Positions 1 through 64,000 of a DNA stretch of 64,000 nucleotides are shown one piece after another. Position 1 is the first letter of the stretch; the number at the start of each line of letters is the position of its first letter. Location: IMG/VR virus record IMGVR_UViG_3300008110_010000, positions 1-64,000 of that record; one strand, 5' to 3'. The translations under genes were made by a program, and so were the position numbers. The notes below the pieces were generated by a model, which saw only the letters and a list, made by a program, of their open reading frames with translations, did no database searches and had not been told where the DNA came from.

Positions 1-2
1 AG

Positions 3-821
3 GATATCGAGGTGGCTAAGAAAGTGACAGAGAAACTTAAGTCTGGGGTTTTAAATGGGAAACAATTTCCATTCAGGTATTGGTCTGCGTATCAGGCGAT
101 AAAAGATACCGAGACAATAAATCATTCGGGAATTTTGACTGATGCTTTAGAAGAGTGTATGGACATAGCAGTTGATAATATGCCAAAACTAAAAGGGAAA
201 ACCATTTCTCTTTCGGATAACTCCGGATCATCCTGGGGAACCTGCAATTCAGAATATGGAAAAGTGCATGTTGCTGAGATAGCAAATCTTTCATCCCTGA
301 TCACAGGAAAGAATTCAGACGAGGGTGAAATTGGATTATTCGGTGACGGTCTTTTAGTTGAACCTGTTTCAAAAAGGGATGGTCTTCTTTCTCAACTTAA
401 AAAAATGAATGCTGTTGAAAAGGAGCACGGAAAACTGGGTGGTGGGACCGAAAATGGTATTTGGCTATTTTTTGATAGAGCTATCAAAAACAAAATCCAC
501 TATGATAATATTTTCATCTATTCAGACATGCAAGCAGGTCATGGTGGTTTATATGGGGTAAATCCTGATGACTATAAGGATTTTATTCATGGGAAGGGCG
601 GATATGGAAGATATATCGACGTTCTAGCTCTAGCTCAGAAGTACCGAAAGGAAGTTAATCCGAAAGTAAATCTTTTCTCAGTCCAAGTGGCTGGATATGA
701 TAACTCAGTTCTACCTGAAAATCTTTATAGAGGAGCAATCTTAGCTGGATGGACAGGTAAAGAACCGATCTTTGCTAAGGCTTTAATTGACACGTGGGAT
801 TCGATAGAAAACAATCAATAA
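3..821 (+). CDS. TROVE/Ro60-like protein, C-terminal vWA part (5'-truncated by window edge)
   Basis: Frame is open to the window edge; MIDAS-like LSDNSGS motif, IFIYSDMQ and VNLFSVQVAGY resemble the vWA domain of TROVE proteins. Confidence 0.8.
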   Translation, partial: DIEVAKKVTEKLKSGVLNGKQFPFRYWSAYQAIKDTETINHSGILTDALEECMDIAVDNMPKLKGKTISLSDNSGSSWGTCNSEYGKVHVAEIANLSSLITGKNSDEGEIGLFGDGLLVEPVSKRDGLLSQLKKMNAVEKEHGKLGGGTENGIWLFFDRAIKNKIHYDNIFIYSDMQAGHGGLYGVNPDDYKDFIHGKGGYGRYIDVLALAQKYRKEVNPKVNLFSVQVAGYDNSVLPENLYRGAILAGWTGKEPIFAKALIDTWDSIENNQ

Positions 822-824
822 TTT

Positions 825-851
825 AAAGGGATCTTCTGATCCCTTTTCTTT
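825..851 (+). terminator. Intrinsic terminator
   Basis: aaagggatc-ttct-gatcccttt hairpin followed by a T-rich tract directly after the TROVE stop. Confidence 0.8.
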
Positions 852-904
852 GATATATAATAAAACTCCTGAATATCCTTCAGGTAAGAAAAATATATAC
901 CAAT

Positions 905-1153
905 ATGGAAATTAAAAGGTTCAAAGCATTTTTGAATGAAATGAAAAAGGGTTACGGTCAAGATTATTCCCTGGAAGATGTTACAAAGGGAGAAATCGTT
1001 GCTTACAGAGGCACAAGATATTTTGTGATAGATTCTAACGAATACATGCTAGAACTTTCCAAAGATAAAGATGCCGTTCCAGGAGACAGAAAAAACCTGC
1101 TCGCAAACAAAAGTATGTTTAGAGAATATGGAGCCATTCCAGATCAAAATTGA
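905..1153 (+). CDS. Hypothetical protein with capsid-targeting-like N-terminus
   Basis: 82 aa ORF starting MEIKRFKAFLNE; GATATATA at 852-859 upstream. Confidence 0.7.
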   Translation: MEIKRFKAFLNEMKKGYGQDYSLEDVTKGEIVAYRGTRYFVIDSNEYMLELSKDKDAVPGDRKNLLANKSMFREYGAIPDQN

Positions 1154-1174
1154 TATATAAATAAAAATAAGACG

Positions 1175-1504
1175 ATGAGACATTTAAAATATTTTAGACC
1201 CCTAAACGAAGAAATGGGCCAAGACGAAGTCATTTATGCGGATTCTTGGACCCCAACCCAACATCCAGAAGGTGATTATGATGTTAAGTGGACATCAGAG
1301 GTAGGGGAAGAAAAACAAGCAGTATTTTCCGACGTTGGGGGTCCAATTATGGACGACGGGGAATCCGGATATTCAGTTTTTGAAACAATTCCGGGAACAT
1401 CCTCAGATGGAAACGAATATTTAGGTGAGGTGGTTTATAAAGAACTTGGCGGAGATGGATCACATGAATTCCAGATAGTTTCTATCATGATCAAAAACAA
1501 GTAA
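1175..1504 (+). CDS. Acidic hypothetical protein with capsid-targeting-like N-terminus
   Basis: 109 aa ORF starting MRHLKYFRPLNEE; GATATATA at 1152-1159. Confidence 0.7.
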   Translation: MRHLKYFRPLNEEMGQDEVIYADSWTPTQHPEGDYDVKWTSEVGEEKQAVFSDVGGPIMDDGESGYSVFETIPGTSSDGNEYLGEVVYKELGGDGSHEFQIVSIMIKNK

Positions 1505-1551
1505 TTTCTTTCGCATTTTTTAGAACCGGGGTTTTATTGTAAATTTACAAA

Positions 1552-2070
1552 ATGAAACTACCGGTTTTATTTTTGTTCCTAATAAGTGTCACTAGTTCAC
1601 TTAGATCACAGACAGTTCTGGTTCATGATCCTGTATCAAACATGAAGATCCTCCAAGCCTGTGAAATTCTTAGAGAGAATGAGGGAGAGATATACGAGTC
1701 TATAGTTCAGCATTCCAATCTACAAAAATATAAAGATCCGGATAATTCCTTTAATAGTACCTGTAGTTATGATGTTTCTAGTGGATCCCTTTGGATATTA
1801 ATCGGTGAGGGATCTCTTTATGATCGGAGCGTATATAGATTGGCAGGAACAATTTATCACGAATCCCTCCACTTGCTACTCAAATTACAAAGACAGAGAG
1901 AAGGTAGGATCGTAAATTTTTCAGATTTATCCGCACAGGAAAGGAAACAAGAAGAGATTTTTATCTATAAAAAAACAAGAGAACTATTGAAAAAAATTGG
2001 AACTCCTTTATGGGAAATCCAGGAGTATGATCGATGGTTAGAAGGAGCAAAAAACAAAAACTATTTTTAA
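1552..2070 (+). CDS. Secreted putative zinc metallopeptidase-like protein
   Basis: Hydrophobic signal-like N-terminus; HESLH (HExxH) with a downstream EE. Confidence 0.5.
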   Translation: MKLPVLFLFLISVTSSLRSQTVLVHDPVSNMKILQACEILRENEGEIYESIVQHSNLQKYKDPDNSFNSTCSYDVSSGSLWILIGEGSLYDRSVYRLAGTIYHESLHLLLKLQRQREGRIVNFSDLSAQERKQEEIFIYKKTRELLKKIGTPLWEIQEYDRWLEGAKNKNYF

Positions 2071-2100
2071 GATAGATAGCTCCAATATAAGATATTATGA

Positions 2101-2427
2101 ATGGCTCTTGTTATTTACACAAAACTTCGCGAATTACAAATCCAAGAAAAAGAAATTTATGAGTTTGGCAACTGGCTCAGAAGCTTTGCCAATGAAACAA
2201 CCTGGGGAGAGGACGATGAATATGATAGCTCCTACGACGAAGATGCAGAATTACCTGTAAACGACCAAGGTGATGTTATGGAATATCCGTGGGACGATTT
2301 TAGTTACATTGTGGTTCCTGATTCTAATGATGAAGCAGAAGAAGCTTTAGAAATTGCTCAGATGCTAGGGGTTACTCTTAGATTCGACGTGCATGATTTG
2401 GGACGTGTATTTTTTGTCGTAAGATAA
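2101..2427 (+). CDS. Hypothetical acidic protein
   Basis: 108 aa ORF co-oriented with its neighbours. Confidence 0.6.
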   Translation: MALVIYTKLRELQIQEKEIYEFGNWLRSFANETTWGEDDEYDSSYDEDAELPVNDQGDVMEYPWDDFSYIVVPDSNDEAEEALEIAQMLGVTLRFDVHDLGRVFFVVR

Positions 2428-2475
2428 AAAAACGGGAGTAGTTCTTTTAGATATATAAAAAAAAGAAGATCCAAG

Positions 2476-3027
2476 ATGGCCCTCCAAATTAACAAAGAAA
2501 TAGAAACCATAAATAAAGGTGCACTGTCTACTTCCTATGCTAGGATAGAAGTATATCACATAGATAAGCATATTGGCGTTATGAGGGTTAGCATCGCTCT
2601 TTATGTCGATAAGGACGATGCAGATAAAAACAAATTTGTATATCATGAGGATTTTTTAGATCCCCTGAACAGGTCTTCCCAATCTGGTCCAATTCCAACA
2701 TTAATAAATGTTGATGGAAATTCTATAAATTATCCCACAATATTCGATCTTCCACTTTCAGTAGATGAAACAGTGACTGAAGACGAATACCAAACACAGG
2801 ATCTCGTTAGAACTGTCAAATATTATGATTTTGACGAGGATGGCAATGTGATAGAAAAAACTAGAGAAGAAACATACCAGGACAGGGTTAAGACTGGAAC
2901 AAAATCTGTAACAAAGTCCAAAATAGATCTCTCTGTGATAGGCTCTAATCCATATGAGTGGGCATACAGTAAATTGAAGCCGAAATTGGAGGAGGTTTTC
3001 GGCGAAGGAAATGTAATTGATCTCTAA
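2476..3027 (+). CDS. Hypothetical protein, possibly tail-associated
   Basis: 183 aa ORF with GATATATA at 2450-2457; C-terminus NPYEWAYSKLK resembles small phage tail accessory proteins (inference). Confidence 0.55.
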   Translation: MALQINKEIETINKGALSTSYARIEVYHIDKHIGVMRVSIALYVDKDDADKNKFVYHEDFLDPLNRSSQSGPIPTLINVDGNSINYPTIFDLPLSVDETVTEDEYQTQDLVRTVKYYDFDEDGNVIEKTREETYQDRVKTGTKSVTKSKIDLSVIGSNPYEWAYSKLKPKLEEVFGEGNVIDL

Positions 3028-3030
3028 GAT

Positions 3031-3498
3031 ATGAGTGTAGTTTCGATCGGTACAACGAACATTAATATGGGTAATCAAGGATTTGAGGGGGGCACAGCCC
3101 AACTTTCAAATATCTTCGTAGGTACCAGCAATAACAGTTTAGACAATCTTTGGGACAATAAGAGATATCCAAGAGGATCTGGACAATCTAATTTTGGGTA
3201 TTTTTACAATAAGAAATTTAGATGCATCAGAGTCTATTCTAATGATACGGGTAAAGGTACAGTTTCCATAACATATCCGATCACTTTAAGTGGTCAAGGT
3301 GCTGGACTTGATTACGGATTTAGTTATTCCGATTATGCTTATATAACTGTGACAGCAACCCAAACATATCCTTATGTTTTTCAATACTGGCAAACACGAA
3401 CCCCTACATCGGGAACGGTTTTAAGCTATAGTTCATCAGTGAATTTGGCCAGCACAGACTGGACAGGTAACTATACTGTTACTGCGGTGTTCGCCTAA
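3031..3498 (+). CDS. Putative virion structural protein with a beta-rich C-terminal repeat domain
   Basis: G/S/T/Y-rich; C-terminal ITVTAT..Y.F.YW...TVTAVFA resembles InlB-B-type bacterial repeat. Confidence 0.45.
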   Translation: MSVVSIGTTNINMGNQGFEGGTAQLSNIFVGTSNNSLDNLWDNKRYPRGSGQSNFGYFYNKKFRCIRVYSNDTGKGTVSITYPITLSGQGAGLDYGFSYSDYAYITVTATQTYPYVFQYWQTRTPTSGTVLSYSSSVNLASTDWTGNYTVTAVFA

Positions 3499-3533
3499 CA
3501 TTATTATAATTTCTTTTTCTGCAAAATTAATAA

Positions 3534-4109
3534 TTAAATCAGGGATTGGCCTTCTGTATAATATTTTGAACCTATTGGGAATTCAACTTCACTGTTCAAT
3601 TTAAAAGTGTTTTTAACGAAATTTATACCATTGCTGAAATATAAATTTTCATAGGAAATCGATGGAATTTTTTTTAGATCAATCCAATTTTTGAATTCCT
3701 CTTTATTATTTTTCAGTGATGTTCCATAGTAAGATATTATTTCTTCCTCAGTAATGATCTTTTTTACCATATCTCCATTGTATCTGTGATGCCATAAATT
3801 TGTTTTTTCTGCAAACAGGTATGATCTAGATTGTTCGTACCAATTTTCTCTATATAAACACATCACCACGTCGCTTATATCCAGAAGTGTTGAAAAATCT
3901 ACATTATTTCTCCATAATTCCTTAATGAAATAGCTTTTATTCGGATCGATCCATGACGTATCCTTATAATTTACATCCTTCGTGAAATCATTATTGTCGG
4001 GATTATACGGCTCGTGGGCAATTATAAATTTATTTTTTAATGATAATCTAAACCACTCTGTTAGTGTTTGTCCCCCGGATCTACCCTCGGCAATTACAGT
4101 TAAAACCAT
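3534..4109 (-). CDS. Sulfotransferase-like P-loop protein
   Basis: N-terminal AEGRSGGQTL (PAPS-binding-like), HEPYN, SYENL. Confidence 0.55.
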   Translation of the reverse strand: MVLTVIAEGRSGGQTLTEWFRLSLKNKFIIAHEPYNPDNNDFTKDVNYKDTSWIDPNKSYFIKELWRNNVDFSTLLDISDVVMCLYRENWYEQSRSYLFAEKTNLWHHRYNGDMVKKIITEEEIISYYGTSLKNNKEEFKNWIDLKKIPSISYENLYFSNGINFVKNTFKLNSEVEFPIGSKYYTEGQSLI

Positions 4110-4120
4110 ATCAGAATATT

Positions 4121-4573
4121 TTAATTAGAAACACTAAAGTTATTTGATGTGAAAATTCTTTGCGCATGTGTATTCCAATCCTCACATTCACATTTTATTG
4201 ACGAATAGGACCCTAACATCTGAGAGCATGTCTCGTTGACAAACCAGATCGGAGCTAATTTTGGTCTTTTGATCCTGTTAGTAACATACAGGTTATACAG
4301 AAATGCGATTTCATTATCAAGTTTATTAAACCAAACATAGCCCAGCGGAGATTTGTTTGAAAATAAAATAAAAAGTGTATGACCCTCTTTTAGTCTATTA
4401 AAAACGTCTTCTAATTTGAACATCTTATCCCACGAGTATTCCTGTTTAAAATAGTTGATTAGAATCTCCATATGATTTATATGAATGTCTTCAATTTGAT
4501 TTTCGATTCTTACCACACCCAATTTTTTTTGATCTATAAAATCTTCCCTGTTTATATTAAAGTTAATCATCAT
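4121..4573 (-). CDS. GNAT-family acetyltransferase
   Basis: PLGYVWF..AFLYNLYV..R and WNTHAQRIF..NNF match the GNAT motif pattern. Confidence 0.55.
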   Translation of the reverse strand: MMINFNINREDFIDQKKLGVVRIENQIEDIHINHMEILINYFKQEYSWDKMFKLEDVFNRLKEGHTLFILFSNKSPLGYVWFNKLDNEIAFLYNLYVTNRIKRPKLAPIWFVNETCSQMLGSYSSIKCECEDWNTHAQRIFTSNNFSVSN

Positions 4574-5640
4574 ATTAGTTTTCTTTCTTTGTTTATAAAT
4601 TCTTGCATATTATGCCAAACATCGTCTTTTAAACCAATTTTATTTAATTCATTAATAAAATCTTGATGATCCGGATGATCCTTGTCCCAAATTTTATGTA
4701 GTTGAAATTCAGTATCACTAAATGTTCCCCAATTTGTAATTTTTCCAAAAAATACATTTAATTTATTTCCAAAGATGGAGTGCATCAAATCATAGAATTT
4801 CTTCATTTCTTTATAGTTTGATGTTTGCACTACAAACGAGGTTTTTACAGATTTTAATGTTGGTATAGTAGATATGAATTTTAAATTATCAATTAATTCT
4901 TCCCAATTACCTCCCACCCTTACCTTGTTTTCGTAAGTATCTTTAGTAGCCGCATCTATGCTGATTTCACACGTTTTTACATATTTGTGAACTTTTTTCA
5001 TAGAGTTCCACATTTTTTCATTCCATTTTGTTGCATTTGTATGTAAATGGATTCGTTCTAAATTTGACCATTTTGACTTATCAAAGTTTCTTAAAAAATC
5101 TCTAAATCCAACAGAAACAAATGGATCACCACTACCAGTTATATACAGCGTTTTTGTTGTTTTACCGTATTCATTTTCAATATCCTCAATCGTTTTTTTA
5201 ATCCTTTGTATTCCATCGGCACTTTCCACAATTAAATCAACCCTACAAGATGGACATTTAAGATTGCACGTTCTATCAAATGAAAATTGAATTATTGTTG
5301 GGGGTTCAGTGATCCCGTTATTAAATAAATCAATTCTTTCTTTTAATTTACTCGGCATCTCATTCTTATGATAAAGAGTATCAGTATTACCAATTTTTCC
5401 AAATGTTACTAATTGATGTAAAAACGGACACTGACCTTTATCACAATATTTATAAGAGCCATCTAAAACGGATTTTCTGATTTCTATAGCCTCTTCGGAT
5501 TCCCAGGAATTTTTTAATGTGGTGTTTTCTGGTAGATACTTTTTCAACCACGATGCACAACAAAGAAACCTATTTTTATGTTGTATTTCAAGTGACACAA
5601 ATGGAACAGCACACACATAATTTTTTAAATCGATACTCAT
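4570..5640 (-). CDS. Radical SAM protein with N-terminal SPASM/twitch-like Cys cluster
   Basis: CNLKCPSC (CxxxCxxC), GSGDPF, N-terminal CAVPF...LCCASW. Confidence 0.85.
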   Translation of the reverse strand: MSIDLKNYVCAVPFVSLEIQHKNRFLCCASWLKKYLPENTTLKNSWESEEAIEIRKSVLDGSYKYCDKGQCPFLHQLVTFGKIGNTDTLYHKNEMPSKLKERIDLFNNGITEPPTIIQFSFDRTCNLKCPSCRVDLIVESADGIQRIKKTIEDIENEYGKTTKTLYITGSGDPFVSVGFRDFLRNFDKSKWSNLERIHLHTNATKWNEKMWNSMKKVHKYVKTCEISIDAATKDTYENKVRVGGNWEELIDNLKFISTIPTLKSVKTSFVVQTSNYKEMKKFYDLMHSIFGNKLNVFFGKITNWGTFSDTEFQLHKIWDKDHPDHQDFINELNKIGLKDDVWHNMQEFINKERKLI

Positions 5641-6314
5641 TAAATTATATTTTTAATTTGTCTCTTGTTATTTAATATATCTATTAAAAATTCTGAAAAT
5701 TCATAGTGGGAGTCCTCGCACCAATGACCATCGTCTACCTCTCCATTGGTTTCTTGTTTTATGTTTCTATATTTTTTAGATAAAATAATCCCACATTTTG
5801 ACAGGTCTGAACACCATGACCAATGAATTATTTTATTTTTAAGAGAAAAATTAATCAATTTCATCCAGTTACATATTTCTAGTACGTAAGGGAAATTCGA
5901 TCTATTAATTAGTAATTCTTGTATTGTTTTTTCCGAGATAAACTCAAATGTCTCAATTTTTTTATGTGCAAAAAATCCGTTTTCGTTACCTGGTTCAGGA
6001 TTGAAATGTCCCCACTGATCTGACTTATTTACTAATCTAAACCTACTTTGATTAGTCCAACCAAAAATTAAAATATCCCCTTCCTTAATTTTATCAACAA
6101 CTTTACAAAACTCCTCTAAAATATGCGAGTTATCAACACCTCCCAGTCCTAAATTTATTAAATTTAAACCAAGTTTCTCAGCAATAATCTCACCATAAAC
6201 TTTCGGGACATATCCCTTATATTCAATGTATTTTTGTCTCCAGTGTATTGTTGATCTTTCCGGGGGGTAAAAATAATCGGTAAACGAATCCCCAAAGGTC
6301 CACAGATTATTCAT
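5640..6314 (-). CDS. SGNH/GDSL hydrolase-like protein
   Basis: LWTFGDSF, NLGLGGVDN, C-terminal DGH. Confidence 0.65.
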   Translation of the reverse strand: MNNLWTFGDSFTDYFYPPERSTIHWRQKYIEYKGYVPKVYGEIIAEKLGLNLINLGLGGVDNSHILEEFCKVVDKIKEGDILIFGWTNQSRFRLVNKSDQWGHFNPEPGNENGFFAHKKIETFEFISEKTIQELLINRSNFPYVLEICNWMKLINFSLKNKIIHWSWCSDLSKCGIILSKKYRNIKQETNGEVDDGHWCEDSHYEFSEFLIDILNNKRQIKNII

Positions 6315-6856
6315 CAGATCATTGTTTTATTTTTTTCTTGTCTTGTTGTTAATTTAATTGTTACATCGGATATCTCGATAGTATGATCTAGCTCTATAAT
6401 AAAGTTTAAAATTTTAAACAAATCCTCGAATTTGAGTTTATTAAAATTCGCACCAAACATTTTATTATTCTCCATTGTACTTGGGTTAAAATTAATAACT
6501 CTAACTTTTTTATACGGATTGGCAATATTTAATGTCTGTGATAAATTTATTAGGTGTTTTTTATTTGAGACATATAGAGGACTAAAACATCCGTCCTCGT
6601 GTACTGCGGACGTTCCAAAATTTATTATTGTTTTTTCTAAATCCTTCCATTTTTCGAATAGTTCAAAAAAAACCAAGGATTGCTTCACATCTTTACTATA
6701 TGCATGATTTAAAAATACATCGCATGAAGCTACCTGCGATAATATAGTGTCAATTTCTTCTCTTAGATCTATTTTAATTATATCGTGGGTCTTTCCCCAC
6801 ATAAGCGAAGCGTAATTGCCAAAACCGTCTGAAGTACCTGATATTGCTATTTTCAT
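6314..6856 (-). CDS. Short-chain dehydrogenase/reductase-like protein
   Basis: MKIAISGTSDGFG Rossmann start, FLNHA, YVSNKK. Confidence 0.6.
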   Translation of the reverse strand: MKIAISGTSDGFGNYASLMWGKTHDIIKIDLREEIDTILSQVASCDVFLNHAYSKDVKQSLVFFELFEKWKDLEKTIINFGTSAVHEDGCFSPLYVSNKKHLINLSQTLNIANPYKKVRVINFNPSTMENNKMFGANFNKLKFEDLFKILNFIIELDHTIEISDVTIKLTTRQEKNKTMI

Positions 6857-7356
6857 ATTAATTTCGAATTTCCTATTTGTAAATCATTCTTATTTAAAAA
6901 TAATATAAGGGACCATCTCTCACCTCCTAATATTTTTTTCACTTCATGGTCCCTATCACTTTTCATTGTATAAATTGTCCCAGTAACTTTAGGAAGTATT
7001 TCTAAAGGATTATATGCAATGAATTCTCCACCATCATAACTTTCATTTAAACAAACACCTATATTTAAAATTTGATCAGGATGCGTTGTCGAATCATTAT
7101 GTTTAGCAAATTCATTACCAGCCAAATAACGATGCAAATATATTTCTTGCATTTCATTTATTTTATTTTTTGAATATTCATCTAAAAGAAATTCTTTCAG
7201 TCGATCAAATATCCACTGGGTGTTACTATTTCTAAGTACAACATGATAATAGTAATTAAAATCATTTCTTTTAAATAATGATGATGAGTGTTTAGGTTTA
7301 AAAGTATTTGATAGATTAATTATCTTATTACATTCTTCTATTGAAAATGAAATCAT
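6853..7356 (-). CDS. 2OG-Fe(II) oxygenase
   Basis: HND...YDGGEF...HEVKKILGGERWSL. Confidence 0.85.
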   Translation of the reverse strand: MISFSIEECNKIINLSNTFKPKHSSSLFKRNDFNYYYHVVLRNSNTQWIFDRLKEFLLDEYSKNKINEMQEIYLHRYLAGNEFAKHNDSTTHPDQILNIGVCLNESYDGGEFIAYNPLEILPKVTGTIYTMKSDRDHEVKKILGGERWSLILFLNKNDLQIGNSKLI

Positions 7357-7844
7357 ATTAATTTTTTTTTATTCATTATGTCGGTTCTTAATCGTTCAGA
7401 ACTATTCTCGTCAAATAGATCTTCATAATATTGAATTGGTATTTTTAATTTATCAGACAATTCCTGTAAATCTTGACCCATTTTTATTAAAAGTTCTCTT
7501 GATTTATCAATCGTTTCTACTGGTGGTGCGACATATTCATATGGGGTTCCGGAATGATACCCATTTCGAATATTGTGATAAAGGTAAGAGTATGATTCGA
7601 GATGATTTTTAAAATTTTTTCGATTTAATAATATCACATCATCAAATTTTTTTGATAATTCAAAATTATTCTCGTGCTGATGTATTATTGTTTTAACAAC
7701 AACGTTATTCATATCATCGTCATATAAAAAACGATCACTACCGTCAAACGGCTCAAAGATTGCTCTAAATTCTCTTTCTTTCGAAATTTTATGTAATAAA
7801 GATGTAGATCCCGTTCTGGGTAATGATATTATTAAAATTCTCAT
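7353..7844 (-). CDS. Sulfotransferase-like protein
   Basis: ISLPRTGSTSL, FEPF, YYEDLF. Confidence 0.65.
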   Translation of the reverse strand: MRILIISLPRTGSTSLLHKISKEREFRAIFEPFDGSDRFLYDDDMNNVVVKTIIHQHENNFELSKKFDDVILLNRKNFKNHLESYSYLYHNIRNGYHSGTPYEYVAPPVETIDKSRELLIKMGQDLQELSDKLKIPIQYYEDLFDENSSERLRTDIMNKKKLI

Positions 7845-8383
7845 ATTAATCTTTTATTGTCATATAATTTAAGATATTTAAAATCTGTATTAGTCATCCA
7901 AACATTTAAAGCGCATCTAACCCCAGTCGTGACAGGCATAACCCCATGGTATATTTTACTTCCATCAAAAGATATGGACTGTCCTATTTTTAACAAATGT
8001 TTTTGTGAATCGTTTATGTTTTTTGATTTTGATAATATAAATCTCCCATCTTCAAAATTTTCGCTTAAAACTATTACTGTAGTTAGCTGTGAGGTTGAAT
8101 CCAAGTGTAAATCTAATCTTCTACTATCGTAATATTTGGTAATACTTATATTAAAATCTTCAATTTTAAAATCTTTAAAATTAAACCACAATTTAAATTT
8201 TTCTTCTTCAAAATTTTTTATGAACCTGTCAAATATCAATTTATTAAATCCTAAATCGGAAATTCTTTTACAATCCCAAACCTCGGATGGATTATAATTA
8301 AATTTTTTACCCACCCTATCTGCATATTCAATAATTGAATTACATTCCTCACCTCCAAAGAAATTGTTTATCGAATAGTTCAT
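7841..8383 (-). CDS. 2OG-Fe(II) oxygenase
   Basis: HLD...FEDGRF...HGVMPVTTGVR. Confidence 0.85.
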   Translation of the reverse strand: MNYSINNFFGGEECNSIIEYADRVGKKFNYNPSEVWDCKRISDLGFNKLIFDRFIKNFEEEKFKLWFNFKDFKIEDFNISITKYYDSRRLDLHLDSTSQLTTVIVLSENFEDGRFILSKSKNINDSQKHLLKIGQSISFDGSKIYHGVMPVTTGVRCALNVWMTNTDFKYLKLYDNKRLI

Positions 8384-9015
8384 AATATTTTTTTATCCTT
8401 TATATCCTCCACAAATTCTACAACGGGTTCTTCTATTTCTAATAATCCATGAATTATTTTATACATTTCGTAACATCCTTTAGGTCCTGGATGAAAATCT
8501 ATTTTTTCTCCAACTCCTTCTTCCCAATTGGAAGTTACCTTAATAAGTGTTACAAAGTCAGAGGTAGGAATGGCGAATTGTTCACTCCATGTAATAAACA
8601 CTGGATTATATATTTTTAACCATTTTTGGAGATTTTTTAAAAATTTAATGTCATTTTCCCTAACACCGTTTATCCAATTATTACCTTCAGTGAGTCTTAA
8701 ATCATCTAATTTTTCGGCAAATTTACTATCCTTATAATATTGTGGCGATCTGTACTGGTTATTTAAATATAGTTCTTTTTTATCCCCATAATACCTTCCG
8801 GGTAACCTTCCAGGGTCAGTAAATACAATAACAATTCTATCTCCCTCCATATATTCATCTAAATTACCTAATTGAAAAATTATTGAGGAGTTATCAGCCC
8901 CAAGTTTACCATGTTTATAAACTTCGTAGTGTTTTGATAAATAATATCTCCAATGGTATTTTGGTATGTGCCAATCAACAAAAGAATCCCCAAAGCAAAA
9001 TAATCTCGGTTTCAT
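8380..9015 (-). CDS. SGNH hydrolase-like protein
   Basis: FCFGDSF, GKLGADN, DFHPGPKG. Confidence 0.65.
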   Translation of the reverse strand: MKPRLFCFGDSFVDWHIPKYHWRYYLSKHYEVYKHGKLGADNSSIIFQLGNLDEYMEGDRIVIVFTDPGRLPGRYYGDKKELYLNNQYRSPQYYKDSKFAEKLDDLRLTEGNNWINGVRENDIKFLKNLQKWLKIYNPVFITWSEQFAIPTSDFVTLIKVTSNWEEGVGEKIDFHPGPKGCYEMYKIIHGLLEIEEPVVEFVEDIKDKKIL

Positions 9016-9518
9016 TAAATTAAAGACGTTCTTTTTTTATTAAACATTATAACTAAAACCCTCCTTTGTCCAGATTCTAACTGTGTAACTTGGTGAACCT
9101 GGTTGTTTCCCTCGAAATTAACATACTGTCCAATTTCTGTAAAATTTACATCCTCTCCATCAATTATTAATCTTCCTCCCACAAATTCATTCGATAACAA
9201 AATTAACGTGGTCTGTAAAACAAAATACTTATCTCTGTGAGGTTTTGTTAAGTTTCCTTTATCATATATTAATTCATAGAAAAAATCTATTTCATATTCA
9301 GGTTTGCCAAATTTTTCAACAATAAATGAATTAAACTTGCTATCGTGCATCCCATAATATTTCATTGATGTCAGGATTAGTGCATCCTCGCCTTTGATAA
9401 CTATATAGGGATGCTTATATTTTAAATTTTCATATTCTAAAGGATTCATTCCCCCATTTTCCGAAAGTGCTTGATTGATGTAATCGATCTCTTCGCTATT
9501 TAAACAACCAATATCCAT
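9015..9518 (-). CDS. 2OG-Fe(II) oxygenase
   Basis: HRD...FVGGRL...HQVTQLESGQRR. Confidence 0.8.
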   Translation of the reverse strand: MDIGCLNSEEIDYINQALSENGGMNPLEYENLKYKHPYIVIKGEDALILTSMKYYGMHDSKFNSFIVEKFGKPEYEIDFFYELIYDKGNLTKPHRDKYFVLQTTLILLSNEFVGGRLIIDGEDVNFTEIGQYVNFEGNNQVHQVTQLESGQRRVLVIMFNKKRTSLI

Positions 9519-9520
9519 AG

Positions 9521-10339
9521 TTATATCAAGATGTTAATTTTTCCTTTAGTCTTTTCCGATATGATTTTATTTTCTCCAATAAAACGGTATATTTCATCGG
9601 AAATTAGTTCATATCCAAGCTTATTTGGATGTACACCAACAAGGTTAATTGGGTTTTTAAAATTCTCCCAAATACTTTTTTTATCAAAACTGGTTAAAAA
9701 GTCCCTAAATGTTTCTTTGCGGAATCCCCAATAGTGCCTAGTGTCGATCAAATCGGTTTTATCAATTTCCCCTATAATATTTTTTGGCAACATCATATCG
9801 AATCCATCGCAAAACAAATATCTAATACCCAAATTTTTAAACATATATTGCAAATACAATAAATAACCCTGGTTGACTATGTTATAATAATTTTCGTTGT
9901 ATAAATTAACCGTGTACCATTCCTTATAGTCGATTTTTAATTTATTATAAATTTTATTTTCCCCATTTGAGCTCAGTATATGATCGTATATGTATTTTTT
10001 GTCTAGATGTCTTTTACTCCATGAATGCCATTCATTATCTGGCGGAAAAAATGGCAATTCTTCCCTTAAGGGGGAAGACCACATTATAATCACTAGATCA
10101 TTCTCTTTAATCCTACCAGTATCTATACATTTACAAACGCAATTAAATATGAATCGATTATCTGATCCACCTACTCCGTAATTTTGGAGGTCTATTTTTA
10201 ATTTTTCTGCTAATTGTTTTGGCCAAGAATATTTGCTCCGAATTTTTGTTTTTTCCTCTAAACTACTTACCGCATTCTCTTCTGCTAAATCTCCACCAAC
10301 ACCCTCCGTCCAGCTATCCCCGAATGTATATAATTTCAT
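9521..10339 (-). CDS. SGNH hydrolase-like protein
   Basis: LYTFGDSWTEG, NYGVGGSDN, GVHPNKLGY. Confidence 0.7.
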   Translation of the reverse strand: MKLYTFGDSWTEGVGGDLAEENAVSSLEEKTKIRSKYSWPKQLAEKLKIDLQNYGVGGSDNRFIFNCVCKCIDTGRIKENDLVIIMWSSPLREELPFFPPDNEWHSWSKRHLDKKYIYDHILSSNGENKIYNKLKIDYKEWYTVNLYNENYYNIVNQGYLLYLQYMFKNLGIRYLFCDGFDMMLPKNIIGEIDKTDLIDTRHYWGFRKETFRDFLTSFDKKSIWENFKNPINLVGVHPNKLGYELISDEIYRFIGENKIISEKTKGKINILI

Positions 10340-10938
10340 AACAGGTTTTTTTTAAACATCTTATTGATTTCTCTTTCTCTTACCCAAATAACTAAAATAT
10401 ATTTTACACCATCCACAATTGGTAAACCAGCATGTAATGATTTTTTATTTAGTGTTCTATCCGGGTTTAAATTATTCCACACCAGCAAATCCCCCTGATT
10501 TCCTTTTATTTTAATTTTTTTCAAAGGAAATTCAGTTTCTCCCCCGATATAATCATCATTTAAATAAAATATTCCGGTTATTAATCGATCACCGCTTTCC
10601 CCATTAGGTATATTCTTTGGGTCTCCGTAGCAGTCATAATGTGGCTTGTATTCTCCCCCAATTCCATATCTTATAAAGGATACCGGGGTTTCTTGCTGAT
10701 TAATGGTTGTTTTTGTTTTTTCTGAGAATATTTTACGAACTTTTTTTAGTAATTCGGATTCATTTCCATATACAGCAATTTCAGCTTTTCTATATTTTAT
10801 ATCTGATTCCACATCCCCATTAATTGTTCTCGCAGTTTTAAATTCGTTAAATTCTTTTATTAATTTTTCACAATCCATTTTATCTAATACTTCTGCATGT
10901 AATTGATATAAAAGGTTATTATTTTCAAAGTATCTCAT
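10336..10938 (-). CDS. 2OG-Fe(II) oxygenase, prolyl-4-hydroxylase-like
   Basis: YKPHYD, YLND..GGETEF, HAGLPIVDGVK; start moved to the ATG that overlaps the upstream stop. Confidence 0.85.
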   Translation of the reverse strand: MRYFENNNLLYQLHAEVLDKMDCEKLIKEFNEFKTARTINGDVESDIKYRKAEIAVYGNESELLKKVRKIFSEKTKTTINQQETPVSFIRYGIGGEYKPHYDCYGDPKNIPNGESGDRLITGIFYLNDDYIGGETEFPLKKIKIKGNQGDLLVWNNLNPDRTLNKKSLHAGLPIVDGVKYILVIWVREREINKMFKKNLL

Positions 10939-11426
10939 ATAATAGTTTTTAATTTTCCCCAGTTCTTTATGTCCCCGTATCTTATATAAAATAACGCACA
11001 ATATCTAACCCCTCTTTTTACTTTTTTCACTTCGTGATATTCGCTTGATTTATAATGATATATTTCACCCATCGGTTTCAAGTATGGTTTATCGTTTAAA
11101 TAAAACTCCCCACCTTCATAATCATCATTTAATAATATATTAATATTATAAATAAAATCTCTACTGAGTGAATTAGTGGCGGACCCCGAATCTATATGTT
11201 TTTGAATTAGGTCACCCTCAATGTATTTTAATATACCTACATTAATTGTACTAATGTCCAAATTTAAATACTCACTACAATATTGAATAATTAAATTTTT
11301 AATTTCACCGTCTTCGACTTCAAATAAAGTGGAATAGTATGAACCACCAGTCTTCACCCTTTTCCATAAATTTTTTGATTCTGATAACTCAATCAAATAC
11401 CTACAATGACTATTTGAGATTTTCAT
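10935..11426 (-). CDS. 2OG-Fe(II) oxygenase
   Basis: KHID, LNDDYEGGEF, HEVKKVKRGVR. Confidence 0.85.
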   Translation of the reverse strand: MKISNSHCRYLIELSESKNLWKRVKTGGSYYSTLFEVEDGEIKNLIIQYCSEYLNLDISTINVGILKYIEGDLIQKHIDSGSATNSLSRDFIYNINILLNDDYEGGEFYLNDKPYLKPMGEIYHYKSSEYHEVKKVKRGVRYCALFYIRYGDIKNWGKLKTII

Positions 11427-11429
11427 TAT

Positions 11430-11939
11430 TTAAATTAAATTTTTATAGATTTTAATCTGATCTATTTCATTTGTCAATGATCCATAAATTCCAATTCTTT
11501 CTGGGGTTGAAAATTCGTCACATAAAAAATCCTCTGTTTTAAAAATTAATAGATCTCCGTCTTCCAATACTATTTCTTTTATTTCATTTTTTAATCTTAA
11601 TGATATCTTACTTTTAAAGGATTTTATAAAAAGAATGAATGAATATTTTGATTTTGGATTTATCCCTCTTTTTAACTGCTTATCGAATTTTATTTCTTGG
11701 TCCAATTCCTGTTCCTGTATATAAGCGAAGGTGTTTTTGACATATACTTGAAAATCCTCTAGAGTTTCTTTTTCTAGGTTTTGTAATATGATTTCAATTA
11801 TTTTTAAAGTTGTGTCCGATTCTAACCACAGGATTCTCTTATTAAATTCGGATTTTACGTGATGTGAATTCAGTATAATATCATATTTTAATAGTTCCAA
11901 ATTAATTTTTGGCTTAACGATTTTATAAAACATGATCAA
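11430..11939 (-). CDS. Hypothetical protein, possibly degenerate 2OG-oxygenase fold
   Basis: LEDGDLLIF...ERI segment resembles neighbouring oxygenases but metal ligands are not evident. Confidence 0.4.
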   Translation of the reverse strand: MIMFYKIVKPKINLELLKYDIILNSHHVKSEFNKRILWLESDTTLKIIEIILQNLEKETLEDFQVYVKNTFAYIQEQELDQEIKFDKQLKRGINPKSKYSFILFIKSFKSKISLRLKNEIKEIVLEDGDLLIFKTEDFLCDEFSTPERIGIYGSLTNEIDQIKIYKNLI

Positions 11940-12565
11940 GAATTTATATGATTTTTGAAGACGATCCTTCTATTTGTTTCCCTAATAGAATTAAAATCAT
12001 AATTAATATTCGTTGTGTATACTATTCTATCAGATTCTGAACCTAATGTAAGGGTTGGCATATGTTGTAAATCACCAGGAAAAAATAGAATATCGCTTTC
12101 TTTTGGAGTGAATGAATGTAATTTTTCGTCTTCTGTTTTAAAAATAAGATCCCCTTCTCCATCTTTAAGATCCGAAGGAATTTGTATATAAAAAACATAG
12201 GTCCATTGCGTTTTCAAATTTGTTCTATTCGATGATTCTATCCAGTCATGGGTGTGCATCCATTCCATTTTAAAACCCGGAACTTGTATGTATATCCAAC
12301 TGGATTTTATAAATCTGTCTATTTTGCAAGACAATTTTTTCCTTAAAAAATCCAATGCCTGATTATCTACAGATCTAAATTCATCGCATCCAATATGGAC
12401 GTCCAATGAATTTTGTACCCTGTATGTCTCGTTTTGGTATAAGGATTCGTTTTGATATATTCTAGTTAAAAATTCTTTTTTCGAAAACTGATTATCGTAC
12501 CTTGTCTTGTAGATTGTGTATTTTTCTGACAGCTTATATTGTTCTGAAAAGTTTATTTTTTTCAT
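11936..12565 (-). CDS. Putative 2OG-Fe(II) oxygenase
   Basis: MHTHD, WTYVFYIQIP, GDLIF, LQHMP...RI; start set at MKKINF. Confidence 0.75.
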   Translation of the reverse strand: MKKINFSEQYKLSEKYTIYKTRYDNQFSKKEFLTRIYQNESLYQNETYRVQNSLDVHIGCDEFRSVDNQALDFLRKKLSCKIDRFIKSSWIYIQVPGFKMEWMHTHDWIESSNRTNLKTQWTYVFYIQIPSDLKDGEGDLIFKTEDEKLHSFTPKESDILFFPGDLQHMPTLTLGSESDRIVYTTNINYDFNSIRETNRRIVFKNHINS

Positions 12566-12968
12566 ATTTCCCATATTTAGTAAACAGTTCATTTCCACGA
12601 TATATTTTTTTCGTGGCAATCGATAAATTTCTATCAATATTCGGTTCACTATCCCAAGAACAGCTGTTTACCCAGTGCATGGGTGTTTTAAATATCCAAT
12701 GACAATTTTTTTCTAGATTGACATTAAACGTCCATTCGTCACCAATCTTAGAAAATTCGTACATATCATAAACATGGATCTTAACGTTATAATCAAGGGA
12801 ATTTAATTCTGATTCAGTTAATTGGTAAATCCCTGAATCCCCCTTCCAGTTAACGAATATTTCTTCCCCCTCATCGATATCTCTAAGAGCAAAAATACCT
12901 ACTCCGTGTATATTGCTCGGCGACATTTTAACGTTCACATGATTTTTGATGTATTCATATGCAGTCAT
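12534..12968 (-). CDS. SET-domain protein (lysine methyltransferase-like)
   Basis: SNIHGVGIFALRDIDEGEEI...WVNSC...PN...GNELFTKYG. Confidence 0.8.
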   Translation of the reverse strand: MTAYEYIKNHVNVKMSPSNIHGVGIFALRDIDEGEEIFVNWKGDSGIYQLTESELNSLDYNVKIHVYDMYEFSKIGDEWTFNVNLEKNCHWIFKTPMHWVNSCSWDSEPNIDRNLSIATKKIYRGNELFTKYGKYEKNKLFRTI

Positions 12969-13441
12969 TATATGAAATTTTTTGGTGTGGTTCTGAATTG
13001 AGATCCATAGTTTCCTAATATCTCTTCACCTTCTTTTATCTTTCTAATTGCAACAGGTGCCACATTATTATTGCTATCCACGTTACAGTTTTTCAATCCA
13101 CTGTTCATAAACATTTTTGGCCAAATGTATATCCAGTGATAACCTCGCTCTAAGGGGAAAAATATTTTTCCATATTCCTTAGGTATGATTTGTTCGACCC
13201 CATTTTTATCAACAAACCACATTTTATTGTCAAAGGTTTCGTATAAATTTTTTTGGAGCTTATCAGGGAGTGTGAATAATTCTTCCTGTGTAATTGAATA
13301 TATCCCACTCTCCCCATGCCAAAGATCAAAAACAGATTCACCTGCTTCAATATCTCTAATGGCAAAAAATCCAACGCCCTCTACAGAACTCGGCTTAAGT
13401 ATTGCTGTGACCTTTTGCTGAAGATATTCTAAAGGAGTCAT
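12968..13441 (-). CDS. SET-domain protein
   Basis: SSVEGVGFFAIRDIEAGE...FMNS...IKEGEEILGNYG. Confidence 0.8.
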   Translation of the reverse strand: MTPLEYLQQKVTAILKPSSVEGVGFFAIRDIEAGESVFDLWHGESGIYSITQEELFTLPDKLQKNLYETFDNKMWFVDKNGVEQIIPKEYGKIFFPLERGYHWIYIWPKMFMNSGLKNCNVDSNNNVAPVAIRKIKEGEEILGNYGSQFRTTPKNFI

Positions 13442-13456
13442 AAATATCCACAGAAT

Positions 13457-13600
13457 TTAAGAATGTTTTAACTTAATCAGTTCTACAAGTTTTGACAATA
13501 TAGTGAAGGTTTTCTGTTTTTTATCCTCGCTGATCGATGAAGCTTGTCTTAATTTAAGATCAACAGTATTAATTGACTTATATTTTGTTGGTTTTATCAT
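13457..13600 (-). CDS. Small hypothetical protein (47 aa, not in the ORF track)
   Basis: MIKPTKYKSINTVDLKLRQASSISEDKKQKTFTILSKLVELIKLKHS fills the gap directly after the Hint gene. Confidence 0.55.
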   Translation of the reverse strand: MIKPTKYKSINTVDLKLRQASSISEDKKQKTFTILSKLVELIKLKHS

Positions 13601-13605
13601 GATCT

Positions 13606-15480
13606 TTATATTTTTGGTATTCCTCTGTTATGTGCTAAAATTCCATTAGCAAAAAAGTTATGATTATTTTTAATATCCTGTAAATTATAAACTAGAGTGG
13701 TTTCTTCTATCATGTTTATGTTCACAATTTTTGAGCTCCCCTTTAATAACTTTAAACAGTCTCCAATCTCTATCTTACCGATTTTAGATTCTATAGTATA
13801 CAGTTTATTAGATAGATTATTATCGAATGAAGACCATCCTTTATCTTCAACATATACTGGGTGATCTATGGTACATTTTAAAAATTCACCATTCTCTAAT
13901 TCATACTCAACAATTCGGTCCACTTTTTTACTATAAACAGCATTTACTGTATTGGCCTCAATATTATTTGATAGCATGTTAAGTGTCAGTACAGAATCAC
14001 CAGCAATAATATCCTCTATATTTTTTGTAACACCTTCCGAGATGGTTATTTTCGTGCCTGCAACGAAACATGGTGCATTGTGTGTTACGAATGAATTGAC
14101 AGGAGTTGATCCTGCTATTATGTAGGTGTCAGTATCCTCAACATCAATTTCAACTAAGCTGAAATTGTTTTCATTAATTATTAATATTTCAGAATTTGTG
14201 ACCTGCGCTAATGATCCATCATAATCTACTAAGTAATCTGTCGTTGTTTTTATGTTTACAGATTGTTTCCATACGATCGAGTCCATTCCCTCGTCATAAA
14301 CTAAGAAAGATTTATGAACCGACGTATAAATTGAATCCTCGTTATTATTTACTGTTATATTAGATAATGTTTTATTCAACAATTCTTTACTATTTTTATA
14401 TATAACAGTAGATGTCGTTAGATTAGATTCCGGTGGTAAGGTGTTTCCTGATATTTGCCAAGTTGGATATGTGAAGTCGTCTTCCGTTAAATCTGTTCCC
14501 CCTATATAATAAGATTTTATTTCTTCCCCGACAGAAATGTTCCCTATTTCTACCTCAGTATCATCAGATTTAATTATTAAATGCGTGTTTAAAATGCCAT
14601 CAATTATACCATCATATTTAATAAAATTTGTTGCAAACTCGTAATAATGTTTATTGTCTATCTTATTAATGTATTGGGCTTCATTATAAATTGATTCGAC
14701 AGGTAATTCAAATGCCGCACTTTCCTGAAATTGTCCTACGTGAATTAGGGACAGATCACCTCCGTAAATAATCGAGAAAGTTCTCACTGTGGAAACTTTA
14801 TTATCTGAAACGGTTTGTGAACTTATGTGATATTTTTGTATTACGTTATTTTCTGTTGCCTTTTCGCTGATGAATACTCCCCATCGGCTTTGGTCTGTAT
14901 CTTCAGTGGATTCGCTGCCTATTTTATAAAAATCTATAAGGGAATGTTCCGCATCGCTTATGTTTTTTATTAAGCAATCTGGCAAATTTCCCGAATTAAA
15001 ATCCCTAGAAATCGTATCGTATTGTCCGAGTGAGGATGAATGATAAAACTCCGCAACGCTATCCTGCTCATTATAATCACAGAATAGCCTAAGTGTGTTT
15101 AATGTTCCCTTAGCATACTCGCTATCAAAAATGGCTGATTCGTCATACGCCATTCTCAGAACGAATAAGTCTGAAGCATCCTCAACAGGAGTCGGGTATA
15201 TTCTGTTTGATTGCTCTTTTATCTCCTTAAATTCTGTGATAAATGGAGCGTTCGATGTCAATGATTCGGAAAGTTTATCGACTATATACTGATGTATGTT
15301 CGGCTTATGTACTACCGTTACTCTTGTGATGTTATTGCTCTCTAAAACCGAGATAAGGTCGTTAAAATCCAGATAGACTAAATTATTAGTCGAAATAGTT
15401 GTGTCTGTATTTACTTCCAATAGTCTTAAATTGCCAACGCTATCCTCAATAAAATCCGCGGAAAAAAAGGTTCCTTTCAT
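13606..15480 (-). CDS. Protein with an ATP-grasp-like N-terminus and two tandem Hint domains
   Basis: SADF...LLEVNT at N-terminus; first Hint-like unit ends SFVTHN; second begins CFVAGTKI and ends NFFANGILAHN. Confidence 0.7.
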   Translation of the reverse strand: MKGTFFSADFIEDSVGNLRLLEVNTDTTISTNNLVYLDFNDLISVLESNNITRVTVVHKPNIHQYIVDKLSESLTSNAPFITEFKEIKEQSNRIYPTPVEDASDLFVLRMAYDESAIFDSEYAKGTLNTLRLFCDYNEQDSVAEFYHSSSLGQYDTISRDFNSGNLPDCLIKNISDAEHSLIDFYKIGSESTEDTDQSRWGVFISEKATENNVIQKYHISSQTVSDNKVSTVRTFSIIYGGDLSLIHVGQFQESAAFELPVESIYNEAQYINKIDNKHYYEFATNFIKYDGIIDGILNTHLIIKSDDTEVEIGNISVGEEIKSYYIGGTDLTEDDFTYPTWQISGNTLPPESNLTTSTVIYKNSKELLNKTLSNITVNNNEDSIYTSVHKSFLVYDEGMDSIVWKQSVNIKTTTDYLVDYDGSLAQVTNSEILIINENNFSLVEIDVEDTDTYIIAGSTPVNSFVTHNAPCFVAGTKITISEGVTKNIEDIIAGDSVLTLNMLSNNIEANTVNAVYSKKVDRIVEYELENGEFLKCTIDHPVYVEDKGWSSFDNNLSNKLYTIESKIGKIEIGDCLKLLKGSSKIVNINMIEETTLVYNLQDIKNNHNFFANGILAHNRGIPKI

Positions 15481-15520
15481 ACTTAATATTTTCTTTTATA
15501 TCCCAATATAACAAAATGCA

Positions 15521-15730
15521 TCACTTTTTTAGACCATATTTTATATATCTATACCATACCCTCTCGTGTAAAAAATATAAGGCCATCTTGGTTATCACCT
15601 CAAAGCCGCCAATGGCGATTCCTATTTTTATATTACCTGTTATGGCCCAGCTTAAAATAATCGTATCTAATGTTCCGACTATTCTCCATGTTATAGTTTT
15701 AGCTATGTGTCTCTTTACCTGAGGCATCAA
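15521..15730 (-). CDS. DUF2061-like small membrane protein
   Basis: RHIAKTITWRIVGT...EVITKMALYFLHERVW, a family usually found next to cys genes. Confidence 0.8.
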   Translation of the reverse strand: MMPQVKRHIAKTITWRIVGTLDTIILSWAITGNIKIGIAIGGFEVITKMALYFLHERVWYRYIKYGLKK

Positions 15731-16070
15731 TTGTTCCCTCCCTTATTTTGGTACCGCTTATTAGCGCAATATTTTCTGGGGGCTCGTGGTAAATAACCTC
15801 ATAACCTACCCCTCTCCCATAATTGATTGATTCAATGTCGGGAATTATCGAAAGAAGTATTCTGTCAGAATTTTTAACAAAAAACGATTCTTTGGAAAGA
15901 TCTTCCAAAATTTGTTGTGCTTTTTTTGGATTATTGGCATCTTGATCTACGTCCCTGATAGCGACCCAAATGTTTTTTCCCTTCTCTAACTGTTGATTAA
16001 TAAGCCATTCGTGTCCTTTGTGCCAGTTCTGCCATCTACCTATATAGAGAGCATATTTTTTACCTTCCAT
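15699..16070 (-). CDS. Cytidylyltransferase-like (HIGH-motif) nucleotidyltransferase
   Basis: IGRWQNWHKGH and ISGTKIR motifs. Confidence 0.75.
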   Translation of the reverse strand: MEGKKYALYIGRWQNWHKGHEWLINQQLEKGKNIWVAIRDVDQDANNPKKAQQILEDLSKESFFVKNSDRILLSIIPDIESINYGRGVGYEVIYHEPPENIALISGTKIREGTIDASGKETHS

Positions 16071-16076
16071 TAATAT

Positions 16077-16505
16077 TTATACGCGCAGAAGGAGACAAAG
16101 TTCCACGAAAGATCTTTCTATGCTGGATCCGTTTCGAAAAATTAAAAAGTTTTCCTCAGGACCTTCAAAATTTTTAACGTGTAACTTTTCCTTCCCTCCG
16201 TAATCGTTCCTGGAAAATAAAACCTCTACAACATCGTTATTTTGCTTTAGATCTTCCCTTATAGCACGATAAGGACAAACCATACTTATCACCACGTTAT
16301 GTCCTTTAACCGACATAAAACGAGCTATAGTGAAGGACCTTTCTATGTTCTTGATCCTGCCAGAATAAGAATAGTCAGTATTGGGGAATATTTCCCTCAG
16401 ATCATCGCCATCTATCCATACAGTTCCCATTCCTAATCTTCTAACTAAGAGCTCTGCCATTGTAGTTTTACCCGATCCTGGCTGTCCTATTAATAGGTAT
16501 ATCAT
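16077..16505 (-). CDS. cysC: Adenylyl-sulfate (APS) kinase
   Basis: GQPGSGKTT, IDGDDLR, DYSYSGRIKN, SMVCPY..R. Confidence 0.8.
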   Translation of the reverse strand: MIYLLIGQPGSGKTTMAELLVRRLGMGTVWIDGDDLREIFPNTDYSYSGRIKNIERSFTIARFMSVKGHNVVISMVCPYRAIREDLKQNNDVVEVLFSRNDYGGKEKLHVKNFEGPEENFLIFRNGSSIERSFVELCLLLRV

Positions 16506-16518
16506 AGTAAAGTAATAT

Positions 16519-16671
16519 CTAGTGGTTATAAATAAATGGGTCTCTTTTTCTTAGTTCCTCCAGTTTTTTCTTAAATCTTTTTTTCCTTTTATAGTTGTCT
16601 ATACTTTTCTTTATCCAACTGAAAAGAATCAATCCCCTTAAGAACACAAAGAATTTTCTAAAGTGCTTCAT
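16519..16671 (-). CDS. Small basic hypothetical protein (50 aa, not in the ORF track)
   Basis: MKHFRKFF...KLEELRKRDPFIYNH fills the gap and overlaps the upstream stop. Confidence 0.55.
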   Translation of the reverse strand: MKHFRKFFVFLRGLILFSWIKKSIDNYKRKKRFKKKLEELRKRDPFIYNH

Positions 16672-17015
16672 TTATAATTATTTTTAAATTCCTCTAATCC
16701 CATGGCTTTATCGTCGATTAGGTAGTCATAATGCAATTTTCCCATTATCAGTCCATGGTGATTTATTCCCCATTCTTTTAAACTATCCAGGGTAAGAACA
16801 TAAAGACTGTTATAAACCTTAACCAGATCTCCATTGAACTGTCCCATTCCCCTAGCAGTGTAAATGTAAATGGTGTGACCCTCATCATAAAGTTTATTCG
16901 ATTTATCAATCATGTGCTTTATGGGTACACAATGTTTATATTTATCTGGGCCAAGGTGTTCCAGATTTTTATCCCGGGTACATAATGTATCGTCTAAATC
17001 AAATGCGTAAATCAT
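16668..17015 (-). CDS. HAD-family phosphatase (capsule biosynthesis phosphatase-like)
   Basis: FDLDDTLC, YTARGM, GKLHYDYLIDDK. Confidence 0.8.
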   Translation of the reverse strand: MIYAFDLDDTLCTRDKNLEHLGPDKYKHCVPIKHMIDKSNKLYDEGHTIYIYTARGMGQFNGDLVKVYNSLYVLTLDSLKEWGINHHGLIMGKLHYDYLIDDKAMGLEEFKNNYK

Positions 17016-17127
17016 AGCGTTAGTTCTTTTAATATGTATTCTGATAATATAATATGGAATATCTCACCATAATGAAGATCTTCAACTTTTCCTTGGTGTC
17101 TCCAAAGACCCAAAGATTATTGGACAT
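17012..17127 (-). pseudogene. Internally deleted SGNH-family gene remnant
   Basis: MSNNLWVFGD in one frame joined out of frame to GKVEDLHYGEIFHIILSEYILKELTL*; both ends overlap the flanking genes. Confidence 0.7.
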
Positions 17128-18076
17128 AACTGAGCAGTCTTATTAATCTTTGCTTTATGTTATTTTTAATCGTTTCATCCATAGAATAATCCATTTTAAT
17201 AATATTATTTAATTTTTGATAGTTATAGTGACCGCAAACCATTATTAATTTTCTTTTATTCGAAAAATCAAAATTCAGATCTACCCACTTTTCCCATTTT
17301 TTAGAATCGTAGCATACCTCGTAAAACATGTCTATCTGATCCTTTTCCATAAAATCTATTATCGTTTCCGTTTCAATTTGTGCTATTTCTGGCCCAATAT
17401 TCAAACTATTCAATCCTCTTTTAAATCTTACAACAATATCCGGCCAATCAAGATAATCGCCATTATGTTCCTTTGATTTCTTTCCATATGATTTGCATAT
17501 TCCGATCATAGATTCTAAATCTTCTATATTGAATTTTCCTATATTTTTTTTATTAGCTATATCTAAACCCACCCCCGATTGAATACACACATATTCTATT
17601 TTTTCAAATTCATCCCCGGTTAGACCAATTTGTAATTCTCTCAAAAAAAAATCCAGATCTTCAGTGGTAATTTTTTTGATTGCCTCTTCTGTCCCAACTT
17701 CAAATAAGATGTTTGAATTTAATTTGTGAATGAATTTAATGTTTTCGATTGTTTCTTTTGTCCCAGATTCGATATCTTGGTATTTTTTCCATGGATCTAT
17801 GTGTACGATATCAAGATACTTGGAGTCATTAAAATAAGATTCATATTCGTCAGTGTCTCCTTGCCCTATTCCCCCATGATCCCTTTCTATTATTATTTCG
17901 GATCTTTCTTTGACATAATTCTTGAATGCTTCGGTTGTCCAATTATTAACATATCCTCCATTAAATTCTATCTGTCTTCTGCTTGGCAATAATCCTATCT
18001 TTTTAGAGCCCAATTCTATGACTGCATCCACTATGTTTTTAGACATTGGACATATGAAATAATTTATTTCAGACAT
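17117..18076 (-). CDS. GatZ/KbaZ-like (tagatose aldolase non-catalytic subunit / sugar-phosphate epimerase) protein
   Basis: RDHGG, HIDPW, FEVGTEE, KEHNGDY, LNIGPE. Confidence 0.65.
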   Translation of the reverse strand: MSEINYFICPMSKNIVDAVIELGSKKIGLLPSRRQIEFNGGYVNNWTTEAFKNYVKERSEIIIERDHGGIGQGDTDEYESYFNDSKYLDIVHIDPWKKYQDIESGTKETIENIKFIHKLNSNILFEVGTEEAIKKITTEDLDFFLRELQIGLTGDEFEKIEYVCIQSGVGLDIANKKNIGKFNIEDLESMIGICKSYGKKSKEHNGDYLDWPDIVVRFKRGLNSLNIGPEIAQIETETIIDFMEKDQIDMFYEVCYDSKKWEKWVDLNFDFSNKRKLIMVCGHYNYQKLNNIIKMDYSMDETIKNNIKQRLIRLLSYVQ

Positions 18077-18695
18077 ATTCTATTCCCGTGTATATTTTAA
18101 ACTGTTCGATAGCTTGATATCTTGACATTAATTTTCCGCTTTCGAATTCTGTTCTTGCTTCGATAATCCGACCGTTTGTGCAAACGTCCACTGGAGTTGC
18201 ATTAAAAATCCACCCATCCAAACTTTCAATTTTGCTCCAGTTTTTCCTTTCTATTATTTCATACTCTATTCCCCGAATTCTACACACATATTGGACTGCT
18301 AGACTAAAACCTCCATTTCCCAGTATGGCTATTTTTTTAACTTCCCTTGGTAAATATTTATCTATGCCAATCCAGTCTGTGTTGTAACCGAGTAATTTGT
18401 TATCAACTATTTTAACAGTATTACACGAACCAATATCTGCGACGGAAGAATCACACCAATCTAAATAATCTAATATTTGCACTTTATACGGCATGCTAAT
18501 TGCAAATCCACCAAATTTTAAGTTCTTAGCGGATTCTACCGATAATTCTATATCGTCGCTATAAAATGATTTATAAATTGCATCAACTGAATACTTCTGA
18601 AAAGCACTATTGAAAAAATGACATCCATTATTTCCTGGGTTCTTTGAAAAAGATCCGAATATCTTAGTATCCTTGTTTATCAACACCTGCGACAT
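18069..18695 (-). CDS. Shikimate dehydrogenase-like oxidoreductase
   Basis: ISMPYK, GSCNTV, GYNTDW, ILGNGG; start set at MSQVLIN. Confidence 0.8.
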   Translation of the reverse strand: MSQVLINKDTKIFGSFSKNPGNNGCHFFNSAFQKYSVDAIYKSFYSDDIELSVESAKNLKFGGFAISMPYKVQILDYLDWCDSSVADIGSCNTVKIVDNKLLGYNTDWIGIDKYLPREVKKIAILGNGGFSLAVQYVCRIRGIEYEIIERKNWSKIESLDGWIFNATPVDVCTNGRIIEARTEFESGKLMSRYQAIEQFKIYTGIEYV

Positions 18696-18696
18696 T

Positions 18697-19482
18697 TTAT
18701 AGTGATAATAATATATTTTCAGCAATTATATACTGTCCAGTTTCGTTTGGGTGATGATCGTTAACTAATTCTTCCCAAAATTTTGTATCATAATTTTTAT
18801 ATCTGTCAGAATATCTTAAGCATTCATTTGATGTAAACCTCTGAGCGTCGATATTAAATTCATCATCATCTAGCGGAAAGTAAATAATTCTGCTTGGATG
18901 AGTAATTGTTTTAATGACATTTTCTTTCCTTTTTTGCGTGGAATTTACATCTTTAGGATGTATAGGGTTTAAAAACCAATATTTAACTGTCGCACCTATT
19001 TTATTTTCCAAATAATCAAAAACAGGAAGTACGTTTTTAAATCCAAGAATTAATAATTCAATTCTAAAATCTAAAACGAAATCTACGTATTTTTTCATTT
19101 TTTCTTCATCATAAAATTTTTCACTCCTGAAATAATCAATCTGATGCCAATCAAAATCTATCAATACGTCATTTATTTCAAATATGTCTTTACTAGACCA
19201 CGATTCTCTTACGTGGTTTTCGTTAACAAAAGGTACAGGGAACCTATCTGGGTATGTAAACTCGAAAACCACTAAATCCCCCTTCTTTATTTTTTCCATC
19301 TGCCTGAACAGCTTTACCGTAGATTCAAAATTGGATTGACCACTAAACCCGTTATTTACAAAATTGAATCCAATTTTTTCGGCTAATATTTCTGGCCAAA
19401 ATTTCAAGCCGTATTCTTTTTCGTGATGTGGAGAATGAGTCCAACTACATCCGTAAGCCCATAGTGTGTTTTTTGTAATCAT
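18697..19482 (-). CDS. SGNH hydrolase-like protein
   Basis: LWAYGCSWT, NNGFSGQSN, DHHPNETGQ. Confidence 0.65.
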   Translation of the reverse strand: MITKNTLWAYGCSWTHSPHHEKEYGLKFWPEILAEKIGFNFVNNGFSGQSNFESTVKLFRQMEKIKKGDLVVFEFTYPDRFPVPFVNENHVRESWSSKDIFEINDVLIDFDWHQIDYFRSEKFYDEEKMKKYVDFVLDFRIELLILGFKNVLPVFDYLENKIGATVKYWFLNPIHPKDVNSTQKRKENVIKTITHPSRIIYFPLDDDEFNIDAQRFTSNECLRYSDRYKNYDTKFWEELVNDHHPNETGQYIIAENILLSL

Positions 19483-21376
19483 CTAGAATTTCTATAGATT
19501 TGAACCATAACATTTTACCAAATTTTCCATCGTGTAATGGAGACATATTTAGAAATATCAGGCCTGTTATAAATTTAATCTTATCGAGATCGAATCCGTT
19601 TTTCCTGATCCATCCCTCATATTCAGATCTAAACTTAATTAGATTCTTTGAGATATGATATTCATATTTAATAGAATAAGATCCTTCAAAGTATGTGATA
19701 TTACTGTCATCTTTCATTAAATTGTATGGGATTATTAATCCGCCATAAAACTTAGAAAGATCGTAATAAATGTCTCCAGATTCTACATTTTCTCCAAAGC
19801 AGTCTCTCCAGTCTATGTAATAGTATTCGCCATCTTCCGATAATATCATATTATCAAAGTGGAGATCACCATGAAAATTAGAATAGAAAGGATTCTCGTA
19901 AAGACAGTCAAATATTTTTTCATCAGATAATATAAGATCCAAAGATGGTCTTTTAATTTCGTTTATTTCATGATCAGAAACAAAATAACTTTCTCCATAT
20001 TTAGCAAGAAATGATTCTAGTCTTTTATGGGTTTTGTCGACATAAAACTTTTTAAGATCTTCTATGTTTGCAGGGATTGTCTCCTTGGTGAGGAATTCCA
20101 GCTTTGTCAAAAACCTACTAAAATCCCCCAGTTCCCCGCGATCGTATAAAGTTTTACCTTCTATCCAATCGTAATAAAGAAAATTCCCAGCAACATTGAA
20201 ATTTGGGGGAACCAAGCCTCTTAAAATTTCTCCTCTAATTTTCCTTCTTTCTAGCAGATCTCTATCTTGTGTAAACTTTAAAAATTTACCCCCGTCCTTA
20301 TAGGTTATTTCTCCTATGTCTTTTTTCAAAGATAGCGGTTTATCATTAAAGTACTGTCTAGCTTTATCTAGATCGTCTAGATTTCCGGTATCTAGCCATT
20401 TTAACTTTTTTGCCTTTAGACTTGTATAGACTTGAGGTGATTCAAATGCAGAAACTAATTCACCGCTTTTAATATTTTCTTTAAGCTCTTTCCAGAAAGT
20501 GGAGTAATCTGATATTCCTCCGAAACCAACAAATGCTAGATCGTATCCGTCAGTACTTTTGTTAACGAAAGATGTTATATTTTCTTTATCGTCCATCTTC
20601 ACCGTGGAGTATTTTTCTGGATATGATGTTGAATGAACCCCTAACCAGTTACCGTTTATTCCAGGGATCGGAGAATCTATGATACAATCTCCCATTATAA
20701 AATAAAAAGGTCTTTGAAGATGCTCGGAGCACAACAGAGCGCTTGTACCTGGCCCAGTTTGCGAAGGATCATAATTCTCGACATTTACGAATGTAAATTT
20801 GTGATCTGGATAAACTAGATTACAATACTCTTTGACGGAATCTCCCTTGTATCCAATAGCTATGATAAAGTCATATTCCTTAGGGAATTTTTCTATTATG
20901 TAGGATATGATAGCCCGATTGTTTACCGGCAATAAAGTTTTATTTATGTTGTCTGTTAATTTTTTTAGACGGCTACCTAAGCCTGCACATAATATTAAAA
21001 CCGCGGGAGTTTTATGCTCGCTTTCGATCTTTCCATCAGGTCTATTTGTATCATCCTCCACTCGTATTACATCGTCGACCTCCGGGGTAGAAACTTCTTG
21101 CATTATCAGGTCGGTCAAAGCAATTACCCTGTGTTTTTTAGGAGGAATTACGTTATAGTATTGACCTGGGCCGTACACCTCCTTAACAATTTCACCTTGA
21201 TCATTCTCCAGCCAAATTTCTGCTTGTCCCGATATGATATAGTTAGTTTCTTTTTTAAAGTTGTGATACTGTAAAGATGTTTTATATCCCTCGTTTATAT
21301 AGATTCTTTTATAACAATAAGAATCATTAAGTTCTATCCATTCTTCTTTACCCCACGGTTTATAAATTGTTTTCAT
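19445..21376 (-). CDS. Cupin + nucleotidyltransferase + choline/aminoglycoside-kinase-like fusion
   Basis: KPWG..SLQYH..K.ET (cupin); LCAGLGSRL (NTP transferase); FHGDLHFDN..IDWR (kinase). Confidence 0.8.
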   Translation of the reverse strand: MKTIYKPWGKEEWIELNDSYCYKRIYINEGYKTSLQYHNFKKETNYIISGQAEIWLENDQGEIVKEVYGPGQYYNVIPPKKHRVIALTDLIMQEVSTPEVDDVIRVEDDTNRPDGKIESEHKTPAVLILCAGLGSRLKKLTDNINKTLLPVNNRAIISYIIEKFPKEYDFIIAIGYKGDSVKEYCNLVYPDHKFTFVNVENYDPSQTGPGTSALLCSEHLQRPFYFIMGDCIIDSPIPGINGNWLGVHSTSYPEKYSTVKMDDKENITSFVNKSTDGYDLAFVGFGGISDYSTFWKELKENIKSGELVSAFESPQVYTSLKAKKLKWLDTGNLDDLDKARQYFNDKPLSLKKDIGEITYKDGGKFLKFTQDRDLLERRKIRGEILRGLVPPNFNVAGNFLYYDWIEGKTLYDRGELGDFSRFLTKLEFLTKETIPANIEDLKKFYVDKTHKRLESFLAKYGESYFVSDHEINEIKRPSLDLILSDEKIFDCLYENPFYSNFHGDLHFDNMILSEDGEYYYIDWRDCFGENVESGDIYYDLSKFYGGLIIPYNLMKDDSNITYFEGSYSIKYEYHISKNLIKFRSEYEGWIRKNGFDLDKIKFITGLIFLNMSPLHDGKFGKMLWFKSIEILDDYKKHTMGLRM

Positions 21377-22091
21377 GATATTGATCTTGATTATTTCCCC
21401 AATCCATCGTTTTTTGGAATATCGTATTTATAGATATCTCTTCTTTATTTAACTGTCTAGAGTTAGCCCTTACAGTAACGACAGATGTTCTTGGAATTTT
21501 TTTAATTTTTATTTCACTTAGTAAAATGTGTTTGGCTAAGTGATGATGCATGGAGCCGTTACATTCGTTTCCGTCTAATCTTTCCGGTATATTATCAATT
21601 AATTTTTCGATTAGATCATATTTACCAAAGAAAAAAATATCCTGTATGAATAATTCTTCCCCGTTATTTCTAATCTCTTCTAACCCGTATACAGATCCCT
21701 CTCTTAAATCCTCATCCGAATTTATATTCTCAAAATCGAAATTAAAATCAAAATAATTATCAGGTCTTGTTAGCATGATATAATCATATTTTATACCGCT
21801 TTTTTTGATCATTTTAAGCCCGGATTTCCAGTGGAATATCATCTTTTCTGGATTGGTTAATTCAGAAAACACATCATCTAATATTAAAACATTTGCGTCT
21901 TTAATATGATCTAATATTCTTTTTTCTGTGACTTCCTCGTCGATTATGATGTCTAGTTTTTTATTTTTTTGCTTGGATCTAGACCATGTTGAAAAATAAA
22001 CCTCGCAATCAAACTTGCTTAAAAAATTCCAAGAAGTAACAGCAATATCAAATTCCCTATACATCCCATAAACCAAAATTGCAATTTTCAT
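21360..22091 (-). CDS. Putative glycosyltransferase-like protein
   Basis: MKIAILVYGMYREF, YFSTW, YDYIMLTRPD, QDIFFFG; paralogue of the 22744-24525 domains. Confidence 0.5.
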   Translation of the reverse strand: MKIAILVYGMYREFDIAVTSWNFLSKFDCEVYFSTWSRSKQKNKKLDIIIDEEVTEKRILDHIKDANVLILDDVFSELTNPEKMIFHWKSGLKMIKKSGIKYDYIMLTRPDNYFDFNFDFENINSDEDLREGSVYGLEEIRNNGEELFIQDIFFFGKYDLIEKLIDNIPERLDGNECNGSMHHHLAKHILLSEIKIKKIPRTSVVTVRANSRQLNKEEISINTIFQKTMDWGNNQDQYHENNL

Positions 22092-22747
22092 ATGATTTTT
22101 ACCTTTGATTTTATTTCATTTTCTATGTATTGGCAAAAATCCCTATGACCCTTGAATGACCAGTGATGGTTTACTATTTCTCCCTTTGTTGCATTGACTA
22201 TTAATTCAAATTTTTCCCAGAGACTTTCTACATCCCAGATATAGCAGAGATTTACTCCTCTATCTTTTAGTAGTCTTTCTCTCAAAAAATTCAGTCTAAA
22301 ATCGTGTCTGATAGAATAAGCTTTCTGTGTTGCAAATTCTATTGAAAACATTTTTATGGTCTCTATCTGCTCGTTGGTAAATAATCCAACGGTTGCATCT
22401 TCAAACCATTTTTGTACGTCTTTTTCCCCTCCCCTATAAACTATAGATTTGACTTCCGGTGAATCATTTTCTTTCGGAAAGTCAAATCTGTGTGACCAGG
22501 TTTTACCTATTATTACTATATCGTCCTTAGAAATATCCTCCCAGTTTTTTATTATAGTATCAATAATAGTATCGTTAGACACCCCAGGTAAACCTTTATT
22601 TTGTAGAGCATAGTTTATTTTTCTGGATAATAATTTATTCCAAGAAAGGTCATCATCTTTTAACCTATATCTTTGATAATATAGATCATGATCTAATGTG
22701 CCGTCTCCGTATGTAAAAGAACATCCAAATGTCCAGATTTTATTCAT
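22088..22747 (-). CDS. SGNH hydrolase-like protein
   Basis: IWTFGCSFTYG, NKGLPGVSN, NHHWSFKGH. Confidence 0.65.
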   Translation of the reverse strand: MNKIWTFGCSFTYGDGTLDHDLYYQRYRLKDDDLSWNKLLSRKINYALQNKGLPGVSNDTIIDTIIKNWEDISKDDIVIIGKTWSHRFDFPKENDSPEVKSIVYRGGEKDVQKWFEDATVGLFTNEQIETIKMFSIEFATQKAYSIRHDFRLNFLRERLLKDRGVNLCYIWDVESLWEKFELIVNATKGEIVNHHWSFKGHRDFCQYIENEIKSKVKII

Positions 22748-24525
22748 ATTAATATTTTATCTATGACCTCTGTTTCACCTCCGGGGAACACCGCTATATC
22801 TTCGAACAGAACCTCATTGTCCCCAAGTCCCCCTAATTTTAATTGTTTTTTGAGAGTTATAAAATTCCTAAATTTGCATATCTGAAAATTAAGAGGGGTA
22901 GTTTGATTCTTTACTCCAATCTCTTTTAAATAGTGATAAAAAACTAACTCAGGTATCAGGTGGTTTCTGCTTTCTTCAAACGTTCTAATGTCTATACTTG
23001 GTAGGTGCCTATAAAAATCGCAAATTTTATCGAACGTTAAAGAATCTGAAAACCAAAACACATCACCAATTGCAAAATGAGGGTAAACATCAATTTTTCT
23101 ATTATGTATAGAAAATATAGTATTTGGTTTAACAGTTGATAAAATTTCGATTAAATCAAAAACCTGTCCCCATGGAACATATTGATCGTACCGTAATCTG
23201 ATACAAACATCATATTCGAAATTATTTTCTATCTCGTATTGTCTTTTCAATTCGCACGATCTCATCACTGCATAAAACTGGTTTGCACACCAAGTAATGG
23301 GCGGACCTTCATTTTCTGGATATCTCTCCTCTGCAATGTCAATAACATCCTGGTTTACTCTTTGATTTTTTTCAAAATCCTCAATTAGATATTTTTTCGG
23401 TTTGTATATTTTAATTATTTCATTTAATTTATCATCGTCGTACGGAGTTACTCTATTATTGGCGGTTACATCCAATATTGGTCTGGATTCGCTTTCAAAA
23501 TTCCAAGCATGGCAGAAAAAGTCGACAGTGCTATTAGGATCACTTTCAACTTTATTTTTTAGCTTTATTATGTTGTGGTAGCATTTTTCATAAGTTCTGA
23601 ATTGACCACTTAAGCAGATAGCAATTTTCATAGTTCTTAATTTTTTTAACACATTGGGTGAAAACCCGGTCTTTTCAAAAATTTCTTTTTTGAATTTCAA
23701 AAGTAGATTGTATCCGATGTGTTTGACGTTTGATAATTTTTGAAACTCGTGATTATATAATATTCTATTGATTTCAACACACTCCCTAAAATTATCCACT
23801 GGATGATAACCCAGGGAGAATTCTCTAAAGATTGTCCACTTATACTCCATTTCATTTAGAAACTCTATAGATTCTATATTATTTTCCTTGAGATAATCAT
23901 CAAAAAACACGTGATAAAGATCTTTGCTTTTATCTGTTGTGATAATATAGTTATGAAACAATGAAGCCTTATCCATAACTGAGGAATTTGACATAAATAC
24001 CACATCATGCAGCATTCTGCTTGAAGGATTCTCAAATTCTGTTATTGTGTCGACTAAAAAAATACCATTTTTGATAAAAGAAATGTTGTCGTGAATTATA
24101 TTTTTTAATTTAATCGACGGATCATATATGCAATCCATTCTCATTTTTATTACAACGTCGTATTGAAAATTGTTTTCCTCTTCGTATTTCTTTTTTAAAT
24201 TAACACTTTCATACCAGCTGTACCACATCGGGGAATTTGATGTCCCCTTTTTTAGAGACAAATCGTAATAGTCCTCGTAAATATCAACCTTAGTTTTTTT
24301 TGGTTTGTATATGTTATTAATTTTTATGTAATCATTTAGTTCTACCTTCTTGATATGGGTATATTCATGTTCGGGTCTTTCGTCCCCAAAAAATCTTTTA
24401 CCGTCATTAATATCCCACGTGTGTATAAAATAGTCGGCCTCACATCCCTCAATAAAATTGAGTATGTTGATGGAAGAATCAACTGCCCTTCTTATTTGAC
24501 CACTAAAGCAAATCGCAATTTTCAT
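22744..24525 (-). CDS. Two-domain tandem putative glycosyltransferase-like protein
   Basis: MKIAICFSGQIR and MKIAICLSGQFR each start a copy; each copy has YDVxIxxRxD and DVxF. Confidence 0.55.
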   Translation of the reverse strand: MKIAICFSGQIRRAVDSSINILNFIEGCEADYFIHTWDINDGKRFFGDERPEHEYTHIKKVELNDYIKINNIYKPKKTKVDIYEDYYDLSLKKGTSNSPMWYSWYESVNLKKKYEEENNFQYDVVIKMRMDCIYDPSIKLKNIIHDNISFIKNGIFLVDTITEFENPSSRMLHDVVFMSNSSVMDKASLFHNYIITTDKSKDLYHVFFDDYLKENNIESIEFLNEMEYKWTIFREFSLGYHPVDNFRECVEINRILYNHEFQKLSNVKHIGYNLLLKFKKEIFEKTGFSPNVLKKLRTMKIAICLSGQFRTYEKCYHNIIKLKNKVESDPNSTVDFFCHAWNFESESRPILDVTANNRVTPYDDDKLNEIIKIYKPKKYLIEDFEKNQRVNQDVIDIAEERYPENEGPPITWCANQFYAVMRSCELKRQYEIENNFEYDVCIRLRYDQYVPWGQVFDLIEILSTVKPNTIFSIHNRKIDVYPHFAIGDVFWFSDSLTFDKICDFYRHLPSIDIRTFEESRNHLIPELVFYHYLKEIGVKNQTTPLNFQICKFRNFITLKKQLKLGGLGDNEVLFEDIAVFPGGETEVIDKILI

Positions 24526-25672
24526 ACTCTAATAAATAATCTCCAATGTCTAGATTTCTTATAGAATCCATCATTTTTAAAAAATTGGAAGATTTTTTTT
24601 CTAAATTCCCATCTTTTTTATTTTCTATCTCGTACATAAATCTATTTCTGTCGCCATCTCCCAATTTGTAGATTTGCTCCATTGCAAGATCCTTCAGCTT
24701 TGGGTGTAAACAAGATATGTGTAAGTAATTGGGGCTATAGACAAAATTATATTCAATTTGTTCACCGGAAAAAAACTCTCTAAAATTCCACACATTACAA
24801 ACATTCAAAACACTTATTGTCTGGGTTATAGTAATTTGTAATTTTTCTTTTTTCAGTTTTAAAAAATTATCATACACAACTTCCCATTTTGAAGGATATC
24901 TTATATAATCATTCCTATTTCCAACGTCGTCTATAGAAAGCTGTAGTTTTACCTCCCGAAATTCTCTTAACAGCTCTAAAAACCTGTCTGGTAAATTTGT
25001 ACAGTTTATGTTATATACCAGCTTTATATTTTTTGATTTGTCTAGAGAAATCAACTTCTCCAAAAAGTAAAAATGCTCCTTTATCAACGTTGGTTCTCCC
25101 CCGTTGATGTAAATTTCCTCCAATTCGCTAGAATGCTTTAATAATTCATCATACCATTCTTTGTTTTTAAACCAATCGCTTTTATAATCTTCATAGTTGT
25201 AATGATCGTCTCCGAACGTGGACGGAAATCTTTTAACATCTTCTATCCACTTGCTACTTGACATCGGGTTGCATGTTAAACACTTTATGTTACAAACATT
25301 ACCGAGTCTTAATTCGATAAACTTAAGATGTATATTTGGGAGTTTTTCGCTTATACTTATTTTATTGAGATATTTAGCATTTTCTTCATCTCTTTTACTC
25401 TTGAATCCGTTTTCTTCTATCCTGTAACAACCTATACATTCGATAGGTTTCTCATTATTCATCATCTTTCTTCTAATTTCTGTGAAAGAATCAGAATTCA
25501 TAATGTCTTCTATGCTATCCTTACCTAGGGTTAATACTCTATTTTTAGTTTTGGAGAAACAAACCCCATTTTCAAAATTAGCAATACAACAAGGTGACAC
25601 CAGCCCGTTAGGATGAGTTGCTAAATGCGTAAACGGTAACGAACATATAGTTTTTAAATTTGTGTCCACCAT
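24503..25672 (-). CDS. Radical SAM protein with twitch/SPASM-like N-terminus
   Basis: CSLPF..CC; CNIKCLTC; GGEPTL. Confidence 0.85.
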   Translation of the reverse strand: MVDTNLKTICSLPFTHLATHPNGLVSPCCIANFENGVCFSKTKNRVLTLGKDSIEDIMNSDSFTEIRRKMMNNEKPIECIGCYRIEENGFKSKRDEENAKYLNKISISEKLPNIHLKFIELRLGNVCNIKCLTCNPMSSSKWIEDVKRFPSTFGDDHYNYEDYKSDWFKNKEWYDELLKHSSELEEIYINGGEPTLIKEHFYFLEKLISLDKSKNIKLVYNINCTNLPDRFLELLREFREVKLQLSIDDVGNRNDYIRYPSKWEVVYDNFLKLKKEKLQITITQTISVLNVCNVWNFREFFSGEQIEYNFVYSPNYLHISCLHPKLKDLAMEQIYKLGDGDRNRFMYEIENKKDGNLEKKSSNFLKMMDSIRNLDIGDYLLEYENCDLL

Positions 25673-26991
25673 TCTAATAATTTTTTGTTTTGTCCTAGAA
25701 TATTCTCAAATGTTAATGATCCATTTAAACCGTCCTTTCTGAACTCTGCTATTCTTATCATGTTTTCTTTCCCTCTCTTTCTGCCCTCTTTATAATCTGG
25801 ATACGATTCTTCGAAAGTTTTTTTGGTTTTTAAATCTTCTAAAGCCTCCACATAAATTTGGGTTTTCGATGTAACCCTTGGCTTAATGTAATCTAGGGTA
25901 TCGTCTATAATTTCTTCGAGGATGGACCTAGGTATTGACAATGGAGACATAAGAACAGAGGAATCGAAAGAAAAAGTTGTTTTTATATAGGTTACTACAT
26001 TTAATTCCACTGCACGATCGAATAATTCTTTTATAGACAGTAGGCCTGGAAGAGTTATTGTAAGATCAAAAACCATTCCATGATCGCCGTATAAATCGTT
26101 TAGAAAAAGACCTCCCTTAAAATTATCTAGCCACTTTTCCCACACTATTCCAGTTCTGATAAATTCAACAATTTTTCCAGTTCCATCTATACTTGCACAC
26201 AGATTTACCCTTTTAAAATGAGGCAGAAAATCATATAGATTCATTCCTTTATATGATACCCTGCTTAAATTTGTGTTGTATCTTATTATAACATTCTTGG
26301 ATTGATTATTATCAACCAAATACTTCATGATATCCCAATGAATGTCCCACATCAATGGTTCACCACCTACCCAATATATTTCTTCTATTCTATTCTCTTT
26401 CACTGCTTCCCAAAGTTCGTTTTCAGTAACTTCTTTCTGGAATTTTTTAAATTTTTCTTGATTTTCTTTTTTATAAAATGGCTCGGTTTCTAAATTAATG
26501 TTGCCCATTATTTTTCTTTCCGCCTCCCACTGTGAACTTAACAAGTCGCCACACATTCTACATTTAAAATTACACAGATTACTTATCCGATAGTCATATG
26601 ATATTGGTTTCATGTGAGTGTAACCATCATCTTCCGTTTTTTCGAATATCTCGTCTATTTTGTGGGGAAAAAGTGTATTGGTGAAATAACCTTTGTATGT
26701 GTAAAGATTTAGAATTTGATCGTTACAAACCTGACATTGTGGAATTGACTCTCCGGACATTATTCTTTTTCTAATGTTTTTCATATAATCACTATTCCAA
26801 TGATCCTCCAGCGAAACTGGTTTAAAATGTGAGTTATCGTCAGGATTTTCAGAATCTATGTACTGTTTAATATAGTTTGCCTTTTCCCTACTTGCACAAC
26901 ATAATCTTCTTTCCCCCTGTGGGGAAAGATATGTGTGTGTCCACGGTGCTGTACAAAAAAATTCATTTCCATCCGAAGGTTTTATTCTCAT
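25654..26991 (-). CDS. Radical SAM protein with twitch/SPASM-like N-terminus
   Basis: CTAPW..LCC; CNFKCRMC; GGEPL. Confidence 0.85.
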   Translation of the reverse strand: MRIKPSDGNEFFCTAPWTHTYLSPQGERRLCCASREKANYIKQYIDSENPDDNSHFKPVSLEDHWNSDYMKNIRKRIMSGESIPQCQVCNDQILNLYTYKGYFTNTLFPHKIDEIFEKTEDDGYTHMKPISYDYRISNLCNFKCRMCGDLLSSQWEAERKIMGNINLETEPFYKKENQEKFKKFQKEVTENELWEAVKENRIEEIYWVGGEPLMWDIHWDIMKYLVDNNQSKNVIIRYNTNLSRVSYKGMNLYDFLPHFKRVNLCASIDGTGKIVEFIRTGIVWEKWLDNFKGGLFLNDLYGDHGMVFDLTITLPGLLSIKELFDRAVELNVVTYIKTTFSFDSSVLMSPLSIPRSILEEIIDDTLDYIKPRVTSKTQIYVEALEDLKTKKTFEESYPDYKEGRKRGKENMIRIAEFRKDGLNGSLTFENILGQNKKLLEWWTQI

Positions 26992-27908
26992 ATTAATCTG
27001 CTAGATTTTATTATATTCTGCGTATAGAGATCACCCCTTCCGTTTGAAATCCATTCATACAACAATTCTGCCCATAATTTGTGCGATTTGGGTGTTGGAT
27101 GTACACCATATAATCTTTCCTCCAACGGTATCTGTTTTATATAATTTAAAAATGAATTTGATGGCTTGTCTTTCATCAGAAAATTGGATTCTGGTACATG
27201 GTCCCATTTTAATTTACTCATACGGTATAGATCCTCCCCCCAAATACCTTCAACATATTTGAAAGAATCTATCCATTTCATAATATTTAAGTCTATAAAT
27301 TTTCTTTCCATTTTATAGATATGATGTTCCTCAGGTAAAGCATTGAACAAATAACATGGAATTCCGTACTTATCGCAAAACGTACGTATTTCAAAATTGT
27401 AGTTTATGAAATCGTACGCTCCTTCATAGTCATTTTGAACAACCGATAAATACCACTTAAAGAATTCCCTCATTCCATATTCCTCTTTATTGAAATCTCC
27501 GTTACTGTTTAGAGTTTTTCGGTATATTTTATTATGAGTATTGAAAAAAAATTCCTTTCTAACTATAGAGGTCCATCCAATGACTACAATGATGTCATCT
27601 GGAGTTTTATTAGGGACAATGTAGTTTTCAAGTAGCCAGTTTAAAAGTGTTTCAAAAATCCATTTGTTACCTACTGCAGGCTTGGCTAAATTTATAACCT
27701 CTTTTGCCCCTATTAATTCTTTTAAATATGTTGGCCAAATTCTTTCAATCCTATATTGATCGTTTTTTGCGTCAGTATCTTCTTCTATTATCCCGTTAAA
27801 TTTATTTATTTGGTGAGGCTTTGATGGAGCTTCCAAAAACTGTGGGTCCACAATTTCACTACCATATGTAAAGCTATCTCCGCACACAACTAATTTCATT
27901 TCACTCAT
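26988..27908 (-). CDS. SGNH hydrolase-like protein
   Basis: VCGDSFTYG, NLAKPAVGN, GVHPTPKSH. Confidence 0.7.
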   Translation of the reverse strand: MSEMKLVVCGDSFTYGSEIVDPQFLEAPSKPHQINKFNGIIEEDTDAKNDQYRIERIWPTYLKELIGAKEVINLAKPAVGNKWIFETLLNWLLENYIVPNKTPDDIIVVIGWTSIVRKEFFFNTHNKIYRKTLNSNGDFNKEEYGMREFFKWYLSVVQNDYEGAYDFINYNFEIRTFCDKYGIPCYLFNALPEEHHIYKMERKFIDLNIMKWIDSFKYVEGIWGEDLYRMSKLKWDHVPESNFLMKDKPSNSFLNYIKQIPLEERLYGVHPTPKSHKLWAELLYEWISNGRGDLYTQNIIKSSRLI

Positions 27909-29460
27909 CTTTAATATATTTTAGCATTTCATCCTGGATATCGGGTTCGATGTAATCCTGAGATCCTGGATTGCTATTTTGAGGATCTAATACCCATCCC
28001 TCTTTTTTTGCGGTTTCTATCACATCGTCGACATATTTATTAGATTTAGCATCGTCACCATCAACCATTCCTATTTCAAGGGGCTCTATTTTTGTTTCAG
28101 GTATCGAATCGAACCATTCTGATAACATCGGGAATGATTCTTTAAAATTCCTATTTCTTCTTATGTCATATTGAATATAAAAAGATTTAAAATCTCTTTC
28201 TCTAGATTCAATAGATGATGTAAATCTATGCCCAGTTTCAACTTCTCTTATGTAAGCAATCATTCTGATTATTCCATCTCTCTCAATATCTAGTAAATCA
28301 GAAATATTCTTACTTAGCCATCCCTCTATATGATTTGCTCGTTCAATTCTTATGTCTTGCGGTAGTGTAACTATAGACTGAAAGCTTGGAAACCTTAATA
28401 TATTAAAAGAACAAATCGGGAAATGCTTGCCAAATTTTTTCTTCATTTTAATTACCTCATCCATAAATTCAGTAAGACTAAACAGACACAAAGAATTTAT
28501 AGTCATCATTACGTTTAGGGATGCCAATTTACCTTCTTCACAAACCCTGTACATATTTTTAAGCCATTTTTCCCAGATTAATCCATATCTGATATACTCA
28601 GCTTGCTTCCCTGTTGCTTCGCATGATGTGTAGAGATGAAACGTTTTAAAGCTGTGTGTCGACTTAATAAGTTCTTCCAAGAGTTCGTCTTTCTGTCCTA
28701 GATTGGAGTTAACTGCAAATTCCACACTACAATCCTTATTGGTTTCCCACCATTTCATCAGTTTCCAGAAATCTTGAGACATTGTTGGTTCACCTCCTGT
28801 TACTCTCAATTCTCTTAAAGAATATTGAAGCTCTCCCTCCCACCATTTCCAAAATGCTTCGATGTATGGATTTCCGATATTTTTTTTACCGTATGGGAGA
28901 GAGTGCGAACCATCATGCTGGAAAGCAGCTGCACCATCACTTACTAAATTCTGATATGGGCCGAACTTTTTTATATCATTTTGCCAGGTTGTAGAAAATG
29001 AAGAATTGCAGTAAGAGCATGCAAAGTTACAATTGGGATCGAATGCAATTTCTAATGTTTTTAGATCCACGTCTTGCTGCCATCCGAGTTTGTTCTTGGC
29101 ATCTTTTAGTTCTTCATCGGTGTAAATAACAGATTTATAAACCCGATCAGAAACTTTGTCGCTTCCCATGTCCTCTATTTTCCAGCAATACTCGCATTCT
29201 TTAGGTCTTTCTCCCTCCAGCATTTGTTTTCTGACCAATTTTTTATAGCTAGTGTTGTGTATTGCTTTATAACTTTGCGCAACTTCTGCGAGGGGTATTT
29301 TATGAGCTGGGGGGTGATGGCAACTAGCTGTAGTTCCGTTTCCTAACCAGATTGTTGCGTTATACCATTTAGCACCACAGAAGGAAGGGGAAACAGAGTT
29401 TATCGCTCTGTCCCTATATTCTTGGTAGCTCTCCTCTCCTTTTTTTGCAAATATTCCCAT
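27901..29460 (-). CDS. Radical SAM protein with twitch-like N-terminus
   Basis: FCGAKW..SCHH; CNFACSYC; TGGEP. Confidence 0.85.
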   Translation of the reverse strand: MGIFAKKGEESYQEYRDRAINSVSPSFCGAKWYNATIWLGNGTTASCHHPPAHKIPLAEVAQSYKAIHNTSYKKLVRKQMLEGERPKECEYCWKIEDMGSDKVSDRVYKSVIYTDEELKDAKNKLGWQQDVDLKTLEIAFDPNCNFACSYCNSSFSTTWQNDIKKFGPYQNLVSDGAAAFQHDGSHSLPYGKKNIGNPYIEAFWKWWEGELQYSLRELRVTGGEPTMSQDFWKLMKWWETNKDCSVEFAVNSNLGQKDELLEELIKSTHSFKTFHLYTSCEATGKQAEYIRYGLIWEKWLKNMYRVCEEGKLASLNVMMTINSLCLFSLTEFMDEVIKMKKKFGKHFPICSFNILRFPSFQSIVTLPQDIRIERANHIEGWLSKNISDLLDIERDGIIRMIAYIREVETGHRFTSSIESRERDFKSFYIQYDIRRNRNFKESFPMLSEWFDSIPETKIEPLEIGMVDGDDAKSNKYVDDVIETAKKEGWVLDPQNSNPGSQDYIEPDIQDEMLKYIKDE

Positions 29461-29461
29461 G

Positions 29462-30115
29462 TTAAATTATTTTGGCGCTAGGCGCTATTTTATTGAATTC
29501 GTTGATCGAATGGCTAGAGTATTCTGGATCTTCAAATATAATTCCATGATTTCCGTTCCCACTTTTATCGAATGTTTTAAATTTTGAATTTCTTTCAAAA
29601 TCAAAAAACGAGTACAGCTTTTTTGATTTCTCGTCAAAGGAATCGACGATTTCATCGAAAACTGCAATTTTATAAATATCCCCTTTGAACCAGCATTCAT
29701 AAGATCCACTGTATGGATTTATAGATCCTATAAAAATATTCTTGTCTGAATAAGATTCAATTGGACCGGTTTCTTTTTCACCTTTTAAAATTCCATCGAT
29801 GTATATTTTAACAGAATCTGAAACTGTCACCATGACTTCCATTCTTTTATGTATATCATCAACAGGTATCCAGATATCGTTATATTGATAGGGTTTAGTG
29901 TACCAAGAGAATTTAACACCATTTGGTTTCTGTAAAAATATTCCCATATGGTATCCTATCCTTCCTACAATCAACGACTCATCCTCTGCAAACTCAGAGA
30001 GTTGAAAATCCCCATAAAGAGAAAAATTCCCCTCCAGATTTTCAAAATTCTTTGTGTTCGTATTATTTTTAGAATTGTTTGGGATGTAATATGCTTTCTT
30101 TTCGAATCTCATCAA
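29462..30115 (-). CDS. LamG/concanavalin A-like domain protein
   Basis: IYIDG, IFIGS, FKGDIYKIAVFD, DKSGNGNHG. Confidence 0.7.
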   Translation of the reverse strand: MMRFEKKAYYIPNNSKNNTNTKNFENLEGNFSLYGDFQLSEFAEDESLIVGRIGYHMGIFLQKPNGVKFSWYTKPYQYNDIWIPVDDIHKRMEVMVTVSDSVKIYIDGILKGEKETGPIESYSDKNIFIGSINPYSGSYECWFKGDIYKIAVFDEIVDSFDEKSKKLYSFFDFERNSKFKTFDKSGNGNHGIIFEDPEYSSHSINEFNKIAPSAKII

Positions 30116-31494
30116 ATTATTTTTTTATAAAATTCCTCAAATTCTGGAAAAACCTTCAAAAAATTGGTGCCTCTTCTTTTATCGTGATTGTCTACAAAAA
30201 TTCGGAAATCCCTCCTGTTCTGTAATAAGGTCTCTTCAGGTTCTTCCGTTACCATCCAATCATGAATTCTATTTAACTTATTGATTTCGATGTCGGTATA
30301 TCCAAATCCATCAAGACCAACTCTTATTTGTTCGTAGAAGTCCATTAGCTGAGCTTGCTCTTTTACTACTGCAGACCATTCCTTATCTAATATTTTCACT
30401 GTCTGGTGTGGAGGCCACCTTAAATAGGACGAGTCTAACATAATAGAGGAGCCATAGTATCTGTGAGGGTTGTGATATTCTTCCTTAAGCTTTACCACAT
30501 TTTCTATTAACTTTTCATAATTAGGAACGGAAAGTGCGTTATATGTGGACATTATTATTACGGTCAGAGGCTCAATTTCTTTCAATAGAAAATTAACTCT
30601 ATCCCACCATTGGTTGAAGACCAAACCATGTCTAATGTATTCAGCTTGTTCTCCCCAGGTATCTGCACTGGTAAATAGTATCACCTCGTTTACCCTGTTC
30701 TCGTCTATCATTCTTTTTAATTTTTCTACCATTAGATTAAAAAGCTTATCTGGTGCTCCTAAATTCGTATTGAGAGAAAAATTTAAATTTCTGTTTGGGT
30801 TTTTTTCATCCAAGATATAATCAAAAACCTTAAAAGTGTCTTTAGACAGAAGAGGTTCCCCTCCCGTTATTCTAAAAGTATGAAGATCTCTGTATAAATC
30901 AGGCCACCATTTCCAGAAAGCCTCAACGTATGGGTTCTCCTGATTATGCGGTCTTGGGATCATGTTCAGATCCTTCAAATATTCTAAATTGTTAAATCTA
31001 AAGCTGGTAGGATATGGTCCATGCTGCTCTATTTCTTGAACCCATTGGGAAGAGAACGACGGTCCACAATACGAGCATTTAAAATTACAGTGATTACTAA
31101 AAGCTACCTCAACATACTTAGGATTGTAATTTTCTTTCCACCCTAAATCTTTTATTTCATTAAAATATGGGGCAGACCAGGGTTCAGAAGATTTATAAAT
31201 TCTATCGGAAAATGCATTTGATGTATCTTCTATATTCCAGCAATAATCGCATTCATCTGGTCTTTTACCATGAAGCATTTTTCTTCTCTGCTGCTTTTTA
31301 TAAACTGTATTATGTAGAGCAGATGGGTTTTTTTCTAACTCTGATAGTGGGATATGATGCGTGCCTGGATGGTGACACGAATGTGTTTGTCCCATTTGTA
31401 AATGAAGTGTTACTTGAGTCCATTTTGCTAAACAAAAGCCACATCCAACATCGTTTAATTTATTTCTAGTTTTGTCGAAAAATTCGTTTAGCAT
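30112..31494 (-). CDS. Radical SAM protein with twitch-like N-terminus
   Basis: FCLAKW..SCHH; CNFKCSYC; TGGEPL; close paralogue of 27901-29460. Confidence 0.85.
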   Translation of the reverse strand: MLNEFFDKTRNKLNDVGCGFCLAKWTQVTLHLQMGQTHSCHHPGTHHIPLSELEKNPSALHNTVYKKQQRRKMLHGKRPDECDYCWNIEDTSNAFSDRIYKSSEPWSAPYFNEIKDLGWKENYNPKYVEVAFSNHCNFKCSYCGPSFSSQWVQEIEQHGPYPTSFRFNNLEYLKDLNMIPRPHNQENPYVEAFWKWWPDLYRDLHTFRITGGEPLLSKDTFKVFDYILDEKNPNRNLNFSLNTNLGAPDKLFNLMVEKLKRMIDENRVNEVILFTSADTWGEQAEYIRHGLVFNQWWDRVNFLLKEIEPLTVIIMSTYNALSVPNYEKLIENVVKLKEEYHNPHRYYGSSIMLDSSYLRWPPHQTVKILDKEWSAVVKEQAQLMDFYEQIRVGLDGFGYTDIEINKLNRIHDWMVTEEPEETLLQNRRDFRIFVDNHDKRRGTNFLKVFPEFEEFYKKII

Positions 31495-32801
31495 TATAGT
31501 AATCTTTTTTTAATTATCGGATTGAGACTCTCCAAACAAATTAGATCGTTTGGTAAATTTCTGTGTTTTGAATTATTTGCAATCATTAAATCGTGTCTTT
31601 CTTTATGATTTACCCATGGATTATCTCCAAATAATCTTATATGTTCATTTATACTCGATATAAATATCTTCGATTCAAAGTCGTCGTTATCTAAAATAAA
31701 CTCTGGAAGATGATACGAATTAACAAACGGAACAATGTAATCATAATTTCTCCTGAGAATTGATTCAAAGCTATTTTTTATATTCGCTCCGTCAAGTAAT
31801 ATACATCCATTCTTGACGTAGAATATTATATTCTTTTTACTATCCTTTAAAATATTTAAAATTATTTGGGATTCTAAATCTTCCGATGATGTGTCCAAGA
31901 AAACATATTCATATTCAAAATGATCAGTAATCATGCTTCTGAGCGTCTCCTTGCTGTTTTTTTCGATCACAAAATATCTAAGATTTTTAAATTTATTTTT
32001 ATAAAAGTTTAGGGTAGTTTCCAAAACCCCTCCATAATTTTCTTCAGTTCCATCTACCGAAACAAAAGCACAGACCTCAGTAGAGATGCACGGTATGTCT
32101 TCATATGGTGGATAATGATTGTCTCTAAAATTTACTAGCTGTTTATAAAGAGAATTTGATATGGTTGAAGGAAATTCGCAGTTTGATAACGCAAGGCCAA
32201 AAACAGCTCCCTCTCCTCTTAAATCATCATCAGCCTCCTTCGCTACCTTTTTTCTAAGCATCGAATAAAATTCATAGGTTTCAAACAATTTGTCTATCTT
32301 TTCTTCGTCAATACCCTCGAAATTAAAATACATTAAATCTTCCCATGGAGTAACTGTATTTCTAAATTCAACATTATTTTTTATCAGCTCATCTTTAAAT
32401 TTTCCAAGTTTTGGATTCGTTTCTAATAAGGCTTTGAAATGTATGCTTGTAAATCTGTTGTATGAAAATCCTGGATTAAAATTCTTAGAAATAATATCAT
32501 TTATGAATTCTTCAGAATTTATCAATATCAGATCAGAATCCATATAAAGTATTTTATTATACCCCCTTTTTCTTACCTGGTTAATGAATATAAATTTGCT
32601 ATGAAAATCAAAGGTTGTGGAAAAATCGTGCTTTATTATTTCAACCCCTTCCATGTCTTTGAATTCTGACACATTATCGGTGTAAACAAATATTTTAAAA
32701 GATCCACTATCAGTGAAATTCTTTATTAAAAATTTGCAGCAGGTATAATAATACTCAGTATTAGAAGCAATTGTCGCTATTGCTATTTTATTTTCCATCA
32801 T
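31494..32801 (-). CDS. Putative glycosyltransferase-like protein
   Basis: YTDN, LYMDSD (DxD) in the N-half; GT2-like C-half. Confidence 0.5.
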   Translation of the reverse strand: MMENKIAIATIASNTEYYYTCCKFLIKNFTDSGSFKIFVYTDNVSEFKDMEGVEIIKHDFSTTFDFHSKFIFINQVRKRGYNKILYMDSDLILINSEEFINDIISKNFNPGFSYNRFTSIHFKALLETNPKLGKFKDELIKNNVEFRNTVTPWEDLMYFNFEGIDEEKIDKLFETYEFYSMLRKKVAKEADDDLRGEGAVFGLALSNCEFPSTISNSLYKQLVNFRDNHYPPYEDIPCISTEVCAFVSVDGTEENYGGVLETTLNFYKNKFKNLRYFVIEKNSKETLRSMITDHFEYEYVFLDTSSEDLESQIILNILKDSKKNIIFYVKNGCILLDGANIKNSFESILRRNYDYIVPFVNSYHLPEFILDNDDFESKIFISSINEHIRLFGDNPWVNHKERHDLMIANNSKHRNLPNDLICLESLNPIIKKRLL

Positions 32802-34244
32802 TTATGCTTTGCAATTAATCAGAAGGGTATTGTTGAATACCTCTTTAGTAGAGACTAACTCGTACTTCATACTGTTGAATCCCTCACTTTTATAGTTTAT
32901 ACATTTCCTTTGCATTTCAGTTACGAACCTTTTTTCATTTCTTGCTGTTGTTTCCCCCTTTGCCCACTTATTATTTACTAGCCCTTCGTCAATGTGTGGT
33001 AAACACTCGAAAGATCCTTCTCTCCTATAAGGAATTGGCATGTCGCTAACCTCGATGGAATCTTCAACGATTTCTAAATTATAAGCCTTAGCTTTAATTC
33101 CACTCATTACGTCTTCGATTTCTCCATTTTCTATCAAATCAAATTTAAAATGCAGAACTGGCTTATGTTTTAAATCGTGAAATTTAGTAACATCTCCTGG
33201 AATTTTTACTGCCTTATCAAAAATCATTAATTCTGCAATTTCACCTCTAAAAAATAATGGATTTTCCTCGTCGCCGTTATATCCCACGATAGATTTTTCT
33301 TTATCCCTATACTGAAATAAATCATTATTTATTATTGTAGATTTATTTTCTTTGATTCCTTTTTCGTTAGATCTTGCTAGTTCGTCATTTAGAAAAAAAT
33401 TAAAGTGACCACTTGAAGAATCATAAGATGTTGTTACCCAGGACCAAACACCATCATCCCTCTTGATCCAATTATAGATCTGGGATGATGAAAAATCTGA
33501 AATCATGCTAGTAACAGCTCTGGAGTTGTTAAAAGATATGCAGTACGGACTATATGATTGCTTTCGGAAAACCGGAAATTCTATGAATTTTTTGTCATCC
33601 GTTCCTATTAGCCAATCTTTATATTTTTCAGGTTGTTGTTCTGCTTTAAATAAAGCACATACCGTATGATCTGATCCCAGTATTTTGTTTATGGATTTTA
33701 TCCATGGGATTTCAACATATGAGTTGTCTCCATTAAATCTTGAAAATTTTCTTTTTTTATATTTTTTATAAATCCTTTTTTCAACATATCCTTCGAAATA
33801 ACATCGATAAAAAAGGTCGTCATCTTCCATACCCCAATCCCAATAATCATTAGAATATCCGTTAGTTTTTATAACTTGATCCTTAGTAAATAGAATTACC
33901 CCACCGAAGTATTGTTCATAATTTAGTTTGAAATCGTACTTCGAAAGTTTTGTTGCTATATGAATTGGATATTTTTCCGGATATGAATAGTCACAATCAT
34001 CGGAGAATGGCACCATATCAACGTCATGCCATGCAATATAATCACATCCATCATCGAAGGCAAACTTGGCTGCTATGTTTTTCATTAGTCCCCTATTAAA
34101 CAGCTTATTATCCACCTGATGGGCCACATAAAATTTATGATCTATTCCACGATTTTTTAGATACTCCCCCAGGTCTTCAGTTAGCTTCTGTAAGTGATCG
34201 AATCTATTTCTGTAAGGTATGCAAATTCCCAGTTTATGACTCAT
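32802..34244 (-). CDS. GT7 galactosyltransferase-like protein with inserted LamG domain
   Basis: IPYRNR, FNRG, WHDVD, YFGG, NGYSNDYWDWGMEDDDL; LamG-like FRGEIAELMIFD inserted before the C-terminal segment. Confidence 0.8.
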   Translation of the reverse strand: MSHKLGICIPYRNRFDHLQKLTEDLGEYLKNRGIDHKFYVAHQVDNKLFNRGLMKNIAAKFAFDDGCDYIAWHDVDMVPFSDDCDYSYPEKYPIHIATKLSKYDFKLNYEQYFGGVILFTKDQVIKTNGYSNDYWDWGMEDDDLFYRCYFEGYVEKRIYKKYKKRKFSRFNGDNSYVEIPWIKSINKILGSDHTVCALFKAEQQPEKYKDWLIGTDDKKFIEFPVFRKQSYSPYCISFNNSRAVTSMISDFSSSQIYNWIKRDDGVWSWVTTSYDSSSGHFNFFLNDELARSNEKGIKENKSTIINNDLFQYRDKEKSIVGYNGDEENPLFFRGEIAELMIFDKAVKIPGDVTKFHDLKHKPVLHFKFDLIENGEIEDVMSGIKAKAYNLEIVEDSIEVSDMPIPYRREGSFECLPHIDEGLVNNKWAKGETTARNEKRFVTEMQRKCINYKSEGFNSMKYELVSTKEVFNNTLLINCKA

Positions 34245-35647
34245 ATTCCTACGTTAATTTCTGTTATATTTCCCTCTCTTTTTCTTCCGTGATCTGTGTA
34301 CTTTAGATCCGATAATCCGTCTCCAAATAAAAGATTGCTGTTATTTCTTACCTCGTTATAGAATCTTAATTGATTCCATCTAGTTGCTTTATCCTTCCAT
34401 CTATTTTCGAAGAAACCATTTTGCTCATGTTTCATGGATTTAAAGATAGAATCCCTTCTGATCGGAAGGTCTATTTTTTTAAACCAAGGACCTTCCATAT
34501 CAACAATTTCACATTTGAAAATACTAGCATCGTTTCCGTTTCCTGAAAGATCTACTAACTTATAATTTTCTATGTGCTCTGCATCATAGTGACAAAGAAT
34601 GGATCCGGATTTTTTATATTCCGAAAAGTCGTTTGTTGCTGAAACAGATTTAACTTCATTTTCACTTAAAATTCCTTCTAAGACTACCAAAGAATCTATG
34701 TACCCCTTGAAAAAATTAGGATCTCCATTTCTTTTAGGATTTCCTGCACCGATAAAGAAATACTTTTCGTCTGAATAATCCTTTAATTCTCCCTCCCAAT
34801 TTGTTTTTCCTATATGTTCTCCGTCTTGATAGAAATTTATTTCTCTCAACGATTGATTTAATGTGATACAAATATTTGTTTGATAATTAGTAGTTATTTC
34901 TGTGTTTATGTATGATGCTTTTTCTTCGGAGTTGAATGTAACAAAATTGTATCTCTTGAATGAATTATAGGAAATTGCAGTGTCATACCCCGGAATGCTA
35001 AAAACCGTATAAACATCAAGATCCTTCGTTGAATCATAAACCAATTCATCGGGGAAAAAAGATGCAAATAATGTTAGATCCTTGTCTATGCAAAAATTAT
35101 TTTTTGCTCTCACAAAAGAATCCTGTCCGTTAAATTTTAGTGATTTATGGAAATTTCTTGTTTTTTTGATGTAATAAGGCTCTGTGCCTATGCTCTTGTT
35201 TTTGCATCTTAGGAAAAGGTCATCATCTTCAAATCCCCATCCCCAATACTTATTTGAATATCCGTTTATCTTTTTGAAATCTTTAATCGGAAACATAGTG
35301 ACCCCGCCGAAGTATTCGTCGAATGGCTTTGATCTTTCCCCCGAGTCCTCGTCCTCTATTAGAGTTGCAAGATGAACTGGATGATCACAGTAAGAATAAT
35401 CAACATCCAATGGCAGCAAATCAACATCATGAAAAACCACATAATCACATCTTAAGTTTCTGGCACACTTAAATCCTATATTTAATAGCATCCCTCGATT
35501 AAATTGCTTACCGTCGTCTTGATTTACGATGATAATTTCATGTGGTATTTTTTCCTCGTTTAGATATTTTACTATCTCCTTGAGAAAAAAATAAAGATGT
35601 TCCCCTCTGTGGCGGAAAGGAACTATGACTCCTAGTTTTTTATCCAT
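34241..35647 (-). CDS. GT7 galactosyltransferase-like protein with inserted LamG domain
   Basis: VPFRHR, FNRG, FHDVD, YFGG, WGWGFEDDDL; FKGYIDSL...DLSGNGNDA. Confidence 0.8.
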   Translation of the reverse strand: MDKKLGVIVPFRHRGEHLYFFLKEIVKYLNEEKIPHEIIIVNQDDGKQFNRGMLLNIGFKCARNLRCDYVVFHDVDLLPLDVDYSYCDHPVHLATLIEDEDSGERSKPFDEYFGGVTMFPIKDFKKINGYSNKYWGWGFEDDDLFLRCKNKSIGTEPYYIKKTRNFHKSLKFNGQDSFVRAKNNFCIDKDLTLFASFFPDELVYDSTKDLDVYTVFSIPGYDTAISYNSFKRYNFVTFNSEEKASYINTEITTNYQTNICITLNQSLREINFYQDGEHIGKTNWEGELKDYSDEKYFFIGAGNPKRNGDPNFFKGYIDSLVVLEGILSENEVKSVSATNDFSEYKKSGSILCHYDAEHIENYKLVDLSGNGNDASIFKCEIVDMEGPWFKKIDLPIRRDSIFKSMKHEQNGFFENRWKDKATRWNQLRFYNEVRNNSNLLFGDGLSDLKYTDHGRKREGNITEINVGI

Positions 35648-35849
35648 CTATTGTAGGGTCCTTTGGTTTTATCGATTTATGAAATTCCGTCAGATAGTAC
35701 TGAATCCTGTTGCTCCAATCATCCTTATCAATATCTTCTATCCAAGCTGAAATGTCATCGAGGGAATCTGAGATTCTTTCGAGTGCTTTTACTTTTCTAA
35801 GTTCCAATTCTAAAAATTGATCCTCGTTTGATTTTTTAGCTGTTGCCAT
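35640..35849 (-). CDS. Hypothetical protein
   Basis: 69 aa ORF in line with the cluster. Confidence 0.55.
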   Translation of the reverse strand: MATAKKSNEDQFLELELRKVKALERISDSLDDISAWIEDIDKDDWSNRIQYYLTEFHKSIKPKDPTIDG

Positions 35850-35850
35850 A

Positions 35851-36699
35851 TTAGATTGATATTATTTTTTTAATTAAAGAGCTCCATTCTTTATAATCTT
35901 CAAAATAGACGCATCCATATTCAAACATAAAATCAGAATTACTGAGGTCTATCCTAGATTTATTTCTCTTTATAGCATCATACATCACTTTATATTCGTC
36001 AGAATATGAATAATCCTGATTAATATCTGCGACATTTTTGATCCTTTCTAAGCATGTTGAATCCCATTTAAAATGGTGGACCTGGACGGAATATTTTTCT
36101 ACTGGTGCAATTAGTGGATGGCTCCATCCTTGCCACCTCCAGGTAGTCTGCCCATTTATTTTTGCATAATGCTGCCCAGAAGTTATTTCAATTCCTCCTT
36201 TAACCAAGCAGATTTTGTTAGGGCATGCGTTACTCATGGGGTATCTGAAAAATCCGGCTATGGGAAACTGGTCAAAGATTGGTACATCTTCAAGTATCTT
36301 ACAGAACTCCCCGTTGTTTCCTATCCTGTCTAGAAATCCTCCCCTAATTAATTCCCACCCCTGACTTTCACAATCACTAACCATATAATTAGGTGACTCA
36401 GGATAAACGTGAAATTCGTCTATATCAGCAATCATGTACCAGTTGCTTCTTGATTTTTTTATTTGTTCATTATATAGATCAGTAACCCTGTTCCAATCAA
36501 AGATCCTATCATAAACAGTTTTAACTATTTTTACTTTTTCCTTACCTCTGATGGAACTTCTTACCTCTCTCTTTAAATCTGGATGCAGATCAGATTCATA
36601 GACCACAAAATTTATTTCATCTACCATGTTATAATAATGATTGATGAAGTGTGGTATTAGAGGAACCCCATGACCTATTATAGATATTAATTTTATCAA
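35851..36699 (-). CDS. Putative glycosyltransferase (GT2/GT92-like)
   Basis: FINHY, ADIDEF, GQH, HHFKW. Confidence 0.6.
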   Translation of the reverse strand: MIKLISIIGHGVPLIPHFINHYYNMVDEINFVVYESDLHPDLKREVRSSIRGKEKVKIVKTVYDRIFDWNRVTDLYNEQIKKSRSNWYMIADIDEFHVYPESPNYMVSDCESQGWELIRGGFLDRIGNNGEFCKILEDVPIFDQFPIAGFFRYPMSNACPNKICLVKGGIEITSGQHYAKINGQTTWRWQGWSHPLIAPVEKYSVQVHHFKWDSTCLERIKNVADINQDYSYSDEYKVMYDAIKRNKSRIDLSNSDFMFEYGCVYFEDYKEWSSLIKKIISI

Positions 36700-37424
36700 A
36701 TCTCTTTTCTTTTAAATAGGGTTATTCCTGATGACGAAGGTTTATCTTTTAATGATCCGTAATTAAATAGACTGAATTTTTCCCATTCAGAGTCGTCAAA
36801 ATCTTTTACAAATTGGGATGGACCAGAGAAATCGTGGAAATCTTTTTTCTGATCTTCAGATACTATGAAGCTGGAAGAAAATTTAGGATCTGTGTCATGT
36901 ATTGCTATGATGCCCTGATCGTTCAAAATGTTTTTGTATAACTTAAAATCCTTGTCTACTCCTTCATATGAATGATCTCCATCTATAAAAAGAAAGTCTA
37001 TTTTAATATCTTGTAAAACGAAAAAATCATAATATGCTCTTTCTGAAGTTTCTTTAACAAATCTTGGATGGAATGTTTTTCTGTAAAAACTTTCTTCATC
37101 ACACATATTAGATTGTCCCCCTACACCATTACACGGATCTACCACATAAGTTGCTCCGATATTCCCCCAATTATAATCGGGATTTCCCGAGAAAGTTCCT
37201 ATTGAATGCAGATCTATTCGGGCTTGTGTTAGAATTCGCGGAATATATCCGCCTCCACTTCCTATGCAAACACAATTTTTAAATCTGAAAAATTGCACTA
37301 GAGAATAGATCAGAAGTCCATCCCCCATATCCAGATCAGTCGCTCCGTGGGAGTATCTGAACGGGACAGGATTGTCCAAATCGTTGGTTATTCTTTGTTT
37401 TATGTAATCAGTATTCAGAATCAT
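36696..37424 (-). CDS. Class I SAM-dependent methyltransferase
   Basis: VCIGSGGG, IDFLFIDGDHSYEG, IAIHD. Confidence 0.8.
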   Translation of the reverse strand: MILNTDYIKQRITNDLDNPVPFRYSHGATDLDMGDGLLIYSLVQFFRFKNCVCIGSGGGYIPRILTQARIDLHSIGTFSGNPDYNWGNIGATYVVDPCNGVGGQSNMCDEESFYRKTFHPRFVKETSERAYYDFFVLQDIKIDFLFIDGDHSYEGVDKDFKLYKNILNDQGIIAIHDTDPKFSSSFIVSEDQKKDFHDFSGPSQFVKDFDDSEWEKFSLFNYGSLKDKPSSSGITLFKRKEI

Positions 37425-37532
37425 CCTTACATTTTACCCTATTTTCTATGAAAATTTCATGCAAAGATTGTCTATGAAATAGACAAGGTTGCATTTTATT
37501 TAACCGGGGATTATTTTTACATTTACGACATC

Positions 37533-38321
37533 ATGGAAAAGAAGCAAAAAATATTGACTATAGGGGACATTCACGGGAGGGATTACTGGAAATTCATTAC
37601 CCATGGTAGTAGTTACGAATTTGAGCAGTGGGTAACCATGGTGAATGCTGGGGCTAATCCCATGGACGATTTGTTTAAAGAGGATTATCCTTATTTTTCC
37701 GCAGACAAGATAGTTTTTGTTGGTGATTACGTTGACAGTTTCACAATTAGTAATGTTGAGATCAAGAAAAATCTTGAGGATATCATTTTCTTTAAAAAGA
37801 CACTACCAAATAAGGTAGTGCTTCTCTGGGGAAATCACGATGTTCAGTATTTTATTCCCAATCAAATCTGTAGCGGATATCGTCCAGAGGCAAGATGGGA
37901 TCTACAGATTCTTTTTGAGAGCAATAAAGATCTTTTCCAGATGGCATATCACGAGGGTGATTATCTTTGGACTCATGCTGGTTTATTAAAGCCAGTATTA
38001 AGTGATCTTTTAAAACATCATCCGGATCTAAAGGAACTTGGTAATGAGGCAGCTATTTTAAACGAGGCATTTAAAATGGAACTCCCCCAAATTTTTCAGG
38101 TGGACGGTGCCAGTGGGGGATGGAGCATGTACGGGGGACCGCTCTGGGTTAGGCCAAATCAGCTTCAAGAATATGGAGTAGACCTGCATCAGATAGTAGG
38201 ACACACCCCGGTTTCAGAATTGAAGAATTTAAAAAATAAAAGAGACTATAACATCTGGCTCACAGATTATTTAGAATATAGCTTGGGCGAAGGACTTGAT
38301 CCCTTAACTTTAGAAATATGA
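37533..38321 (+). CDS. Calcineurin-like metallophosphoesterase
   Basis: GDIHG, GDYVD, GNHD, THAG, GHT. Confidence 0.9.
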   Translation: MEKKQKILTIGDIHGRDYWKFITHGSSYEFEQWVTMVNAGANPMDDLFKEDYPYFSADKIVFVGDYVDSFTISNVEIKKNLEDIIFFKKTLPNKVVLLWGNHDVQYFIPNQICSGYRPEARWDLQILFESNKDLFQMAYHEGDYLWTHAGLLKPVLSDLLKHHPDLKELGNEAAILNEAFKMELPQIFQVDGASGGWSMYGGPLWVRPNQLQEYGVDLHQIVGHTPVSELKNLKNKRDYNIWLTDYLEYSLGEGLDPLTLEI

Positions 38322-38602
38322 TATCGAAAAAAACGAAAGAAAGGGCAAAACAAATTATGAATGGAACATATGTACCTCCAGAGCCAGAAAAGATAGCGGT
38401 TACTTTTGAGGTCACTGAAAAACAATATAAAAAATACAAAAGGTGGAGAAATGCTAAGAAGAAAAAAGAAGGGGAGCTTTACGTCGGAGCAATCGGAGGA
38501 GCATACACTTTTTGTTTTACTGCAACAGGAATAGGTGAAATAGTAACTGTGAAAGCAGCAGACGGAGATGAGTTAGATTTAACAGATTATAATACTTGGT
38601 AA
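38318..38602 (+). CDS. Hypothetical protein
   Basis: 94 aa ORF overlapping the upstream stop (ATGA). Confidence 0.6.
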   Translation: MISKKTKERAKQIMNGTYVPPEPEKIAVTFEVTEKQYKKYKRWRNAKKKKEGELYVGAIGGAYTFCFTATGIGEIVTVKAADGDELDLTDYNTW

Positions 38603-38603
38603 T

Positions 38604-39209
38604 ATGAAAGTGATATTTTTAGACAATGACGGAGTAATTTGCCTTTCCAATAATTGGGGATCACGACACAAGAAGCAAAAAAAATGGGGTGGTAGGAAAC
38701 TATCTATGACTACTCGTGAAATGCCCCTTGAATATAGATTTGATAATTTTGATAAAAAAGCAATTAAAATCTTAAATGAAATTCTAGAACAAACTGGAGC
38801 TGAAATTGTAGTGAGCTCCGATTGGAGATTGTATGCGGATTTAGAGGAGTTGGGGAAATACTACACATCCCAGGGTATTATCAAAAATCCTATAGGAGTA
38901 ACTGAAATATTTCACCATAAAAATTGGGTAGAAGAAGGTAGAATACCCCCAGATTTTGATTGGTACAGAATCGAAGATAGGGAGCAAGAAAGGCACTTCG
39001 AAATTCTGGAATGGCTAAAGAAGAATCCGGAGGTTACTCAATGGGTAGCTGTGGATGATTTACACATGGGGATTCACGTCGAAGCAAGTTCTTATGGAGC
39101 ATTCGATAGAGATTGGGGATTGAAAAATTTTGTATGGACTCCCAGAGCCTGGGAAGGAATTAAACAGTCAGGAATCAAAAAAAAGATTTTAAAATTTTTA
39201 AACAACTAA
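38604..39209 (+). CDS. HAD phosphatase of the Swiss-Army-Knife RNA repair-like type
   Basis: FLDNDGVI, IVVSSDWR, WVAVDDL. Confidence 0.75.
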   Translation: MKVIFLDNDGVICLSNNWGSRHKKQKKWGGRKLSMTTREMPLEYRFDNFDKKAIKILNEILEQTGAEIVVSSDWRLYADLEELGKYYTSQGIIKNPIGVTEIFHHKNWVEEGRIPPDFDWYRIEDREQERHFEILEWLKKNPEVTQWVAVDDLHMGIHVEASSYGAFDRDWGLKNFVWTPRAWEGIKQSGIKKKILKFLNN

Positions 39210-39212
39210 AAA

Positions 39213-39422
39213 ATGGAATACGTAATCGCAATTGGAATAAGCTTCGGACTTGCTGCTATCATAGCATTTTTCTGGGTAAGAGGAATTGATAATATGCAGA
39301 AGAATTATCCAGACTATAAAGGGGAAGACTTCCTAAATTGGAACGAGAAGGAAATAGACGATGAATTTAGCAGACAATCCAAACAAAATAACAAAAAACA
39401 AAATCATGAAGGAGATCTTTAG
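39213..39422 (+). CDS. Small membrane protein
   Basis: N-terminal hydrophobic helix. Confidence 0.55.
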   Translation: MEYVIAIGISFGLAAIIAFFWVRGIDNMQKNYPDYKGEDFLNWNEKEIDDEFSRQSKQNNKKQNHEGDL

Positions 39423-39753
39423 AAAAGCATTTAGTGTTAAATCATTAGAACCTTTTGTTGTGGGTATTAGTGTAATTCTATTATTAGAATTTGCAATTTT
39501 TCCCGCTCTTACAATTGCCAACACTTTTTTGAATCTATTAGGAGGAGGATTAGGTGTGGGACTTGTGATATTTCTTTACGAATATGTAAAGAAAAAAATT
39601 CATAATGTTATACCTGATGAACTGCCAGAAGGGGAAACTGAATTGGATTATGTCAACCCAGAGGAACTAAAGCCTAAGAGAAAAAGAAATCCTAAGCAGT
39701 TTCCCGAGGTAAAAAGCGAAGGACCTTTTATAAAAACTAGAAAAAATAAATAA
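39406..39753 (+). CDS. Two-TM membrane protein
   Basis: Two hydrophobic segments; start set at MKEIF. Confidence 0.55.
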   Translation: MKEIFRKAFSVKSLEPFVVGISVILLLEFAIFPALTIANTFLNLLGGGLGVGLVIFLYEYVKKKIHNVIPDELPEGETELDYVNPEELKPKRKRNPKQFPEVKSEGPFIKTRKNK

Positions 39754-39754
39754 T

Positions 39755-40666
39755 ATGGGACTTTATGATAACGATTATCAGGCTCTAAGACAAAAAGAGC
39801 GTGAAGAAGAAAAATTAAAACAACAATTAAAAATTAAAAAAATGATTAAAACAATCGGAGTTGCAGTTGCAGGATTTTTTCTGCTAGTATTTTTATTCAT
39901 GTCTTGCGAAAGAATTGATGCTGGACATGTTGGGGTGAAAGTTAATCTTTACGGAGACAATAAAGGGGTAGATGATGTTGTGGAAGTTACTGGGATGGTT
40001 TTTTATAATCCATTAACCCACAACATTTACGAATTTCCTACATACGTCCAGCACAAAGAATACGTTGGGGATAATTCATTTATAGTTAACTCTAAAGATG
40101 GTTCAGAATTTCACGTGAGCCCGATTATTAACTATTCAGTTAAAAGAGAGATGGTACCAAAGATTTTTTCTAAGTATAGAAGAAATCTAGAAAGTATCGA
40201 AGAAGGATTTTTGAAGACCGCAGTATTTGATGCCTTTAGATTAGCAACAAACGTATACACTGCAGATGAGTTAATAGGCAACAGACAGAAATTTGAAGTA
40301 GAGGTCAGAAGAATTCTCGAAGATCAACTAAATAAAGAGGGATTCTACATTCAGCAATTTACGTCAAACCTAGTTTATCCTGAAACATTCAAGAAAGCTA
40401 TCGAGGCAAAGAACAATGCTGTTCAATCAGCTTTAATGGCAGAAAATAAAGTTAAACAAGCTGAAGCAGAGGCTAAAATCAAAGTAGCTACTGCGGACGG
40501 TAACGCTCAAGCGATGTTAACATCAGCTAAAGCTGAAGCTGAAGCCAATAGACTGAAGCAGCAAACAATCACCCCGATGTTATTACAATTGGAATGGATT
40601 AATAAGTGGGACGGAAAGCTACCAGTATATGGACAAGCACCTATGCTTTATAAACCAGTACAATAA
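39755..40666 (+). CDS. SPFH/Band 7 (prohibitin-like) protein
   Basis: TM segment, IDAGHVGVKV, KAIEAK, Ala/Glu coiled coil, WINKWDGKLP. Confidence 0.85.
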   Translation: MGLYDNDYQALRQKEREEEKLKQQLKIKKMIKTIGVAVAGFFLLVFLFMSCERIDAGHVGVKVNLYGDNKGVDDVVEVTGMVFYNPLTHNIYEFPTYVQHKEYVGDNSFIVNSKDGSEFHVSPIINYSVKREMVPKIFSKYRRNLESIEEGFLKTAVFDAFRLATNVYTADELIGNRQKFEVEVRRILEDQLNKEGFYIQQFTSNLVYPETFKKAIEAKNNAVQSALMAENKVKQAEAEAKIKVATADGNAQAMLTSAKAEAEANRLKQQTITPMLLQLEWINKWDGKLPVYGQAPMLYKPVQ

Positions 40667-40680
40667 ACTAAAATAAAAAA

Positions 40681-41751
40681 ATGAGTATCGCCTTAACTTA
40701 TGATGACATCCAATTAGTTCCTGCTTACTCTGAAGTTGTTTCCAGGAGTACAATCAATCTTAACACTTTGGTGACACGAAGATACGGATTAATTAGACCC
40801 CTGGTGGCTTCCCCGATGGATACGGTGTGTGAACTTGACATGGCCTATAGAATTTTTCTATTCGGAGGAGTTGGATGTATCCATCGTTTCATGCCTATTG
40901 AAAATCAATCCCGGATGATTGAGATGCTAAGATATAAAATATATGGAGACGGATTTGGTGGTCCTTTCGAGGATTGGGGAATCATGTATGACGATTGGCA
41001 TTCTGAGATCAAGCAGATACCTATTATGGCAGCTGTTGGAGCTAATGGCGATTATTTGGATAGAGCAAAAAGTCTAATAAAGAATGGAGCAAATATCATC
41101 CTCATAGACGTAGCTCATGGACATCATAAAAATGTCAAAGATGCAATCGAATCTATAAAATCTATTAGTCCCGAAATTGATGTGATAGCAGGAAATATTG
41201 CAACACCAGAAGCTGCTCAAGATTTAGAATCGTGGGGAGCGGACGGATTAAGAGTTGGTATTGGAGGTGGATCCCTTTGTACAACTAGAGTTAAAACTGG
41301 ATTTGGTATTCCTAACGTAACTTGTATAGAAGAGATATCAAAAATTGCCACAGTTCCTGTTATGGCAGATGGAGGTATTCGAACTAGTGGAGATATTGCT
41401 AAGGCTTTAGCACTTGGGGCAAGCAGTGTGATGCTAGGATCATTGCTTGCAGGGACAGAAGAATCCCCTGGACAGATAGTTGAAAAATCAACGGGTCTAT
41501 ATAAAAGATACAGGGGTGCAGCATCATTAGAAACCAAAACGGTTCACGGACAAGCACAGAGAAATGTAGAGGGGGAATCTACAATTATTCCATATAAAGG
41601 AGGAGCTAAATTTGTTTTAGAGGGATTACTTGACGGGGTTAAATCTGCTCTTTCATATGCAGGTGCGGTTTGTTTGAAAACATATCACCCAAAATATGTT
41701 CAAATTACCAACGCTGGTATGAACGAAGCAAAGCCGCATCTGATAAATTAA
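40681..41751 (+). CDS. IMP dehydrogenase/GMP reductase family (no CBS domains)
   Basis: LTYDDIQLVP, ASPMDTV, DVAHGH, GIGGGSLCTTR, ADGGI, YRGAAS. Confidence 0.9.
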   Translation: MSIALTYDDIQLVPAYSEVVSRSTINLNTLVTRRYGLIRPLVASPMDTVCELDMAYRIFLFGGVGCIHRFMPIENQSRMIEMLRYKIYGDGFGGPFEDWGIMYDDWHSEIKQIPIMAAVGANGDYLDRAKSLIKNGANIILIDVAHGHHKNVKDAIESIKSISPEIDVIAGNIATPEAAQDLESWGADGLRVGIGGGSLCTTRVKTGFGIPNVTCIEEISKIATVPVMADGGIRTSGDIAKALALGASSVMLGSLLAGTEESPGQIVEKSTGLYKRYRGAASLETKTVHGQAQRNVEGESTIIPYKGGAKFVLEGLLDGVKSALSYAGAVCLKTYHPKYVQITNAGMNEAKPHLIN

Positions 41752-41801
41752 TTCGGTTCGCACGAAACAAACTTCTTAAAAGATATATAAATTTCATCAT
41801 T

Positions 41802-42183
41802 GGGGGTGTATTTGGCACTTGACAGACATTGGTAGTTCTTTGAGATGATGCAGGCCGAGTTAGTATTGGAAACTCGTTAATCACCTATGCAAACAATAAA
41901 CGACGTAGAATTATCTACAATGACCTTCGAAGACGCTATGTCTTTCGTTGGTGCTGATTACGCAATAGCTGCCTAATCCCTCCCGCACACATCGTGGGGC
42001 TTAAAATAGAATGTGAACCCAGGTGGAATATGACTGAACCCGAAATCGAGTCATCTGAATTTGGTAGTTTAATCAGCCAACTATAAACTACATATTTTGT
42101 TTGTAAAGAAAAACAAGCTAAGCCTGTGAATGAGTTTCTTTTAACAGATGGACTGGACACCGGTTCGATTCCGGTCACCTCCA
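41802..42183 (+). ncRNA. ssrA: tmRNA
   Basis: GGGGGTG/CACCTCC acceptor stem with G3-U70, T-arm GGTTCGATTCC, internal frame 41902-41976 ending YAIAA*. Confidence 0.92.
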
Positions 42184-42199
42184 CAAAAATTAATTTAAT

Positions 42200-42832
42200 A
42201 TGCAAGACAGAAAAGAATTCCCGTCGTTATTGAAATCGATGGGATTGACCAACAAGGGAGTTGAGGTTGGATCTTTTAAGGGTGACTTTGCTAAAGAAAT
42301 TCTTGAGCAGTGGCCAGGAATATTATATTTAGTGGATCCTTGGCGAGAAATGAAGGAAGAGGAGTATGACGATATTTCAAACATGAAACACCAGGGAAAA
42401 GTTTATGAAAAAACTTTTGAAAACCTAACAGGATTTGAAGAGCGAGCATTAATGATGAGAATGACATCAGATCAGGCTGCTGAATTATTTCCCGACAGGT
42501 CTTTGGATTTTGTTTATATTGACGCAAACCACACTTATGAGCATGTGAAAAATGATATCATGCTTTGGTATCCCAAAGTTAAAATAGGAGGAATTCTTGC
42601 AGGACATGATTTTTTAAAACTAGAATGCTTCAACAAAGAATCTTACGCTAATGGACAAAAGAACCACCCGATTTGGATGTGGTTAGATGGGGATTACAAT
42701 AATAGATTCTATGCTGGAATGTTTGGAGTGAATCCAGCAGTGGAAGAATTTTTGGAATATAATGGTTACGATCTTCATGTCACTAATGAGTTCACAGGAA
42801 CTTGGTGGATAGTCAAAAAAAGCAATCTATGA
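42200..42832 (+). CDS. Class I SAM-dependent methyltransferase
   Basis: VEVGSFKG, LVDPW, DFVYIDANH, LAGHD. Confidence 0.85.
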   Translation: MQDRKEFPSLLKSMGLTNKGVEVGSFKGDFAKEILEQWPGILYLVDPWREMKEEEYDDISNMKHQGKVYEKTFENLTGFEERALMMRMTSDQAAELFPDRSLDFVYIDANHTYEHVKNDIMLWYPKVKIGGILAGHDFLKLECFNKESYANGQKNHPIWMWLDGDYNNRFYAGMFGVNPAVEEFLEYNGYDLHVTNEFTGTWWIVKKSNL

Positions 42833-43770
42833 AAACCGCCTTTCTAAATCTCAGAAATCACAGGAAGGCTTATCTTATTTGTTCAGTTGGTCAAAGGTAT
42901 ATTGATATGGTTGAAGAACTGGTCCGCCAGTTAGACAAATATTCATCATTTCCTGTTTTTTTATACTATTCGGATGGCCAGGTTAATTTTGATTTTCCCA
43001 ATCTAATAAAACAGAAGTTTGAAATTGATTCCTCGATAAAGTATGAAATCGAAGGAATAAATCCAGAGAGTGTTAAAACACTAATGCTTACCACAGTTAA
43101 ACCCAGGGCTTGCAAGCTTTTATTGGAAAACTATGAGGTAGATGAATTTGTCTTTCTTGATTCCGATGTTTTGGTTACACCTGCTATAGATTCTGTTTTT
43201 CTAAACTATGGCGATTCTATTTCTAACTTTCCTATTTTTCTAAGATATTCATGGGACTGGGTAACCACCAACGGAAAGCAGCATGTTGCAGATATTATCT
43301 TAGAGAGAATTGGAATTTCTAGGGCTCCAACAGTAACCTCACTTTGTACCTGTCTTTTTATTGCAAACAGAAATTGTAAATCTTTCTTATCTGATTGGGA
43401 AAAATATTGTTCAGATCCTGAAATAATTAAGTTTGCTTTAAGTCCGGAGGGATACGGAGGATTTACCGATGAATCTGTTGCTAACGCAGTCGCTTGGCTT
43501 TATAGATGTAATATTTCCATTCCAACTAATCTTTGTTGGGCTTGGAAATATGAACCAGTGAAATATGTCTTTGATTTTTATGACGGGATAATTTCAGATC
43601 TAGAAAGACACACTTCACAGCCGACCCATTATAAATTGAGTGGAGAAAATGAAGTACCTTTTGGTCTTTCTGTTATTCCCGAAAGAAAAAATAATTTTTT
43701 AGGATTTCATTTCATCAAAGATCTAGAGACAATTAAAAAAGTTGCAGAAGAAATAGAAAAAAGGTTCTAA
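42829..43770 (+). CDS. Putative glycosyltransferase (DxD)
   Basis: FVFLDSD, TDES, FHFIK; start set at MKTAF. Confidence 0.6.
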   Translation: MKTAFLNLRNHRKAYLICSVGQRYIDMVEELVRQLDKYSSFPVFLYYSDGQVNFDFPNLIKQKFEIDSSIKYEIEGINPESVKTLMLTTVKPRACKLLLENYEVDEFVFLDSDVLVTPAIDSVFLNYGDSISNFPIFLRYSWDWVTTNGKQHVADIILERIGISRAPTVTSLCTCLFIANRNCKSFLSDWEKYCSDPEIIKFALSPEGYGGFTDESVANAVAWLYRCNISIPTNLCWAWKYEPVKYVFDFYDGIISDLERHTSQPTHYKLSGENEVPFGLSVIPERKNNFLGFHFIKDLETIKKVAEEIEKRF

Positions 43771-43847
43771 TTTCTGAAAATTTTTCTTTTTATCTTCTAT
43801 AATCTAAAACAAAAGGAATATATAAAAATTCCTAGATCTTTAAACAT

Positions 43848-43922
43848 TGCGGGGTAGAGCAGTGGTAGCTCGCTGGGCTCATAACCCAGAAGTCGTGGGT
43901 TCGAATCCCACCCCCGCTACCA
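43848..43922 (+). tRNA. tRNA-fMet (CAT)
   Basis: Cloverleaf, GGG/CCC anticodon stem, 1:72 mismatch, encoded CCA. Confidence 0.9.
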
Positions 43923-43932
43923 AAAAGAAGTT

Positions 43933-44040
43933 GGTAGCAAACTTGTGTATGATACGTTCCGGCTTCGATTGATAATCGAAGGTATCAAAAAGGAAGACGT
44001 CTCCGAGGTCTAATTCCCGCAAGTCCCTGCTACCTTTTTT
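43933..44040 (+). ncRNA. Candidate three-way-junction structured RNA, unassigned
   Basis: ggtagca/tgctacc, acttgtg/cgcaagt, gatac/gtatc, cttcgatt/aatcgaag, ggaa/ttcc, then a T tract. Confidence 0.5.
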
Positions 44041-44076
44041 ATTGTAACCATTTCGTTATTCAATCGTATAATATGC

Positions 44077-44850
44077 ATGAGCAAAAATTTGGTAATTTAT
44101 TTAAATGTCTTTGATGACATATCAAAGACAGCACAAAGTGTAGAATCGATTAGAAGAGCATGTCATCGATGGGGTGCTAATTTTTACGAGGTGACAAACG
44201 TTCAGTATCCAAATGCACCTTATCCCTTTCTCTGGGAAACCCTTGCAGCTTTTGAAGAGTTCAATCACTATGATAAAATTTTAAATTTGGATCATGATAT
44301 CATCATAAATTCTAATGCTCCAAACATATTTGAGGAATTAACAGATGAATATGATTTTTGTGCTGTTAGAGACGGGAATCCGGGAGGAAGATTTCCTCAT
44401 AATGATGGATTTCTAAGAGATTCTATTATAAAAACAATTAGTCACGATCAAAATTGCTTTGATCTTTTTCATAGTGTTTTAAAGAATTTTAATTATGAAA
44501 AATACTGGCAAAATTATTTTAATTTAGGTGTCTATCTATTTAACCCCAAAAAATACAATCGATTGATTAAAGAAATCAAGCAATTGGCTTTTGATGACAA
44601 AAGAGTTTATCAAATGCTTATGGGACAGGGATTTCCTTGGCACGCATTACAGAATTTTTTTAATGCTTACATATCTTCCTCCGATCTTAAAATTAAATTA
44701 ATTGACAATACTTGGAATTGGATTATGCCAGATATATCCGAGGAATATCACGATGATTTTTATCTGGGAAAAATGAAACCAAACATCTATCATTTCTGTG
44801 GAACCCCAACATCAAAGGAGGACCTTCCTTTTTATGACAGATGGAAATAA
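44077..44850 (+). CDS. GT8-like glycosyltransferase
   Basis: LNLDHDII, APNIF, YFNLGVYLFN, LQN..N, YHFCG. Confidence 0.7.
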   Translation: MSKNLVIYLNVFDDISKTAQSVESIRRACHRWGANFYEVTNVQYPNAPYPFLWETLAAFEEFNHYDKILNLDHDIIINSNAPNIFEELTDEYDFCAVRDGNPGGRFPHNDGFLRDSIIKTISHDQNCFDLFHSVLKNFNYEKYWQNYFNLGVYLFNPKKYNRLIKEIKQLAFDDKRVYQMLMGQGFPWHALQNFFNAYISSSDLKIKLIDNTWNWIMPDISEEYHDDFYLGKMKPNIYHFCGTPTSKEDLPFYDRWK

Positions 44851-44865
44851 TTAAAATGAATCGAT

Positions 44866-45513
44866 ATGGCAAATGGAGTATACAAAATTACAGAAGAATT
44901 TGAAAAATCACTCGAAAGCTATACAGGAGCTCCACATGTTGTAACTTTAGACAATCAGAGTAACGGACTTTTTCTTTCCCTATATTATGAAAATTACGTT
45001 AAAAAGAGCATAGAAAAAGGAAGTATAAAAATTCCAAGTCGAACTTATCCTTCAGTTCCTTGCGAGATTATTCATGCTGGCCTTAAAGTAGAGTTTGAGC
45101 ATGTGAAAGGTAAGACGATTAAAGGTGCATACCAACTAAAAGGGAGCAAGGTTTGGGATTCTGCATTGTGTTTTACCTATAATATGTATAAGAAAAATAC
45201 CCATATGTGCGTTTCTTTTACTGGACCATTTAAGCATTTTAAGTTGTCTAAAGGTGGAGCAATATTAACAGATGATCATGAAGCATATCTTTGGTTTAAA
45301 AGAGCTAGATATAGTGGCAGAAGAGAATGTTCTTATCATGACGATCACTTTGATATGCTGGGATGGAATTTTTATATGATGCCAGAATTAGCAGCAAGGG
45401 GTTTACTCATGATGGGACAATTTTATGATCCTACAACGGGAAAACCTAAAAACAATCCAGATCTGGAACTACCATATCCAGATTTATCAAAATTTGATAT
45501 TTATAAAAAATGA
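44866..45513 (+). CDS. DegT/DnrJ/EryC1/StrS-like aminotransferase (short)
   Basis: TYPSVP, WDSA, SFTGPFKH..GGAIL, GWNFYM; only 215 aa. Confidence 0.8.
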   Translation: MANGVYKITEEFEKSLESYTGAPHVVTLDNQSNGLFLSLYYENYVKKSIEKGSIKIPSRTYPSVPCEIIHAGLKVEFEHVKGKTIKGAYQLKGSKVWDSALCFTYNMYKKNTHMCVSFTGPFKHFKLSKGGAILTDDHEAYLWFKRARYSGRRECSYHDDHFDMLGWNFYMMPELAARGLLMMGQFYDPTTGKPKNNPDLELPYPDLSKFDIYKK

Positions 45514-47693
45514 GTAAAAAATTATCTATAATAATTCCCTCACTAAACAGGGAAAAATTACTTATAAGTTCTATCAATAGCATAGTAGAAATTTTTAATT
45601 CATTCAACTTTCAAGATTATGATGTACATGCTATAGTAAATGGGTCAAACAAAAATACAACAGAAAAAATTAGAGAGAATATTTTTTTACATCATCATGA
45701 AAAAAAATTGAATCCTGGAATAGCGAGAAATATAGGAATTGAAAAAAGCGACTCTGAGTGGATTTGGTTTATTGACGACGACGATGAAATAGTAGGTGAA
45801 AACATATCAAAAGTAATAGATTTTTTATACGACAAAAATGGTAATCATGGATTCGATTTAATAGCTCATTCTTTAAAAAATAAATACATTCCGGAAGATA
45901 ATAAGAGATCTCTATTGGAAAATGTTTGTTTTTTTAAAGAAAAACAGGAGGCATTCAATTACATTTTCAAAAGAGATTTAATAAAAAAGCATAATATATT
46001 ATTTTCCGACGGATTACACGAGGATATCAGATACGTAACAGAACTGATAATAAATTCCTCCATCATTAAAATATTTGATTTTTTCCTGTATAAAAAAATT
46101 AACCGGGATGATTCGATAACTAAAAATCTCAATCCATCTAGAATAGATGGATATTTACTAGCAATCAGCGAGATTCAATCACTAGATAGCGATGAAATTT
46201 CTTCGATGTCTAATGGAATAGTGACACAGTGTCTAGGAACTATCCTATATCTAATAAACAAATCCCAAAATAAGTTGGAGCTACTAGAATATCTGGACAG
46301 CAAATTCACATTTTATCTAAGATCAAAAATAACCGAAACGTATAGTGAAAAAGATACTAATTTCAAATACGCTGTTTCTCTTTACATTAATAAGAAAGAC
46401 AATCTAGTATTTCTTGAAAGATTAAACGAATGCTTTTCTAGCTATCTCTCTTGTAGAGATCTAAAAAACTCAATATTTCTTGGTCCGAAAGAAATAATAG
46501 GATGCTGTAAAAGATTCTTTTATAATGGTAAGATGAAGGGTGACATCGTTTTAATGTCGGAATCAATAGATGTTAATTTAGATTCTATACTTAAAAGAAA
46601 GGCTGAGGTTGAAGATGGGATAAATTCACAGACATATGAACCTTGTGAGGGGTGCCCTTATATAGAAAGATATAGTAGATTAGAAAATAAAAAAATAAAC
46701 TACATAAGCTTAGAAAATTTCACTTATTGCAACATGCGTTGTACTTATTGTTCTCCTAAATATTATGGGGGTAAAGAAGCAGTATACAACACTCATGATA
46801 TAATTAGTCAATTAATAGATGGTGAATATCTTGACGATAAAGTACACGTTGTTTGGGGAGGGGGAGAGCCAACATTACAAAGGGAATTTGGGGAAATAAC
46901 AGAGAAACTAATAAACATAGAAAATGTCTATAAGATAAGAGTTCTTACAAACAGTCTAAGATTTTCAAACGATCTTTATAACCTAGCATCGAATGATAAA
47001 ATAAGGATAGTTACTAGTATAGATGCAGGAACTCAAGATGTATTTAAAAATATCAGGGGAAAAGGAGAAATTTTAACAGTTTTAGAGAACCTAAAAAAAT
47101 ATACAGAGCAAACCAAGGATCCAGAGAATCTAACTTTAAAATACATTCTAACTGAACAAAACTATCATTCCAATCAGTTAGAACAATTTGTAAAAACTAT
47201 AAAAGAATTTGGATTTGAAAACAATTTTGTCCAAATAAGTTGTAATTTTTTATATGATCATCTGGGTGATGAGATAATATTTTCAATATACGAATTAGCA
47301 GCTAGACTATTAAATAATGGATTTAAGTTTGTTTATTTTGATGATTTAATCCGTGACAGATTAGCTATAAGTGAGGATATTGCGGATAAAGTAATCAATT
47401 ATTTGTCGGAAAAATACCTCTATCACGATGATATAATTTCTTATAAGAGTAATAAACGGGTAGTTCTTTGGGGAGATGGATACCAATCTAGATGGATAAA
47501 AAACAGCACAACCTTTGGAAAATCTAATAAAATAAGGGGAATCGTTTCCGATATAAATGGATTTAACAATTTGAATTTAAATGTGGGTTTTACAGTATCC
47601 CCTGCCGCAATCCAACAATTACCAGACATATTTAAGGAAATTAAGAAGGAAAAAGATGTCTATAATAAATTGAAATTCCACATATTTCTATAA
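45510..47693 (+). CDS. GT2 glycosyltransferase - radical SAM fusion
   Basis: SIIIPS..R, ARNIG, FIDDDD, HED; then CNMRCTYC and GGGEPTL. Confidence 0.8.
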   Translation: MSKKLSIIIPSLNREKLLISSINSIVEIFNSFNFQDYDVHAIVNGSNKNTTEKIRENIFLHHHEKKLNPGIARNIGIEKSDSEWIWFIDDDDEIVGENISKVIDFLYDKNGNHGFDLIAHSLKNKYIPEDNKRSLLENVCFFKEKQEAFNYIFKRDLIKKHNILFSDGLHEDIRYVTELIINSSIIKIFDFFLYKKINRDDSITKNLNPSRIDGYLLAISEIQSLDSDEISSMSNGIVTQCLGTILYLINKSQNKLELLEYLDSKFTFYLRSKITETYSEKDTNFKYAVSLYINKKDNLVFLERLNECFSSYLSCRDLKNSIFLGPKEIIGCCKRFFYNGKMKGDIVLMSESIDVNLDSILKRKAEVEDGINSQTYEPCEGCPYIERYSRLENKKINYISLENFTYCNMRCTYCSPKYYGGKEAVYNTHDIISQLIDGEYLDDKVHVVWGGGEPTLQREFGEITEKLINIENVYKIRVLTNSLRFSNDLYNLASNDKIRIVTSIDAGTQDVFKNIRGKGEILTVLENLKKYTEQTKDPENLTLKYILTEQNYHSNQLEQFVKTIKEFGFENNFVQISCNFLYDHLGDEIIFSIYELAARLLNNGFKFVYFDDLIRDRLAISEDIADKVINYLSEKYLYHDDIISYKSNKRVVLWGDGYQSRWIKNSTTFGKSNKIRGIVSDINGFNNLNLNVGFTVSPAAIQQLPDIFKEIKKEKDVYNKLKFHIFL

Positions 47694-47719
47694 TAGAATA
47701 TTTTTAAAGAGAATTATAA

Positions 47720-48820
47720 ATGAAAAATAAAAAATTAAAAGTTTCTGTCATAGGAGGGGGTATAAATTCTGCAGTGGGATACGCACACTATTCTGCTATT
47801 AAGCTTTCAAACAAGTTCGAGATAACCTGCGGAAATTTTAGCAGAAATTCAAAGACTAATAGGGAAAGCGCTGAAATATATGGAGTGAATAAAGTTTATA
47901 GCGACTATAGGACTATGCTGTTGGAAGAAAAAAATAATATAGATGCAGTTGTAATATTAACCCCTACGGATCAGCATTATGATCAGTTAGACCTTGCAAT
48001 AAGCTTAGGAATCCCTATTGTTTGTGAGAAATGCTTGATCGCTAATAATTTGGAATTAGAAAAACTGAAGGAGAAACAATCTAATAATTTCATAGCAGTT
48101 GTTTTCAATTATCTCTGTTATCCTATGTTGAAGGAATTAAAAAGCATAATTGATTCGGGTGGAATTGGAAAAATTTTACAGATTCAAATCGAGATGCCGC
48201 AAGAAGGATTTCTTAGGCACATGAACGGATTACCACTTAAACCACAAAAATGGAGATTAGTGGATGGAAGAGTTCCCACCCTTTCTCTTGATCTAGCAAC
48301 GCACACATATTCTATAGTAAGATTTTTAACATCACAAAATCCTTTAGAGGTTATTGCAGTCGAAAGTAGTTTTGGAAATTTTCCTGGAATAGTTGATGAT
48401 ATAAATTGCATAATTAAATACACGAATGATATAATTTGTAATATGTGGTATAGTAAAACCGCATTAGGGAATAGAAATGGATTAAGGGTTAGAATATTTG
48501 GGTCTGATGGAAGTGCAGAATGGTACCAATTAGAACCAGAAGTAATTCACATGTCAGATAAAAGTGGAAAGATATCTTTGCTAGATAGGGGATCTGAAGG
48601 ATTATTAACAGCTAATGAATTCAAATATAATAGATTCAAAGTTGGGCATCCTGTAGGATTTATTGAATCCCTCGCTAATTTTTATGAGGACGTCTATGAT
48701 GATTTTAAAAAAAGTCATGATGATCGCGTTACATATGGTCTAGAGCAATCAGAGGAGTGTATTAAACTGCTAGAGGCAATATCTAAGTCATCCGAAGAAA
48801 AATCTTGGCAATCCTTATGA
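47720..48820 (+). CDS. Gfo/Idh/MocA oxidoreductase
   Basis: VSVIGGG, LTPTDQH, VCEK, DLATH. Confidence 0.85.
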   Translation: MKNKKLKVSVIGGGINSAVGYAHYSAIKLSNKFEITCGNFSRNSKTNRESAEIYGVNKVYSDYRTMLLEEKNNIDAVVILTPTDQHYDQLDLAISLGIPIVCEKCLIANNLELEKLKEKQSNNFIAVVFNYLCYPMLKELKSIIDSGGIGKILQIQIEMPQEGFLRHMNGLPLKPQKWRLVDGRVPTLSLDLATHTYSIVRFLTSQNPLEVIAVESSFGNFPGIVDDINCIIKYTNDIICNMWYSKTALGNRNGLRVRIFGSDGSAEWYQLEPEVIHMSDKSGKISLLDRGSEGLLTANEFKYNRFKVGHPVGFIESLANFYEDVYDDFKKSHDDRVTYGLEQSEECIKLLEAISKSSEEKSWQSL

Positions 48821-49980
48821 AAAAAATTTTACTGCTCGATACTAACGTTTCATCGTTTCCTATTTATAATTTTTTGGTTAACGAGGGATATGAAGTTTAT
48901 GTTGCTGGATCAAAAGAAAATGATTGTCTGGCAAAATGCTCTACTAATTATATTTTTTTAGACTATTCCAGAATAGAAGAATTAAACAAAATAATTGAAG
49001 ATTATAAATTTGATTATATTGTTCCAGGGTGTAACGACATGTCTTATGCTTGTGTTACTAAAATAAATAAATCTAGAAAATTTCCTGGATTAGATCCGAC
49101 TGAAATTTGCGAAACTATTAATAATAAATCGATGTTTAGAGATTTTGCAATTTCGAATGGATTAAATGTTCCCAAGGTTTATTCTTTAAAAGATGCTTAT
49201 TGTGTTAATGTTCCACTAATAATAAAACCAGTTGATGCTTATAGCGGGAGAGGGATTTCTATAGTAAACGAACCAAACAAGATGTTACTAGATTTGGCTG
49301 TTGAAAATGCTATAAAATTTTCAAAAGACAAAAAATATGTAATAGAAGAATACAAAACAGGTCAGCTATACAGTCATTCTGCATTTATAGAAAACAAAAA
49401 GATAGTAAAAGATTTTATAGTTGTAGAAAATTGTACTGCCAATCCTTTTACTGTGGATTCTAGTTATGTTGTACATGATGACTTTCCTGTTAATTTGCTA
49501 GAATCAATAAGGAAAGATATAGAGATAATAGCAAAAATTTTAAAATTAGAGGATGGTCTTATTCATACGCAATTTATAAGGTCTGGAGATTCTTTTTATA
49601 TAATAGAGGTTACCAGAAGATGTCCGGGGGATTTGTATAGCTTGCTGATTGAAAAATCTACAAATTTTAAATATTCACAAAATTATGTTAGACCTTTTAT
49701 TGGGAAAAAAATAATACAATCCACATCAGAAGAAATTAAAAAATACATTTTTAGACACACTATATCTAGCGATGCAGACCTTTTTTCGATTGGAATTGAA
49801 TTTAAAAACGAATTGGATATAGATTTATACATTTCTCTTTCTGTTACTGGGGATGAAATGAAAAAATCACCATTCAGTAGATTTGGTCTGGTCTTCATTA
49901 AATGTAACGATCAGAAGGATCTTGAGAATAAATACGGCCTAGCTTTGAGGAGAGAACTATATTATTATAAGAGTATATAG
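48817..49980 (+). CDS. ATP-grasp domain protein
   Basis: NNKSMFR, IIKPVDAYSGRGI, IEEY, IIEVTRRCPG. Confidence 0.85.
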   Translation: MKKILLLDTNVSSFPIYNFLVNEGYEVYVAGSKENDCLAKCSTNYIFLDYSRIEELNKIIEDYKFDYIVPGCNDMSYACVTKINKSRKFPGLDPTEICETINNKSMFRDFAISNGLNVPKVYSLKDAYCVNVPLIIKPVDAYSGRGISIVNEPNKMLLDLAVENAIKFSKDKKYVIEEYKTGQLYSHSAFIENKKIVKDFIVVENCTANPFTVDSSYVVHDDFPVNLLESIRKDIEIIAKILKLEDGLIHTQFIRSGDSFYIIEVTRRCPGDLYSLLIEKSTNFKYSQNYVRPFIGKKIIQSTSEEIKKYIFRHTISSDADLFSIGIEFKNELDIDLYISLSVTGDEMKKSPFSRFGLVFIKCNDQKDLENKYGLALRRELYYYKSI

Positions 49981-49996
49981 AGATATTTTTATAGAA

Positions 49997-50320
49997 ATGA
50001 TTACAGTAACTGAAAAAGCAGCACAAAGAATTAAATACCTAATAGAAGAAGCAGAAGATTCTAAGTTTTATCTAAGAGTATCTGTTAAAGGGGGAGGATG
50101 TAGCGGACTTTCATATGATTTATCATTTGATGACGAGATGAACGAAAAAGACACTCTTTATGAAGATAAAGCAGTTAAAATATTAGTGGATAATAAATCC
50201 ATTCTTTATCTGTTTGGAACTGAACTAGACTTCTCTGACGGACTTAACGGTAAGGGATTTCAGTTCGTAAATCCTAATGCCTCCCGCACATGTGGATGTG
50301 GAGAAAGCTTTGCTGTGTAG
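49997..50320 (+). CDS. iscA: Fe-S cluster assembly A-type carrier (IscA/HesB)
   Basis: GGCSGLSY, GFQFVNPNA..TCGCGESF. Confidence 0.92.
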   Translation: MITVTEKAAQRIKYLIEEAEDSKFYLRVSVKGGGCSGLSYDLSFDDEMNEKDTLYEDKAVKILVDNKSILYLFGTELDFSDGLNGKGFQFVNPNASRTCGCGESFAV

Positions 50321-50336
50321 CTTGATATATAGCTAC

Positions 50337-51029
50337 ATGATAAAGGGGTTTTCTGAATACATTAACGAAGCTTATAGCAATCCTAAAAATTATACGGATT
50401 TAAAATACGGAAATCCACAAAAGTGGCAAAAAGAAGCCATGGACAGAGGATCTAACCTTTTAAAATCTGTCAAAGAATCAAATCTTTGGGAAAAATGGAC
50501 TTCTAGTTTACCTCCCAATCAAGATTCAGAGGAGGTAAAATCCGATTTACAAAATTTAATTCTCATGGGAAATTCTTTAACCGAGGAGGAAAAAGAGTTT
50601 GTAAAGGATTCAGAAAATGATATGCTAGGAATCTTTGAGAAATTTTTAAAGTTAAATGGGGTTGATTCTATTAAGAAAGAAGATTTGGAATCGGTAACAG
50701 ATGAATTGGATCCGATCACTTTTATTTTAAAATATCAGTTTAACTATCCTAGACCACTTCAACTGGCTCTTGTCCACGACATACCCCTTTATCCAGAGCA
50801 GCCAACTAACGCTTGCAGTCCCGCTTATCCTTCCGGACACTCAATAGATGCTTTTGTGATTGCTGGATTGATTGCTAAAAAATACCCTCAACTTGCCGAT
50901 GATGTTTCTAAGCTTTCTGAAAGAGTTTCTATGACTAGAAACCTGGGAGGAATACATTTCACGTTTGATTCATCCTTTGGTAAAGAAATAGCAGAAGATA
51001 TACTTTCTTTGGATCTTTTATCCCTTTAG
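50337..51029 (+). CDS. PAP2/haloperoxidase-superfamily phosphatase with capsid-targeting-like N-terminus
   Basis: K..FNYPRP, YPSGH, R..GGIHF; likely start MIKGFSEYINE just after GATATATA. Confidence 0.75.
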   Translation: MIKGFSEYINEAYSNPKNYTDLKYGNPQKWQKEAMDRGSNLLKSVKESNLWEKWTSSLPPNQDSEEVKSDLQNLILMGNSLTEEEKEFVKDSENDMLGIFEKFLKLNGVDSIKKEDLESVTDELDPITFILKYQFNYPRPLQLALVHDIPLYPEQPTNACSPAYPSGHSIDAFVIAGLIAKKYPQLADDVSKLSERVSMTRNLGGIHFTFDSSFGKEIAEDILSLDLLSL

Positions 51030-51146
51030 AAAAATAGTTTAACCGATTAAACTTTCCCGTTTGTTTTATTGAATATATAAATTGGGCTTGATAAAAGGAT
51101 ATCTCATTGATACACTAATCATGCTGGAGAAATTGTATGAATTATT

Positions 51147-54100
51147 ATGGCAAATTATAGAATTTTAGGACAAGAAACTGTTAACAATTCGGTAAGTCCG
51201 GGACCTACCCTTGTAACACTTTATACGGTTCCTCAAAATGCTTCCATTCTAATCAATGCAATAACCGGATATAATGAGGGATTTAATAGTGGATATCTTA
51301 CCGTTGCAGTAAAAAGGAACGGGGACGAGGACTATTCTCCAGATCAAATTGTTATAAATACTCCCTTAGCACCCGGTGCTTCAATACAAATTTCTCCTCA
51401 ATTTTCTCCTGTTGGTTTAACTGCCGGCGACGTAATACTTTTAGTTGGTAATTATTCTCCTGCCCCTACAACAGTAGCGGTAACCTTATTCGGTGAAGAC
51501 GGGGCTTCTAGCGGTGGATCCGGCAATGCAGGAACATCCGGAACTTCAGGAAACAGTGGGGGCTCAAGTACTTCAGGAAGTAATGGTACTAGCGGGACTT
51601 CGGGAACTAATGGATCTACAGGAACTGGTGGTACTAGTGGTACCTCTGGAATGAACGGATCTATCGGAACTAATGGTACGAGTGGAACCTCAGGTGAAAC
51701 CTTCGGAACTAGTGGAACGTCAGGGGCAGCTGGTGCTCCTGGAGCAGCGGGATCTTCTGGAACATCTGGGGTTTCCGGAGCATCTGGTTCTTCTGGAACC
51801 TCTGGGGTTTCCGGAGCATCCGGTTCTTCCGGAACATCGGGAAATTCAGGTTCTTCTGGAACATCTGGGATTTCCGGGGCATCTGGTTCTTCCGGAACAT
51901 CAGGAAATTCGGGATCCTCTGGTACATCAGGAAATTCGGGAACCTCTGGTACTTCGGGAGAATCTGGTTCTGCTGGTACATCCGGATCATCTGGAACATC
52001 AGGAAACTCCGGGTCATCCGGTACATCAGGAAACTCCGGGTCCTCCGGTACATCAGGAAATTCGGGAACCTCTGGTACTTCTGGGGAATCTGGCTCTTCT
52101 GGAACATCAGGATTCTCTGGGTCCTCCGGAACATCAGGAAACTCCGGGTCATCCGGTACATCAGGATCCTCTGGAGAACCCGGTTCTGCCGGAACATCGG
52201 GATCCTCAGGTACATCTGGTACATCAGGAAACTCCGGGTCATCCGGTACATCAGGGTCATCCGGTACATCAGGGTCCTCTGGTACATCTGGTGCTGATGG
52301 TACATCCGGTTCTTCCGGAACCTCGGGAAACCCTGGATCATCAGGGACCTCTGGAACATCAGGAAACTCTGGATCATCGGGGACCTCCGGATCCGCTGGA
52401 ACTTCTGGTTTAAGCGGAATATCTGCAGGACAGATTTATTATTTTAACCAATCTCAGTCTTCTGACATTTCTCCATATAAAGTCCTTAGTGTTTACCCAT
52501 CAGGAGCTGCTGAACAAACAGTTCCTATGGTATTAACGGGCGGGCAATTGAATGTTCTGGTAAGTCAATTCCTGACCCCCGAATTGGGATTTGCTGTAAT
52601 TCCACCAGGCACTCAGAGATTTCATCTGCATTTTTTAAAACAACAGTTTAATGATGACATAGATGGCTATGTTACCATAGAACTTGCAAATTCGTCAGGT
52701 GTAGGATATGGCACTATTATTCAATCAAACAAAGCTTTAATTGGATGGGTGAGTGTTTCTCAATCTTATGAGCTGTTGGTTGATATTGTTTTACCTTCAG
52801 TATACATAAACACCACAGACAGAATGATTGTCAAGGTTTACGTTGACAATAATGAAGCAACCGTCAGAAATTTAACTTGGTACACAGAGGGGGCTCAAAA
52901 CTATTCATATGTAATCACATCGGTTGGAGCAATTGTAGCAAGCTCTGGAACGTCAGGGAGTTCTGGAACTAGTGGATCAAGCGGAACTTCGGGATCCGGG
53001 GGTTCATCAGGAACTAGCGGATCTAGTGGATCGGAGGGAACTTCAGGTAGCTCTGGTACTTCCGGCAGTTCTGGAACCTCTGGAGAAGATGGAACTTCAG
53101 GTAGCTCTGGTACTTCCGGCAGTTCTGGAACCTCTGGAGAAGATGGAACTTCGGGATCTGGGGGTTCATCAGGAACTAGCGGATCTAGTGGATCGGAGGG
53201 AACTTCAGGTAGCTCTGGTACTTCGGGAACCTCTGGAGAAGATGGAACTTCAGGTAGCTCTGGTACTTCGGGAACCTCTGGAGAAGATGGAACTAGTGGA
53301 TCTTCAGGTACATCAGGAACCTCGGGGGTGTGCGAGTGTCCACACAGCTACACTATCACGGCTCCAACGGATATCACGTGTTACTCTTTAACAAATGACG
53401 GAGATCCCGACAACGTAAATAGTACAAACTATCTCGATTGTAACGGGAATCCTGCGGTCATTTACAATAAAATTTTTCTCACACCAGCTACTTATTTCTG
53501 TGCTCAGACCGGATCTGTTACAACTGATTCGGGGCTCACTGTAATATCAGTACCTGATGATCCTGGATCTTGCGACGGATGTTGCGATGGATATGCTTAT
53601 TCTTATACCGACGAAACAGATACTATCATAAGTGGAATCATATATGACGGAGAATCTCTAACTTTCTGTGCGATCCCAGGATCTGTAGTTTGGTCCCATA
53701 CAATAGTAGACAATGGGCATTGTGTAGGAAGTTCAGGTACTTCCGGCAGTTCTGGTTCGAATGGTACGTCAGGTAGCTCTGGTACTTCCGGCAGTTCTGG
53801 ATCTTCTGGGACATCAGGAACTGATGGTTCCTCCGGTAGTACAGGTACTTCTGGTTCTTCCGGCAGTTCTGGATCTTCTGGGACATCAGGAACTGATGGT
53901 TCCTCCGGTAGTACAGGTACTTCTGGATCCTCAGGGTCATCTGGAACTTCCGGAACTGATGGATCTTCAGGTACATCAGGTAACTCTGGTTCTTCTGGAA
54001 CCTCAGGATCAGCAGGTACATCAGGAAATGAGGGTCCCCCTGGATCTTCGGGAACGTCAGGAATTGATGGAACCAACGGATCGACAGGTTCTTCTGGAAC

Positions 54101-55778
54101 CTCAGGAAACTCTGGTTCTTCAGGTACTTCAGGTACTTCAGGTAGTTCTGGTTCAACTGGTACTTCAGGTAGTTCTGGTTCTTCTGGAACCTCTGGTTCT
54201 TCTGGTTCAACTGGTACTTCAGGTACTTCAGGTACTTCCGGTAGTTCTGGTTCAACTGGTACTTCAGGTAGTTCTGGTTCTTCTGGAACCTCAGGAAACT
54301 CTGGATCTTCTGGAACCTCTGGAGCATCAGGATCTTCTGGAACCTCAGGAAACTCTGGTTCTTCTGGAACCTCTGGAGCATCAGGTAGTTCTGGTTCTTC
54401 TGGAACCTCTGGAGCATCAGGATCTTCTGGAACCTCAGGAAACTCTGGATCTTCTGGAACCTCAGGAAACTCTGGATCTTCTGGAACCTCTGGAGCATCA
54501 GGATCTTCTGGAACCTCAGGAAACTCTGGATCTTCTGGAACCTCTGGAGCATCAGGATCTTCTGGAACCTCTGGAGCATCGGGAGCTAATGGATCTTCTG
54601 GAACCTCTGGAGCATCAGGATCTTCTGGAACCTCTGGAGCATCAGGAGCTAATGGATCTTCTGGAACCTCTGGAGCATCAGGAGCTAATGGATCTTCTGG
54701 AACCTCAGGAAACTCTGGTTCTTCTGGAACCTCTGGAGCATCAGGAGCTAATGGATCTTCTGGAACCTCAGGATCTTCTGGAACCCGAGGTTCCTCAGGA
54801 ACTTCAGGAGCTTCCGGTGGAAACGGAACATCCGGAACTTCAGGAGCTTCCGGGGGAAGCGGAACATCCGGAACTTCGGGAGCTTCTAGTTCAGCAATAT
54901 CTAGTAATAACATCGACAACTATGTTGTTACCATGACTGGAAACAATTCCACGCCTTTCCAAGGGGAGCCTAACTTAACATTCGATAATACGAGACTTTT
55001 TGTAACTGGGAAAGTAAGGGTTTATCAAAATCCATTAAGCATAAGTTCAGGAAGTCTTTCTTGGCCTTTAAGATCTGGAGCAAATGCAACAGTTACTTTA
55101 AATCAAAATGTAACTACGTTTACACTTAGCGAATTTGAAGCTGGAGATACTGGGGTATTAATAGTAAAACAAGATGCTACTGGAGGTAGAACAATGGTAC
55201 TTCCCTCTAGTTCACAAGTAGTTGGAGGAGGATCTTATACCCCAACATCCGCTGCAAACTCACAAGACGTTCTTGGAGTTTACTACGACGGAACAACATA
55301 TTTCTGGACCATTGGGCTCGCTAGTGTTACAGGTAACTTACTTACAATAAACAATAATGCAGATCACAGAATATTGACTGCAACTGGTAGTGCTACTTCG
55401 ATAGACGGAGAAACAGGATTGACTTATAACAGCAGTACATTAGCAGTAACTGGAGCAATCACAGCAACAGGAGATATCACTGCTTATTCATCTTCGGATG
55501 AAAGATTAAAGGATAATATTTCGGTTATTCAGGATGCTTTGGAAAAGGTCTCTAGCATAAGAGGAGTGGAATTTGATTGGAACGACAAGGCTCATGAAGT
55601 TAATAGAGGTCACGATCTTGGAGTAATTGCTCAAGAGCTGATTAAAGTTCTTCCTGATGCAGTTAAAGAAAGAGAAGATGGATATTATGGGGTAAGATAT
55701 GACAGAATTATACCTCTTCTCATAGAGGCTATAAAAGACTTAAGAAAAGAAATAGAAGAACTTAAAAGAGAAAAATAA
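51147..55778 (+). CDS. Tail fibre-like protein with G/S/T repeats and C-terminal peptidase S74 chaperone
   Basis: Three GTSGSS repeat blocks; SSDERLKDNI...GVIAQE...YDRIIPLLIEAIK at the C-terminus. Confidence 0.85.
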   Translation: MANYRILGQETVNNSVSPGPTLVTLYTVPQNASILINAITGYNEGFNSGYLTVAVKRNGDEDYSPDQIVINTPLAPGASIQISPQFSPVGLTAGDVILLVGNYSPAPTTVAVTLFGEDGASSGGSGNAGTSGTSGNSGGSSTSGSNGTSGTSGTNGSTGTGGTSGTSGMNGSIGTNGTSGTSGETFGTSGTSGAAGAPGAAGSSGTSGVSGASGSSGTSGVSGASGSSGTSGNSGSSGTSGISGASGSSGTSGNSGSSGTSGNSGTSGTSGESGSAGTSGSSGTSGNSGSSGTSGNSGSSGTSGNSGTSGTSGESGSSGTSGFSGSSGTSGNSGSSGTSGSSGEPGSAGTSGSSGTSGTSGNSGSSGTSGSSGTSGSSGTSGADGTSGSSGTSGNPGSSGTSGTSGNSGSSGTSGSAGTSGLSGISAGQIYYFNQSQSSDISPYKVLSVYPSGAAEQTVPMVLTGGQLNVLVSQFLTPELGFAVIPPGTQRFHLHFLKQQFNDDIDGYVTIELANSSGVGYGTIIQSNKALIGWVSVSQSYELLVDIVLPSVYINTTDRMIVKVYVDNNEATVRNLTWYTEGAQNYSYVITSVGAIVASSGTSGSSGTSGSSGTSGSGGSSGTSGSSGSEGTSGSSGTSGSSGTSGEDGTSGSSGTSGSSGTSGEDGTSGSGGSSGTSGSSGSEGTSGSSGTSGTSGEDGTSGSSGTSGTSGEDGTSGSSGTSGTSGVCECPHSYTITAPTDITCYSLTNDGDPDNVNSTNYLDCNGNPAVIYNKIFLTPATYFCAQTGSVTTDSGLTVISVPDDPGSCDGCCDGYAYSYTDETDTIISGIIYDGESLTFCAIPGSVVWSHTIVDNGHCVGSSGTSGSSGSNGTSGSSGTSGSSGSSGTSGTDGSSGSTGTSGSSGSSGSSGTSGTDGSSGSTGTSGSSGSSGTSGTDGSSGTSGNSGSSGTSGSAGTSGNEGPPGSSGTSGIDGTNGSTGSSGTSGNSGSSGTSGTSGSSGSTGTSGSSGSSGTSGSSGSTGTSGTSGTSGSSGSTGTSGSSGSSGTSGNSGSSGTSGASGSSGTSGNSGSSGTSGASGSSGSSGTSGASGSSGTSGNSGSSGTSGNSGSSGTSGASGSSGTSGNSGSSGTSGASGSSGTSGASGANGSSGTSGASGSSGTSGASGANGSSGTSGASGANGSSGTSGNSGSSGTSGASGANGSSGTSGSSGTRGSSGTSGASGGNGTSGTSGASGGSGTSGTSGASSSAISSNNIDNYVVTMTGNNSTPFQGEPNLTFDNTRLFVTGKVRVYQNPLSISSGSLSWPLRSGANATVTLNQNVTTFTLSEFEAGDTGVLIVKQDATGGRTMVLPSSSQVVGGGSYTPTSAANSQDVLGVYYDGTTYFWTIGLASVTGNLLTINNNADHRILTATGSATSIDGETGLTYNSSTLAVTGAITATGDITAYSSSDERLKDNISVIQDALEKVSSIRGVEFDWNDKAHEVNRGHDLGVIAQELIKVLPDAVKEREDGYYGVRYDRIIPLLIEAIKDLRKEIEELKREK
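51507..52420 (+). repeat. GTSG/SSG low-complexity coding repeat, block 1
   Basis: 9/18/27-nt period units such as tcttctggaacatc. Confidence 0.9.
52941..53328 (+). repeat. GTSG repeat block 2, with EDGTSG units
   Basis: Near-exact duplications such as gggggttcatcaggaactagcggatctagtggatcggagggaac and tctggagaagatggaact. Confidence 0.9.
53727..54890 (+). repeat. GTSG repeat block 3
   Basis: Many near-identical ggatcttctggaacctc units. Confidence 0.9.
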
Positions 55779-56131
55779 TGACACATTTAGAGCCAGTAAT
55801 AGTTCAAAATGAAATACCTCCATACTTTGATATTTACTTTGAAAACACCCTTCCAGAAGGTGAGGATGAATTTTCTTTTTCTTTTGGACCCCAACCGGGA
55901 TACGATACTTGGGAGATAGAATTCGCTGAAGGATCAACTGATTGGGAGGTTAAACCTGATGGCTGGGTACAGATTGAAATAGGATGGGGTCAAGAAACAT
56001 ATTTAACCCCTTTCCATCATTTGAACCAAATAATACATTTAGAATTTAATAGAATCCATGTGATGAAACCCGGAACTCTAAAAACATTAAAATTAAGAGG
56101 TAGAAGAATAGCATTGAAAGATAAATCATGA
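55778..56131 (+). CDS. Hypothetical protein downstream of the tail fibre
   Basis: 117 aa, TAATG overlap with the tail fibre stop. Confidence 0.6.
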   Translation: MTHLEPVIVQNEIPPYFDIYFENTLPEGEDEFSFSFGPQPGYDTWEIEFAEGSTDWEVKPDGWVQIEIGWGQETYLTPFHHLNQIIHLEFNRIHVMKPGTLKTLKLRGRRIALKDKS

Positions 56132-56832
56132 GCCAGAGATATTACATGACCAGCTTAGGAAGAAGGCCTACTGGACCATCTACTGCTATCATCGGTAGTG
56201 ATGCCGATGTTCTGATGTTCAGATATGTTTGGCCAGGAACTTTGAATGGAGGTGATGCTGATACATTCACTGGCATTGAACCAGGAACTGGTACATCCTA
56301 TGATGGTATAAAAAATGCTAGCGGGGCACCAACCCGTTATGTTGGATATGCTCCAGGGGGAGGAATGACATCTACTGTGGGCTCGACGACAGGCATAAAT
56401 ACCTCAACAACACTCATTTATTGGGCTGGTGATAATACCTCAACTGCTGGACAGGAAGTTGTTTTAGTTAGACCCAAATCAATAGCTGCATTAGACACCT
56501 CTATAACAAGATGGAAAATCGGAATATATCTCAATTGGTATGATACAGTAGGGGTTGGGTGTATGGACTTTATAATCAGGTGCTACAGTGGTTCAACTTT
56601 CTCGGATACCGGTACAGACATCAGTGCATCAGGGGGAACGCTTTTAAGAACTTACCTGTTTAATGCTAATACAAACAACCAAAATAATCCCTCTGGGACT
56701 GGATACCCATCGAATGGTATCAATGGATATGCTCAAATCGGTATTTTTGAATTTTTTTCCAGTGGAGATGGGTTTTTTAGATATAATCTAACCTCTATCG
56801 GGAGCTGCAGTACTGAGAATGATATGGCTTAA
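56128..56832 (+). CDS. Putative virion structural protein
   Basis: G/T/S-rich, 234 aa, translationally coupled to the tail fibre operon. Confidence 0.55.
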   Translation: MSQRYYMTSLGRRPTGPSTAIIGSDADVLMFRYVWPGTLNGGDADTFTGIEPGTGTSYDGIKNASGAPTRYVGYAPGGGMTSTVGSTTGINTSTTLIYWAGDNTSTAGQEVVLVRPKSIAALDTSITRWKIGIYLNWYDTVGVGCMDFIIRCYSGSTFSDTGTDISASGGTLLRTYLFNANTNNQNNPSGTGYPSNGINGYAQIGIFEFFSSGDGFFRYNLTSIGSCSTENDMA

Positions 56833-56851
56833 TTTTTTTGTAACTTTTTTG

Positions 56852-56887
56852 TATATTTGTATAAAATAGATATTCAAACGATATATA
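56852..56887 (+). promoter_or_regulatory. Promoter region of tRNA array 1
   Basis: TATATTTG (Bacteroidota TAnnTTTG -7 box) at 56852-56859 and GATATATA at 56880-56887. Confidence 0.55.
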
Positions 56888-56898
56888 GATCAATTAAC

Positions 56899-56991
56899 AT
56901 GAAAAAAGGTTTCAACATATTGCCCCTTCATAGTTCGTTATCATCTTCAACAAGAAGACCGATAACCCCTGTGGAGAATCTGGGCAATTAA
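56899..56991 (+). CDS. Attenuator leader peptide 1 (30 aa)
   Basis: MKKGFNILPLHSSLSSSTRRPITPVENLGN*; its 3' end contains the antiterminator strand. Confidence 0.75.
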   Translation: MKKGFNILPLHSSLSSSTRRPITPVENLGN

Positions 56992-57016
56992 GAAACTTAA
57001 ATTCATTTTAGTTCTA

Positions 57017-57058
57017 AAAAACCCAGATCTCCTTCAAAAGAGGTCTGGGTTTTTATTT
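57017..57058 (+). terminator. Attenuator terminator 1
   Basis: cccagatctc/gaggtctggg 10-bp stem plus tttttattt; 5' arm can alternatively pair with ggagaatctggg (56973-56984). Confidence 0.85.
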
Positions 57059-57060
57059 AG

Positions 57061-57073
57061 GGTTCTTTGACAT
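57061..57073 (+). promoter_or_regulatory. boxA-like element GGTTCTTTGACAT
   Basis: Identical 13-mer also at 63977-63989; resembles rrn boxA. Confidence 0.5.
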
Positions 57074-57086
57074 TGTGGAAAATAAC

Positions 57087-57173
57087 GGAGGCTTGGCAGA
57101 GCGGTCGAATGCGGCAGTCTTGAAAACTGCTTTACGGGTAACTGTAACCGGGGTTCGAATCCCTGAGCCTCCG
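57087..57173 (+). tRNA. tRNA-Ser (TGA)
   Basis: gcagt-cttgaaa-actgc anticodon arm, long variable arm, G73. Confidence 0.92.
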
Positions 57174-57178
57174 CAATT

Positions 57179-57251
57179 GCCTCCTTAGCTCAGCTGGTAG
57201 AGCGACGCACTTGTAATGCGTAGGTCATTGGTTCGATCCCGATAGGAGGCT
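57179..57251 (+). tRNA. tRNA-Thr (TGT)
   Basis: acgca-cttgtaa-tgcgt. Confidence 0.92.
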
Positions 57252-57322
57252 CGATACTAACGTAAAACTTGTACACTAACATAATCCTTGTTAGCGTACA
57301 AAAAGTTCGTTAGCAGTCAAAT

Positions 57323-57409
57323 AGAGAGGTGTCCGAGAGGCTGATGGAGCACGCTTGGAAAGCGTGTTTACGAGCGATCGTAACAAGGGTTCGAATCCCT
57401 TTCTCTCTG
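57323..57409 (+). tRNA. tRNA-Ser (GGA)
   Basis: cacgc-ttggaaa-gcgtg, long variable arm. Confidence 0.9.
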
Positions 57410-57414
57410 CACAT

Positions 57415-57520
57415 GCCGGTGTGGCGGAATGATGACTTGGCCAGTCATAGACGTCCCTGATCTAGAGTGGGGGTGTAACCGAAAAGGACACCGTGAAGGT
57501 AAACAACCCTTCCACCGGCA
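57415..57520 (+). ncRNA. Atypical tRNA-Leu-like RNA (probable TAG register)
   Basis: gccggtg/caccggc acceptor stem and Leu-type D arm, but a hairpin inserted in the D loop, a non-TTCGA T loop and a mismatched anticodon stem. Confidence 0.55.
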
Positions 57521-57526
57521 CCTTTT

Positions 57527-57612
57527 GCCTGGGTGTTGGAATAGGTAGACAAGACAGACTTAAAATCTGTTGGACTGCAAAGTCCGTGCGGGTTCGATTC
57601 CCGCCCCAGGTA
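57527..57612 (+). tRNA. tRNA-Leu (TAA)
   Basis: acaga-cttaaaa-tctgt, long variable arm, A73. Confidence 0.92.
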
Positions 57613-57709
57613 CAAACCAAAAACAGCGTCGAGCCACATTTTGCGTCGTTCTTGGTCTAGATCTTCTCAACGGGAGAGGTGGCCGCGACCCCGAGGAGAT
57701 CACCAAATT

Positions 57710-57783
<74 letters not shown>

Positions 57784-57792
57784 CATTAAAAT

Positions 57793-57866
57793 GTTGGATG
57801 TAGCTCAGTTGGCAGAGCACTAGCTTGTGGCGCTAGATGTCGCCGGTTCGATCCCGGTCGTTCAAC
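57793..57866 (+). tRNA. tRNA-His (GTG)
   Basis: ctagc-ttgtggc-gctag; G-1:C73 pair. Confidence 0.9.
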
Positions 57867-57872
57867 CATTAT

Positions 57873-57949
57873 CGAGTAGTTCGGGAGTCAGGTTACCCGG
57901 CTTGGTTTGGGACCAAGACAACTCGCAAGTTCGAATCTTGCCTACTCGA
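57873..57949 (+). tRNA. tRNA-Pro (TGG)
   Basis: cttgg-tttggga-ccaag; cgagtag/ctactcg acceptor stem. Confidence 0.88.
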
Positions 57950-57955
57950 CAAAAA

Positions 57956-58046
57956 GGAGAGGTGCCTGAGTGGCCGAAAGGGCCGGTTTGCTAAACCGTT
58001 GTACGGACTTAAATCTGTACCGAGGGTTCGAATCCCTCCCTCTCCG
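57956..58046 (+). tRNA. tRNA-Ser (GCT)
   Basis: ttgctaa anticodon loop, long variable arm, G73. Confidence 0.9.
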
Positions 58047-58106
58047 CGTAGATTCTAAGCTAATTTTCTTTCCAGTAGGATATATAAATGGACATAAAAA
58101 TAGGAA

Positions 58107-58802
58107 ATGGAAATTATCACTAGATTTTTAGACTTCGTTAACGAGTCCATGATTTTAGAGTATCGCCCCAAGTCAGAACAAACCGGGGCTTACTCTATTT
58201 TTAAAATCACATTCTCCAATGGAGAAACACATTATGGACAACTAAGGGGTATTATCGACCCCGATGTTTATCTTAATACACTAAGATCCGGAGCTAAAAA
58301 CGCAGCATCAAAAACGAGGTTGCAAGAAAGAATTCTTTTCGAAGAGCCAAATCCAGACACAGAACTAGTCTTTTTTTCAAAAGACGAGGGTGAGGTTGTT
58401 GAAAAAATGAAAGATCTAGTTAAGAATGATCCTGACAGCATAAATACCCTGAATATGATAGGGTTAAAAAGAAGACTCGGTGTCAAGAATAAAACCATTT
58501 CAGTTCCGATTGATAAAACATATCTTTCTTCCGATGATCAAATTTTCATAGAAATGGATTATGCTATGAACGATCCGGAATTAAAATTAAGAGTTGATCT
58601 AGGAAAGACAGCATATAATCCAATAAACAGGAAAAAGTATGTTAAATCGAAAAACAAGAATTATATTAAACTAATTTCATTGGAAAAACCCACAGAATTT
58701 TCTGGCGAAACTGACTATCCCTATAAAGAATTAATACCCACAGAGGAAATGACAGCGGATTATATCAAGCAGTACTTTGGATTGGGTAAATACTCGAGAT
58801 AA
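58107..58802 (+). CDS. Hypothetical protein with capsid-targeting-like N-terminus and GIY-YIG-like segment
   Basis: MEIITRFLDFVNE; AYSIFKITFSNGETHYGQ resembles GIY-YIG; GATATATA at 58079-58086. Confidence 0.45.
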   Translation: MEIITRFLDFVNESMILEYRPKSEQTGAYSIFKITFSNGETHYGQLRGIIDPDVYLNTLRSGAKNAASKTRLQERILFEEPNPDTELVFFSKDEGEVVEKMKDLVKNDPDSINTLNMIGLKRRLGVKNKTISVPIDKTYLSSDDQIFIEMDYAMNDPELKLRVDLGKTAYNPINRKKYVKSKNKNYIKLISLEKPTEFSGETDYPYKELIPTEEMTADYIKQYFGLGKYSR

Positions 58803-58842
58803 GTCCCTTAAATCACGCAACTTCTTAAAATTTAATAATATT

Positions 58843-58916
58843 GGACCTGTAGCTCAGTTGGTTAGAGCACCTGACTCATAATCAGTAGGTCCCTGGTTCG
58901 AGCCCAGGCTGGTCCA
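58843..58916 (+). tRNA. tRNA with CAT anticodon, probably tRNA-Ile2 (lysidine type)
   Basis: ctcataa loop; GGACCT acceptor stem with C4:G69 and C5:G68. Confidence 0.8.
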
Positions 58917-58933
58917 CGATATTTTTGTTATGT

Positions 58934-59863
58934 ATGAAAACTATTTGGGTTTTAGAGGACATAAAAAAAGATGGAGAATTTTTCCTTCATGAGGTTGAGC
59001 TCGTTTGTCTGATTGCATCAGTTTCGAATTGGAAGGTGTTATATCCGGAATGTGAAACTGTAATTTATGTGTGTCCCTCAGTTTACAATTATCTAGAAAA
59101 AATTGGAATTTTAAATTTATGGGACAGTGTAGAAACTAATCCTTTATCAAAAAGTGATAATATTAATAGAAGAGCTTTCTGGACTGCTTCCAAGCTGAAG
59201 TGTATGAAAAACATAGAAGCTCCTTTCATAATGATGGATTGTGATTTATATTTCAAAAGAAAAACATTTGAAATCAAGGACTTATCCAAATACGATATAA
59301 TAGTTAATCAGATCGAAGAAGGAGTAAAGGTTTATCCCAGCATCAAAGACAAAATACTAAATCAGATAGTAAATGAATATCCGATTAAATTCGGATGGAA
59401 AAACACACATTCAACCAACGTTTCATTCCTTTATATAAATAATGAAGATTTTAGAATGGAATATGCTAACATCTCATTGGAATGGATGGAAATCCTTTCG
59501 CAAAGATTTTGGGACGATCCTGATTTGAACGGAAAATATATGGTTTTTTGTGAACAGAAGATTTTAAAAGAGCTTGGGGATTTAAGAGTTCAAAAGATAG
59601 CAGCTCTTTCTCCACAATTCTTTTTCGGAGAAGAAAATACAATTCTGAATATCCCTGATGAATATGGAACTTTTTCAATGAATGACAGTCTAGATTATTC
59701 TCATCTCCATGCGAATAAAAGATTTGTTCTCAAGGACAGGAGTCTTTTTTTAGATATAAGAAGCGATATTATAGAATCCATGGTAAATCTAAATAGTTTT
59801 ACTATGAAACTTTTGCATCAGATATTACTTAAAAATAAAGAAATAATTGGCCCAGTGGCGTAA
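58934..59863 (+). CDS. Putative glycosyltransferase-like protein (DUF6734-like)
   Basis: FWTASKL, PFIMMDCDLY, FCEQ, HLH. Confidence 0.55.
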   Translation: MKTIWVLEDIKKDGEFFLHEVELVCLIASVSNWKVLYPECETVIYVCPSVYNYLEKIGILNLWDSVETNPLSKSDNINRRAFWTASKLKCMKNIEAPFIMMDCDLYFKRKTFEIKDLSKYDIIVNQIEEGVKVYPSIKDKILNQIVNEYPIKFGWKNTHSTNVSFLYINNEDFRMEYANISLEWMEILSQRFWDDPDLNGKYMVFCEQKILKELGDLRVQKIAALSPQFFFGEENTILNIPDEYGTFSMNDSLDYSHLHANKRFVLKDRSLFLDIRSDIIESMVNLNSFTMKLLHQILLKNKEIIGPVA

Positions 59864-59930
59864 TTGGTAGCCGCACTAGACTTAGGATCTAGTGTCGAAA
59901 GACGTGGGGGTTCGAGTCCCTCCTGGGTCA
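59849..59930 (+). tRNA. tRNA-Leu (TAG)
   Basis: ctaga-cttagga-tctag, variable arm gtc-gaaa-gac. Confidence 0.92.
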
Positions 59931-59938
59931 CACAGAAA

Positions 59939-60556
59939 ATGATAGTTCACTTTATTTGGGTTGGGGATCGAAAAATTCCTCAGCATTTTTTGTCTAATCT
60001 GGAAAAGTTTAAATCCTTAAATCCCTCTGAAGAAATTCTGGAGTGGGACGATGAGCATTTAATCCCATTAATTAAATCTTACGGCAGGGAAGAACTTTAT
60101 TTTTCTTCTGGTATTTTCCACAAGTTACAAATTGCTAGATACACTGTTTTAGATTACTATGGAGGAATTTACATAGACTATGATCTGAATTGGAAAGTCT
60201 CAGTCAAAGAAGGACTAGGATTAAGAACAGAAAGGGATCTGTGTTTAATTAAAAGAAGATCCCTATATTTCTACAAGAAAGAAGAATCAATCTTAAAGAT
60301 TGATCTATTAGACGATTATGTAATTTTTGCTAAGCCTGGAATTACAAACGGGTTTATAGATTATAGCCTGAACAGGTTCCTAGATAAATCTAGAATCAAA
60401 GAATGCCAAACTGAACCTTTCAGCGTGTATTCTTTGACTGAATGGGTTCACGATTCACAATTCGATTTTGATTGTTTCGATCATACTGAGATATATGACA
60501 GCGGGGAATGTAAGCTAGCATATCATGATAACAAAAAAACCTGGGAGGGAAAATAA
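59939..60556 (+). CDS. GT32-like glycosyltransferase (DxD sugar-binding)
   Basis: IVHFIWVG, ARY..L..YGGIYIDYD; start moved out of the tRNA. Confidence 0.75.
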   Translation: MIVHFIWVGDRKIPQHFLSNLEKFKSLNPSEEILEWDDEHLIPLIKSYGREELYFSSGIFHKLQIARYTVLDYYGGIYIDYDLNWKVSVKEGLGLRTERDLCLIKRRSLYFYKKEESILKIDLLDDYVIFAKPGITNGFIDYSLNRFLDKSRIKECQTEPFSVYSLTEWVHDSQFDFDCFDHTEIYDSGECKLAYHDNKKTWEGK

Positions 60557-60558
60557 GA

Positions 60559-60870
60559 ATGCCGACTAAAAAAATAAAAGAGATAGTTAAAGAGTATAAG
60601 GATGCAACCGCCTTTGAGATTTTTGAGGGAGTTAGAGATAATTTTCTCTTTGGATTTATTGGAGCAACTTTGGTAGTTTTCATTTCGACCCGGTTAGATA
60701 TAGGAGTTTTATTGGGTTATATTACATATTACTATTTTATGGGAAGAATTGTAAATCGTCCTAAATACGTGACCTCCTTAGGAAAATTAATAGTTTTCCC
60801 CATTCCCTCTGCACTTGGGGCTTTTGCAGGATACAAGTTAGCTTATTATCTACATCTGATAATTCAATAA
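60559..60870 (+). CDS. Small membrane protein
   Basis: Several hydrophobic segments. Confidence 0.6.
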   Translation: MPTKKIKEIVKEYKDATAFEIFEGVRDNFLFGFIGATLVVFISTRLDIGVLLGYITYYYFMGRIVNRPKYVTSLGKLIVFPIPSALGAFAGYKLAYYLHLIIQ

Positions 60871-60872
60871 CT

Positions 60873-60945
60873 ACACCCGTAGTTCAATGGATTAGAACAC
60901 TTGACTACGGATCAAGAAATGTGGGTTCGACCCCTACCGGGTGTA
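60873..60945 (+). tRNA. tRNA-Arg (ACG)
   Basis: cttga-ctacgga-tcaag; acacccg/cgggtgt acceptor stem. Confidence 0.9.
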
Positions 60946-60997
60946 CATTTTTTATTTTTAAAAAATCCTCGTAAATTTGATCCTAAATTAAAAAGCA

Positions 60998-61258
60998 ATG
61001 AAAAAGATTCTTCTATTCTTATTAGTTCTAGGATTTAGCTATTCCGTATTTGCTCAGGAACCTAAAACTGTTGAAGTTACAATTCAAAAATTTAGGGAAA
61101 TTAAAAAAGATTTGGAAAAGAGGAAAATTGCCTACTATATAGATGCTGGCATTATCCACACAGAAAACTTCGGTAAAGAACCTAAAGAGATCTTGATTTA
61201 TGTTTCCAAGGATGAAAACGGACTGAAACAGGTTTTAACTACTGGAAGTAGACCTTAA
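60998..61258 (+). CDS. Small secreted hypothetical protein
   Basis: MKKILLFLLVLGFSYSVFA-Q signal peptide; TAAATTTG box upstream. Confidence 0.65.
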   Translation: MKKILLFLLVLGFSYSVFAQEPKTVEVTIQKFREIKKDLEKRKIAYYIDAGIIHTENFGKEPKEILIYVSKDENGLKQVLTTGSRP

Positions 61259-62460
61259 TTATCAACCTTACCAGATCCATGGGTGATTCCCCCCGTTCCT
61301 ATTCCTCCTGTGGACTGTACAGCGGAACCTACCTCAACATTTGCAATCGCACTATTGTATGTTTTTGGCATTTCTCTTAAGATTCTATTTACTATTGCGT
61401 TAGAAAGCACGTTCCAGTATTTGGGTAAAAATTCATCAAATTCTGGGTAGTCCTTAAGTGTTTTTGGCTGGTAGATCTTTAGCATCTCCATGATTTGGGT
61501 TTTTATAGAGGTGGGATCGAAACTTTTGATGTCATTTGGCTGTGCACTTACAATTTTTTCAGCATATGGTTGGAGATCCACCTTATAAATTTTACTTAAA
61601 TCCATCGGATAAAAATCCGATAAACCAGCAAGACAATATTGAAAAACAACAGCTAAATAGTACGCCGGCGGTTCTTTTGCGAAAACCTTCTTCATCTCGC
61701 TAAATCCGAAAAACGAGCTAAATTTAGAATTCCATTTAGCATTATTTCTTAAGAAATGAGCTGCTTTAATTCCATCAGCGATACTATCTCCTGAAACTAC
61801 TATTTGATCATTAGAGCTAGTTTGAATTTCGTCTGGTTTTTGATCTTGTGATAAAGCTTCTTTGAGTTGATTCTCGAATCTTTTCACAAGATCGGCATAT
61901 CCAGTTGAGATCCTAACTCCATTTGCTTGATCATATTTTCCATTAACACTTAGACCCATTCCTTTTCTAGTGACCTCTCCAATTTTGATCATCATGATTC
62001 CCTCAAATGGAAACTTATAATCAAACGAATTTTTAGTAACTGCAACATTCAAATAATGCAAAGCTCTTAATAAAGCTAATAATCCATTTCCCGAACCCTC
62101 GACTTCCAAAACTGTGGAATTATTGAACGGAATCTTGACGGAACCGGTTTCTGTCATTGTGTATTTTTTGCCATCAGCAGTTATTGTTAAATAATCCATT
62201 CCTGCTTTGACTTTTTTCCCGCTCGTTACACTCTCGAATTTTTTTGCAGCCCCTATCTTTATCATCTCTTCTACTCCGCTTATTTTAAGCGAGGTTGTGG
62301 TATCCTGTTGAATACCTATAGGATTTGCAGCTCCCGCAAAAAGATTGTCAGTGTCTGTGGATCCTATAACGGCTATAAAACCTTTATCTGTTCCTTCCTG
62401 CTCTAAGATTGCATAGCTGTTTCTTTTTAAGAATTGATCGAACGTTTCTAGTATTTTCAT
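61255..62460 (-). CDS. Hypothetical protein with capsid-targeting-like N-terminus
   Basis: MKILETFDQFLKRNSYAILE; 401 aa. Confidence 0.65.
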   Translation of the reverse strand: MKILETFDQFLKRNSYAILEQEGTDKGFIAVIGSTDTDNLFAGAANPIGIQQDTTTSLKISGVEEMIKIGAAKKFESVTSGKKVKAGMDYLTITADGKKYTMTETGSVKIPFNNSTVLEVEGSGNGLLALLRALHYLNVAVTKNSFDYKFPFEGIMMIKIGEVTRKGMGLSVNGKYDQANGVRISTGYADLVKRFENQLKEALSQDQKPDEIQTSSNDQIVVSGDSIADGIKAAHFLRNNAKWNSKFSSFFGFSEMKKVFAKEPPAYYLAVVFQYCLAGLSDFYPMDLSKIYKVDLQPYAEKIVSAQPNDIKSFDPTSIKTQIMEMLKIYQPKTLKDYPEFDEFLPKYWNVLSNAIVNRILREMPKTYNSAIANVEVGSAVQSTGGIGTGGITHGSGKVDN

Positions 62461-62461
62461 A

Positions 62462-62475
62462 AAGATATATATCTT
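62462..62475. promoter_or_regulatory. Palindromic bidirectional GATATATA promoter candidate
   Basis: aagatatatatctt perfect palindrome between divergent genes. Confidence 0.6.
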
Positions 62476-62491
62476 GTAAATATTCGTTTAT

Positions 62492-63286
62492 ATGAGAAAA
62501 ATACAGTCATTTTCACAATTTGTCAGCGAAGCTCAATTTGCTATAAGTGATCCCTCAACAGCAGGAGAGAAATTAGCAGGTGTCCTAGTAGCTAATAAAG
62601 ACGCAAAAGAAGAACCAAAGGGAAGTAATAAAGGACCGGAAGTAGACAAATATCTACAATCAGTAGGATTAGGCCCAGGTTTACCCTGGTGTGCAGCCTT
62701 TGTTTATTATATTTTTGACCAGCTTTCCAAGCAACTTGGAACTTCAAACCCACTTCCTAAGACTGGAGGGGTAATGAATCACTGGAATAAATCAGACCAG
62801 GATGCAAAGATTACCATAGATCAAGCTAGGATCAATCCAAATTTAGTTAGGCCAGGACAAGTATTTATAATGACCAGACCAGGTAAAGGATTGGGACATA
62901 CTGGTATAATAGTATCAGTAGATCCACAAAAGAAAACCATGACAACTATGGAGGGTAACACCAACGATCAGCTTTCTGGTGAAGGTAACAGAGTCGGAAC
63001 TAATGTGAGAAAATTGGATCAAGGAACCCTAGTAGGATTCTTGGATTATTTTAAAACAAGTAGAACACCAGAATTTGAAGCAGATCTTTCTAAAGCAATA
63101 ACAGGTCAAGCCACAGCATTACCTCCTCTTTCAGCTGACGATGTTCCAGGAGACGATGTAGTAGGTCCGGTTAAAACCGATGCTGGAGGACAATTAATGG
63201 CTCAAGCTCTTGGTAATGTTGCAGCGGCAACTGCAAATATGGAAGCTCCTAGAACACCAGAAGAAGTTCCGGTGGAACTTAGATAA
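62492..63286 (+). CDS. CHAP-domain peptidoglycan amidase-like protein
   Basis: PWCAAFV, GHTGI, EGNT catalytic motifs; starts MRKIQSFSQFVSE. Confidence 0.8.
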   Translation: MRKIQSFSQFVSEAQFAISDPSTAGEKLAGVLVANKDAKEEPKGSNKGPEVDKYLQSVGLGPGLPWCAAFVYYIFDQLSKQLGTSNPLPKTGGVMNHWNKSDQDAKITIDQARINPNLVRPGQVFIMTRPGKGLGHTGIIVSVDPQKKTMTTMEGNTNDQLSGEGNRVGTNVRKLDQGTLVGFLDYFKTSRTPEFEADLSKAITGQATALPPLSADDVPGDDVVGPVKTDAGGQLMAQALGNVAAATANMEAPRTPEEVPVELR

Positions 63287-63321
63287 ATAGATTATTAAAT
63301 ACAAAAATATAATAAGTAGAT

Positions 63322-63618
63322 ATGAAACATCTTAAAGGATATAACGAAATAAGCGAAAGTTTTTTCGATTTTAATTTTGGAAGGCCTACCGCTACAAAGG
63401 CAGCTAAAGACAGTCTAAGAGGAACTGGGGTTTCTGGATATTCAAGGGGAGATCAAAATTACGGAGAAGCTCCAGATCCTAAGAAAGAGGTAGTAATTTT
63501 TCAAGGAAGGGAATTCACGCAGGATCAAATAGAATATGCTGGTTATAACGATCTTGGAGAAATTCCAAGAATTGAAGGAGATAAATTAATTATTGCAAAT
63601 CCTGTTTGGGAAATGTAA
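63322..63618 (+). CDS. Hypothetical protein with capsid-targeting-like N-terminus
   Basis: MKHLKGYNEISES. Confidence 0.65.
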   Translation: MKHLKGYNEISESFFDFNFGRPTATKAAKDSLRGTGVSGYSRGDQNYGEAPDPKKEVVIFQGREFTQDQIEYAGYNDLGEIPRIEGDKLIIANPVWEM

Positions 63619-63676
63619 TTTTTTTCTTAAATTTACACGAAACAAAAAATAACGTTTGATATATAACAAACATCTC

Positions 63677-63760
63677 ATGAAGACTCAGTTCACATATAAT
63701 TGCAACCAAATGCCTGAACAAGGTAATAAGGGGGATTATATGGATACGGATCTGGGTTAA
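63677..63760 (+). CDS. Attenuator leader peptide 2 (27 aa)
   Basis: MKTQFTYNCNQMPEQGNKGDYMDTDLG*; GATATATA at 63658-63665; antiterminator strand overlaps the last codons. Confidence 0.7.
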   Translation: MKTQFTYNCNQMPEQGNKGDYMDTDLG

Positions 63761-63780
63761 CATGTCTAAAATATAAATTG

Positions 63781-63816
63781 AAAAACCCAGATCCAAAAGG
63801 TCTGGGTTTTTCTTTT
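63781..63816 (+). terminator. Attenuator terminator 2
   Basis: cccagatcc-aaaa-ggtctggg plus tttttctttt; 5' arm perfectly complementary to ggatctgggtt (63748-63758). Confidence 0.85.
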
Positions 63817-63819
63817 GAT

Positions 63820-63891
63820 GGCGATTTGGCCGAGTGGTTCAGGCAGGGGTCTGCAAAACCTCTTACTCCAGTTCGACTCTGGAAATCGCCT
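63820..63891 (+). tRNA. tRNA-Cys (GCA)
   Basis: ctgcaaa loop; ggcgatt/aatcgcc acceptor stem; U73. Confidence 0.92.
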
Positions 63892-63899
63892 CAGAAATT

Positions 63900-63971
63900 G
63901 GGGATATAGCTCAGCGGTAGAGCAAGCGACTGTTAATCGCTAGGTCATAGGTTCGAATCCTTTTATCCCCG
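63900..63971 (+). tRNA. tRNA-Asn (GTT)
   Basis: agcga-ctgttaa-tcgct; G73. Confidence 0.92.
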
Positions 63972-64000
63972 CAGATGGTTCTTTGACATATTGGAAAACT

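What the first reader, a model, noticed from the sequence alone, without database searches (positions are those of the whole stretch)
3534..37424. 34-kb co-oriented tailoring-enzyme island
Seen: about 45 coupled minus-strand genes, including 6-7 2OG-Fe(II) oxygenases, 5 radical SAM proteins, 6 SGNH-like proteins, 2 sulfotransferase-like proteins, 2 SET proteins, GNAT, SDR, a methyltransferase and several GTs. No scaffold synthase (NRPS/PKS) and no DNA-modification nucleotide enzymes are evident. Inference: a pathway for elaborate modification of virion proteins or glycans (hydroxylation, glycosylation, acylation, sulfation, methylation), or of the host surface.
Basis: partly seen in the sequence, partly recalled or inferred. 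Interest (0 to 1): 0.7.

Follow-up and report, generated by a model that had tools for sequence, protein, structure and literature searches.

The report
Phage glycan-building and tailoring gene island
A large freshwater phage carries a 34-kb one-direction block of soluble sugar-building and sugar- or protein-tailoring enzymes; its core six-gene cassette recurs in about 95 other uncultured phage sequences and probably coats a phage part, perhaps the tail fibres, with an elaborate glycan, although the target is not proven.

Summary
Window 3534-37424 is one block of 41 minus-strand, tightly coupled genes in a 219-kb jumbo myovirus that is otherwise almost all plus-strand.

The block is not one uniform pathway. 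It has three layers:
- A conserved core at 30112-37424: Methyltransf_24, a GT92/GT2-like transferase, a 69-aa virus-only protein, two beta4GalT-like GT7 enzymes with an inserted LamG domain, and an N-twitch radical SAM. It is collinear in about 95 of 116 related viral loci.
- A precursor-activation module at 15.5-21.4 kb, shared with Bdellovibrionales clusters that also hold N-twitch radical SAM arrays.
- A lineage-specific array of small paralogous tailoring enzymes at 3.5-13.4 kb.

The theme continues outside the reported coordinates. Plus-strand genes at 42.2-50 kb match a bacterial cassette that in one contig lies in a flagellar locus. They end just before a Ser/Thr-rich collagen-like tail fibre gene.

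No membrane, flippase or polymerase genes were found. The best reading is cytoplasmic glycan assembly and tailoring, most likely on virion proteins. The acceptor is unproven, and four complete relatives lack collagen-like fibres.

The parts
36696..37424 (-). First gene of the block: class I SAM methyltransferase (Methyltransf_24). It is part of the conserved core.
   Evidence: Pfam 45.1 bits against a cut-off of 26.3. Homologues lie in 95 related loci, always directly upstream of the GT-A gene.
35851..36699 (-). GT-A glycosyltransferase, GT2_4/GT92-like. It served as the core anchor gene.
   Evidence: The Pfam Glyco_tranf_2_4 hit is weak (E 1e-4). Atlas neighbours are GT92/GT2 families. Present in 99 of 116 loci.
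35640..35849 (-). sm69: a 69-aa acidic protein of a virus-only family with no annotation. It has a conserved roughly 45-residue core with invariant E24, W36, W45, R48, Y52 and L53, and variable tails.
   Evidence: Alignments. The Atlas search gives a viral-only cluster of 906 members. No Pfam hit. Present in 91 loci, sometimes as two tandem copies.
32802..35647 (-). Two paralogous beta-1,4-galactosyltransferase-like GT7 enzymes (34241-35647 and 32802-34244). Each has a LamG/pentraxin-like domain inserted inside the catalytic domain.
31494..32801 (-). 435-aa protein of unknown function. It is an insertion into the core found only in this phage and near-identical contigs.
   Evidence: No Pfam hit. 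Homologues in only 5 loci, four of them at 99-100% identity.
24503..31494 (-). Radical SAM array. It holds four N-twitch radical SAM paralogues (30112-31494, 27901-29460, 25654-26991, 24503-25672), interleaved with a LamG-only protein (29462-30115) and a DUF6071/SGNH-like protein (26988-27908).
   Evidence: NF033640 scores of 307-331 bits against a cut-off of 170. Invariant Cys at 21/40/82/85 and at 136/140/143. The AF2 model has pLDDT 95. The nearest PDB structures (SkfB, CteB, anSME, SuiB, viperin) match only weakly. The LamG-only protein occurs in 87 loci.
21360..24525 (-). DUF7796 double-domain protein (22744-24525; Atlas neighbours include WavE/capsule-biosynthesis families), an SGNH-like protein (22088-22747) and a 243-aa unknown (21360-22091).
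   Evidence: Pfam DUF7796 at E 1e-5, below cut-off. Atlas neighbours are DUF7796, WavE and capsular polysaccharide biosynthesis families. SGNH paralogy.
15521..21376 (-). Precursor-activation module. It holds a cupin + NTP-transferase + APH-type kinase fusion (19445-21376), an SGNH-like protein (18697-19482), a shikimate-DH-N protein (18069-18725), a GatZ/KbaZ-like protein (17117-18076), a HAD-like protein (16668-17015), an APS-kinase-like P-loop protein (16077-16505), an NMNAT-like nucleotidyltransferase (15699-16070) and DUF2061 (15521-15730).
   Evidence: Pfam and NCBIfam results. The nearest PDB match for the NTP-transferase is LicC (E 3e-6). The trio CupNTK / ShikDH / GatZ-like is conserved next to N-twitch radical SAMs in a Bdellovibrionales chromosome (29-33% identity) and in viral locus L086.
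13606..15480 (-). 624-aa protein with a C-terminal Hint (intein-like) domain. It is the only island gene preceded by the phage's recurrent GATATATAA promoter-like motif.
   Evidence: Pfam hits to AXH, Intein_splicing and PT-HINT at residues 463-621. The N-terminal 460 aa have no hit. The motif lies at 15548, 68 nt upstream.
3534..13441 (-). Lineage-specific array of small tailoring enzymes:
- two SET proteins (12968-13441, 12534-12968)
- 2OG oxygenases (6853, 7841, 9015, 10336, 10935, perhaps 11936)
- SGNH-like proteins (5640, 8380, 9521)
- a distant radical SAM (4570-5640)
- weak calls for GNAT (4121), SDR (6314) and sulfotransferase-like proteins (3534, 7353)
   Evidence: Pfam results. Paralogy. 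Motifs read. There are few homologues in related loci. The stretch is present unchanged in independent lake metagenomes.
42200..49980 (+). A second glycan cassette, outside the reported finding. It holds Methyltransf_24 (42200-42832), GT8 (44077-44850), a short DegT aminotransferase (44866-45513), a GT2::radical SAM fusion (45510-47693), a GFO/IDH/MocA oxidoreductase (47720-48820) and an ATP-grasp protein (48805-49980).
   Evidence: Pfam results. The fusion architecture is conserved in more than 100 protein clusters. Bacterial contigs carry these families around the fusion: ATP-grasp + GFO/IDH/MocA + DegT in three of the five contigs read (L173, L175, L176), Methyltransf_24 as well in two (L173, L175); L174 and L177 have no ATP-grasp hit. 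In L173 the set lies between fliS and fleQ, beside a TPR-GT41 protein. Identities are 37-42%.
51147..55778 (+). 1543-aa collagen-like tail fibre. It has 816 residues of G-X-Y repeats with X = Thr/Ser and Y = Ser, and a C-terminal Peptidase_S74 chaperone domain. It is the candidate acceptor in this phage.
   Evidence: PHROG tail fibre families. Repeat composition. Peptidase_S74 at 63.7 bits. The promoter-like motif lies 74 nt upstream.

Best explanation
The block is a phage-encoded, cytoplasmic system for building and tailoring a glycan. It was assembled from modules of different ages.

Shown:
- A conserved core encodes a methyltransferase, three GT-A glycosyltransferases (one GT92/GT2-like, and two beta4GalT-like enzymes with an inserted LamG lectin-type domain), a small virus-only protein, and one or more N-twitch radical SAM enzymes.
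- A second module encodes a kinase + nucleotidyltransferase fusion and accessory enzymes of the kind that activate a sugar or polyol phosphate.
- A third layer is a locally duplicated set of 2OG oxygenases, SGNH hydrolases or acyltransferases, SET methyltransferases and other small enzymes.
- All products are predicted soluble.

Inferred:
- During infection the phage makes its own activated precursors.
- It assembles an oligosaccharide of at least three sugars.
- It edits that oligosaccharide by methylation, O-acyl handling and radical C-H chemistry, and possibly by sulfation and hydroxylation.
- It attaches the product in the cytoplasm to a phage structural protein, most plausibly tail fibres. 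This would resemble bacterial flagellin glycosylation, which takes place before export.
- In this phage the Ser/Thr-rich collagen-like fibres are the obvious candidate acceptors. The SET and P4H-like enzymes may act on the protein itself.
For: Conserved collinear core:
- The order MT24, GT-A, sm69, GT7, GT7, radical SAM recurs in about 95-99 of 116 viral loci at 40-60% identity.
- In relatives the neighbours are NAD-epimerase/dehydratase (59 loci), dTDP-sugar 3,5-epimerase (43), a TPP enzyme (45) and UDP-Glc/GDP-Man dehydrogenase (14).

GT7 enzymes:
- They are genuine beta4GalT relatives with intact DVD and WGxEDDD motifs.
- A LamG domain is inserted between the WGxEDDD motif and the C-terminal part of the catalytic domain, the region that, from prior knowledge of beta4GalT1, helps form the acceptor site.

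Link between glycosyl transfer and radical SAM chemistry:
- A GT2::radical SAM fusion sits in the adjacent plus-strand cassette, and the fusion is widely conserved.
- In bacteria the fusion is flanked by GFO/IDH/MocA and DegT in all five contigs read, by ATP-grasp in three and by Methyltransf_24 in two. In one contig the set lies between fliD-fliS and fleQ beside a TPR-GT41 protein, which is the position of a flagellin glycosylation island.

No lipid-carrier machinery:
- No island protein has a transmembrane segment.
- No polytopic membrane protein exists in the 219-kb record.

Protein-directed families are present: two SET proteins and P4H-type 2OG oxygenases.

Position next to fibres:
- A fibre ending in a Peptidase_S74 domain lies 2.5-6 kb upstream on the same strand in 32 of 95 related loci.
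- In this phage the fibre gene follows the plus-strand cassette.
- In the isolated phage RsoM2USA the radical SAM homologue sits at the edge of the structural module confirmed by mass spectrometry.

The second module co-occurs with N-twitch radical SAMs, GDSL and GNAT genes in a Bdellovibrionales chromosome.
Against: - No acceptor was identified and no expression data exist. No RNA run was listed.
- Four complete cassette-carrying phages have no collagen-like stretch at all. Collagen-like fibres therefore cannot be the general acceptor of the core.
- No dedicated protein glycosyltransferase of the GT41 or Maf type is present.
- Tail-fibre neighbourhoods are known hot spots for accessory genes, so adjacency is weak evidence (PMC7029224).
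- The island's 5' end lacks the promoter-like motif that precedes fibre and other structural genes.
- The left 10 kb has almost no conserved synteny. It may be functionally unrelated to the core.
- The complex prediction of sm69 with GT7b and the radical SAM gave no answer.
- The record is only 79% complete, so missing membrane components cannot be excluded.
Confidence: 0.45

Rival explanations
1. Host-surface remodelling. The enzymes alter the host's O-antigen, capsule or other envelope glycans during infection, using the host's own lipid-carrier, flippase and ligase machinery. The effect would be to block superinfection by competing phages or to prevent progeny from re-adsorbing to lysing cells.
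For: - This is the interpretation given for glycosyltransferase-rich host-recognition clusters of pelagimyophages (PMC7029224).
- Atlas neighbours of the DUF7796 protein include WavE/capsule-biosynthesis families.
- Relatives carry classic O-antigen-type nucleotide-sugar genes such as an RmlC-like epimerase, an epimerase/dehydratase and UDP-Glc dehydrogenase.
- In Bdellovibrionales the shared module sits with GT4 genes.
Against: - There is no initiating phosphoglycosyl transferase, flippase, polymerase, ligase or any polytopic membrane protein in the island or in the 219-kb record.
- SET and P4H-like enzymes do not fit a glycan-only target.
- From general knowledge, newly made surface glycan does not replace existing receptors quickly in a lytic cycle.
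Confidence: 0.25
2. No single pathway. The block is a hypervariable accessory region where independent enzyme cassettes accumulate and duplicate. Only the conserved core works as a unit. The small 2OG, SGNH, SET and other enzymes act on unrelated host or phage targets.
For: - The left 3.5-17 kb has few or no homologues in 116 related loci.
- Its families expanded by local duplication.
- Gene content downstream of the core differs widely between relatives.
- Multiple 2OG oxygenases and radical SAM cassettes are a common, unexplained feature of marine T4-like phages (PMC7029224, PMC5332604).
Against: - Tight translational coupling in one orientation across the whole 34 kb.
- The combination of N-twitch radical SAM, GDSL, GNAT and the CupNTK trio recurs in a Bdellovibrionales chromosome.
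- The array is maintained without change in independent lake populations.
Confidence: 0.17
3. Peptide or protein maturation of the RiPP kind. The SPASM/twitch-type radical SAM enzymes cross-link or otherwise modify a small precursor, with sm69 as the candidate. The product is then glycosylated and methylated.
For: - The nearest solved structures to the radical SAM are the peptide- or protein-modifying enzymes SkfB, CteB, anSME and SuiB.
- sm69 is small, sometimes occurs in tandem copies, and has a conserved N-terminal region with variable tails.
- A weak PqqD hit beside a 61-aa ORF lies near the Bdellovibrionales cluster.
Against: - The structural matches are weak (E 5e-5, TM 0.35-0.41) and include the sugar and nucleotide enzymes AprD4, BlsE and viperin.
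- The variable tails of sm69 are charged low-complexity stretches without Cys or other typical target residues.
- There is no protease or exporter.
- The GT2::radical SAM fusion ties this kind of radical SAM to glycosyl transfer.
- The complex prediction gave no support.
Confidence: 0.08
4. DNA hypermodification. The oxygenases, glycosyltransferases and other enzymes decorate phage DNA bases to evade restriction.
For: Phage 2OG (TET/JBP-type) oxygenases and glycosyltransferases are known to hypermodify DNA. This is cited in PMC12619734 and also rests on general knowledge.
Against: - The island 2OG enzymes match the P4H-type family 2OG-FeII_Oxy_3, and no Tet_JBP hit was reported.
- No nucleotide kinase, hydroxymethylase or DNA-binding family was found in the island.
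- A LamG-bearing GT7, SGNH and SET enzymes have no precedent on DNA.
Confidence: 0.05

Closest known systems
Host-recognition cluster (hypervariable tail-fibre region) of pelagimyophages and T4-like cyanophages (Zaragoza-Solas et al. 2020, PMC7029224)
   Same: A large variable region combines tail fibre genes with many glycosyltransferases, LPS-type sugar genes and radical SAM cassettes. Cassettes are gained and lost between close relatives.
   Different: - This phage is a jumbo myovirus. Its sheath is nearest to huge phages and a Flavobacterium phage, and is not shown to be T4-like.
- The paper does not describe the conserved six-gene core, the GT7-LamG enzymes or the N-twitch radical SAM family.
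- The paper favours host O-antigen as the target.
Bacterial flagellin O-glycosylation islands
   Same: - Soluble cytoplasmic enzymes make and transfer modified sugars onto Ser/Thr of a surface filament protein without lipid carriers.
- The window's plus-strand cassette (ATP-grasp, GT2::radical SAM, Methyltransf_24, GFO/IDH/MocA, DegT) matches, at 28-42% identity, a cassette that in one bacterial contig lies between fliS and fleQ.
   Different: - The phage has no flagellin and no TPR-GT41 or Maf-type protein transferase.
- Only one of five bacterial contexts examined was flagellar.
- The similarity concerns the plus-strand cassette, not the reported minus-strand island.
Virion glycosylation in mycobacteriophages (Freeman et al. 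2023, cited in PMC12619734), chloroviruses and mimivirus
   Same: Virus-encoded glycosyltransferases act in the cytoplasm on structural proteins. Collagen-like proteins are modified by viral hydroxylase/glycosyltransferase enzymes in mimivirus (prior knowledge).
   Different: - Those systems use a few transferases.
- Here there are more than 40 genes, including radical SAM arrays, animal-type GT7 enzymes with a LamG insertion, SGNH and SET enzymes.
- No glycosylated protein has been demonstrated here.
Animal beta-1,4-galactosyltransferases (GT7: beta4GalT1, beta4GalT7)
   Different: - There is no membrane anchor.
- A LamG domain of about 225 residues is inserted within the catalytic domain.
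- Donor and acceptor are unknown.
Moraphages, a lineage of large aquatic Bacteroidota phages with four core glycosyltransferase orthogroups (PMC12619734)
   Same: Aquatic jumbo phages of 200-300 kb that carry several conserved glycosyltransferases. The probable Bacteroidota host would fit the sheath relatives and the low G+C content of this phage.
   Different: Membership was not tested because no sequences were available to compare. The paper does not mention radical SAM or collagen-like fibres.

Membership tests
GT7 beta-1,4-galactosyltransferase family | Sequence match to both Glyco_transf_7N and Glyco_transf_7C above the curated cut-offs | tested here: met
   58-72 bits against cut-offs of 23-27 for both genes. 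PDB beta4GalT7/T1 at E 1e-30.
GT7 beta-1,4-galactosyltransferase family | GT-A fold with the metal-binding DxD (DVD) motif and the WGxEDDD catalytic motif | tested here: met
GT7 beta-1,4-galactosyltransferase family | Transfer of Gal or GalNAc from a UDP-sugar in beta-1,4 linkage | not testable with these tools
   Requires an enzyme assay.
N-twitch radical SAM (NCBIfam NF033640) | Score above the curated cut-off of 170 bits | tested here: met
   314.9, 306.6, 313.2 and 331.1 bits for 24503, 25654, 27901 and 30112. Not met by 4570-5640 (73.3 bits).
N-twitch radical SAM (NCBIfam NF033640) | CxxxCxxC radical SAM cluster motif plus an N-terminal Cys set for an auxiliary cluster | tested here: met
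   C136, C140, C143 and C21, C40, C82, C85 are invariant in 52 sequences. The GGEP motif is also invariant.
Lipid-carrier-dependent O-antigen or capsule gene cluster | Initiating phosphoglycosyl transferase, a flippase or ABC exporter, and a polymerase or ligase, all of which are polytopic membrane proteins | tested here: not met
   No such Pfam family was hit in any island ORF. No island protein has a hydrophobic segment at the 1.6 threshold used; at 1.5 only the 69-aa DUF2061 protein has one. The maximum in the whole record is four. The record is 79% complete.
Flagellin-glycosylation-type cassette (DegT, GFO/IDH/MocA, ATP-grasp, GT2::radical SAM, Methyltransf_24) | Presence of the five gene families together | tested here: met
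   All five lie at 42200-49980. Identities to the bacterial counterparts are 28-42%. This applies to the plus-strand cassette, not to the reported island.
Flagellin-glycosylation-type cassette (DegT, GFO/IDH/MocA, ATP-grasp, GT2::radical SAM, Methyltransf_24) | A dedicated protein O-glycosyltransferase (TPR-GT41 or Maf) and a filament protein substrate nearby | tested here: inconclusive
   No GT41 or MptE-like match in the genome. A Ser/Thr-rich fibre gene lies directly downstream.
RiPP biosynthetic gene cluster | A precursor peptide with a conserved leader and a variable core carrying target residues, plus a recognition element, protease or exporter | tested here: not met
   sm69 has a conserved helical core, and its variable tails are charged and lack Cys. 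No protease, exporter or PqqD-like family was found in the island. The complex prediction gave no answer.
TET/JBP-type DNA base hypermodification system | A TET/JBP-family 2OG oxygenase together with nucleotide- or DNA-directed enzymes | tested here: not met
   The 2OG hits are to 2OG-FeII_Oxy_3, with none to Tet_JBP. No nucleotide-metabolism families were found in the island.
SET-domain protein lysine methyltransferases | SET domain above the Pfam cut-off | tested here: met
   33.1 and 31.8 bits against a cut-off of 22.4. The second protein matches only the C-terminal third of the profile.
Sulfation pathway (sulfotransferases plus PAPS supply) | Sulfotransferase family match and an APS kinase | tested here: inconclusive
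   - 3534-4109 matches Stf0 at E 0.011, below cut-off. 7353-7844 has a motif only.
- 16077-16505 passes the APS_kinase cut-off (43.7 against 21.1 bits) but covers only profile positions 6-97 of 152.
- No island ORF matched an ATP sulfurylase family in the Pfam scans; the rest of the genome was not screened for it.

The most novel reading that the evidence does not exclude
This would be the first phage system that coats a virion filament with a complex, radical-SAM-edited O-glycan resembling a proteoglycan. Animal-type beta4GalT-like transferases would use their inserted LamG domain to dock on a phage structural protein (here the Ser/Thr-Gly collagen-like fibres). Arrays of uncharacterised N-twitch radical SAM enzymes would carry out new C-H chemistry on the attached sugars. 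The variable enzyme array would diversify the coat between strains, giving a programmable glycan layer that tunes host recognition or shields the fibres.
Probability: 0.2. Interest if true: 0.85.

Novelty: new variant of a known kind. Interest (0 to 1): 0.62.

Why it matters
- Phage regions rich in glycosyltransferases and radical SAM genes are widespread in aquatic viromes. They have been noted but never explained.
- This work isolates a defined, conserved six-gene cassette. It contains two large protein families with no known function: GT7 with an inserted LamG domain (2081 clusters) and N-twitch radical SAM (531 viral stretches encoding a relative, plus arrays in Bdellovibrionota).
- The adjacent plus-strand cassette links this gene neighbourhood to one that in bacteria can sit in a flagellin glycosylation locus.
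- This turns a vague "auxiliary LPS genes" label into a hypothesis that can be tested by heterologous expression.
- If the target is the virion, it would extend virion glycosylation from mycobacteriophages and giant viruses to abundant freshwater and marine phages. It would also point to new radical SAM carbohydrate chemistry.

Tried and rejected
- Megablast of the island against GenBank phages found no match. The right flank matched only through a tRNA.
- tblastn of the radical SAM against isolated phages found only Ralstonia phage RsoM2USA, where all neighbours are annotated as hypothetical and only the radical SAM is shared.
- Sigma-70 promoter and terminator scans gave counts equal to shuffled controls. 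The enriched GATATATAA motif does not precede the cassette in this phage or in relatives.
The single protein was used instead.
- Sequence search of the GT7b C-terminal 94 residues against PDB found nothing. Only the structural alignment showed that this part completes the GT-A domain.
- The complex prediction of sm69 with GT7b and the radical SAM returned no answer.
- Literature searches for an N-terminal twitch radical SAM function, and for giant-virus analogues, returned nothing.
- The search for RNA runs listed none that hold the gene, so expression could not be tested.
- Homologues of the IMPDH-like gene carried no organism names, so host inference failed.
- I rejected the idea that the frequent C-terminal Leu/Ile-Ile of island proteins is a sorting signal. 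It follows from TTAATATGA-type stop/start overlaps.
- I rejected collagen-like fibres as the general acceptor of the core cassette, because four complete relatives have none.
- I rejected the PAP2-family gene as evidence for lipid-linked chemistry, because it has no hydrophobic segments.

Full report
**1. What is there**

The window is the first 64 kb of a 219,355-bp IMG/VR viral record that CheckV estimates at 79% complete. Nearly all of its roughly 227 ORFs lie on the plus strand. The stretch 3534-37424 is the single large minus-strand block.

I count 41 ORFs of at least 60 aa in the block. The ORFs fill almost all of the 33,891 bases, with 13 four-base and 4 one-base start/stop overlaps.

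The phage is a myovirus: sheath, portal-like and baseplate wedge genes were found. Its sheath is closest, at 31-39% identity, to uncultured huge phages, Flavobacterium phage MaF61 and the Lak phages. Near-identical sequence occurs in at least 20 lake or freshwater metagenomes dated 2017-2024.

**2. Gene content**

Firm calls from Pfam, NCBIfam and PDB searches:
- Four N-twitch radical SAM proteins at 307-331 bits against a cut-off of 170, plus a distant fifth.
- Two GT7 beta4GalT-like enzymes.
- Methyltransf_24.
- Two SET proteins.
- Three 2OG-FeII_Oxy_3 proteins.
- DUF6071, Shikimate_dh_N, an APS-kinase-like P-loop protein, DUF2061 and a Hint-domain protein.
- A cupin + NTP-transferase + APH-kinase fusion. 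Its transferase domain is nearest to LicC.

Weaker calls:
- Three or four further 2OG candidates and five SGNH-like proteins rest on sub-threshold hits, BLAST paralogy or motifs read from the translations.
- The sulfotransferase-like pair, GNAT and SDR calls are weak.

No NRPS, PKS or nucleotide-modifying family appeared.

**3. The block is composite**

I fetched 116 related viral loci using the radical SAM 30112-31494 and the GT7 34241-35647 as queries. I then mapped every window protein onto them and clustered all their ORFs.

*Core.* One collinear core stands out: Methyltransf_24, a GT-A transferase, a 69-aa protein (sm69), GT7, GT7, N-twitch radical SAM. Its members occur in 91-114 of the 116 loci, always on one strand and in fixed order, at 40-60% identity. 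A LamG-only protein follows in 87 loci.

*Neighbours in relatives.* Genes downstream of the core vary, but they are dominated by nucleotide-sugar enzymes:
- NAD-epimerase/dehydratase in 59 loci.
- dTDP-4-dehydrorhamnose 3,5-epimerase in 43 loci.
- An E1/TPP enzyme in 45 loci.
- UDP-Glc/GDP-Man dehydrogenase in 14 loci.

*Left part of the island.* By contrast, genes from 3.5 to about 17 kb have few or no homologues in these loci. Their families (SGNH, 2OG) arose by local duplication. Even so, this stretch occurs as an unbroken piece with 0-1 differences in two independent lake metagenomes, and as a 1-4% diverged strain in a third. It is therefore a stable part of this phage population.

**4. 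The core enzymes**

*GT7b.* It matches beta4GalT7 and beta4GalT1 at E 1e-30 over residues 4-165. An alignment of 60 homologues keeps the DVD and WGxEDDD motifs and a C-terminal DGLxxLxY motif. The AlphaFold model is confident, at pLDDT 94.5.

*GT-A gene 35851-36699.* It is GT92/GT2-like by the Atlas search.

*sm69.* It belongs to a virus-only family and has a conserved helical core.

*Radical SAM.* It has invariant Cys at positions 21, 40, 82 and 85 ahead of the CxxxCxxC motif. Its confident model (pLDDT 95) resembles solved enzymes only weakly. These include SkfB, CteB, anSME and SuiB, but also viperin, AprD4 and BlsE, at E 5e-5 or worse and TM 0.35-0.41. I found no paper on this family.

**5. 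Cellular relatives**

Close homologues of the radical SAM occur mainly in Bdellovibrionota chromosomes. They often form tandem arrays of up to eight paralogues.

In one Bdellovibrionales contig, three genes matching the Radical_SAM family lie with a 133-aa SPASM-domain ORF that is probably the split-off N-terminus of the last one. Beside them are homologues of the island's precursor trio: Shikimate_dh_N, the cupin/NTP-transferase/APH fusion, and a GatZ/KbaZ-like protein, at 29-33% identity. GDSL, GNAT and GT4 genes lie alongside. The association of N-twitch radical SAMs with this activation module and with SGNH and GNAT enzymes is therefore not peculiar to the phage. The GT7, GT-A, Methyltransf_24 and sm69 genes are absent from that contig.

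**6. Beyond the reported coordinates**

Across the divergent junction, the plus strand carries these genes in order:
- Methyltransf_24 (42200)
- GT8 (44077)
- a short DegT aminotransferase (44866)
- a 727-aa GT2::radical SAM fusion (45510-47693)
- a GFO/IDH/MocA oxidoreductase (47720)
- an ATP-grasp enzyme (48805)

The fibre gene follows at 51147. The fusion carries a CC...CxxC segment ahead of its CxxxCxxC motif. It is a distant relative of the N-twitch profile (E 1e-7). The fusion architecture is conserved in more than 100 protein clusters, including bacterial ones.

All five bacterial contigs that I read carry GFO/IDH/MocA and DegT genes around the fusion. Three also carry an ATP-grasp gene, and two of those a Methyltransf_24 gene. 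In one contig the set lies between flaG-fliD-fliS and fleQ beside a TPR-GT41 protein, which is the position of a flagellin glycosylation island. A second contig also has a TPR-GT41 gene nearby. Direct similarity to the window proteins is 37-42%, and 28% for the methyltransferase.

This is the strongest pointer to a protein acceptor. It rests on one flagellar context out of five, and it concerns the plus-strand cassette rather than the reported island.

**7. Candidate acceptor**

The fibre 51147-55778 has 816 residues of G-X-Y repeats, with X mostly Thr or Ser, Y mostly Ser and almost no Pro. It has a C-terminal Peptidase_S74 chaperone domain. Two further fibres of this kind lie elsewhere in the genome. 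Three tRNA-Ser genes and a tRNA-Thr gene follow the fibre gene.

In 32 of 95 related loci, a gene ending in the same S74 domain lies 2.5-6 kb upstream of the core on the same strand.

Against this, four complete phages of 237-288 kb that carry the cassette have no run of ten G-X-Y triplets anywhere. This genome has 394 overlapping matches. Collagen-like fibres may be the acceptor here, but they cannot be what the core cassette generally serves.

**8. What is absent**

- No island protein has a predicted transmembrane segment at the 1.6 threshold; at 1.5 only the 69-aa DUF2061 protein shows one hydrophobic stretch.
- No protein in the whole record has more than four hydrophobic stretches.
- The PAP2-family gene at 50277-51029 also lacks hydrophobic segments.
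- No GT41 or Maf-type transferase is present.

The system therefore lacks everything needed to start, flip, polymerise or ligate a lipid-linked glycan. It would have to borrow host machinery to reach the cell surface.

**9. Interpretation**

The best-supported reading is a soluble, phage-encoded pathway that activates precursors, assembles an oligosaccharide with at least three GT-A enzymes, and tailors it. The most likely acceptor is a virion protein.

The glycan-building part is well supported. The acceptor is an inference from five observations: solubility, the LamG insertion, the protein-directed SET and P4H-like enzymes, adjacency to fibre genes, and the flagellar-locus parallel. I put the full statement at 0.45.

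The rivals:
- Host-surface remodelling is the main rival (0.25). It is the published view for similar regions in pelagimyophages.
- The left-hand array may be an unrelated collection of accessory genes (0.17).
- A RiPP-like peptide pathway (0.08) and DNA modification (0.05) are poorly supported.

Expression could not be examined. The complex prediction for sm69 gave no answer.

**10. Novelty**

Regions near tail fibres that are rich in glycosyltransferases and radical SAM genes have been reported in marine T4-like phages (PMC7029224, PMC5332604). Core glycosyltransferases have been reported in large aquatic Bacteroidota phages (PMC12619734).

I did not find descriptions of the following:
- the conserved six-gene cassette
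- the GT7 enzymes with an inserted LamG domain
- the N-twitch radical SAM arrays and their link to the activation module
- the cassette shared with a flagellar glycosylation locus

I therefore rate this a new variant of a known kind, of moderate to high interest.

Noticed in passing
window 41802-42184 and 43848-63972: A tmRNA gene and 14 tRNA genes. Three tRNA-Ser genes (tga, gga, gct) and a tRNA-Thr gene lie at 57087-58047, just downstream of the extremely Ser/Thr-rich fibre gene. This may supply its codon demand. The minus-strand ORFs 41936-42205 and 57560-57820 overlap these RNA genes and are probably spurious.
   Followed up: no
G000 genome-wide, e.g. window 853, 1153, 2451, 51073, 58080; G000 118356: The motif G(A/G)ATATATAA(A) is about 40-fold enriched in intergenic regions. 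It lies 13-90 nt upstream of about 25 genes, including both large collagen-like fibres. It is a likely phage promoter. In the island it precedes only the Hint-protein gene (15548) and is absent from the island's 5' end.
   Followed up: partly
window 3534-37424, gene junctions: 19 of 40 island proteins end in [LI][LI], against 7 of 187 elsewhere. The cause is a recurrent AAAnnTTAATATGA or ATTTAATG stop/start overlap, not a protein signal. It suggests a shared re-initiation context for the coupled genes.
   Followed up: yes
window 13606-15480: A 624-aa protein with a C-terminal Hint/intein-like domain that ends in HN followed by a six-residue tail. Its N-terminal 460 residues match nothing. It is possibly self-cleaving. 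Homologous pieces lie just upstream of the core cassette in some relatives.
   Followed up: partly
L147 / L172 (Bdellovibrionales chromosome) and other Bdellovibrionota loci L130-L169: Tandem arrays of up to eight paralogous N-twitch radical SAM genes in predatory-bacterium genomes, without the GT7, GT-A or sm69 genes. Their function is unknown.
   Followed up: partly
window 37533-41751: Directly across the divergent junction lie a Metallophos phosphoesterase and a HAD_SAK_2 protein (an RNA-repair-like pair), an SPFH/Band 7 protein, and a 356-aa IMPDH/GMP-reductase-type enzyme of about 356 aa, too short to hold the CBS pair of canonical IMPDH (an inference from length and from prior knowledge). 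The last is about 70% identical to genes on other 229-289-kb phage-sized contigs.
   Followed up: partly
window 44866-45513: The DegT/DnrJ/EryC1 aminotransferase gene encodes only 215 aa and matches profile positions 24-98 of 360. Bacterial counterparts in the same cassette are 365-380 aa. It may be truncated or degenerate.
   Followed up: no
window 50277-51029: A PAP2-superfamily phosphatase (28.2 bits against a cut-off of 27.2) with the PSGH and SR...H...D motifs but no hydrophobic segments. It lies between the ATP-grasp gene and the fibre gene.
   Followed up: partly
G000 110635-113994; G000 67825-71186 and 208080-211516: Two tandem portal-like paralogues at 48% identity. Separately, a three-gene module is present twice in the genome on opposite strands, at 25-30% identity.
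   Followed up: no
window 2476-3498 and 58925-59863: Homologues of these three genes (two unknowns and a DUF6734 protein) sit between the S74 fibre gene and the core cassette in relatives, on the same strand. In this phage they are scattered to either side of the island, which implies an inversion or rearrangement of the island.
   Followed up: partly
L127, L151 (contigs binned as Pelagibacter or Pelagibacterales MAGs): Short contigs in SAR11-type MAGs carry the radical SAM, and L151 carries the whole core cassette, at 51-59% identity. They are most likely phage contigs placed in the wrong bin, not bacterial loci.
   Followed up: no
window 62492-63286: A CHAP-domain protein, a likely cell-wall hydrolase or endolysin component.
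   Followed up: no

Follow-up and report, generated by a model that had tools for sequence, protein, structure and literature searches.

Several systems are known in which a short peptide at the extreme C-terminus of a protein is recognized in trans. In bacteriophage T4, the otherwise unrelated proteins gp43, gp33 and gp55 share a short hydrophobic motif at their C-terminus, joined to the folded part by a divergent linker of variable length, which serves as an interchangeable docking peptide for a single hub, the sliding clamp (PMC2988020). Cargo proteins of family-1 encapsulins carry a C-terminal targeting peptide on a flexible linker (native NTGGDLGIRK, consensus DGSLGIGSLKG) that is read by a shell of the HK97 fold, the fold of every tailed-phage capsid (PMC7925596). 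The MuA degron ...RRKKAI (C-motif 2), recognized by ClpX, combines basic residues with a non-polar, unstructured C-terminus (PMC12723719). Non-polar C-termini in general lower protein levels through degradation, and hydrophobic C-termini are normally depleted in bacteria (PMC7246954). Here we describe a C-terminal ending, Lys-x-hydrophobic-hydrophobic (K-x-Phi-Phi), on about fifteen small enzymes encoded in one gene array of an uncultured, AT-rich aquatic phage. The window analysed is a stretch of 64,000 nucleotides.

How does this ending compare? The T4 epitope is hydrophobic plus acidic and resides on three DNA or RNA polymerase-associated proteins, whereas the phage motif is K-x-Phi-Phi and is found on small oxygenases, hydrolases, methyltransferases and similar enzymes, with no hub identified. 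About half of the 2OG family tails contain DLGI, reminiscent of the encapsulin peptides, but the other families lack the Phi-G-Phi core, encapsulin peptides do not end in two hydrophobic residues, and no encapsulin-like shell gene lies in the array. MuA requires only one or two terminal non-polar residues and a strongly basic run, while the phage tails have one conserved Lys and one family is net acidic. Finally, overlapping gene junctions dominate the array and demonstrably bias the last residue towards Ile or Leu, but this bias predicts neither the penultimate hydrophobic residue, nor the Lys at -4, nor persistence without an overlap.

An initial annotation had listed 20 C-termini consisting of a basic residue followed by [LIMF][IL], on enzymes said to be of unrelated folds. 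We confirm this observation: all 20 endings are present with the codons and stops given. Of the 14 genes in 3534-11939, 13 carry the tag, the exception being 4121-4573, which ends ...SVSN. The last gene of the array, 3534-4109, ends CTG ATT TAA and is convergent with the plus-strand gene 3031-3498. In total, 20 of 39 minus-strand ORFs end in [LIMF][IL], compared to 1 of 32 plus-strand ORFs (IFL at 45510-47693; Fisher p = 4.6e-6), and a binomial test against the 4% frequency of the internal dipeptide yields p = 4e-18. Genes were called by a simple longest-ORF procedure. The fold assignments of the initial annotation (2OG, SGNH, radical SAM, SDR, SET, LamG) were correct, but the roughly 20 proteins fall into about 10 superfamilies, not 20: 2OG oxygenases (6853, 7841, 9015, 10336, 10935), SGNH-like proteins (5640, 8380, 9521, 22088, 26988), SET proteins (12534, 12968), the pair 3534 and 7353, radical SAM enzymes (4570, 30112), the SDR-like protein 6314, the protein 11430, the LamG protein 29462, the DUF7796 protein 22744 and 31494. 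At least 7 mutually unrelated families still share the ending.

Table 1. The minus-strand array, its C-terminal tails and a plus-strand control cluster (positions are those of the window; Phi, hydrophobic residue; L091, one of the loci carrying orthologues).
Positions	Strand	Feature	Observations
3534..37424	-	Tightly packed array of 39 ORFs, mostly tailoring-type enzymes	2OG oxygenases, SGNH-like, radical SAM/SPASM, SET, SDR-like, GNAT, Hint protein, P-loop kinase, NTP-transferase/cupin, GT7+LamG, GT2 and methyltransferase
3537..3548	-	Tail QSLI of gene 3534-4109, last of the array, no downstream co-oriented gene	L091 orthologue (39% identity) ends TKFI (TTT ATT TGA); no co-oriented gene was seen to follow it, although a second scan found a candidate ATG-ORF 33 nt downstream
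4573..4584	-	Tail RKLI of radical-SAM gene 4570-5640 (ATGA overlap)	Orthologues end KDLI (TTG ATA) and KSVI (GTT ATA)
5643..5654	-	Tail KNII of SGNH-like gene 5640-6314 (TAATG overlap)	L091 orthologue ends KNII
6317..6328	-	Tail KTMI of truncated SDR-like gene 6314-6856 (TGATG overlap)	Close orthologues (84% identity or more) end TII (gap 7-8), KLL (no downstream gene, TTA CTG TGA) and TLI (ATGA); last residue hydrophobic in 28/29 of the database near clade; distant clade ends ...PTTQLK; PDB SDRs end 6-7 residues earlier
6856..6867	-	Tail SKLI of prolyl/lysyl-hydroxylase-like 2OG oxygenase 6853-7356 (ATGA overlap)	35 of 37 database homologues end Phi-Phi; 12-residue extension past the RxS strand compared with 6ax6; AF2 pLDDT below 50 for residues 165-167
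7356..7367	-	Tail KKLI of gene 7353-7844 (ATGA overlap), related to 3534	Orthologues end KII (ATGA), NII (TAATG), NII (gap 16) and VFI (gap 44); hhalign with 3534 gives 91%
7844..7855	-	Tail KRLI of 2OG paralogue 7841-8383	Orthologues end KLI, KLL, KIL and SLI, the last with no downstream gene within 120 nt
8383..8394	-	Tail KKIL of SGNH-like gene 8380-9015	68 of 71 database homologues end Phi-Phi; 69 of 70 have K/R at -3 or -4; AF2 pLDDT below 50 for residues 208-211
9018..9029	-	Tail TSLI of 2OG paralogue 9015-9518 (TAATG overlap)	Orthologues end SLL (CTG TGA, none downstream), NLL/SLL (ATGA) and KII (gap 7)
9524..9535	-	Tail NILI of SGNH gene 9521-10339 (2-nt gap)	No close orthologue recovered
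10339..10350	-	Tail KNLL of 2OG gene 10336-10938	Orthologues end TLL (ATGA) and TLL (TAA, gap 1)
10938..10949	-	Tail KTII of 2OG gene 10935-11426	Orthologues end KTII and KSVI
11433..11444	-	Tail KNLI of gene 11430-11933 (3-nt gap, TAA stop)	Orthologues end KNLI (gap 3), KTII (ATGA) and SNLI (gap 1)
12971..12982	-	Tail KNFI of SET gene 12968-13441; paralogue 12534-12968 ends FRTI	Orthologues end KNFI three times (TAATG and ATGA) and KDLI (gap 6); the paralogue's orthologues end RTI, RVI and KLL
22091..22102	-	Tail VKII of SGNH-like gene 22088-22747	Relatives end PKLI, RKLV and NKLI (gap 9); two others end EYE and DNE
22747..22758	-	Tail KILI of gene 22744-24525 (DUF7796)	Single relative (43% identity) ends KCKII
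26991..27002	-	Tail SRLI of DUF6071/SGNH gene 26988-27908	Nearest relatives end KKLV, NNLI and YKLL; more distant ones vary
29465..29476	-	Tail AKII of LamG gene 29462-30115 (1-nt gap)	Orthologues (48-63% identity) end ARII and QKII (twice)
30115..30126	-	Tail KKII of radical-SAM gene 30112-31494; not conserved, looks lineage-specific or a by-product	1 of 71 orthologues has the tag; terminal residue I/L in 24/27 ATGA overlaps and 2/19 TAATG overlaps
31497..31508	-	Tail KRLL of gene 31494-32801 (no family assigned)	No divergent orthologue recovered
42200..51029	+	Second sugar-tailoring cluster with similar AT content and similar ATGA packing, used as internal control	1 of 8 genes tagged

Could the ending be a mere by-product of compact operon architecture, in which the last codons of each gene double as the AT-rich initiation region of the next? 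In part, this is the case. Start codons in this phage group prefer A at -2 and T at -1, and a gene whose stop overlaps the next start as NNA-TGA therefore ends in ATA or TTA (Ile or Leu) about 55–65% of the time. A position matrix derived from 129 intergenic starts predicts the last residue in ATGA overlaps as I.29, L.24 and K.19, compared to.33,.32 and.20 observed over 288 junctions, and predicts a tag frequency of 19.6%, compared to a group-wide value of 21%. In the families of 30112 and 27901, and for the terminal I/L of the large radical-SAM enzymes, the ending follows junction geometry. In contrast, the 34241 family keeps I/L in every geometry, and the GT7-LamG ending is family-conserved. 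This layer accounts for the non-conserved tags on the large enzymes.

As an explanation for the small enzymes of 3534-13441, however, the by-product is largely refuted, and we consider it very unlikely. The initial annotation had named full explanation by overlaps, or loss of the motif in orthologues without them, as grounds for rejection, and neither was found for these families. Stratified by junction geometry, homologues of 3534-13441 end Phi-Phi in 70/84 cases, compared to 19/127 for other genes of the same 12 loci. The respective counts are 10/17 versus 5/48 with no nearby downstream gene, 10/14 versus 1/19 at gaps of 0–10 nt and 34/35 versus 4/13 in ATGA overlaps; in TAATG overlaps, 11/11 homologues end Phi-Phi. 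Fisher p values range from 1e-4 to 4e-6 per stratum, with a weaker value for gaps of 11–57 nt (p = 0.014); orthologues are not independent samples, and these values are optimistic. Retention is lower where no downstream gene is near (59%, against 98% in overlaps), indicating that junction effects contribute and that the two layers are hard to separate completely. Nonetheless, the penultimate hydrophobic residue is not predicted by start context: T at -4 is found in 33% of intergenic starts and 32% of the 288 ATGA junctions, but in 34/35 of those in the subcluster. Plus-strand ATGA junctions of the same genome are untagged (0 of 5).

The motif, carried by the small enzymes of 3534-13441 and some others, persists in orthologues at 26–95% identity, and at least seven families change junction geometry between close orthologues yet keep Phi-Phi. 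It is anchored to the stop codon and not to the ATG, as the same tag occurs in ATGA, TAATG and gapped junctions and on terminal genes with nothing downstream (3534 and the SDR-like orthologue at locus L099). Of the last two codons, only position 2 is held as T, whereas positions 1 and 3 vary. T occupies position 2 in 97/100% of ATGA overlaps, 76/86% outside them and 67/83% where the next gene is more than 10 nt away or absent, compared to 35–54% in other genes (35–42% outside ATGA overlaps). Synonymous usage at the tag equals bulk usage: Leu TTA is 60% in both, and Ile ATA/ATT/ATC is 15/13/1 against 50/41/9% in bulk. Over 106 distinct tails, K occurs at -4 in 50%, and -3 is S/T/N/Q in 60% and K/R in 30%. 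The consensus reads K at -4, a polar residue (N/T/S/K) at -3, L/I/F/M/V at -2 and I/L/F/V at the free carboxyl end. Database homologues of three unrelated folds retain the ending or, for the SDR-like near clade, a hydrophobic last residue (Table 1).

Three more distant phage arrays (L109-L111, 26–29% GC) carry the tag on 12, 15 and 16 genes, one of the 15 being peptide deformylase, outside the array. Here, the junctions are mostly TAATG with TAA stops, plus gaps of 15–83 nt, and the flanking HSP20, UvdE, DUF2061 and Hint-like genes lack the tag. These data also bear on a signal acting in cis during translation, in which the last residues of the nascent chain, or their tRNAs, would tune termination and re-initiation. 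Overlapping gene pairs are translationally coupled in general (PMC6728339), the tag is almost universal at overlapped junctions of the array (45/46), and the phage supplies tRNAs for TTA and CTA and has two CAT-anticodon tRNAs. Yet the tag persists on terminal genes and at gaps of 35–83 nt, plus-strand overlapping junctions lack it, and hydrophobic dipeptides are not known to act in this manner. We regard this possibility as very unlikely.

Does the tail instead serve a structural role, folding back onto its own domain or onto a neighbouring protomer, with the similarity between families reflecting coincidental convergence on a hydrophobic plug? Each family conserves upstream tail positions in its own way, D-L-x-I-x4-L-I in the 2OG tail and [VI]-[DE]-F-x-I-E-x-K-x-Phi-Phi in the SGNH-like tail, AF2 places residues 192-200 of 8380 confidently on the domain, and the GT7-LamG and GT2 proteins of the same array have clearly structural hydrophobic ends. 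However, the same four-residue consensus recurs on at least 7 unrelated folds, and the tails are extensions beyond the canonical fold ends: relatives in the PDB end before them, the distant SDR clade does without, and tail length varies within superfamilies, roughly 8–16 residues in the 2OG group and 10–19 in the SGNH group. AF2 models are confident (pLDDT 94.3 and 92.6), but exactly the conserved last 3–4 residues score below 50 and are modelled as unpacked coil, although low pLDDT at the last few residues is common in any protein and only weak evidence of exposure. A structural element in cis or in homo-oligomers appears unlikely.

A C-terminal degron, recognized by a host or phage AAA+ protease such as ClpXP, FtsH or Lon, would give the whole enzyme set a short, coordinated lifetime. 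The resemblance to MuA, the destabilizing effect of non-polar C-termini and the predicted exposure of the tail agree with this view, and the phage carries its own tmRNA, whose tag ends ...YAIAA, making C-terminal-tag proteolysis relevant to it. On the other hand, there is no evident benefit in destabilizing about 15 enzymes over long evolutionary times, the SGNH-like tails are net acidic (-0.8), unlike MuA, and no protease or adaptor gene was seen in the window. We consider a degron unlikely, but the foremost alternative to docking.

The initial annotation had read the tag as a protein-level signal for docking on a scaffold, targeting to a compartment or procapsid, or proteolysis, and this interpretation is supported in part: its core holds for the small-enzyme families, but part of its list is a non-conserved start-context by-product, and the present data do not distinguish among the functions proposed. 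What our analysis shows is the superposition of this by-product and a genuine C-terminal short linear motif, maintained by selection on the amino acids; we are highly confident that the latter exists. Any function, and recognition in trans by a common partner, either a docking hub or an AAA+ unfoldase or protease that would use the tail as a degron, is inferred from sequence alone, recognition in trans being the most likely reading and somewhat more likely than not. Pfam scans of about 59 window proteins revealed no PDZ, clamp or encapsulin-shell domain and no reader protein was found, though the window covers only 64 kb of a genome of at least 219 kb. As the plus-strand sugar-tailoring cluster of the same phage lacks the tag, it is not a general requirement for tailoring enzymes. 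The ending looks like a shared address tag: in the inferred mechanism, the flexible tail would present two hydrophobic side chains, the terminal carboxylate and a lysine to a groove on one common reader. Most likely, though only tentatively, this would be a docking site on a shared hub, scaffold or substrate that gathers the enzymes of the array, resembling the interchangeable clamp-binding epitopes of T4.

The window has about 32% GC and carries 14 tRNAs, a tmRNA, a collagen-like tail fibre gene and an endolysin gene. Over the stretches fetched it is identical to IMG/VR contigs of 75-219 kb, and it thus represents a large uncultured aquatic phage. A megablast search with 13.5 kb against cultured phages returned no match at the DNA level. 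From 37424 down to 3534 the minus strand holds 39 tightly packed ORFs, which encode 2OG oxygenases, SGNH-like proteins, radical SAM/SPASM enzymes, SET, SDR-like and GNAT proteins, a Hint-domain protein, a P-loop kinase, an NTP-transferase/cupin, GT7+LamG fusions, GT2 and a methyltransferase. Individual genes are referred to here by their lower window coordinate. The initial annotation had listed about 20 proteins of this stretch that end in a basic residue followed by [LIMF][IL]-COOH, and every C-terminus it listed is present, with the codons it gave. The observation is confirmed: 20 of 39 minus-strand ORFs end in [LIMF][IL], compared to 1 of 32 plus-strand ORFs (Fisher p = 4.6e-6), whereas the same dipeptide makes up 4.0% of internal positions. 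The carriers fall into about 10 superfamilies, however, rather than into 20 unrelated folds. Further features of the window and of one relative are collected in the table.

Features of the window, and of one related locus, that accompany the tagged gene array
Position	Strand	Feature	Observation
12-821, 37533-38321 and 38604-39209	+	RNA-repair-like gene set flanking the array	TROVE/Ro-like RNA-binding protein, calcineurin-like phosphoesterase and HAD_SAK_2 domain of the 'Swiss Army Knife' RNA repair type
6853-6861, 7353-7361 and 7841-7849 (examples)		Recurrent junction TTAATATGA	Punctuates all three frames at once: TGA stops frame 0, TAA stops frame +1, ATG starts frame +2
11936-12592	-	Untagged array member, 2OG-FeII_Oxy_5-like oxygenase by protein-language-model and structure neighbours	One of the few array genes that consistently lacks the tail (ends ...HINS, HINN or YVTN)
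13606-15480 and about 13455-13598	-	624-residue protein with a C-terminal Hint / bacterial-intein-like domain ending ...AHN|RGIPKI, and a small ORF	In six relatives checked (loci L097, L098, L101, L103-L105) the Hint protein is followed by a conserved 44-47-residue ORF (MIKPTKYKSI...LIKLKHS); the pair borders the tagged array in all of them
32802-35647	-	Two paralogous fusions of a eukaryote-type beta-1,4-galactosyltransferase domain (Glyco_transf_7N/7C) with a LamG domain	Orthologues of the 34241 copy keep a strand-like [IL]-x-[VA]-x-[IL]-COOH in nearly all of 64 sequences, whatever the junction type
39755-40666	+	SPFH/prohibitin-family gene	Best cultured-phage matches in crAss-like Bacteroides phages (about 46% identity)
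41802-42186	+	tmRNA (Rfam RF00023, 79.5 bits)	Tag peptide predicted by ARAGORN: DVELSTMTFEDAMSFVGADYAIAA; the 14 tRNAs of the window include Leu-TAA, Leu-TAG and two with a CAT anticodon
42200-51029	+	Second sugar-tailoring cluster, just upstream of the fibre gene	Methyltransferase, GT8, DegT aminotransferase, GT2-radical-SAM fusion, GFO/IDH/MocA, sugar-type ATP-grasp and PAP2; lacks the C-terminal tag (1 of 8)
51147-55778	+	Collagen-like tail-fibre gene, 1,543 residues	GC 0.44-0.47 against about 0.30 nearby
L099:10001-11094, compared with window 6314-7356	other strand in L099	Pair of 2OG (6853) and SDR-like (6314) genes	Behaves as a mobile two-gene module; in L099 it lies directly after orthologues of window genes 2476-3498, and both genes keep their Phi-Phi ends (SKFL, NKLL)

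Could the shared ending simply be a by-product of overlapping genes? This was our first working hypothesis, and for the phage group as a whole and for the large enzymes it explains the data. We fetched 80 loci around orthologues of the radical-SAM gene 30112, called ORFs by a simple procedure and sorted 1,287 distinct gene junctions by the position of the next start. The last residue is Ile or Leu in 65% of ATGA overlaps, in 38% of TAATG overlaps, in 34-35% of gapped junctions (24-29% when weighted by family) and in 18% of cases where the next ORF overlaps by more than 4 nt, against a background of 15%. Within one family the ending follows geometry: among 30112 orthologues it is I/L in 24/27 ATGA overlaps but in 2/19 TAATG overlaps, and only 1 of 71 orthologues has the KKII of the window. 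We then examined 129 start codons with at least 25 nt of free upstream sequence. These prefer T (50%) or A (33%) at -1 and A (50%) or T (35%) at -2. When these frequencies are fed into the codon [-2][-1]A, the predicted last residues are I.29, L.24 and K.19, compared to.33,.32 and.20 observed, and the predicted tag frequency is 19.6%, compared to 21% observed. In this phage group, an Ile or Leu in front of an overlapping TGA therefore needs no protein-level explanation.

The array of the window itself exceeds this expectation by far. Of its junctions, 10 of 11 ATGA overlaps and 6 of 6 one-nucleotide overlaps are tagged (p about 1e-6), whereas the five plus-strand ATGA junctions give 0 tags. 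To challenge the by-product hypothesis with other junction geometries, we obtained relatives of the subcluster 3534-13441: loci L084 and L091/92 from IMG/VR, and loci L097-L108 from contigs that encode homologues of the 2OG oxygenase 6853. A metagenome scan with the radical-SAM gene 4570 returned only 3 distant relatives. Homologues of subcluster genes end in two hydrophobic residues (Phi-Phi) in 70/84 cases, namely in 34/35 ATGA overlaps, 11/11 TAATG overlaps, 10/14 gaps of 0-10 nt, 5/7 gaps of 11-57 nt and 10/17 cases with no gene nearby. Other genes of the same loci do so in 19/127 (4/13, 1/8, 1/19, 8/39 and 5/48, respectively). Orthologues are not independent samples in these counts. A full account of the motif by overlaps, or its loss in orthologues without them, had been named beforehand as an outcome that would speak against a protein-level signal; neither was found for the subcluster, and we rejected a pure overlap artefact there.

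Close orthologues that differ in geometry keep the ending with different residues and codons. The 6314 family has MI (TGATG), II (gap 7-8), LL (TTA CTG TGA, last gene) and LI (ATGA), all at 84% identity or more, and similar series exist for 7353, 7841, 9015, 10336, 11430 and 12968. The terminal gene 3534, which ends in SLI, has an orthologue at 39% identity that ends in KFI. Because the same tag occurs in ATGA, TAATG and gapped junctions, the signal is anchored to the stop codon and not to the downstream ATG. Only codon position 2 is fixed (T), while positions 1 and 3 vary, and synonymous usage at the tag equals bulk usage (p = 1.0 for Leu and 0.97 for Ile): Leu TTA is 60% in both, and Ile ATA/ATT/ATC is 15/13/1 against 50/41/9% in bulk. 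This is the signature of selection on the amino acid. On codon diversity and synonymous usage we also rejected a conserved recombination or cassette junction, or a nucleotide motif such as TTAAT; the junctions share nothing beyond about 9 nt. Selection for an off-frame stop was considered as well, since NT[AG]+ATN creates a +1-frame TAA or TGA in 14 of 20 window tags by our reading of the codons. Endings in LL, IL and FI cannot do so, however, and LL plus IL alone make up 25 of 71 in the family of the SGNH-like gene 8380. An alternative genetic code or read-through was rejected, as there are no suppressor tRNAs among the 14 tRNAs, the ORF ends are clean and the C-termini are consistent in database gene calls. 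A role in cis in termination and re-initiation does not fit terminal genes or gapped junctions.

How widely is the ending conserved? In a collection of 5.8 billion proteins, 35/37 homologues of 6853 and 68/71 homologues of 8380 end in Phi-Phi. In the near clade of the SDR-like 6314 family 28/29 end in a hydrophobic residue, whereas the distant clade of that family (40-44% identity) ends in ...PTTQLK. Anchored at the C-terminus, 106 distinct tails give K at 50% at -4, S/T/N/Q at 60% plus K/R at 30% at -3, L/I/F/M/V at -2 and I/L/F/V at -1, and no acidic residue occurs at -4 (0% D/E). Three more distant arrays (L109-L111, 26-29% GC) show the same ending on 12, 15 and 16 genes; one of the 15 is a peptide deformylase outside the array. 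Their junctions are mostly TAATG with TAA stops, and the tag also appears at gaps of 15-83 nt. Flanking HSP20, UvdE, DUF2061 and Hint-like genes lack it. Simple paralogy does not account for the pattern: paralogue groups exist, but at least 7 unrelated superfamilies carry the tag, and tail lengths differ within superfamilies.

Where does the motif sit? Profile searches against the PDB relate the 2OG family to 6n1f and to the mimivirus collagen lysyl hydroxylase 6ax6. The 6ax6 chain ends just after the RxS strand, so the phage tail is a 12-residue add-on. The SDR-like family aligns to classical SDRs that end at ...IRPTDQ, and the phage proteins add 6-7 residues. SGNH-like tails run roughly 10-19 residues past the last helix; for this family the PDB profile search found nothing significant. 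AlphaFold2 with family alignments gives confident models. That of 6853 has a pLDDT of 94.3 and matches prolyl hydroxylases in Foldseek with TM about 0.7. That of 8380 has a pLDDT of 92.6 and only weak Foldseek similarity to SGNH hydrolases (E about 0.2-0.5), but the GDS and DxxH residues are invariant. In both models exactly the last 3-4 residues are coil with pLDDT below 50. The motif is therefore conserved yet predicted to be unpacked, on an appended tail, on unrelated folds. This is what a short linear motif read in trans looks like, although protein termini often score low in AlphaFold2. A fold-specific structural plug is unlikely for at least 7 folds with variable tail lengths; it is real, however, for GT7-LamG ([IL]x[VA]x[IL]) and for GT2 (KIISI). 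We rejected a cationic amphipathic membrane-targeting helix of about 10 residues, as in MinD/FtsA. The helical hydrophobic moment of the last 11 residues is 0.32, the same as in untagged genes and close to the 0.29 of internal windows, the SGNH-like tails are net acidic over their last 10 residues, and AlphaFold2 predicts coil.

We next compared the tail with established C-terminal signals. The nearest precedent in phage is the interchangeable hydrophobic and acidic clamp-binding epitope at the C-terminus of T4 gp43, gp33 and gp55, which sits on a variable linker (PMC2988020). The logic is the same, in that one short motif is kept at the extreme C-terminus of unrelated proteins while the flanking linker diverges. 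The composition, carriers and reader differ: the T4 epitope belongs to replication or late-transcription proteins, whereas the phage tails have K at -4 and are carried by small tailoring enzymes. Encapsulin family-1 targeting peptides (NTGGDLGIRK; an LGI core plus Lys; PMC7925596), in which a Phi-G-Phi core (LGI or GSL) with a nearby Lys is shared by all cargo of one shell, resemble the 2OG tails that contain DLGI. These make up only about half of the 2OG family, and DLGI is absent from the SGNH-like, SDR-like, SET and radical-SAM tails; no capsid or encapsulin family appeared among the Pfam hits of the 39 array proteins. A PDZ-domain ligand has a hydrophobic residue at the free C-terminus plus a class-defining residue at -2, and needs a PDZ protein to read it. 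The terminal residue of the tails fits, and position -2 is hydrophobic (class-II-like) in all tagged tails, but no PDZ domain was found in the window proteins scanned, which represent only part of the phage genome and none of the host. A degron is a serious rival. Basic residues followed by non-polar residues at a predictedly accessible C-terminus resemble the C-motif-2 degron of MuA, ...RRKKAI, recognized by ClpX (PMC12723719), although the SGNH-like family is net acidic, and hydrophobic C-termini are unstable in general (PMC7246954). Look-ups in the Atlas with 11936 and with the N-terminal part of the Hint protein gave no hub candidate. A literature search for a shared C-terminal tag on phage enzymes found nothing relevant, and no paper in the library searched describes such a tag on phage enzyme arrays.

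Taken together, the pattern is a composite. What our analysis establishes is a predictable start-context bias on the one hand and, on the other, a genuine K-x-Phi-Phi-COOH motif that marks the small enzymes of a hypervariable phage array. Recognition in trans by a common reader, be it through docking or through proteolysis, is inferred from sequence and predicted structure alone. The proposal of the initial annotation, a protein-level docking, sorting or degradation signal, is thus supported in part. The 2OG oxygenases of the array resemble prolyl and lysyl hydroxylases (6ax6, P4H, PHD), so the collagen-like fibre may be their substrate. Most starts lack Shine-Dalgarno motifs, which, together with the matches of the SPFH gene, hints at a Bacteroidota host. 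A more speculative reading, which we consider unlikely but which the evidence does not rule out, is that K-x-Phi-Phi-COOH is a cargo-targeting peptide that would load a whole set of about 15 small tailoring enzymes into or onto a phage-built protein assembly. That assembly could be the HK97-fold procapsid interior, as in encapsulin cargo loading, or a dedicated scaffold around the collagen-like fibre or the Hint-domain protein. The hypervariable '2OG-oxygenase islands' of aquatic phages would then encode a physically organised modification factory.

The separation of a real C-terminal motif from the strong Ile/Leu bias that ATGA overlaps create in AT-rich genomes provides a control that anyone mining C-terminal motifs needs. 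The motif itself offers a bait, in the form of an 8-12-residue peptide, for finding the putative reader, a sequence marker for recognizing members of the array in metagenomes, and possibly a portable tag. Arrays of small 2OG oxygenases, SGNH-like hydrolases, SET and radical-SAM enzymes are common in uncultured, AT-rich aquatic phages. A four-residue C-terminal motif that is shared by unrelated folds, conserved across distant phages and absent from the neighbouring core genes runs against the general rule that bacterial proteins avoid hydrophobic C-termini. It implies that these enzymes are handled as a set, and they may be gathered on one partner or cleared by one protease.

Follow-up and report, generated by a model that had tools for sequence, protein, structure and literature searches.

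The gene analysed here encodes a probable ligase with tandem Hint domains in an uncultured marine jumbo phage. It lies on the minus strand (13606..15480; ORF list and translation) of the window, i.e. the whole stretch of 64,000 nucleotides that was analysed. Its product has 624 residues followed by a stop codon and is composed of an ATP-grasp core, a degenerate Hint unit (Hint1), an intact BIL-type Hint unit (Hint2) and a tail of 6 aa. The protein is probably, though with moderate confidence, a self-processing phage amidoligase, in which a ligase–Hint1 body would act together with a small partner protein and the BIL unit would remove itself from the C-terminal tail. Neither Hint/BIL domains nor ATP-grasp ligases are new in themselves; the novelty is their combination: a ligase core, a degenerate Hint, BIL cassettes and a partner were found together neither in the literature searched nor in the deposited phage genomes.

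Gene organization

The ORFs were as first described, with the 624-aa gene and a 47-aa ORF directly after it, both on the minus strand. The 47-aa ORF (13457..13600, minus strand) starts 5 nt past the stop of the 624-aa gene. It is directly followed by two SET-domain genes (12534..13441, minus strand), recognized by Pfam SET matches. All the motifs quoted in the original prediction were found in the translation: DGILNTH at residues 293–300, SFVTHN (His467-Asn468) followed by AP and C471FVAGT, and GILAHN (His617-Asn618) followed by RGIPKI and the stop. The architecture deduced from them, an ATP-grasp-like domain and two tandem Hint units, was correct according to structure and profile comparison. 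The linker Ala469-Pro470 (14071..14076, minus strand, from the translation) separates the HN of Hint1 from Cys1 of the next unit. The C-terminal tail RGIPKI (13609..13626, minus strand) was defined by translation and tail statistics.

The ATP-grasp core

Residues 1–287 (14620..15480, minus strand) were analysed with AF2, VIA, Foldseek, Atlas and hhalign. The models support a catalytic core of an ATP-grasp carboxylate-amine ligase of the GspS/YgiC/eukaryotic-GSH-synthetase (circularly permuted) type. The AF2 model of residues 1–470 (pLDDT 94.2, pTM 0.89) replaced a whole-protein fold made with a 10-sequence alignment, which was poor over these residues (pLDDT 55). VIA Z scores of residues 1–287 were 9.8 with 5oeu, 9.6 with YgiC (7uka, chain 94–379) and 8.8 with GspS (2io7, chain 310–609). 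These Z scores are middling, the alignments spanning 208–219 residues with an rmsd of 4.4–4.8 Å, and the structure matches were consistent over at least 10 family members. Foldseek matches also pointed to ATP-grasp, and the Atlas structure matches were GSP_synth/CP_ATPgrasp (TM 0.54–0.59). A weak hhalign match to YgiC was obtained (E 7.7e-4), with the LLExN.DT motif and the VVK lysine common to both proteins. The expression 'ATP-grasp-like' used in the original prediction is backed by structure and by the profile alignment to E. coli YgiC; the assignment rests on middling Z scores of 9–10 and a weak profile E-value. Pfam GSP_synth did not match the 624-aa protein and matched 4 of the 103 family members (best E 0.006).

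D9, E22 and D119 were invariant among the 103 family sequences, and N24, R109, K172 and R233 were kept in at least 90% of them. The Mg triad D9/E22/N24 (motif D9-x12-E22-x-N24) and K172 align to LLENNADT and VVK of YgiC. Their Mg- and ATP-binding roles are presumed from established knowledge of ATP-grasp enzymes. The pre-ATP-grasp N-domain (about 93 aa in YgiC) is absent and the alignment begins at YgiC residue 94. Judged by its residues, the core looks like that of an active ligase, and we infer both a ligase activity and the kind of substrate proposed below.

The degenerate Hint unit

Hint1 (residues 292–468; 14077..14607, minus strand) was delimited with hhalign and VIA. Domain parsing by structure prediction and profiles, the check named beforehand, placed a Hint fold in both units, Hint1 being a true Hint fold. 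No family library searched matched Hint1 in the 624-aa protein. With a 103-sequence profile, hhalign aligned it end to end with the canonical unit (98.2% probability, E 4e-14); this larger profile was required, as a 10-sequence profile of residues 286–468 gave no signal against the Hint unit. The Hint1 model (pLDDT 94) had a VIA Z score of 19.5 with 2lwy (rmsd 1.5 Å over 138/138 residues), 18.9 with 6tmm and 16.9 with hedgehog 1at0, the structures matched being BIL, intein and hedgehog Hint. Its Foldseek E-value was 7e-9, and the family profile of Hint1 matched BIL chains with an E-value of 6e-6.

As had been noticed from the sequence, the unit has no N-terminal nucleophile. It has Gly295 in place of Cys1, and Gly was found at this position in 90 of the 103 representatives and Cys in none. 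The block-B His position is Lys390, in a variable column of the family alignment. Two marks of a type-A BIL, the N-terminal nucleophile and the block-B His, are consequently missing, and Hint1 is predicted to be unable to cut at its own N-terminus since it lacks both. The third mark, a C-terminal His-Asn, is present as His467-Asn468 (HN in 100/103 sequences, with N468 invariant). The block-F His, which normally assists Asn cyclisation, is replaced by Asp451. From these residues, Hint1 would at most be capable of cyclising Asn468.

The intact Hint unit

Hint2 (residues 471–618; 13627..14070, minus strand) is a type-A BIL-like unit of the R-type according to Pfam, NCBIfam, PDB and the unit tree. 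Pfam scores above gathering were obtained with Intein_splicing (42.0 bits), PT-HINT (31.4 for a cut-off of 27.7) and Vint (29.4), and the NCBIfam intein N- and C-terminal models also matched. By E-value, the top Pfam match was AXH (1.4e-13, residues 472–576 only), which was interpreted as a cross-match to a module related to Hint; weak Pfam matches such as WDR5 were considered noise. The best PDB sequence match was Tetrahymena BIL2 (6y75/6tmm, 1.9e-15) and the second was the C. thermocellum BIL (2lwy, 4e-12). In the whole-protein fold with the 10-sequence alignment, Hint2 was modelled with a pLDDT of 73–94.

Hint2 bears the sequence marks of a type-A BIL: Cys471, Thr537-x-x-His540, His617-Asn618 and a non-nucleophilic +1 residue (R619). 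No endonuclease insert is present. C471, T537, D539, H540, H617 and N618 were invariant in alignment A1, whose proteins are 54–86% identical overall, and the catalytic residues were kept in most of 125 units. Hint2 thus appears, from its residues, to be a catalytically complete type-A BIL-like Hint. With an intact and invariant catalytic set, autoprocessing would be the natural expectation. The +1 residues are A469 for Hint1 and R619 for Hint2. As neither is a nucleophile, canonical intein splicing is excluded. Only RGIPKI, ending in the family-conserved PK[L/I], follows Hint2.

The 47-aa partner protein

Far from being incidental, the 47-aa ORF is genuine, conserved and predicted to encode a binding partner of the ligase–Hint1 body. 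A small ORF (29–50 aa) was found directly downstream of the ligase gene in 9/9 homologue contexts, and the five that were aligned with the 47-aa ORF are 24–74% identical to it. Co-folding of the ligase–Hint1 body with the 47-aa protein gave an ipSAE of 0.87, compared with 0.09 for the best control. The runs agreed on at least 88% of contacts, with a partner pLDDT of at least 84. Among solved complexes 58 of 80 attained this ipSAE mark, as did 2 of 110 mismatched pairs; the calibration is only rough because own alignments were used, that of the partner having 6 rows. These models support the 47-aa protein as a predicted binder of both the ATP-grasp core and Hint1, with predicted contacts on Hint1 at residues 297–301, 370–385, 408–412 and 429–440. 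On the side of the 47-aa protein, residues 5–10 are predicted to touch strand 429–437, and helix 31–46 to touch residues 8–23 and 132–141. That it is the missing pre-ATP-grasp piece of YgiC had no support (hhalign E 0.53), and its match to PF24214 was not significant (E 0.056).

Family and exchange of Hint units

The family contains more than 1000 homologues at 90% clustering and about 246 clusters at 50% identity. All clusters are metagenomic, and the family is abundant in marine viral metagenomes. It is absent from the deposited phage genomes searched. Scanning of genome contigs with a profile of A1 reaches close relatives only and therefore says little on cellular homologues. Some homologues are labelled 'intein/homing endonuclease' by JGI.

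Family proteins have 0, 1, 2 or 3 intact Hint units, about a quarter of the complete representatives having none. The tree of N-parts shows at least 20 changes in unit number. Units that are 83%, 89% and 76% identical were found in proteins with N-part identities of 39%, 47% and 37%, respectively: Hint units have been exchanged between divergent host proteins. Since the units are optional and exchanged, they are better seen as accessory or mobile cassettes than as something the enzyme cannot do without.

The junctions are short. In 222 family proteins, the first linker has 2 aa in 165 (AP in 132, SP in 21) and 0 aa in 17. Linkers between units are mostly of 1–2 residues, with 2 aa in 103/171 junctions. 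After the canonical HN, K or R stands at +1 in 363/373 units (97%), Thr in 2, and Cys or Ser in none. Family proteins end in K or PK[L/I], and in most members a single residue follows the last Hint. Cys-rich segments immediately follow the HN of Hint1 in 13/103 representatives. The closest relative without Hint2, P0137, ends in HN-PAPPPKL; this end resembles, at the sequence level, HN-AP plus RGIPKI from which the unit would have been taken out.

Genomic context

The gene lies in a tailoring island with at least five radical-SAM genes (two with SPASM), several 2OG oxygenase genes and the 2 SET genes. On three contigs with homologues (L004, L005 and L006), SET genes again lie beside the ligase and small-ORF pair; the homologue is one and the same protein, P0078, in L005 and L006. 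No radical-SAM gene was found in the approximately 6 kb examined around a homologue with a Cys-rich tail. The closest relatives of the gp23-like capsid protein are those of an uncultured 462-kb phage (46%), Lak megaphages (41%) and Tenacibaculum/Sphingomonas-type jumbo phages. A cyanomyovirus had been suggested by two observations, Kyano_Gp96 as a neighbour in L004 and a contig of 2.8 kb in a Cyanobium MAG, and was rejected as unproven.

Proposed mechanism and alternatives

In the favoured model, the ATP-grasp core is permanently fused to the degenerate Hint1, which would not cut at its N-terminus and has kept its invariant terminal His-Asn. The 47-aa product would clamp the core and Hint1 to form the mature enzyme body. 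The intact BIL-like cassette (471–618) sits in the short tail after the His-Asn of Hint1. After translation, a thioester would be formed at Cys471 by an N–S acyl shift, helped by Thr537 and His540. Cyclisation of Asn618 would follow, and Hint2 would cut itself off the ligase. The outcome would mainly be cleavage, although the RGIPKI tail might be religated to Pro470 through its freed amine. Type-A BILs that have HN but lack a +1 nucleophile cleave and can splice via such an amine (PMC4031507). The ligase would probably modify a peptide, a protein or an amine within the SET/2OG-oxygenase/radical-SAM tailoring island. The original prediction had proposed that autoprocessing releases fragments or ligates the N-domain to a substrate, the protein serving as a scaffold or precursor for neighbouring enzymes; taken as a whole, this interpretation is partly supported, with transfer of the N-protein to a nucleophile and the scaffold or precursor role being minority hypotheses. 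The favoured model gives no reason for the invariant Hint1 Asn in unit-less members ending in HN-K. In addition, a cassette at the extreme C-terminus is cheap to delete or keep, yet its catalytic residues and basic +1 residue are strictly conserved. This suggests that the cassette is of some positive use, for which a 'self-removing passenger' offers no explanation.

One alternative is protein conjugation. The Cys471 thioester would be resolved by a specific amine, in a transfer similar to that of hedgehog or BUBL, and the ligase–Hint1 body would be conjugated covalently at Pro470. The amine could be the epsilon-amine of a conserved tail Lys (K623 here, HN-K elsewhere), it could come from a Lys on either the 47-aa partner or a target protein, or it could belong to a polyamine bound in the GspS-like domain. 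Tetrahymena BIL2, which among solved structures is closest in sequence to Hint2, has Lys-epsilon isopeptide chemistry and conjugates its N-flank to other proteins with no ATP (PMC8616854). The N-domain resembles peptide-spermidine ligases, and K or R is always found in the +1 residue or the tail of these proteins, which end in K or PK[L/I]. However, the +1 residue here is Arg and not Lys, the region beyond the Hint is just 6 aa with no sterol- or substrate-recognition region, and about a quarter of the complete representatives have no intact unit, so conjugation is not essential to the function of the family. Transfer is considered possible but unlikely. Both Hint folds might instead be structural or binding modules, for instance by serving the 47-aa protein as a platform, and the ligase protein would work at full length. 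Degenerate, non-cleaving Hint derivatives such as the AXH module exist, AXH tops the Pfam list for residues 472–576, and Hint1 is clearly degenerate and predicted to bind the partner. This reading is very unlikely: the catalytic residues of Hint2 are all conserved in the A1 proteins and in most of the 125 units, and a structural role leaves the invariant terminal HN and the variable copy number unexplained. Standard class-1 splicing of a mobile intein interrupting a host gene is the least credible reading and extremely improbable: the units move between hosts, the NCBIfam intein models match and the JGI label is of this kind, but the +1 residue is not Cys, Ser or Thr (R619 here, K or R in 97% of units), the endonuclease domain is absent, up to three units stand back to back, unit-less homologues exist, and the insertion lies in the last few residues and not in a conserved catalytic site. 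The canonical intein and pretoxin-HINT readings were both ruled out by the +1 residue and the lack of a downstream domain.

The junctions themselves could be the product. Double cleavage would then free or cyclise the linkers (AP, RF, K), as in a natural SICLOPPS-like device, the cargo of other members being Cys-rich tails of 20–60 aa. Tailoring of the peptides would fall to the ligase and to the radical-SAM, 2OG and SET enzymes encoded nearby, and the large protein would be a precursor made of an enzyme plus a self-cleaving leader. This would account for an Asn468 that is invariant although Hint1 has lost every residue for N-terminal cleavage, and it is in line with linkers that are short and conserved in type (2 aa in 165/222 first and 103/171 inter-unit junctions), with the Cys-rich segments directly after the HN of Hint1 and with an island rich in radical-SAM, 2OG oxygenase and SET genes. 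On the other hand, it is derived from the architecture alone, many members would free a single Lys only and linker identity differs among clades. Moreover, the usual aid to Asn cyclisation is replaced by Asp451 in Hint1, and the approximately 6 kb examined around the Cys-rich-tail homologue have no radical-SAM gene. Release of cargo is quite unlikely. Slightly more doubtful still is its full extension, in which the Hint array would be a ribosomal small-peptide factory resembling a natural SICLOPPS whose leader is a self-cleaving enzyme. Each HN / 1–2 residues (or Cys-rich tail) / Cys1 junction would be cut on both sides, and the freed amine could attack the thioester for cyclisation. The products might be Ala-Pro or cyclo(Ala-Pro), Arg-Phe, Lys and knotted Cys-rich peptides, built or tailored by the ligase with its 47-aa subunit and by the radical-SAM, 2OG-oxygenase and SET enzymes of the neighbourhood.

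If cargo release were true, the family would offer a new route to ribosomal small peptides. More generally, it is a natural system for how adjacent Hint active sites, 0–2 residues apart, operate, and it presents BIL cassettes as phage modules exchangeable without a homing endonuclease. The units are also compact candidates for self-cleaving tags or ligation modules.

Comparison with known systems

The ATP-grasp core has the same fold as YgiC/YjfC and the synthetase domain of GspS, which are peptide-spermidine and glutathionylspermidine ligases, with only about 12–17% of aligned residues identical. As in YgiC and GspS, the aligned core has the Mg-binding strand motif at its N-terminal end, and in the phage protein this end is the very N-terminus. 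In contrast to these enzymes, the phage protein has no pre-ATP-grasp domain and carries Hint domains and a 47-aa subunit.

With type-A BILs (Amitai, 2003; Dassa, 2004; 2lwy), Hint2 shares a small Hint without endonuclease, the N-terminal Cys, TxxH and His-Asn, the non-nucleophilic +1 residue and a location in a variable, non-essential part of the protein. The hosts of type-A BILs are bacterial secreted or surface proteins, whereas the host here is a phage ligase of cytoplasmic type. Unlike type-A BILs, the phage units form arrays of 1–3 at the extreme C-terminus, with linkers mostly of 1–2 aa, after a permanently degenerate Hint, and they nearly always have Lys or Arg at +1. The Tetrahymena BUBL locus, source of the best sequence match to Hint2, likewise has tandem BIL units in one polyprotein. 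In this eukaryotic system, BIL units alternate with ubiquitin-like domains, which are the transferred cargo, whereas the phage units abut each other and the sole N-flank is the ligase–Hint1 body.

The hedgehog Hog domain is likewise C-terminal to a functional N-domain, with a thioester expected at the junction. Hog domains have a sterol-recognition region and no terminal His-Asn; the phage protein has only RGIPKI after its Hint, and its HN is present. A second, degenerate Hint precedes Hint2, unlike in Hog proteins. Class 1 inteins have a +1 Cys, Ser or Thr and a conserved insertion site, whereas Hint2 has neither and ends 6 aa from the C-terminus. Finally, the PT-HINT model of the pretoxin-HINT domains of polymorphic toxins matches Hint2 above its cut-off, but the phage Hint is followed by 6 residues (1 in most members) in place of a toxin domain.

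Gene pair and carrier phage

The protein under study (P0001, 624 aa) is encoded on the minus strand at positions 13606–15480 of the window, as established from the ORF listing and its translation. The motifs on which the original prediction was based (SFVTHN-AP-CFVAGT, GILAHN-RGIPKI-stop and DGILNTH at residues 293–300) were all found in the translation. A 47-aa ORF had been placed directly after the gene, and it is indeed there (13457–13600, minus strand), starting 5 nt past the stop codon.

The IMG/VR virus record, of which the window is the initial 64 kb, is 219 kb long with an estimated completeness of 79%. It encodes a collagen-like tail fibre and, at G000:C1:131082-132476 (locus L002), a gp23-type major capsid protein. 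The closest deposited relatives of the latter are from an uncultured 462-kb phage (46%), Lak megaphages (about 41%) and Tenacibaculum, Sphingomonas and Xanthomonas jumbo phages. Cyanomyoviruses are not among these closest relatives. Because of the capsid relatives and the tail fibre, the carrier of the gene is considered to be an uncultured jumbo phage. Contigs bearing homologues originate from marine metagenomes.

Homologue search

The ligase core and first Hint domain (N-part) had no family assignment, and residues 1–470 were therefore used as the query of an exhaustive search. The family comprised 246 clusters at 50% identity, from which 103 representatives were aligned over the same residues (alignment A3).

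Hint domains

Hint2 (residues 471–618) scored above the cut-offs for Pfam Intein_splicing, PT-HINT and Vint, and was matched by both the N-terminal and the C-terminal intein models of NCBIfam. The best solved relatives, obtained with the family profile, were the bacterial intein-like (BIL) domain BIL2 of Tetrahymena BUBL (6y75/6tmm, 1.9e-15) and a C. thermocellum BIL (2lwy, 4e-12). C471, T537, D539, H540, H617 and N618 are invariant in homologues down to 54% identity. No endonuclease insert was found in Hint2, and Arg directly follows N618. Those defining features of a type-A BIL that sequence can test are present in Hint2. The top Pfam E-value for this intact Hint (residues 472–576, window about 13753–14067) was given by the eukaryotic AXH module (1.4e-13, over the cut-off), and the PDB matches of the Hint2 family include Ataxin-1 AXH chains (about 4e-7). 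These matches connect AXH with BIL-type Hints at the level of sequence.

Hint1 of this protein (residues 292–468) had no match in any family library, and a profile comparison with the Hint unit built from 10 sequences was blank. With the 103 sequences of A3, hhalign aligned residues 295–468 with the canonical unit from end to end (98.2%, E 4e-14), and the A3 profile matched BIL chains by sequence (E 6e-6). The AlphaFold2 model made from A3 (pLDDT 94.2, pTM 0.89) was superposed over residues 292–468 on 2lwy (Z 19.5, rmsd 1.5 Å, 138/138 residues), 6tmm (Z 18.9), many inteins and hedgehog 1at0 (Z 16.9). The N-terminal nucleophile position (Cys1) is occupied by Gly295, in a column that is Gly in 90/103 sequences and Cys in none. 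Lys390, from a freely varying column, stands where the block-B His would be. Hint1 thus fails two of the type-A BIL features. Its terminal HN is kept in 100/103 sequences and N468 is invariant. Given these fold matches, the residues at the catalytic positions and the library matches of Hint2, the predicted tandem of two Hint domains, the first without a nucleophile, is correct.

ATP-grasp core

In structure, the Atlas model of the N-terminal domain is similar to GSP-synthetase and to ATP-grasp proteins of the circularly permuted kind (TM 0.54–0.59). Modelled residues 1–287 were matched to GSH-synthetase-like 5oeu (Z 9.8), YgiC 7uka (Z 9.6, chain 94–379) and GspS 2io7 (Z 8.8, chain 310–609). 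When a profile was aligned with YgiC (E 7.7e-4), the ranges agreed with those of the structural match: LLENNADT of YgiC lies against the N-terminal LLEVNTDT, its VVK lysine against K172 and its hinge against VIQKYH. In the A3 sequences (103), D9 and E22 do not vary and N24 is kept in at least 90%; their spacing, D-x12-E-x-N, is that of the ATP-grasp Mg triad. Because every member of the 246-cluster set begins at residue 1, with a core that has no pre-ATP-grasp domain, the N-terminal Mg motif is considered real and not the result of truncation. Pfam GSP_synth membership was not reached (4/103 members match, best E 0.006). The ATP-grasp-like character proposed for this domain is nevertheless upheld by the structural matches, the YgiC alignment and the conserved triad.

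The 47-aa partner

An ORF of 29–50 aa was found 0–17 nt downstream in 9/9 homologue contexts examined, even where the N-part of the relative is only 24–33% identical. Five of the nine were aligned and are 24–74% identical to the 47-aa ORF. Co-folding of residues 1–470 with the 47-aa protein gave an ipSAE of 0.87 (runs 0.84, 0.88 and 0.87; best control 0.09). The ipSAE mark was attained by 58/80 solved complexes and 2/110 mismatched pairs, a calibration that applies only approximately to this co-fold, which was run on custom alignments. Contact agreement between runs was at least 88% and partner pLDDT at least 84. In the model, the N-terminal strand of the partner pairs with Hint1 strand 429–437 and its C-terminal helix packs against ATP-grasp residues 8–23 and 132–141. 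The co-fold supports a predicted binding of the 47-aa protein to the ligase–Hint1 body.

Family architecture and unit exchange

The N-part is constant in the family and the region past the Hint1 HN is variable. It consists of 1–10 residues (HN-K-stop, or HN-PAPPPKL in P0137, the closest unit-less relative), of a Cys-rich segment of 20–60 aa, or of 1–3 copies of intact Hint units. The Cys-rich segment (13/103 representatives) lies right behind the invariant HN, contains 4–12 Cys and is mostly Lys-terminated. It forms the tail in P0253, P0255, P0262, P0270, P0271, P0276, P0277, P0280 and P0285, and stands between Hint1 and a BIL unit in P0225, P0272 and P0275. In appearance, a self-cleavage motif is here followed by a fused peptide of knotted or RiPP-like type.

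Junctions were counted over 222 proteins. The linker between Hint1 and the first unit is 2 aa long in 165/222 (AP 132, SP 21) and absent in 17; inter-unit linkers are RF (80), K (24), RY (9) and others. The residue following the canonical HN (+1) is K in 207 and R in 156 of 373 cases, Thr in 2, and never Cys or Ser. Proteins end in K (111), KL (29) or R...PK[L/I].

In the unit tree, 'R-type' first units split from 'K-type' later ones; Hint2 is R-type and its customary K-type follower is missing. Units of one protein have a median identity of about 37%, units of different proteins can be 83%, 89% or 76% identical where the N-parts are 39%, 47% and 37% identical, and the N-part tree shows a minimum of 20 changes in unit number. 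The units are therefore old paralogues that were gained, lost and recombined between proteins. Unit 3 of P0026 and unit 1 of P0154, like unit 2 of P0160 and unit 2 of P0165, are 83–89% identical, with ligase parts at 39–47%. This is a trade of BIL cassettes among phage lineages without a homing endonuclease, for which the recurring CFVAGT...LVHNK unit boundaries could be the recombination points.

Proposed activity of Hint2

The reading that we favour, with somewhat better than even confidence, is that Hint2 cuts itself off the C-terminal tail of the ligase–Hint1 body. Hint2 would form a thioester at C471 and cyclise N618, and both reactions together would cut it out of the C-terminal tail. 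Characterised type-A BILs chiefly cleave, religation being possible via the freed amine (PMC4031507). Subtracting the unit from HN-AP-unit-RGIPKI leaves a tail much like HN-PAPPPKL of the unit-less P0137.

Neither Hint has a +1 nucleophile. Transfer directed to Lys or another amine has a precedent in Tetrahymena BIL2 (PMC8616854) and is judged unlikely here. Double cleavage, by which linker and tail peptides would be freed or cyclised, would supply a role for the invariant Asn468; we regard it as quite improbable. That the Hint domains are non-catalytic is rated slightly less probable still.

Surroundings of the gene pair

The gene pair lies in a minus-strand block (tailoring island, about 3.5 to 37.4 kb of the window). 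Two small SET-domain (lysine-methyltransferase-like) genes (12534–12968 and 12968–13441, minus strand) come right after the 47-aa ORF. This adjoining pair is intriguing in view of the conserved C-terminal Lys in the Hint protein family. SET genes also stand beside the gene pair in homologue loci L004, L005 and L006, the last two encoding one protein, P0078. The island contains several 2OG-Fe(II) oxygenases, GDSL-like genes, an APS-kinase-like P-loop protein, a DUF2061 protein, methyltransferases and at least five radical-SAM genes (24503–25672, 25654–26991, 4570–5640, 27901–29460 and 30112–31494, minus strand); a sixth radical-SAM candidate is at 45510–47693 (plus strand). In two radical-SAM paralogues the SPASM match is N-terminal (residues 10–90), ahead of the radical-SAM core; in the usual order the core comes before SPASM.

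Two adjacent GT7 (beta-1,4-galactosyltransferase-like) glycosyltransferases are encoded at 32802–34244 and 34241–35647 (minus strand), one of them carrying a laminin-G/ConA-like domain. To our knowledge, the GT7 family is uncommon in phages. At 19445–21376 (minus strand), a 643-aa fusion protein combines a nucleotidyltransferase and an APH-type kinase with a cupin/mannose-6-phosphate-isomerase C-terminal domain, which suggests nucleotide-sugar activation inside the island. The collagen-like tail-fibre gene (1543 aa, 51147–55778, plus strand) is in a high-GC stretch (0.44–0.47 vs about 0.31 elsewhere), where overlapping long ORFs on both strands are repeat by-products.

Comparison with known systems

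No family member was found among 50,697 deposited phage records. A search of GTDB species genomes, reaching close relatives only, gave a single match, a 2.8-kb contig in a Cyanobium MAG. Homologues are annotated at source just as 'hypothetical protein' or 'intein/homing endonuclease', and no description of the family was found in the literature searched. Hint1 and Hint2 both fall outside the canonical inteins, the Hog domains and the pretoxin-HINTs. For the ligase core, the prediction is that it works as GspS and YgiC do, although it falls outside their family at the sequence level. The protein joins known kinds of domain, a type-A BIL and a GspS/YgiC-like core, in a combination that is new to the searched literature.
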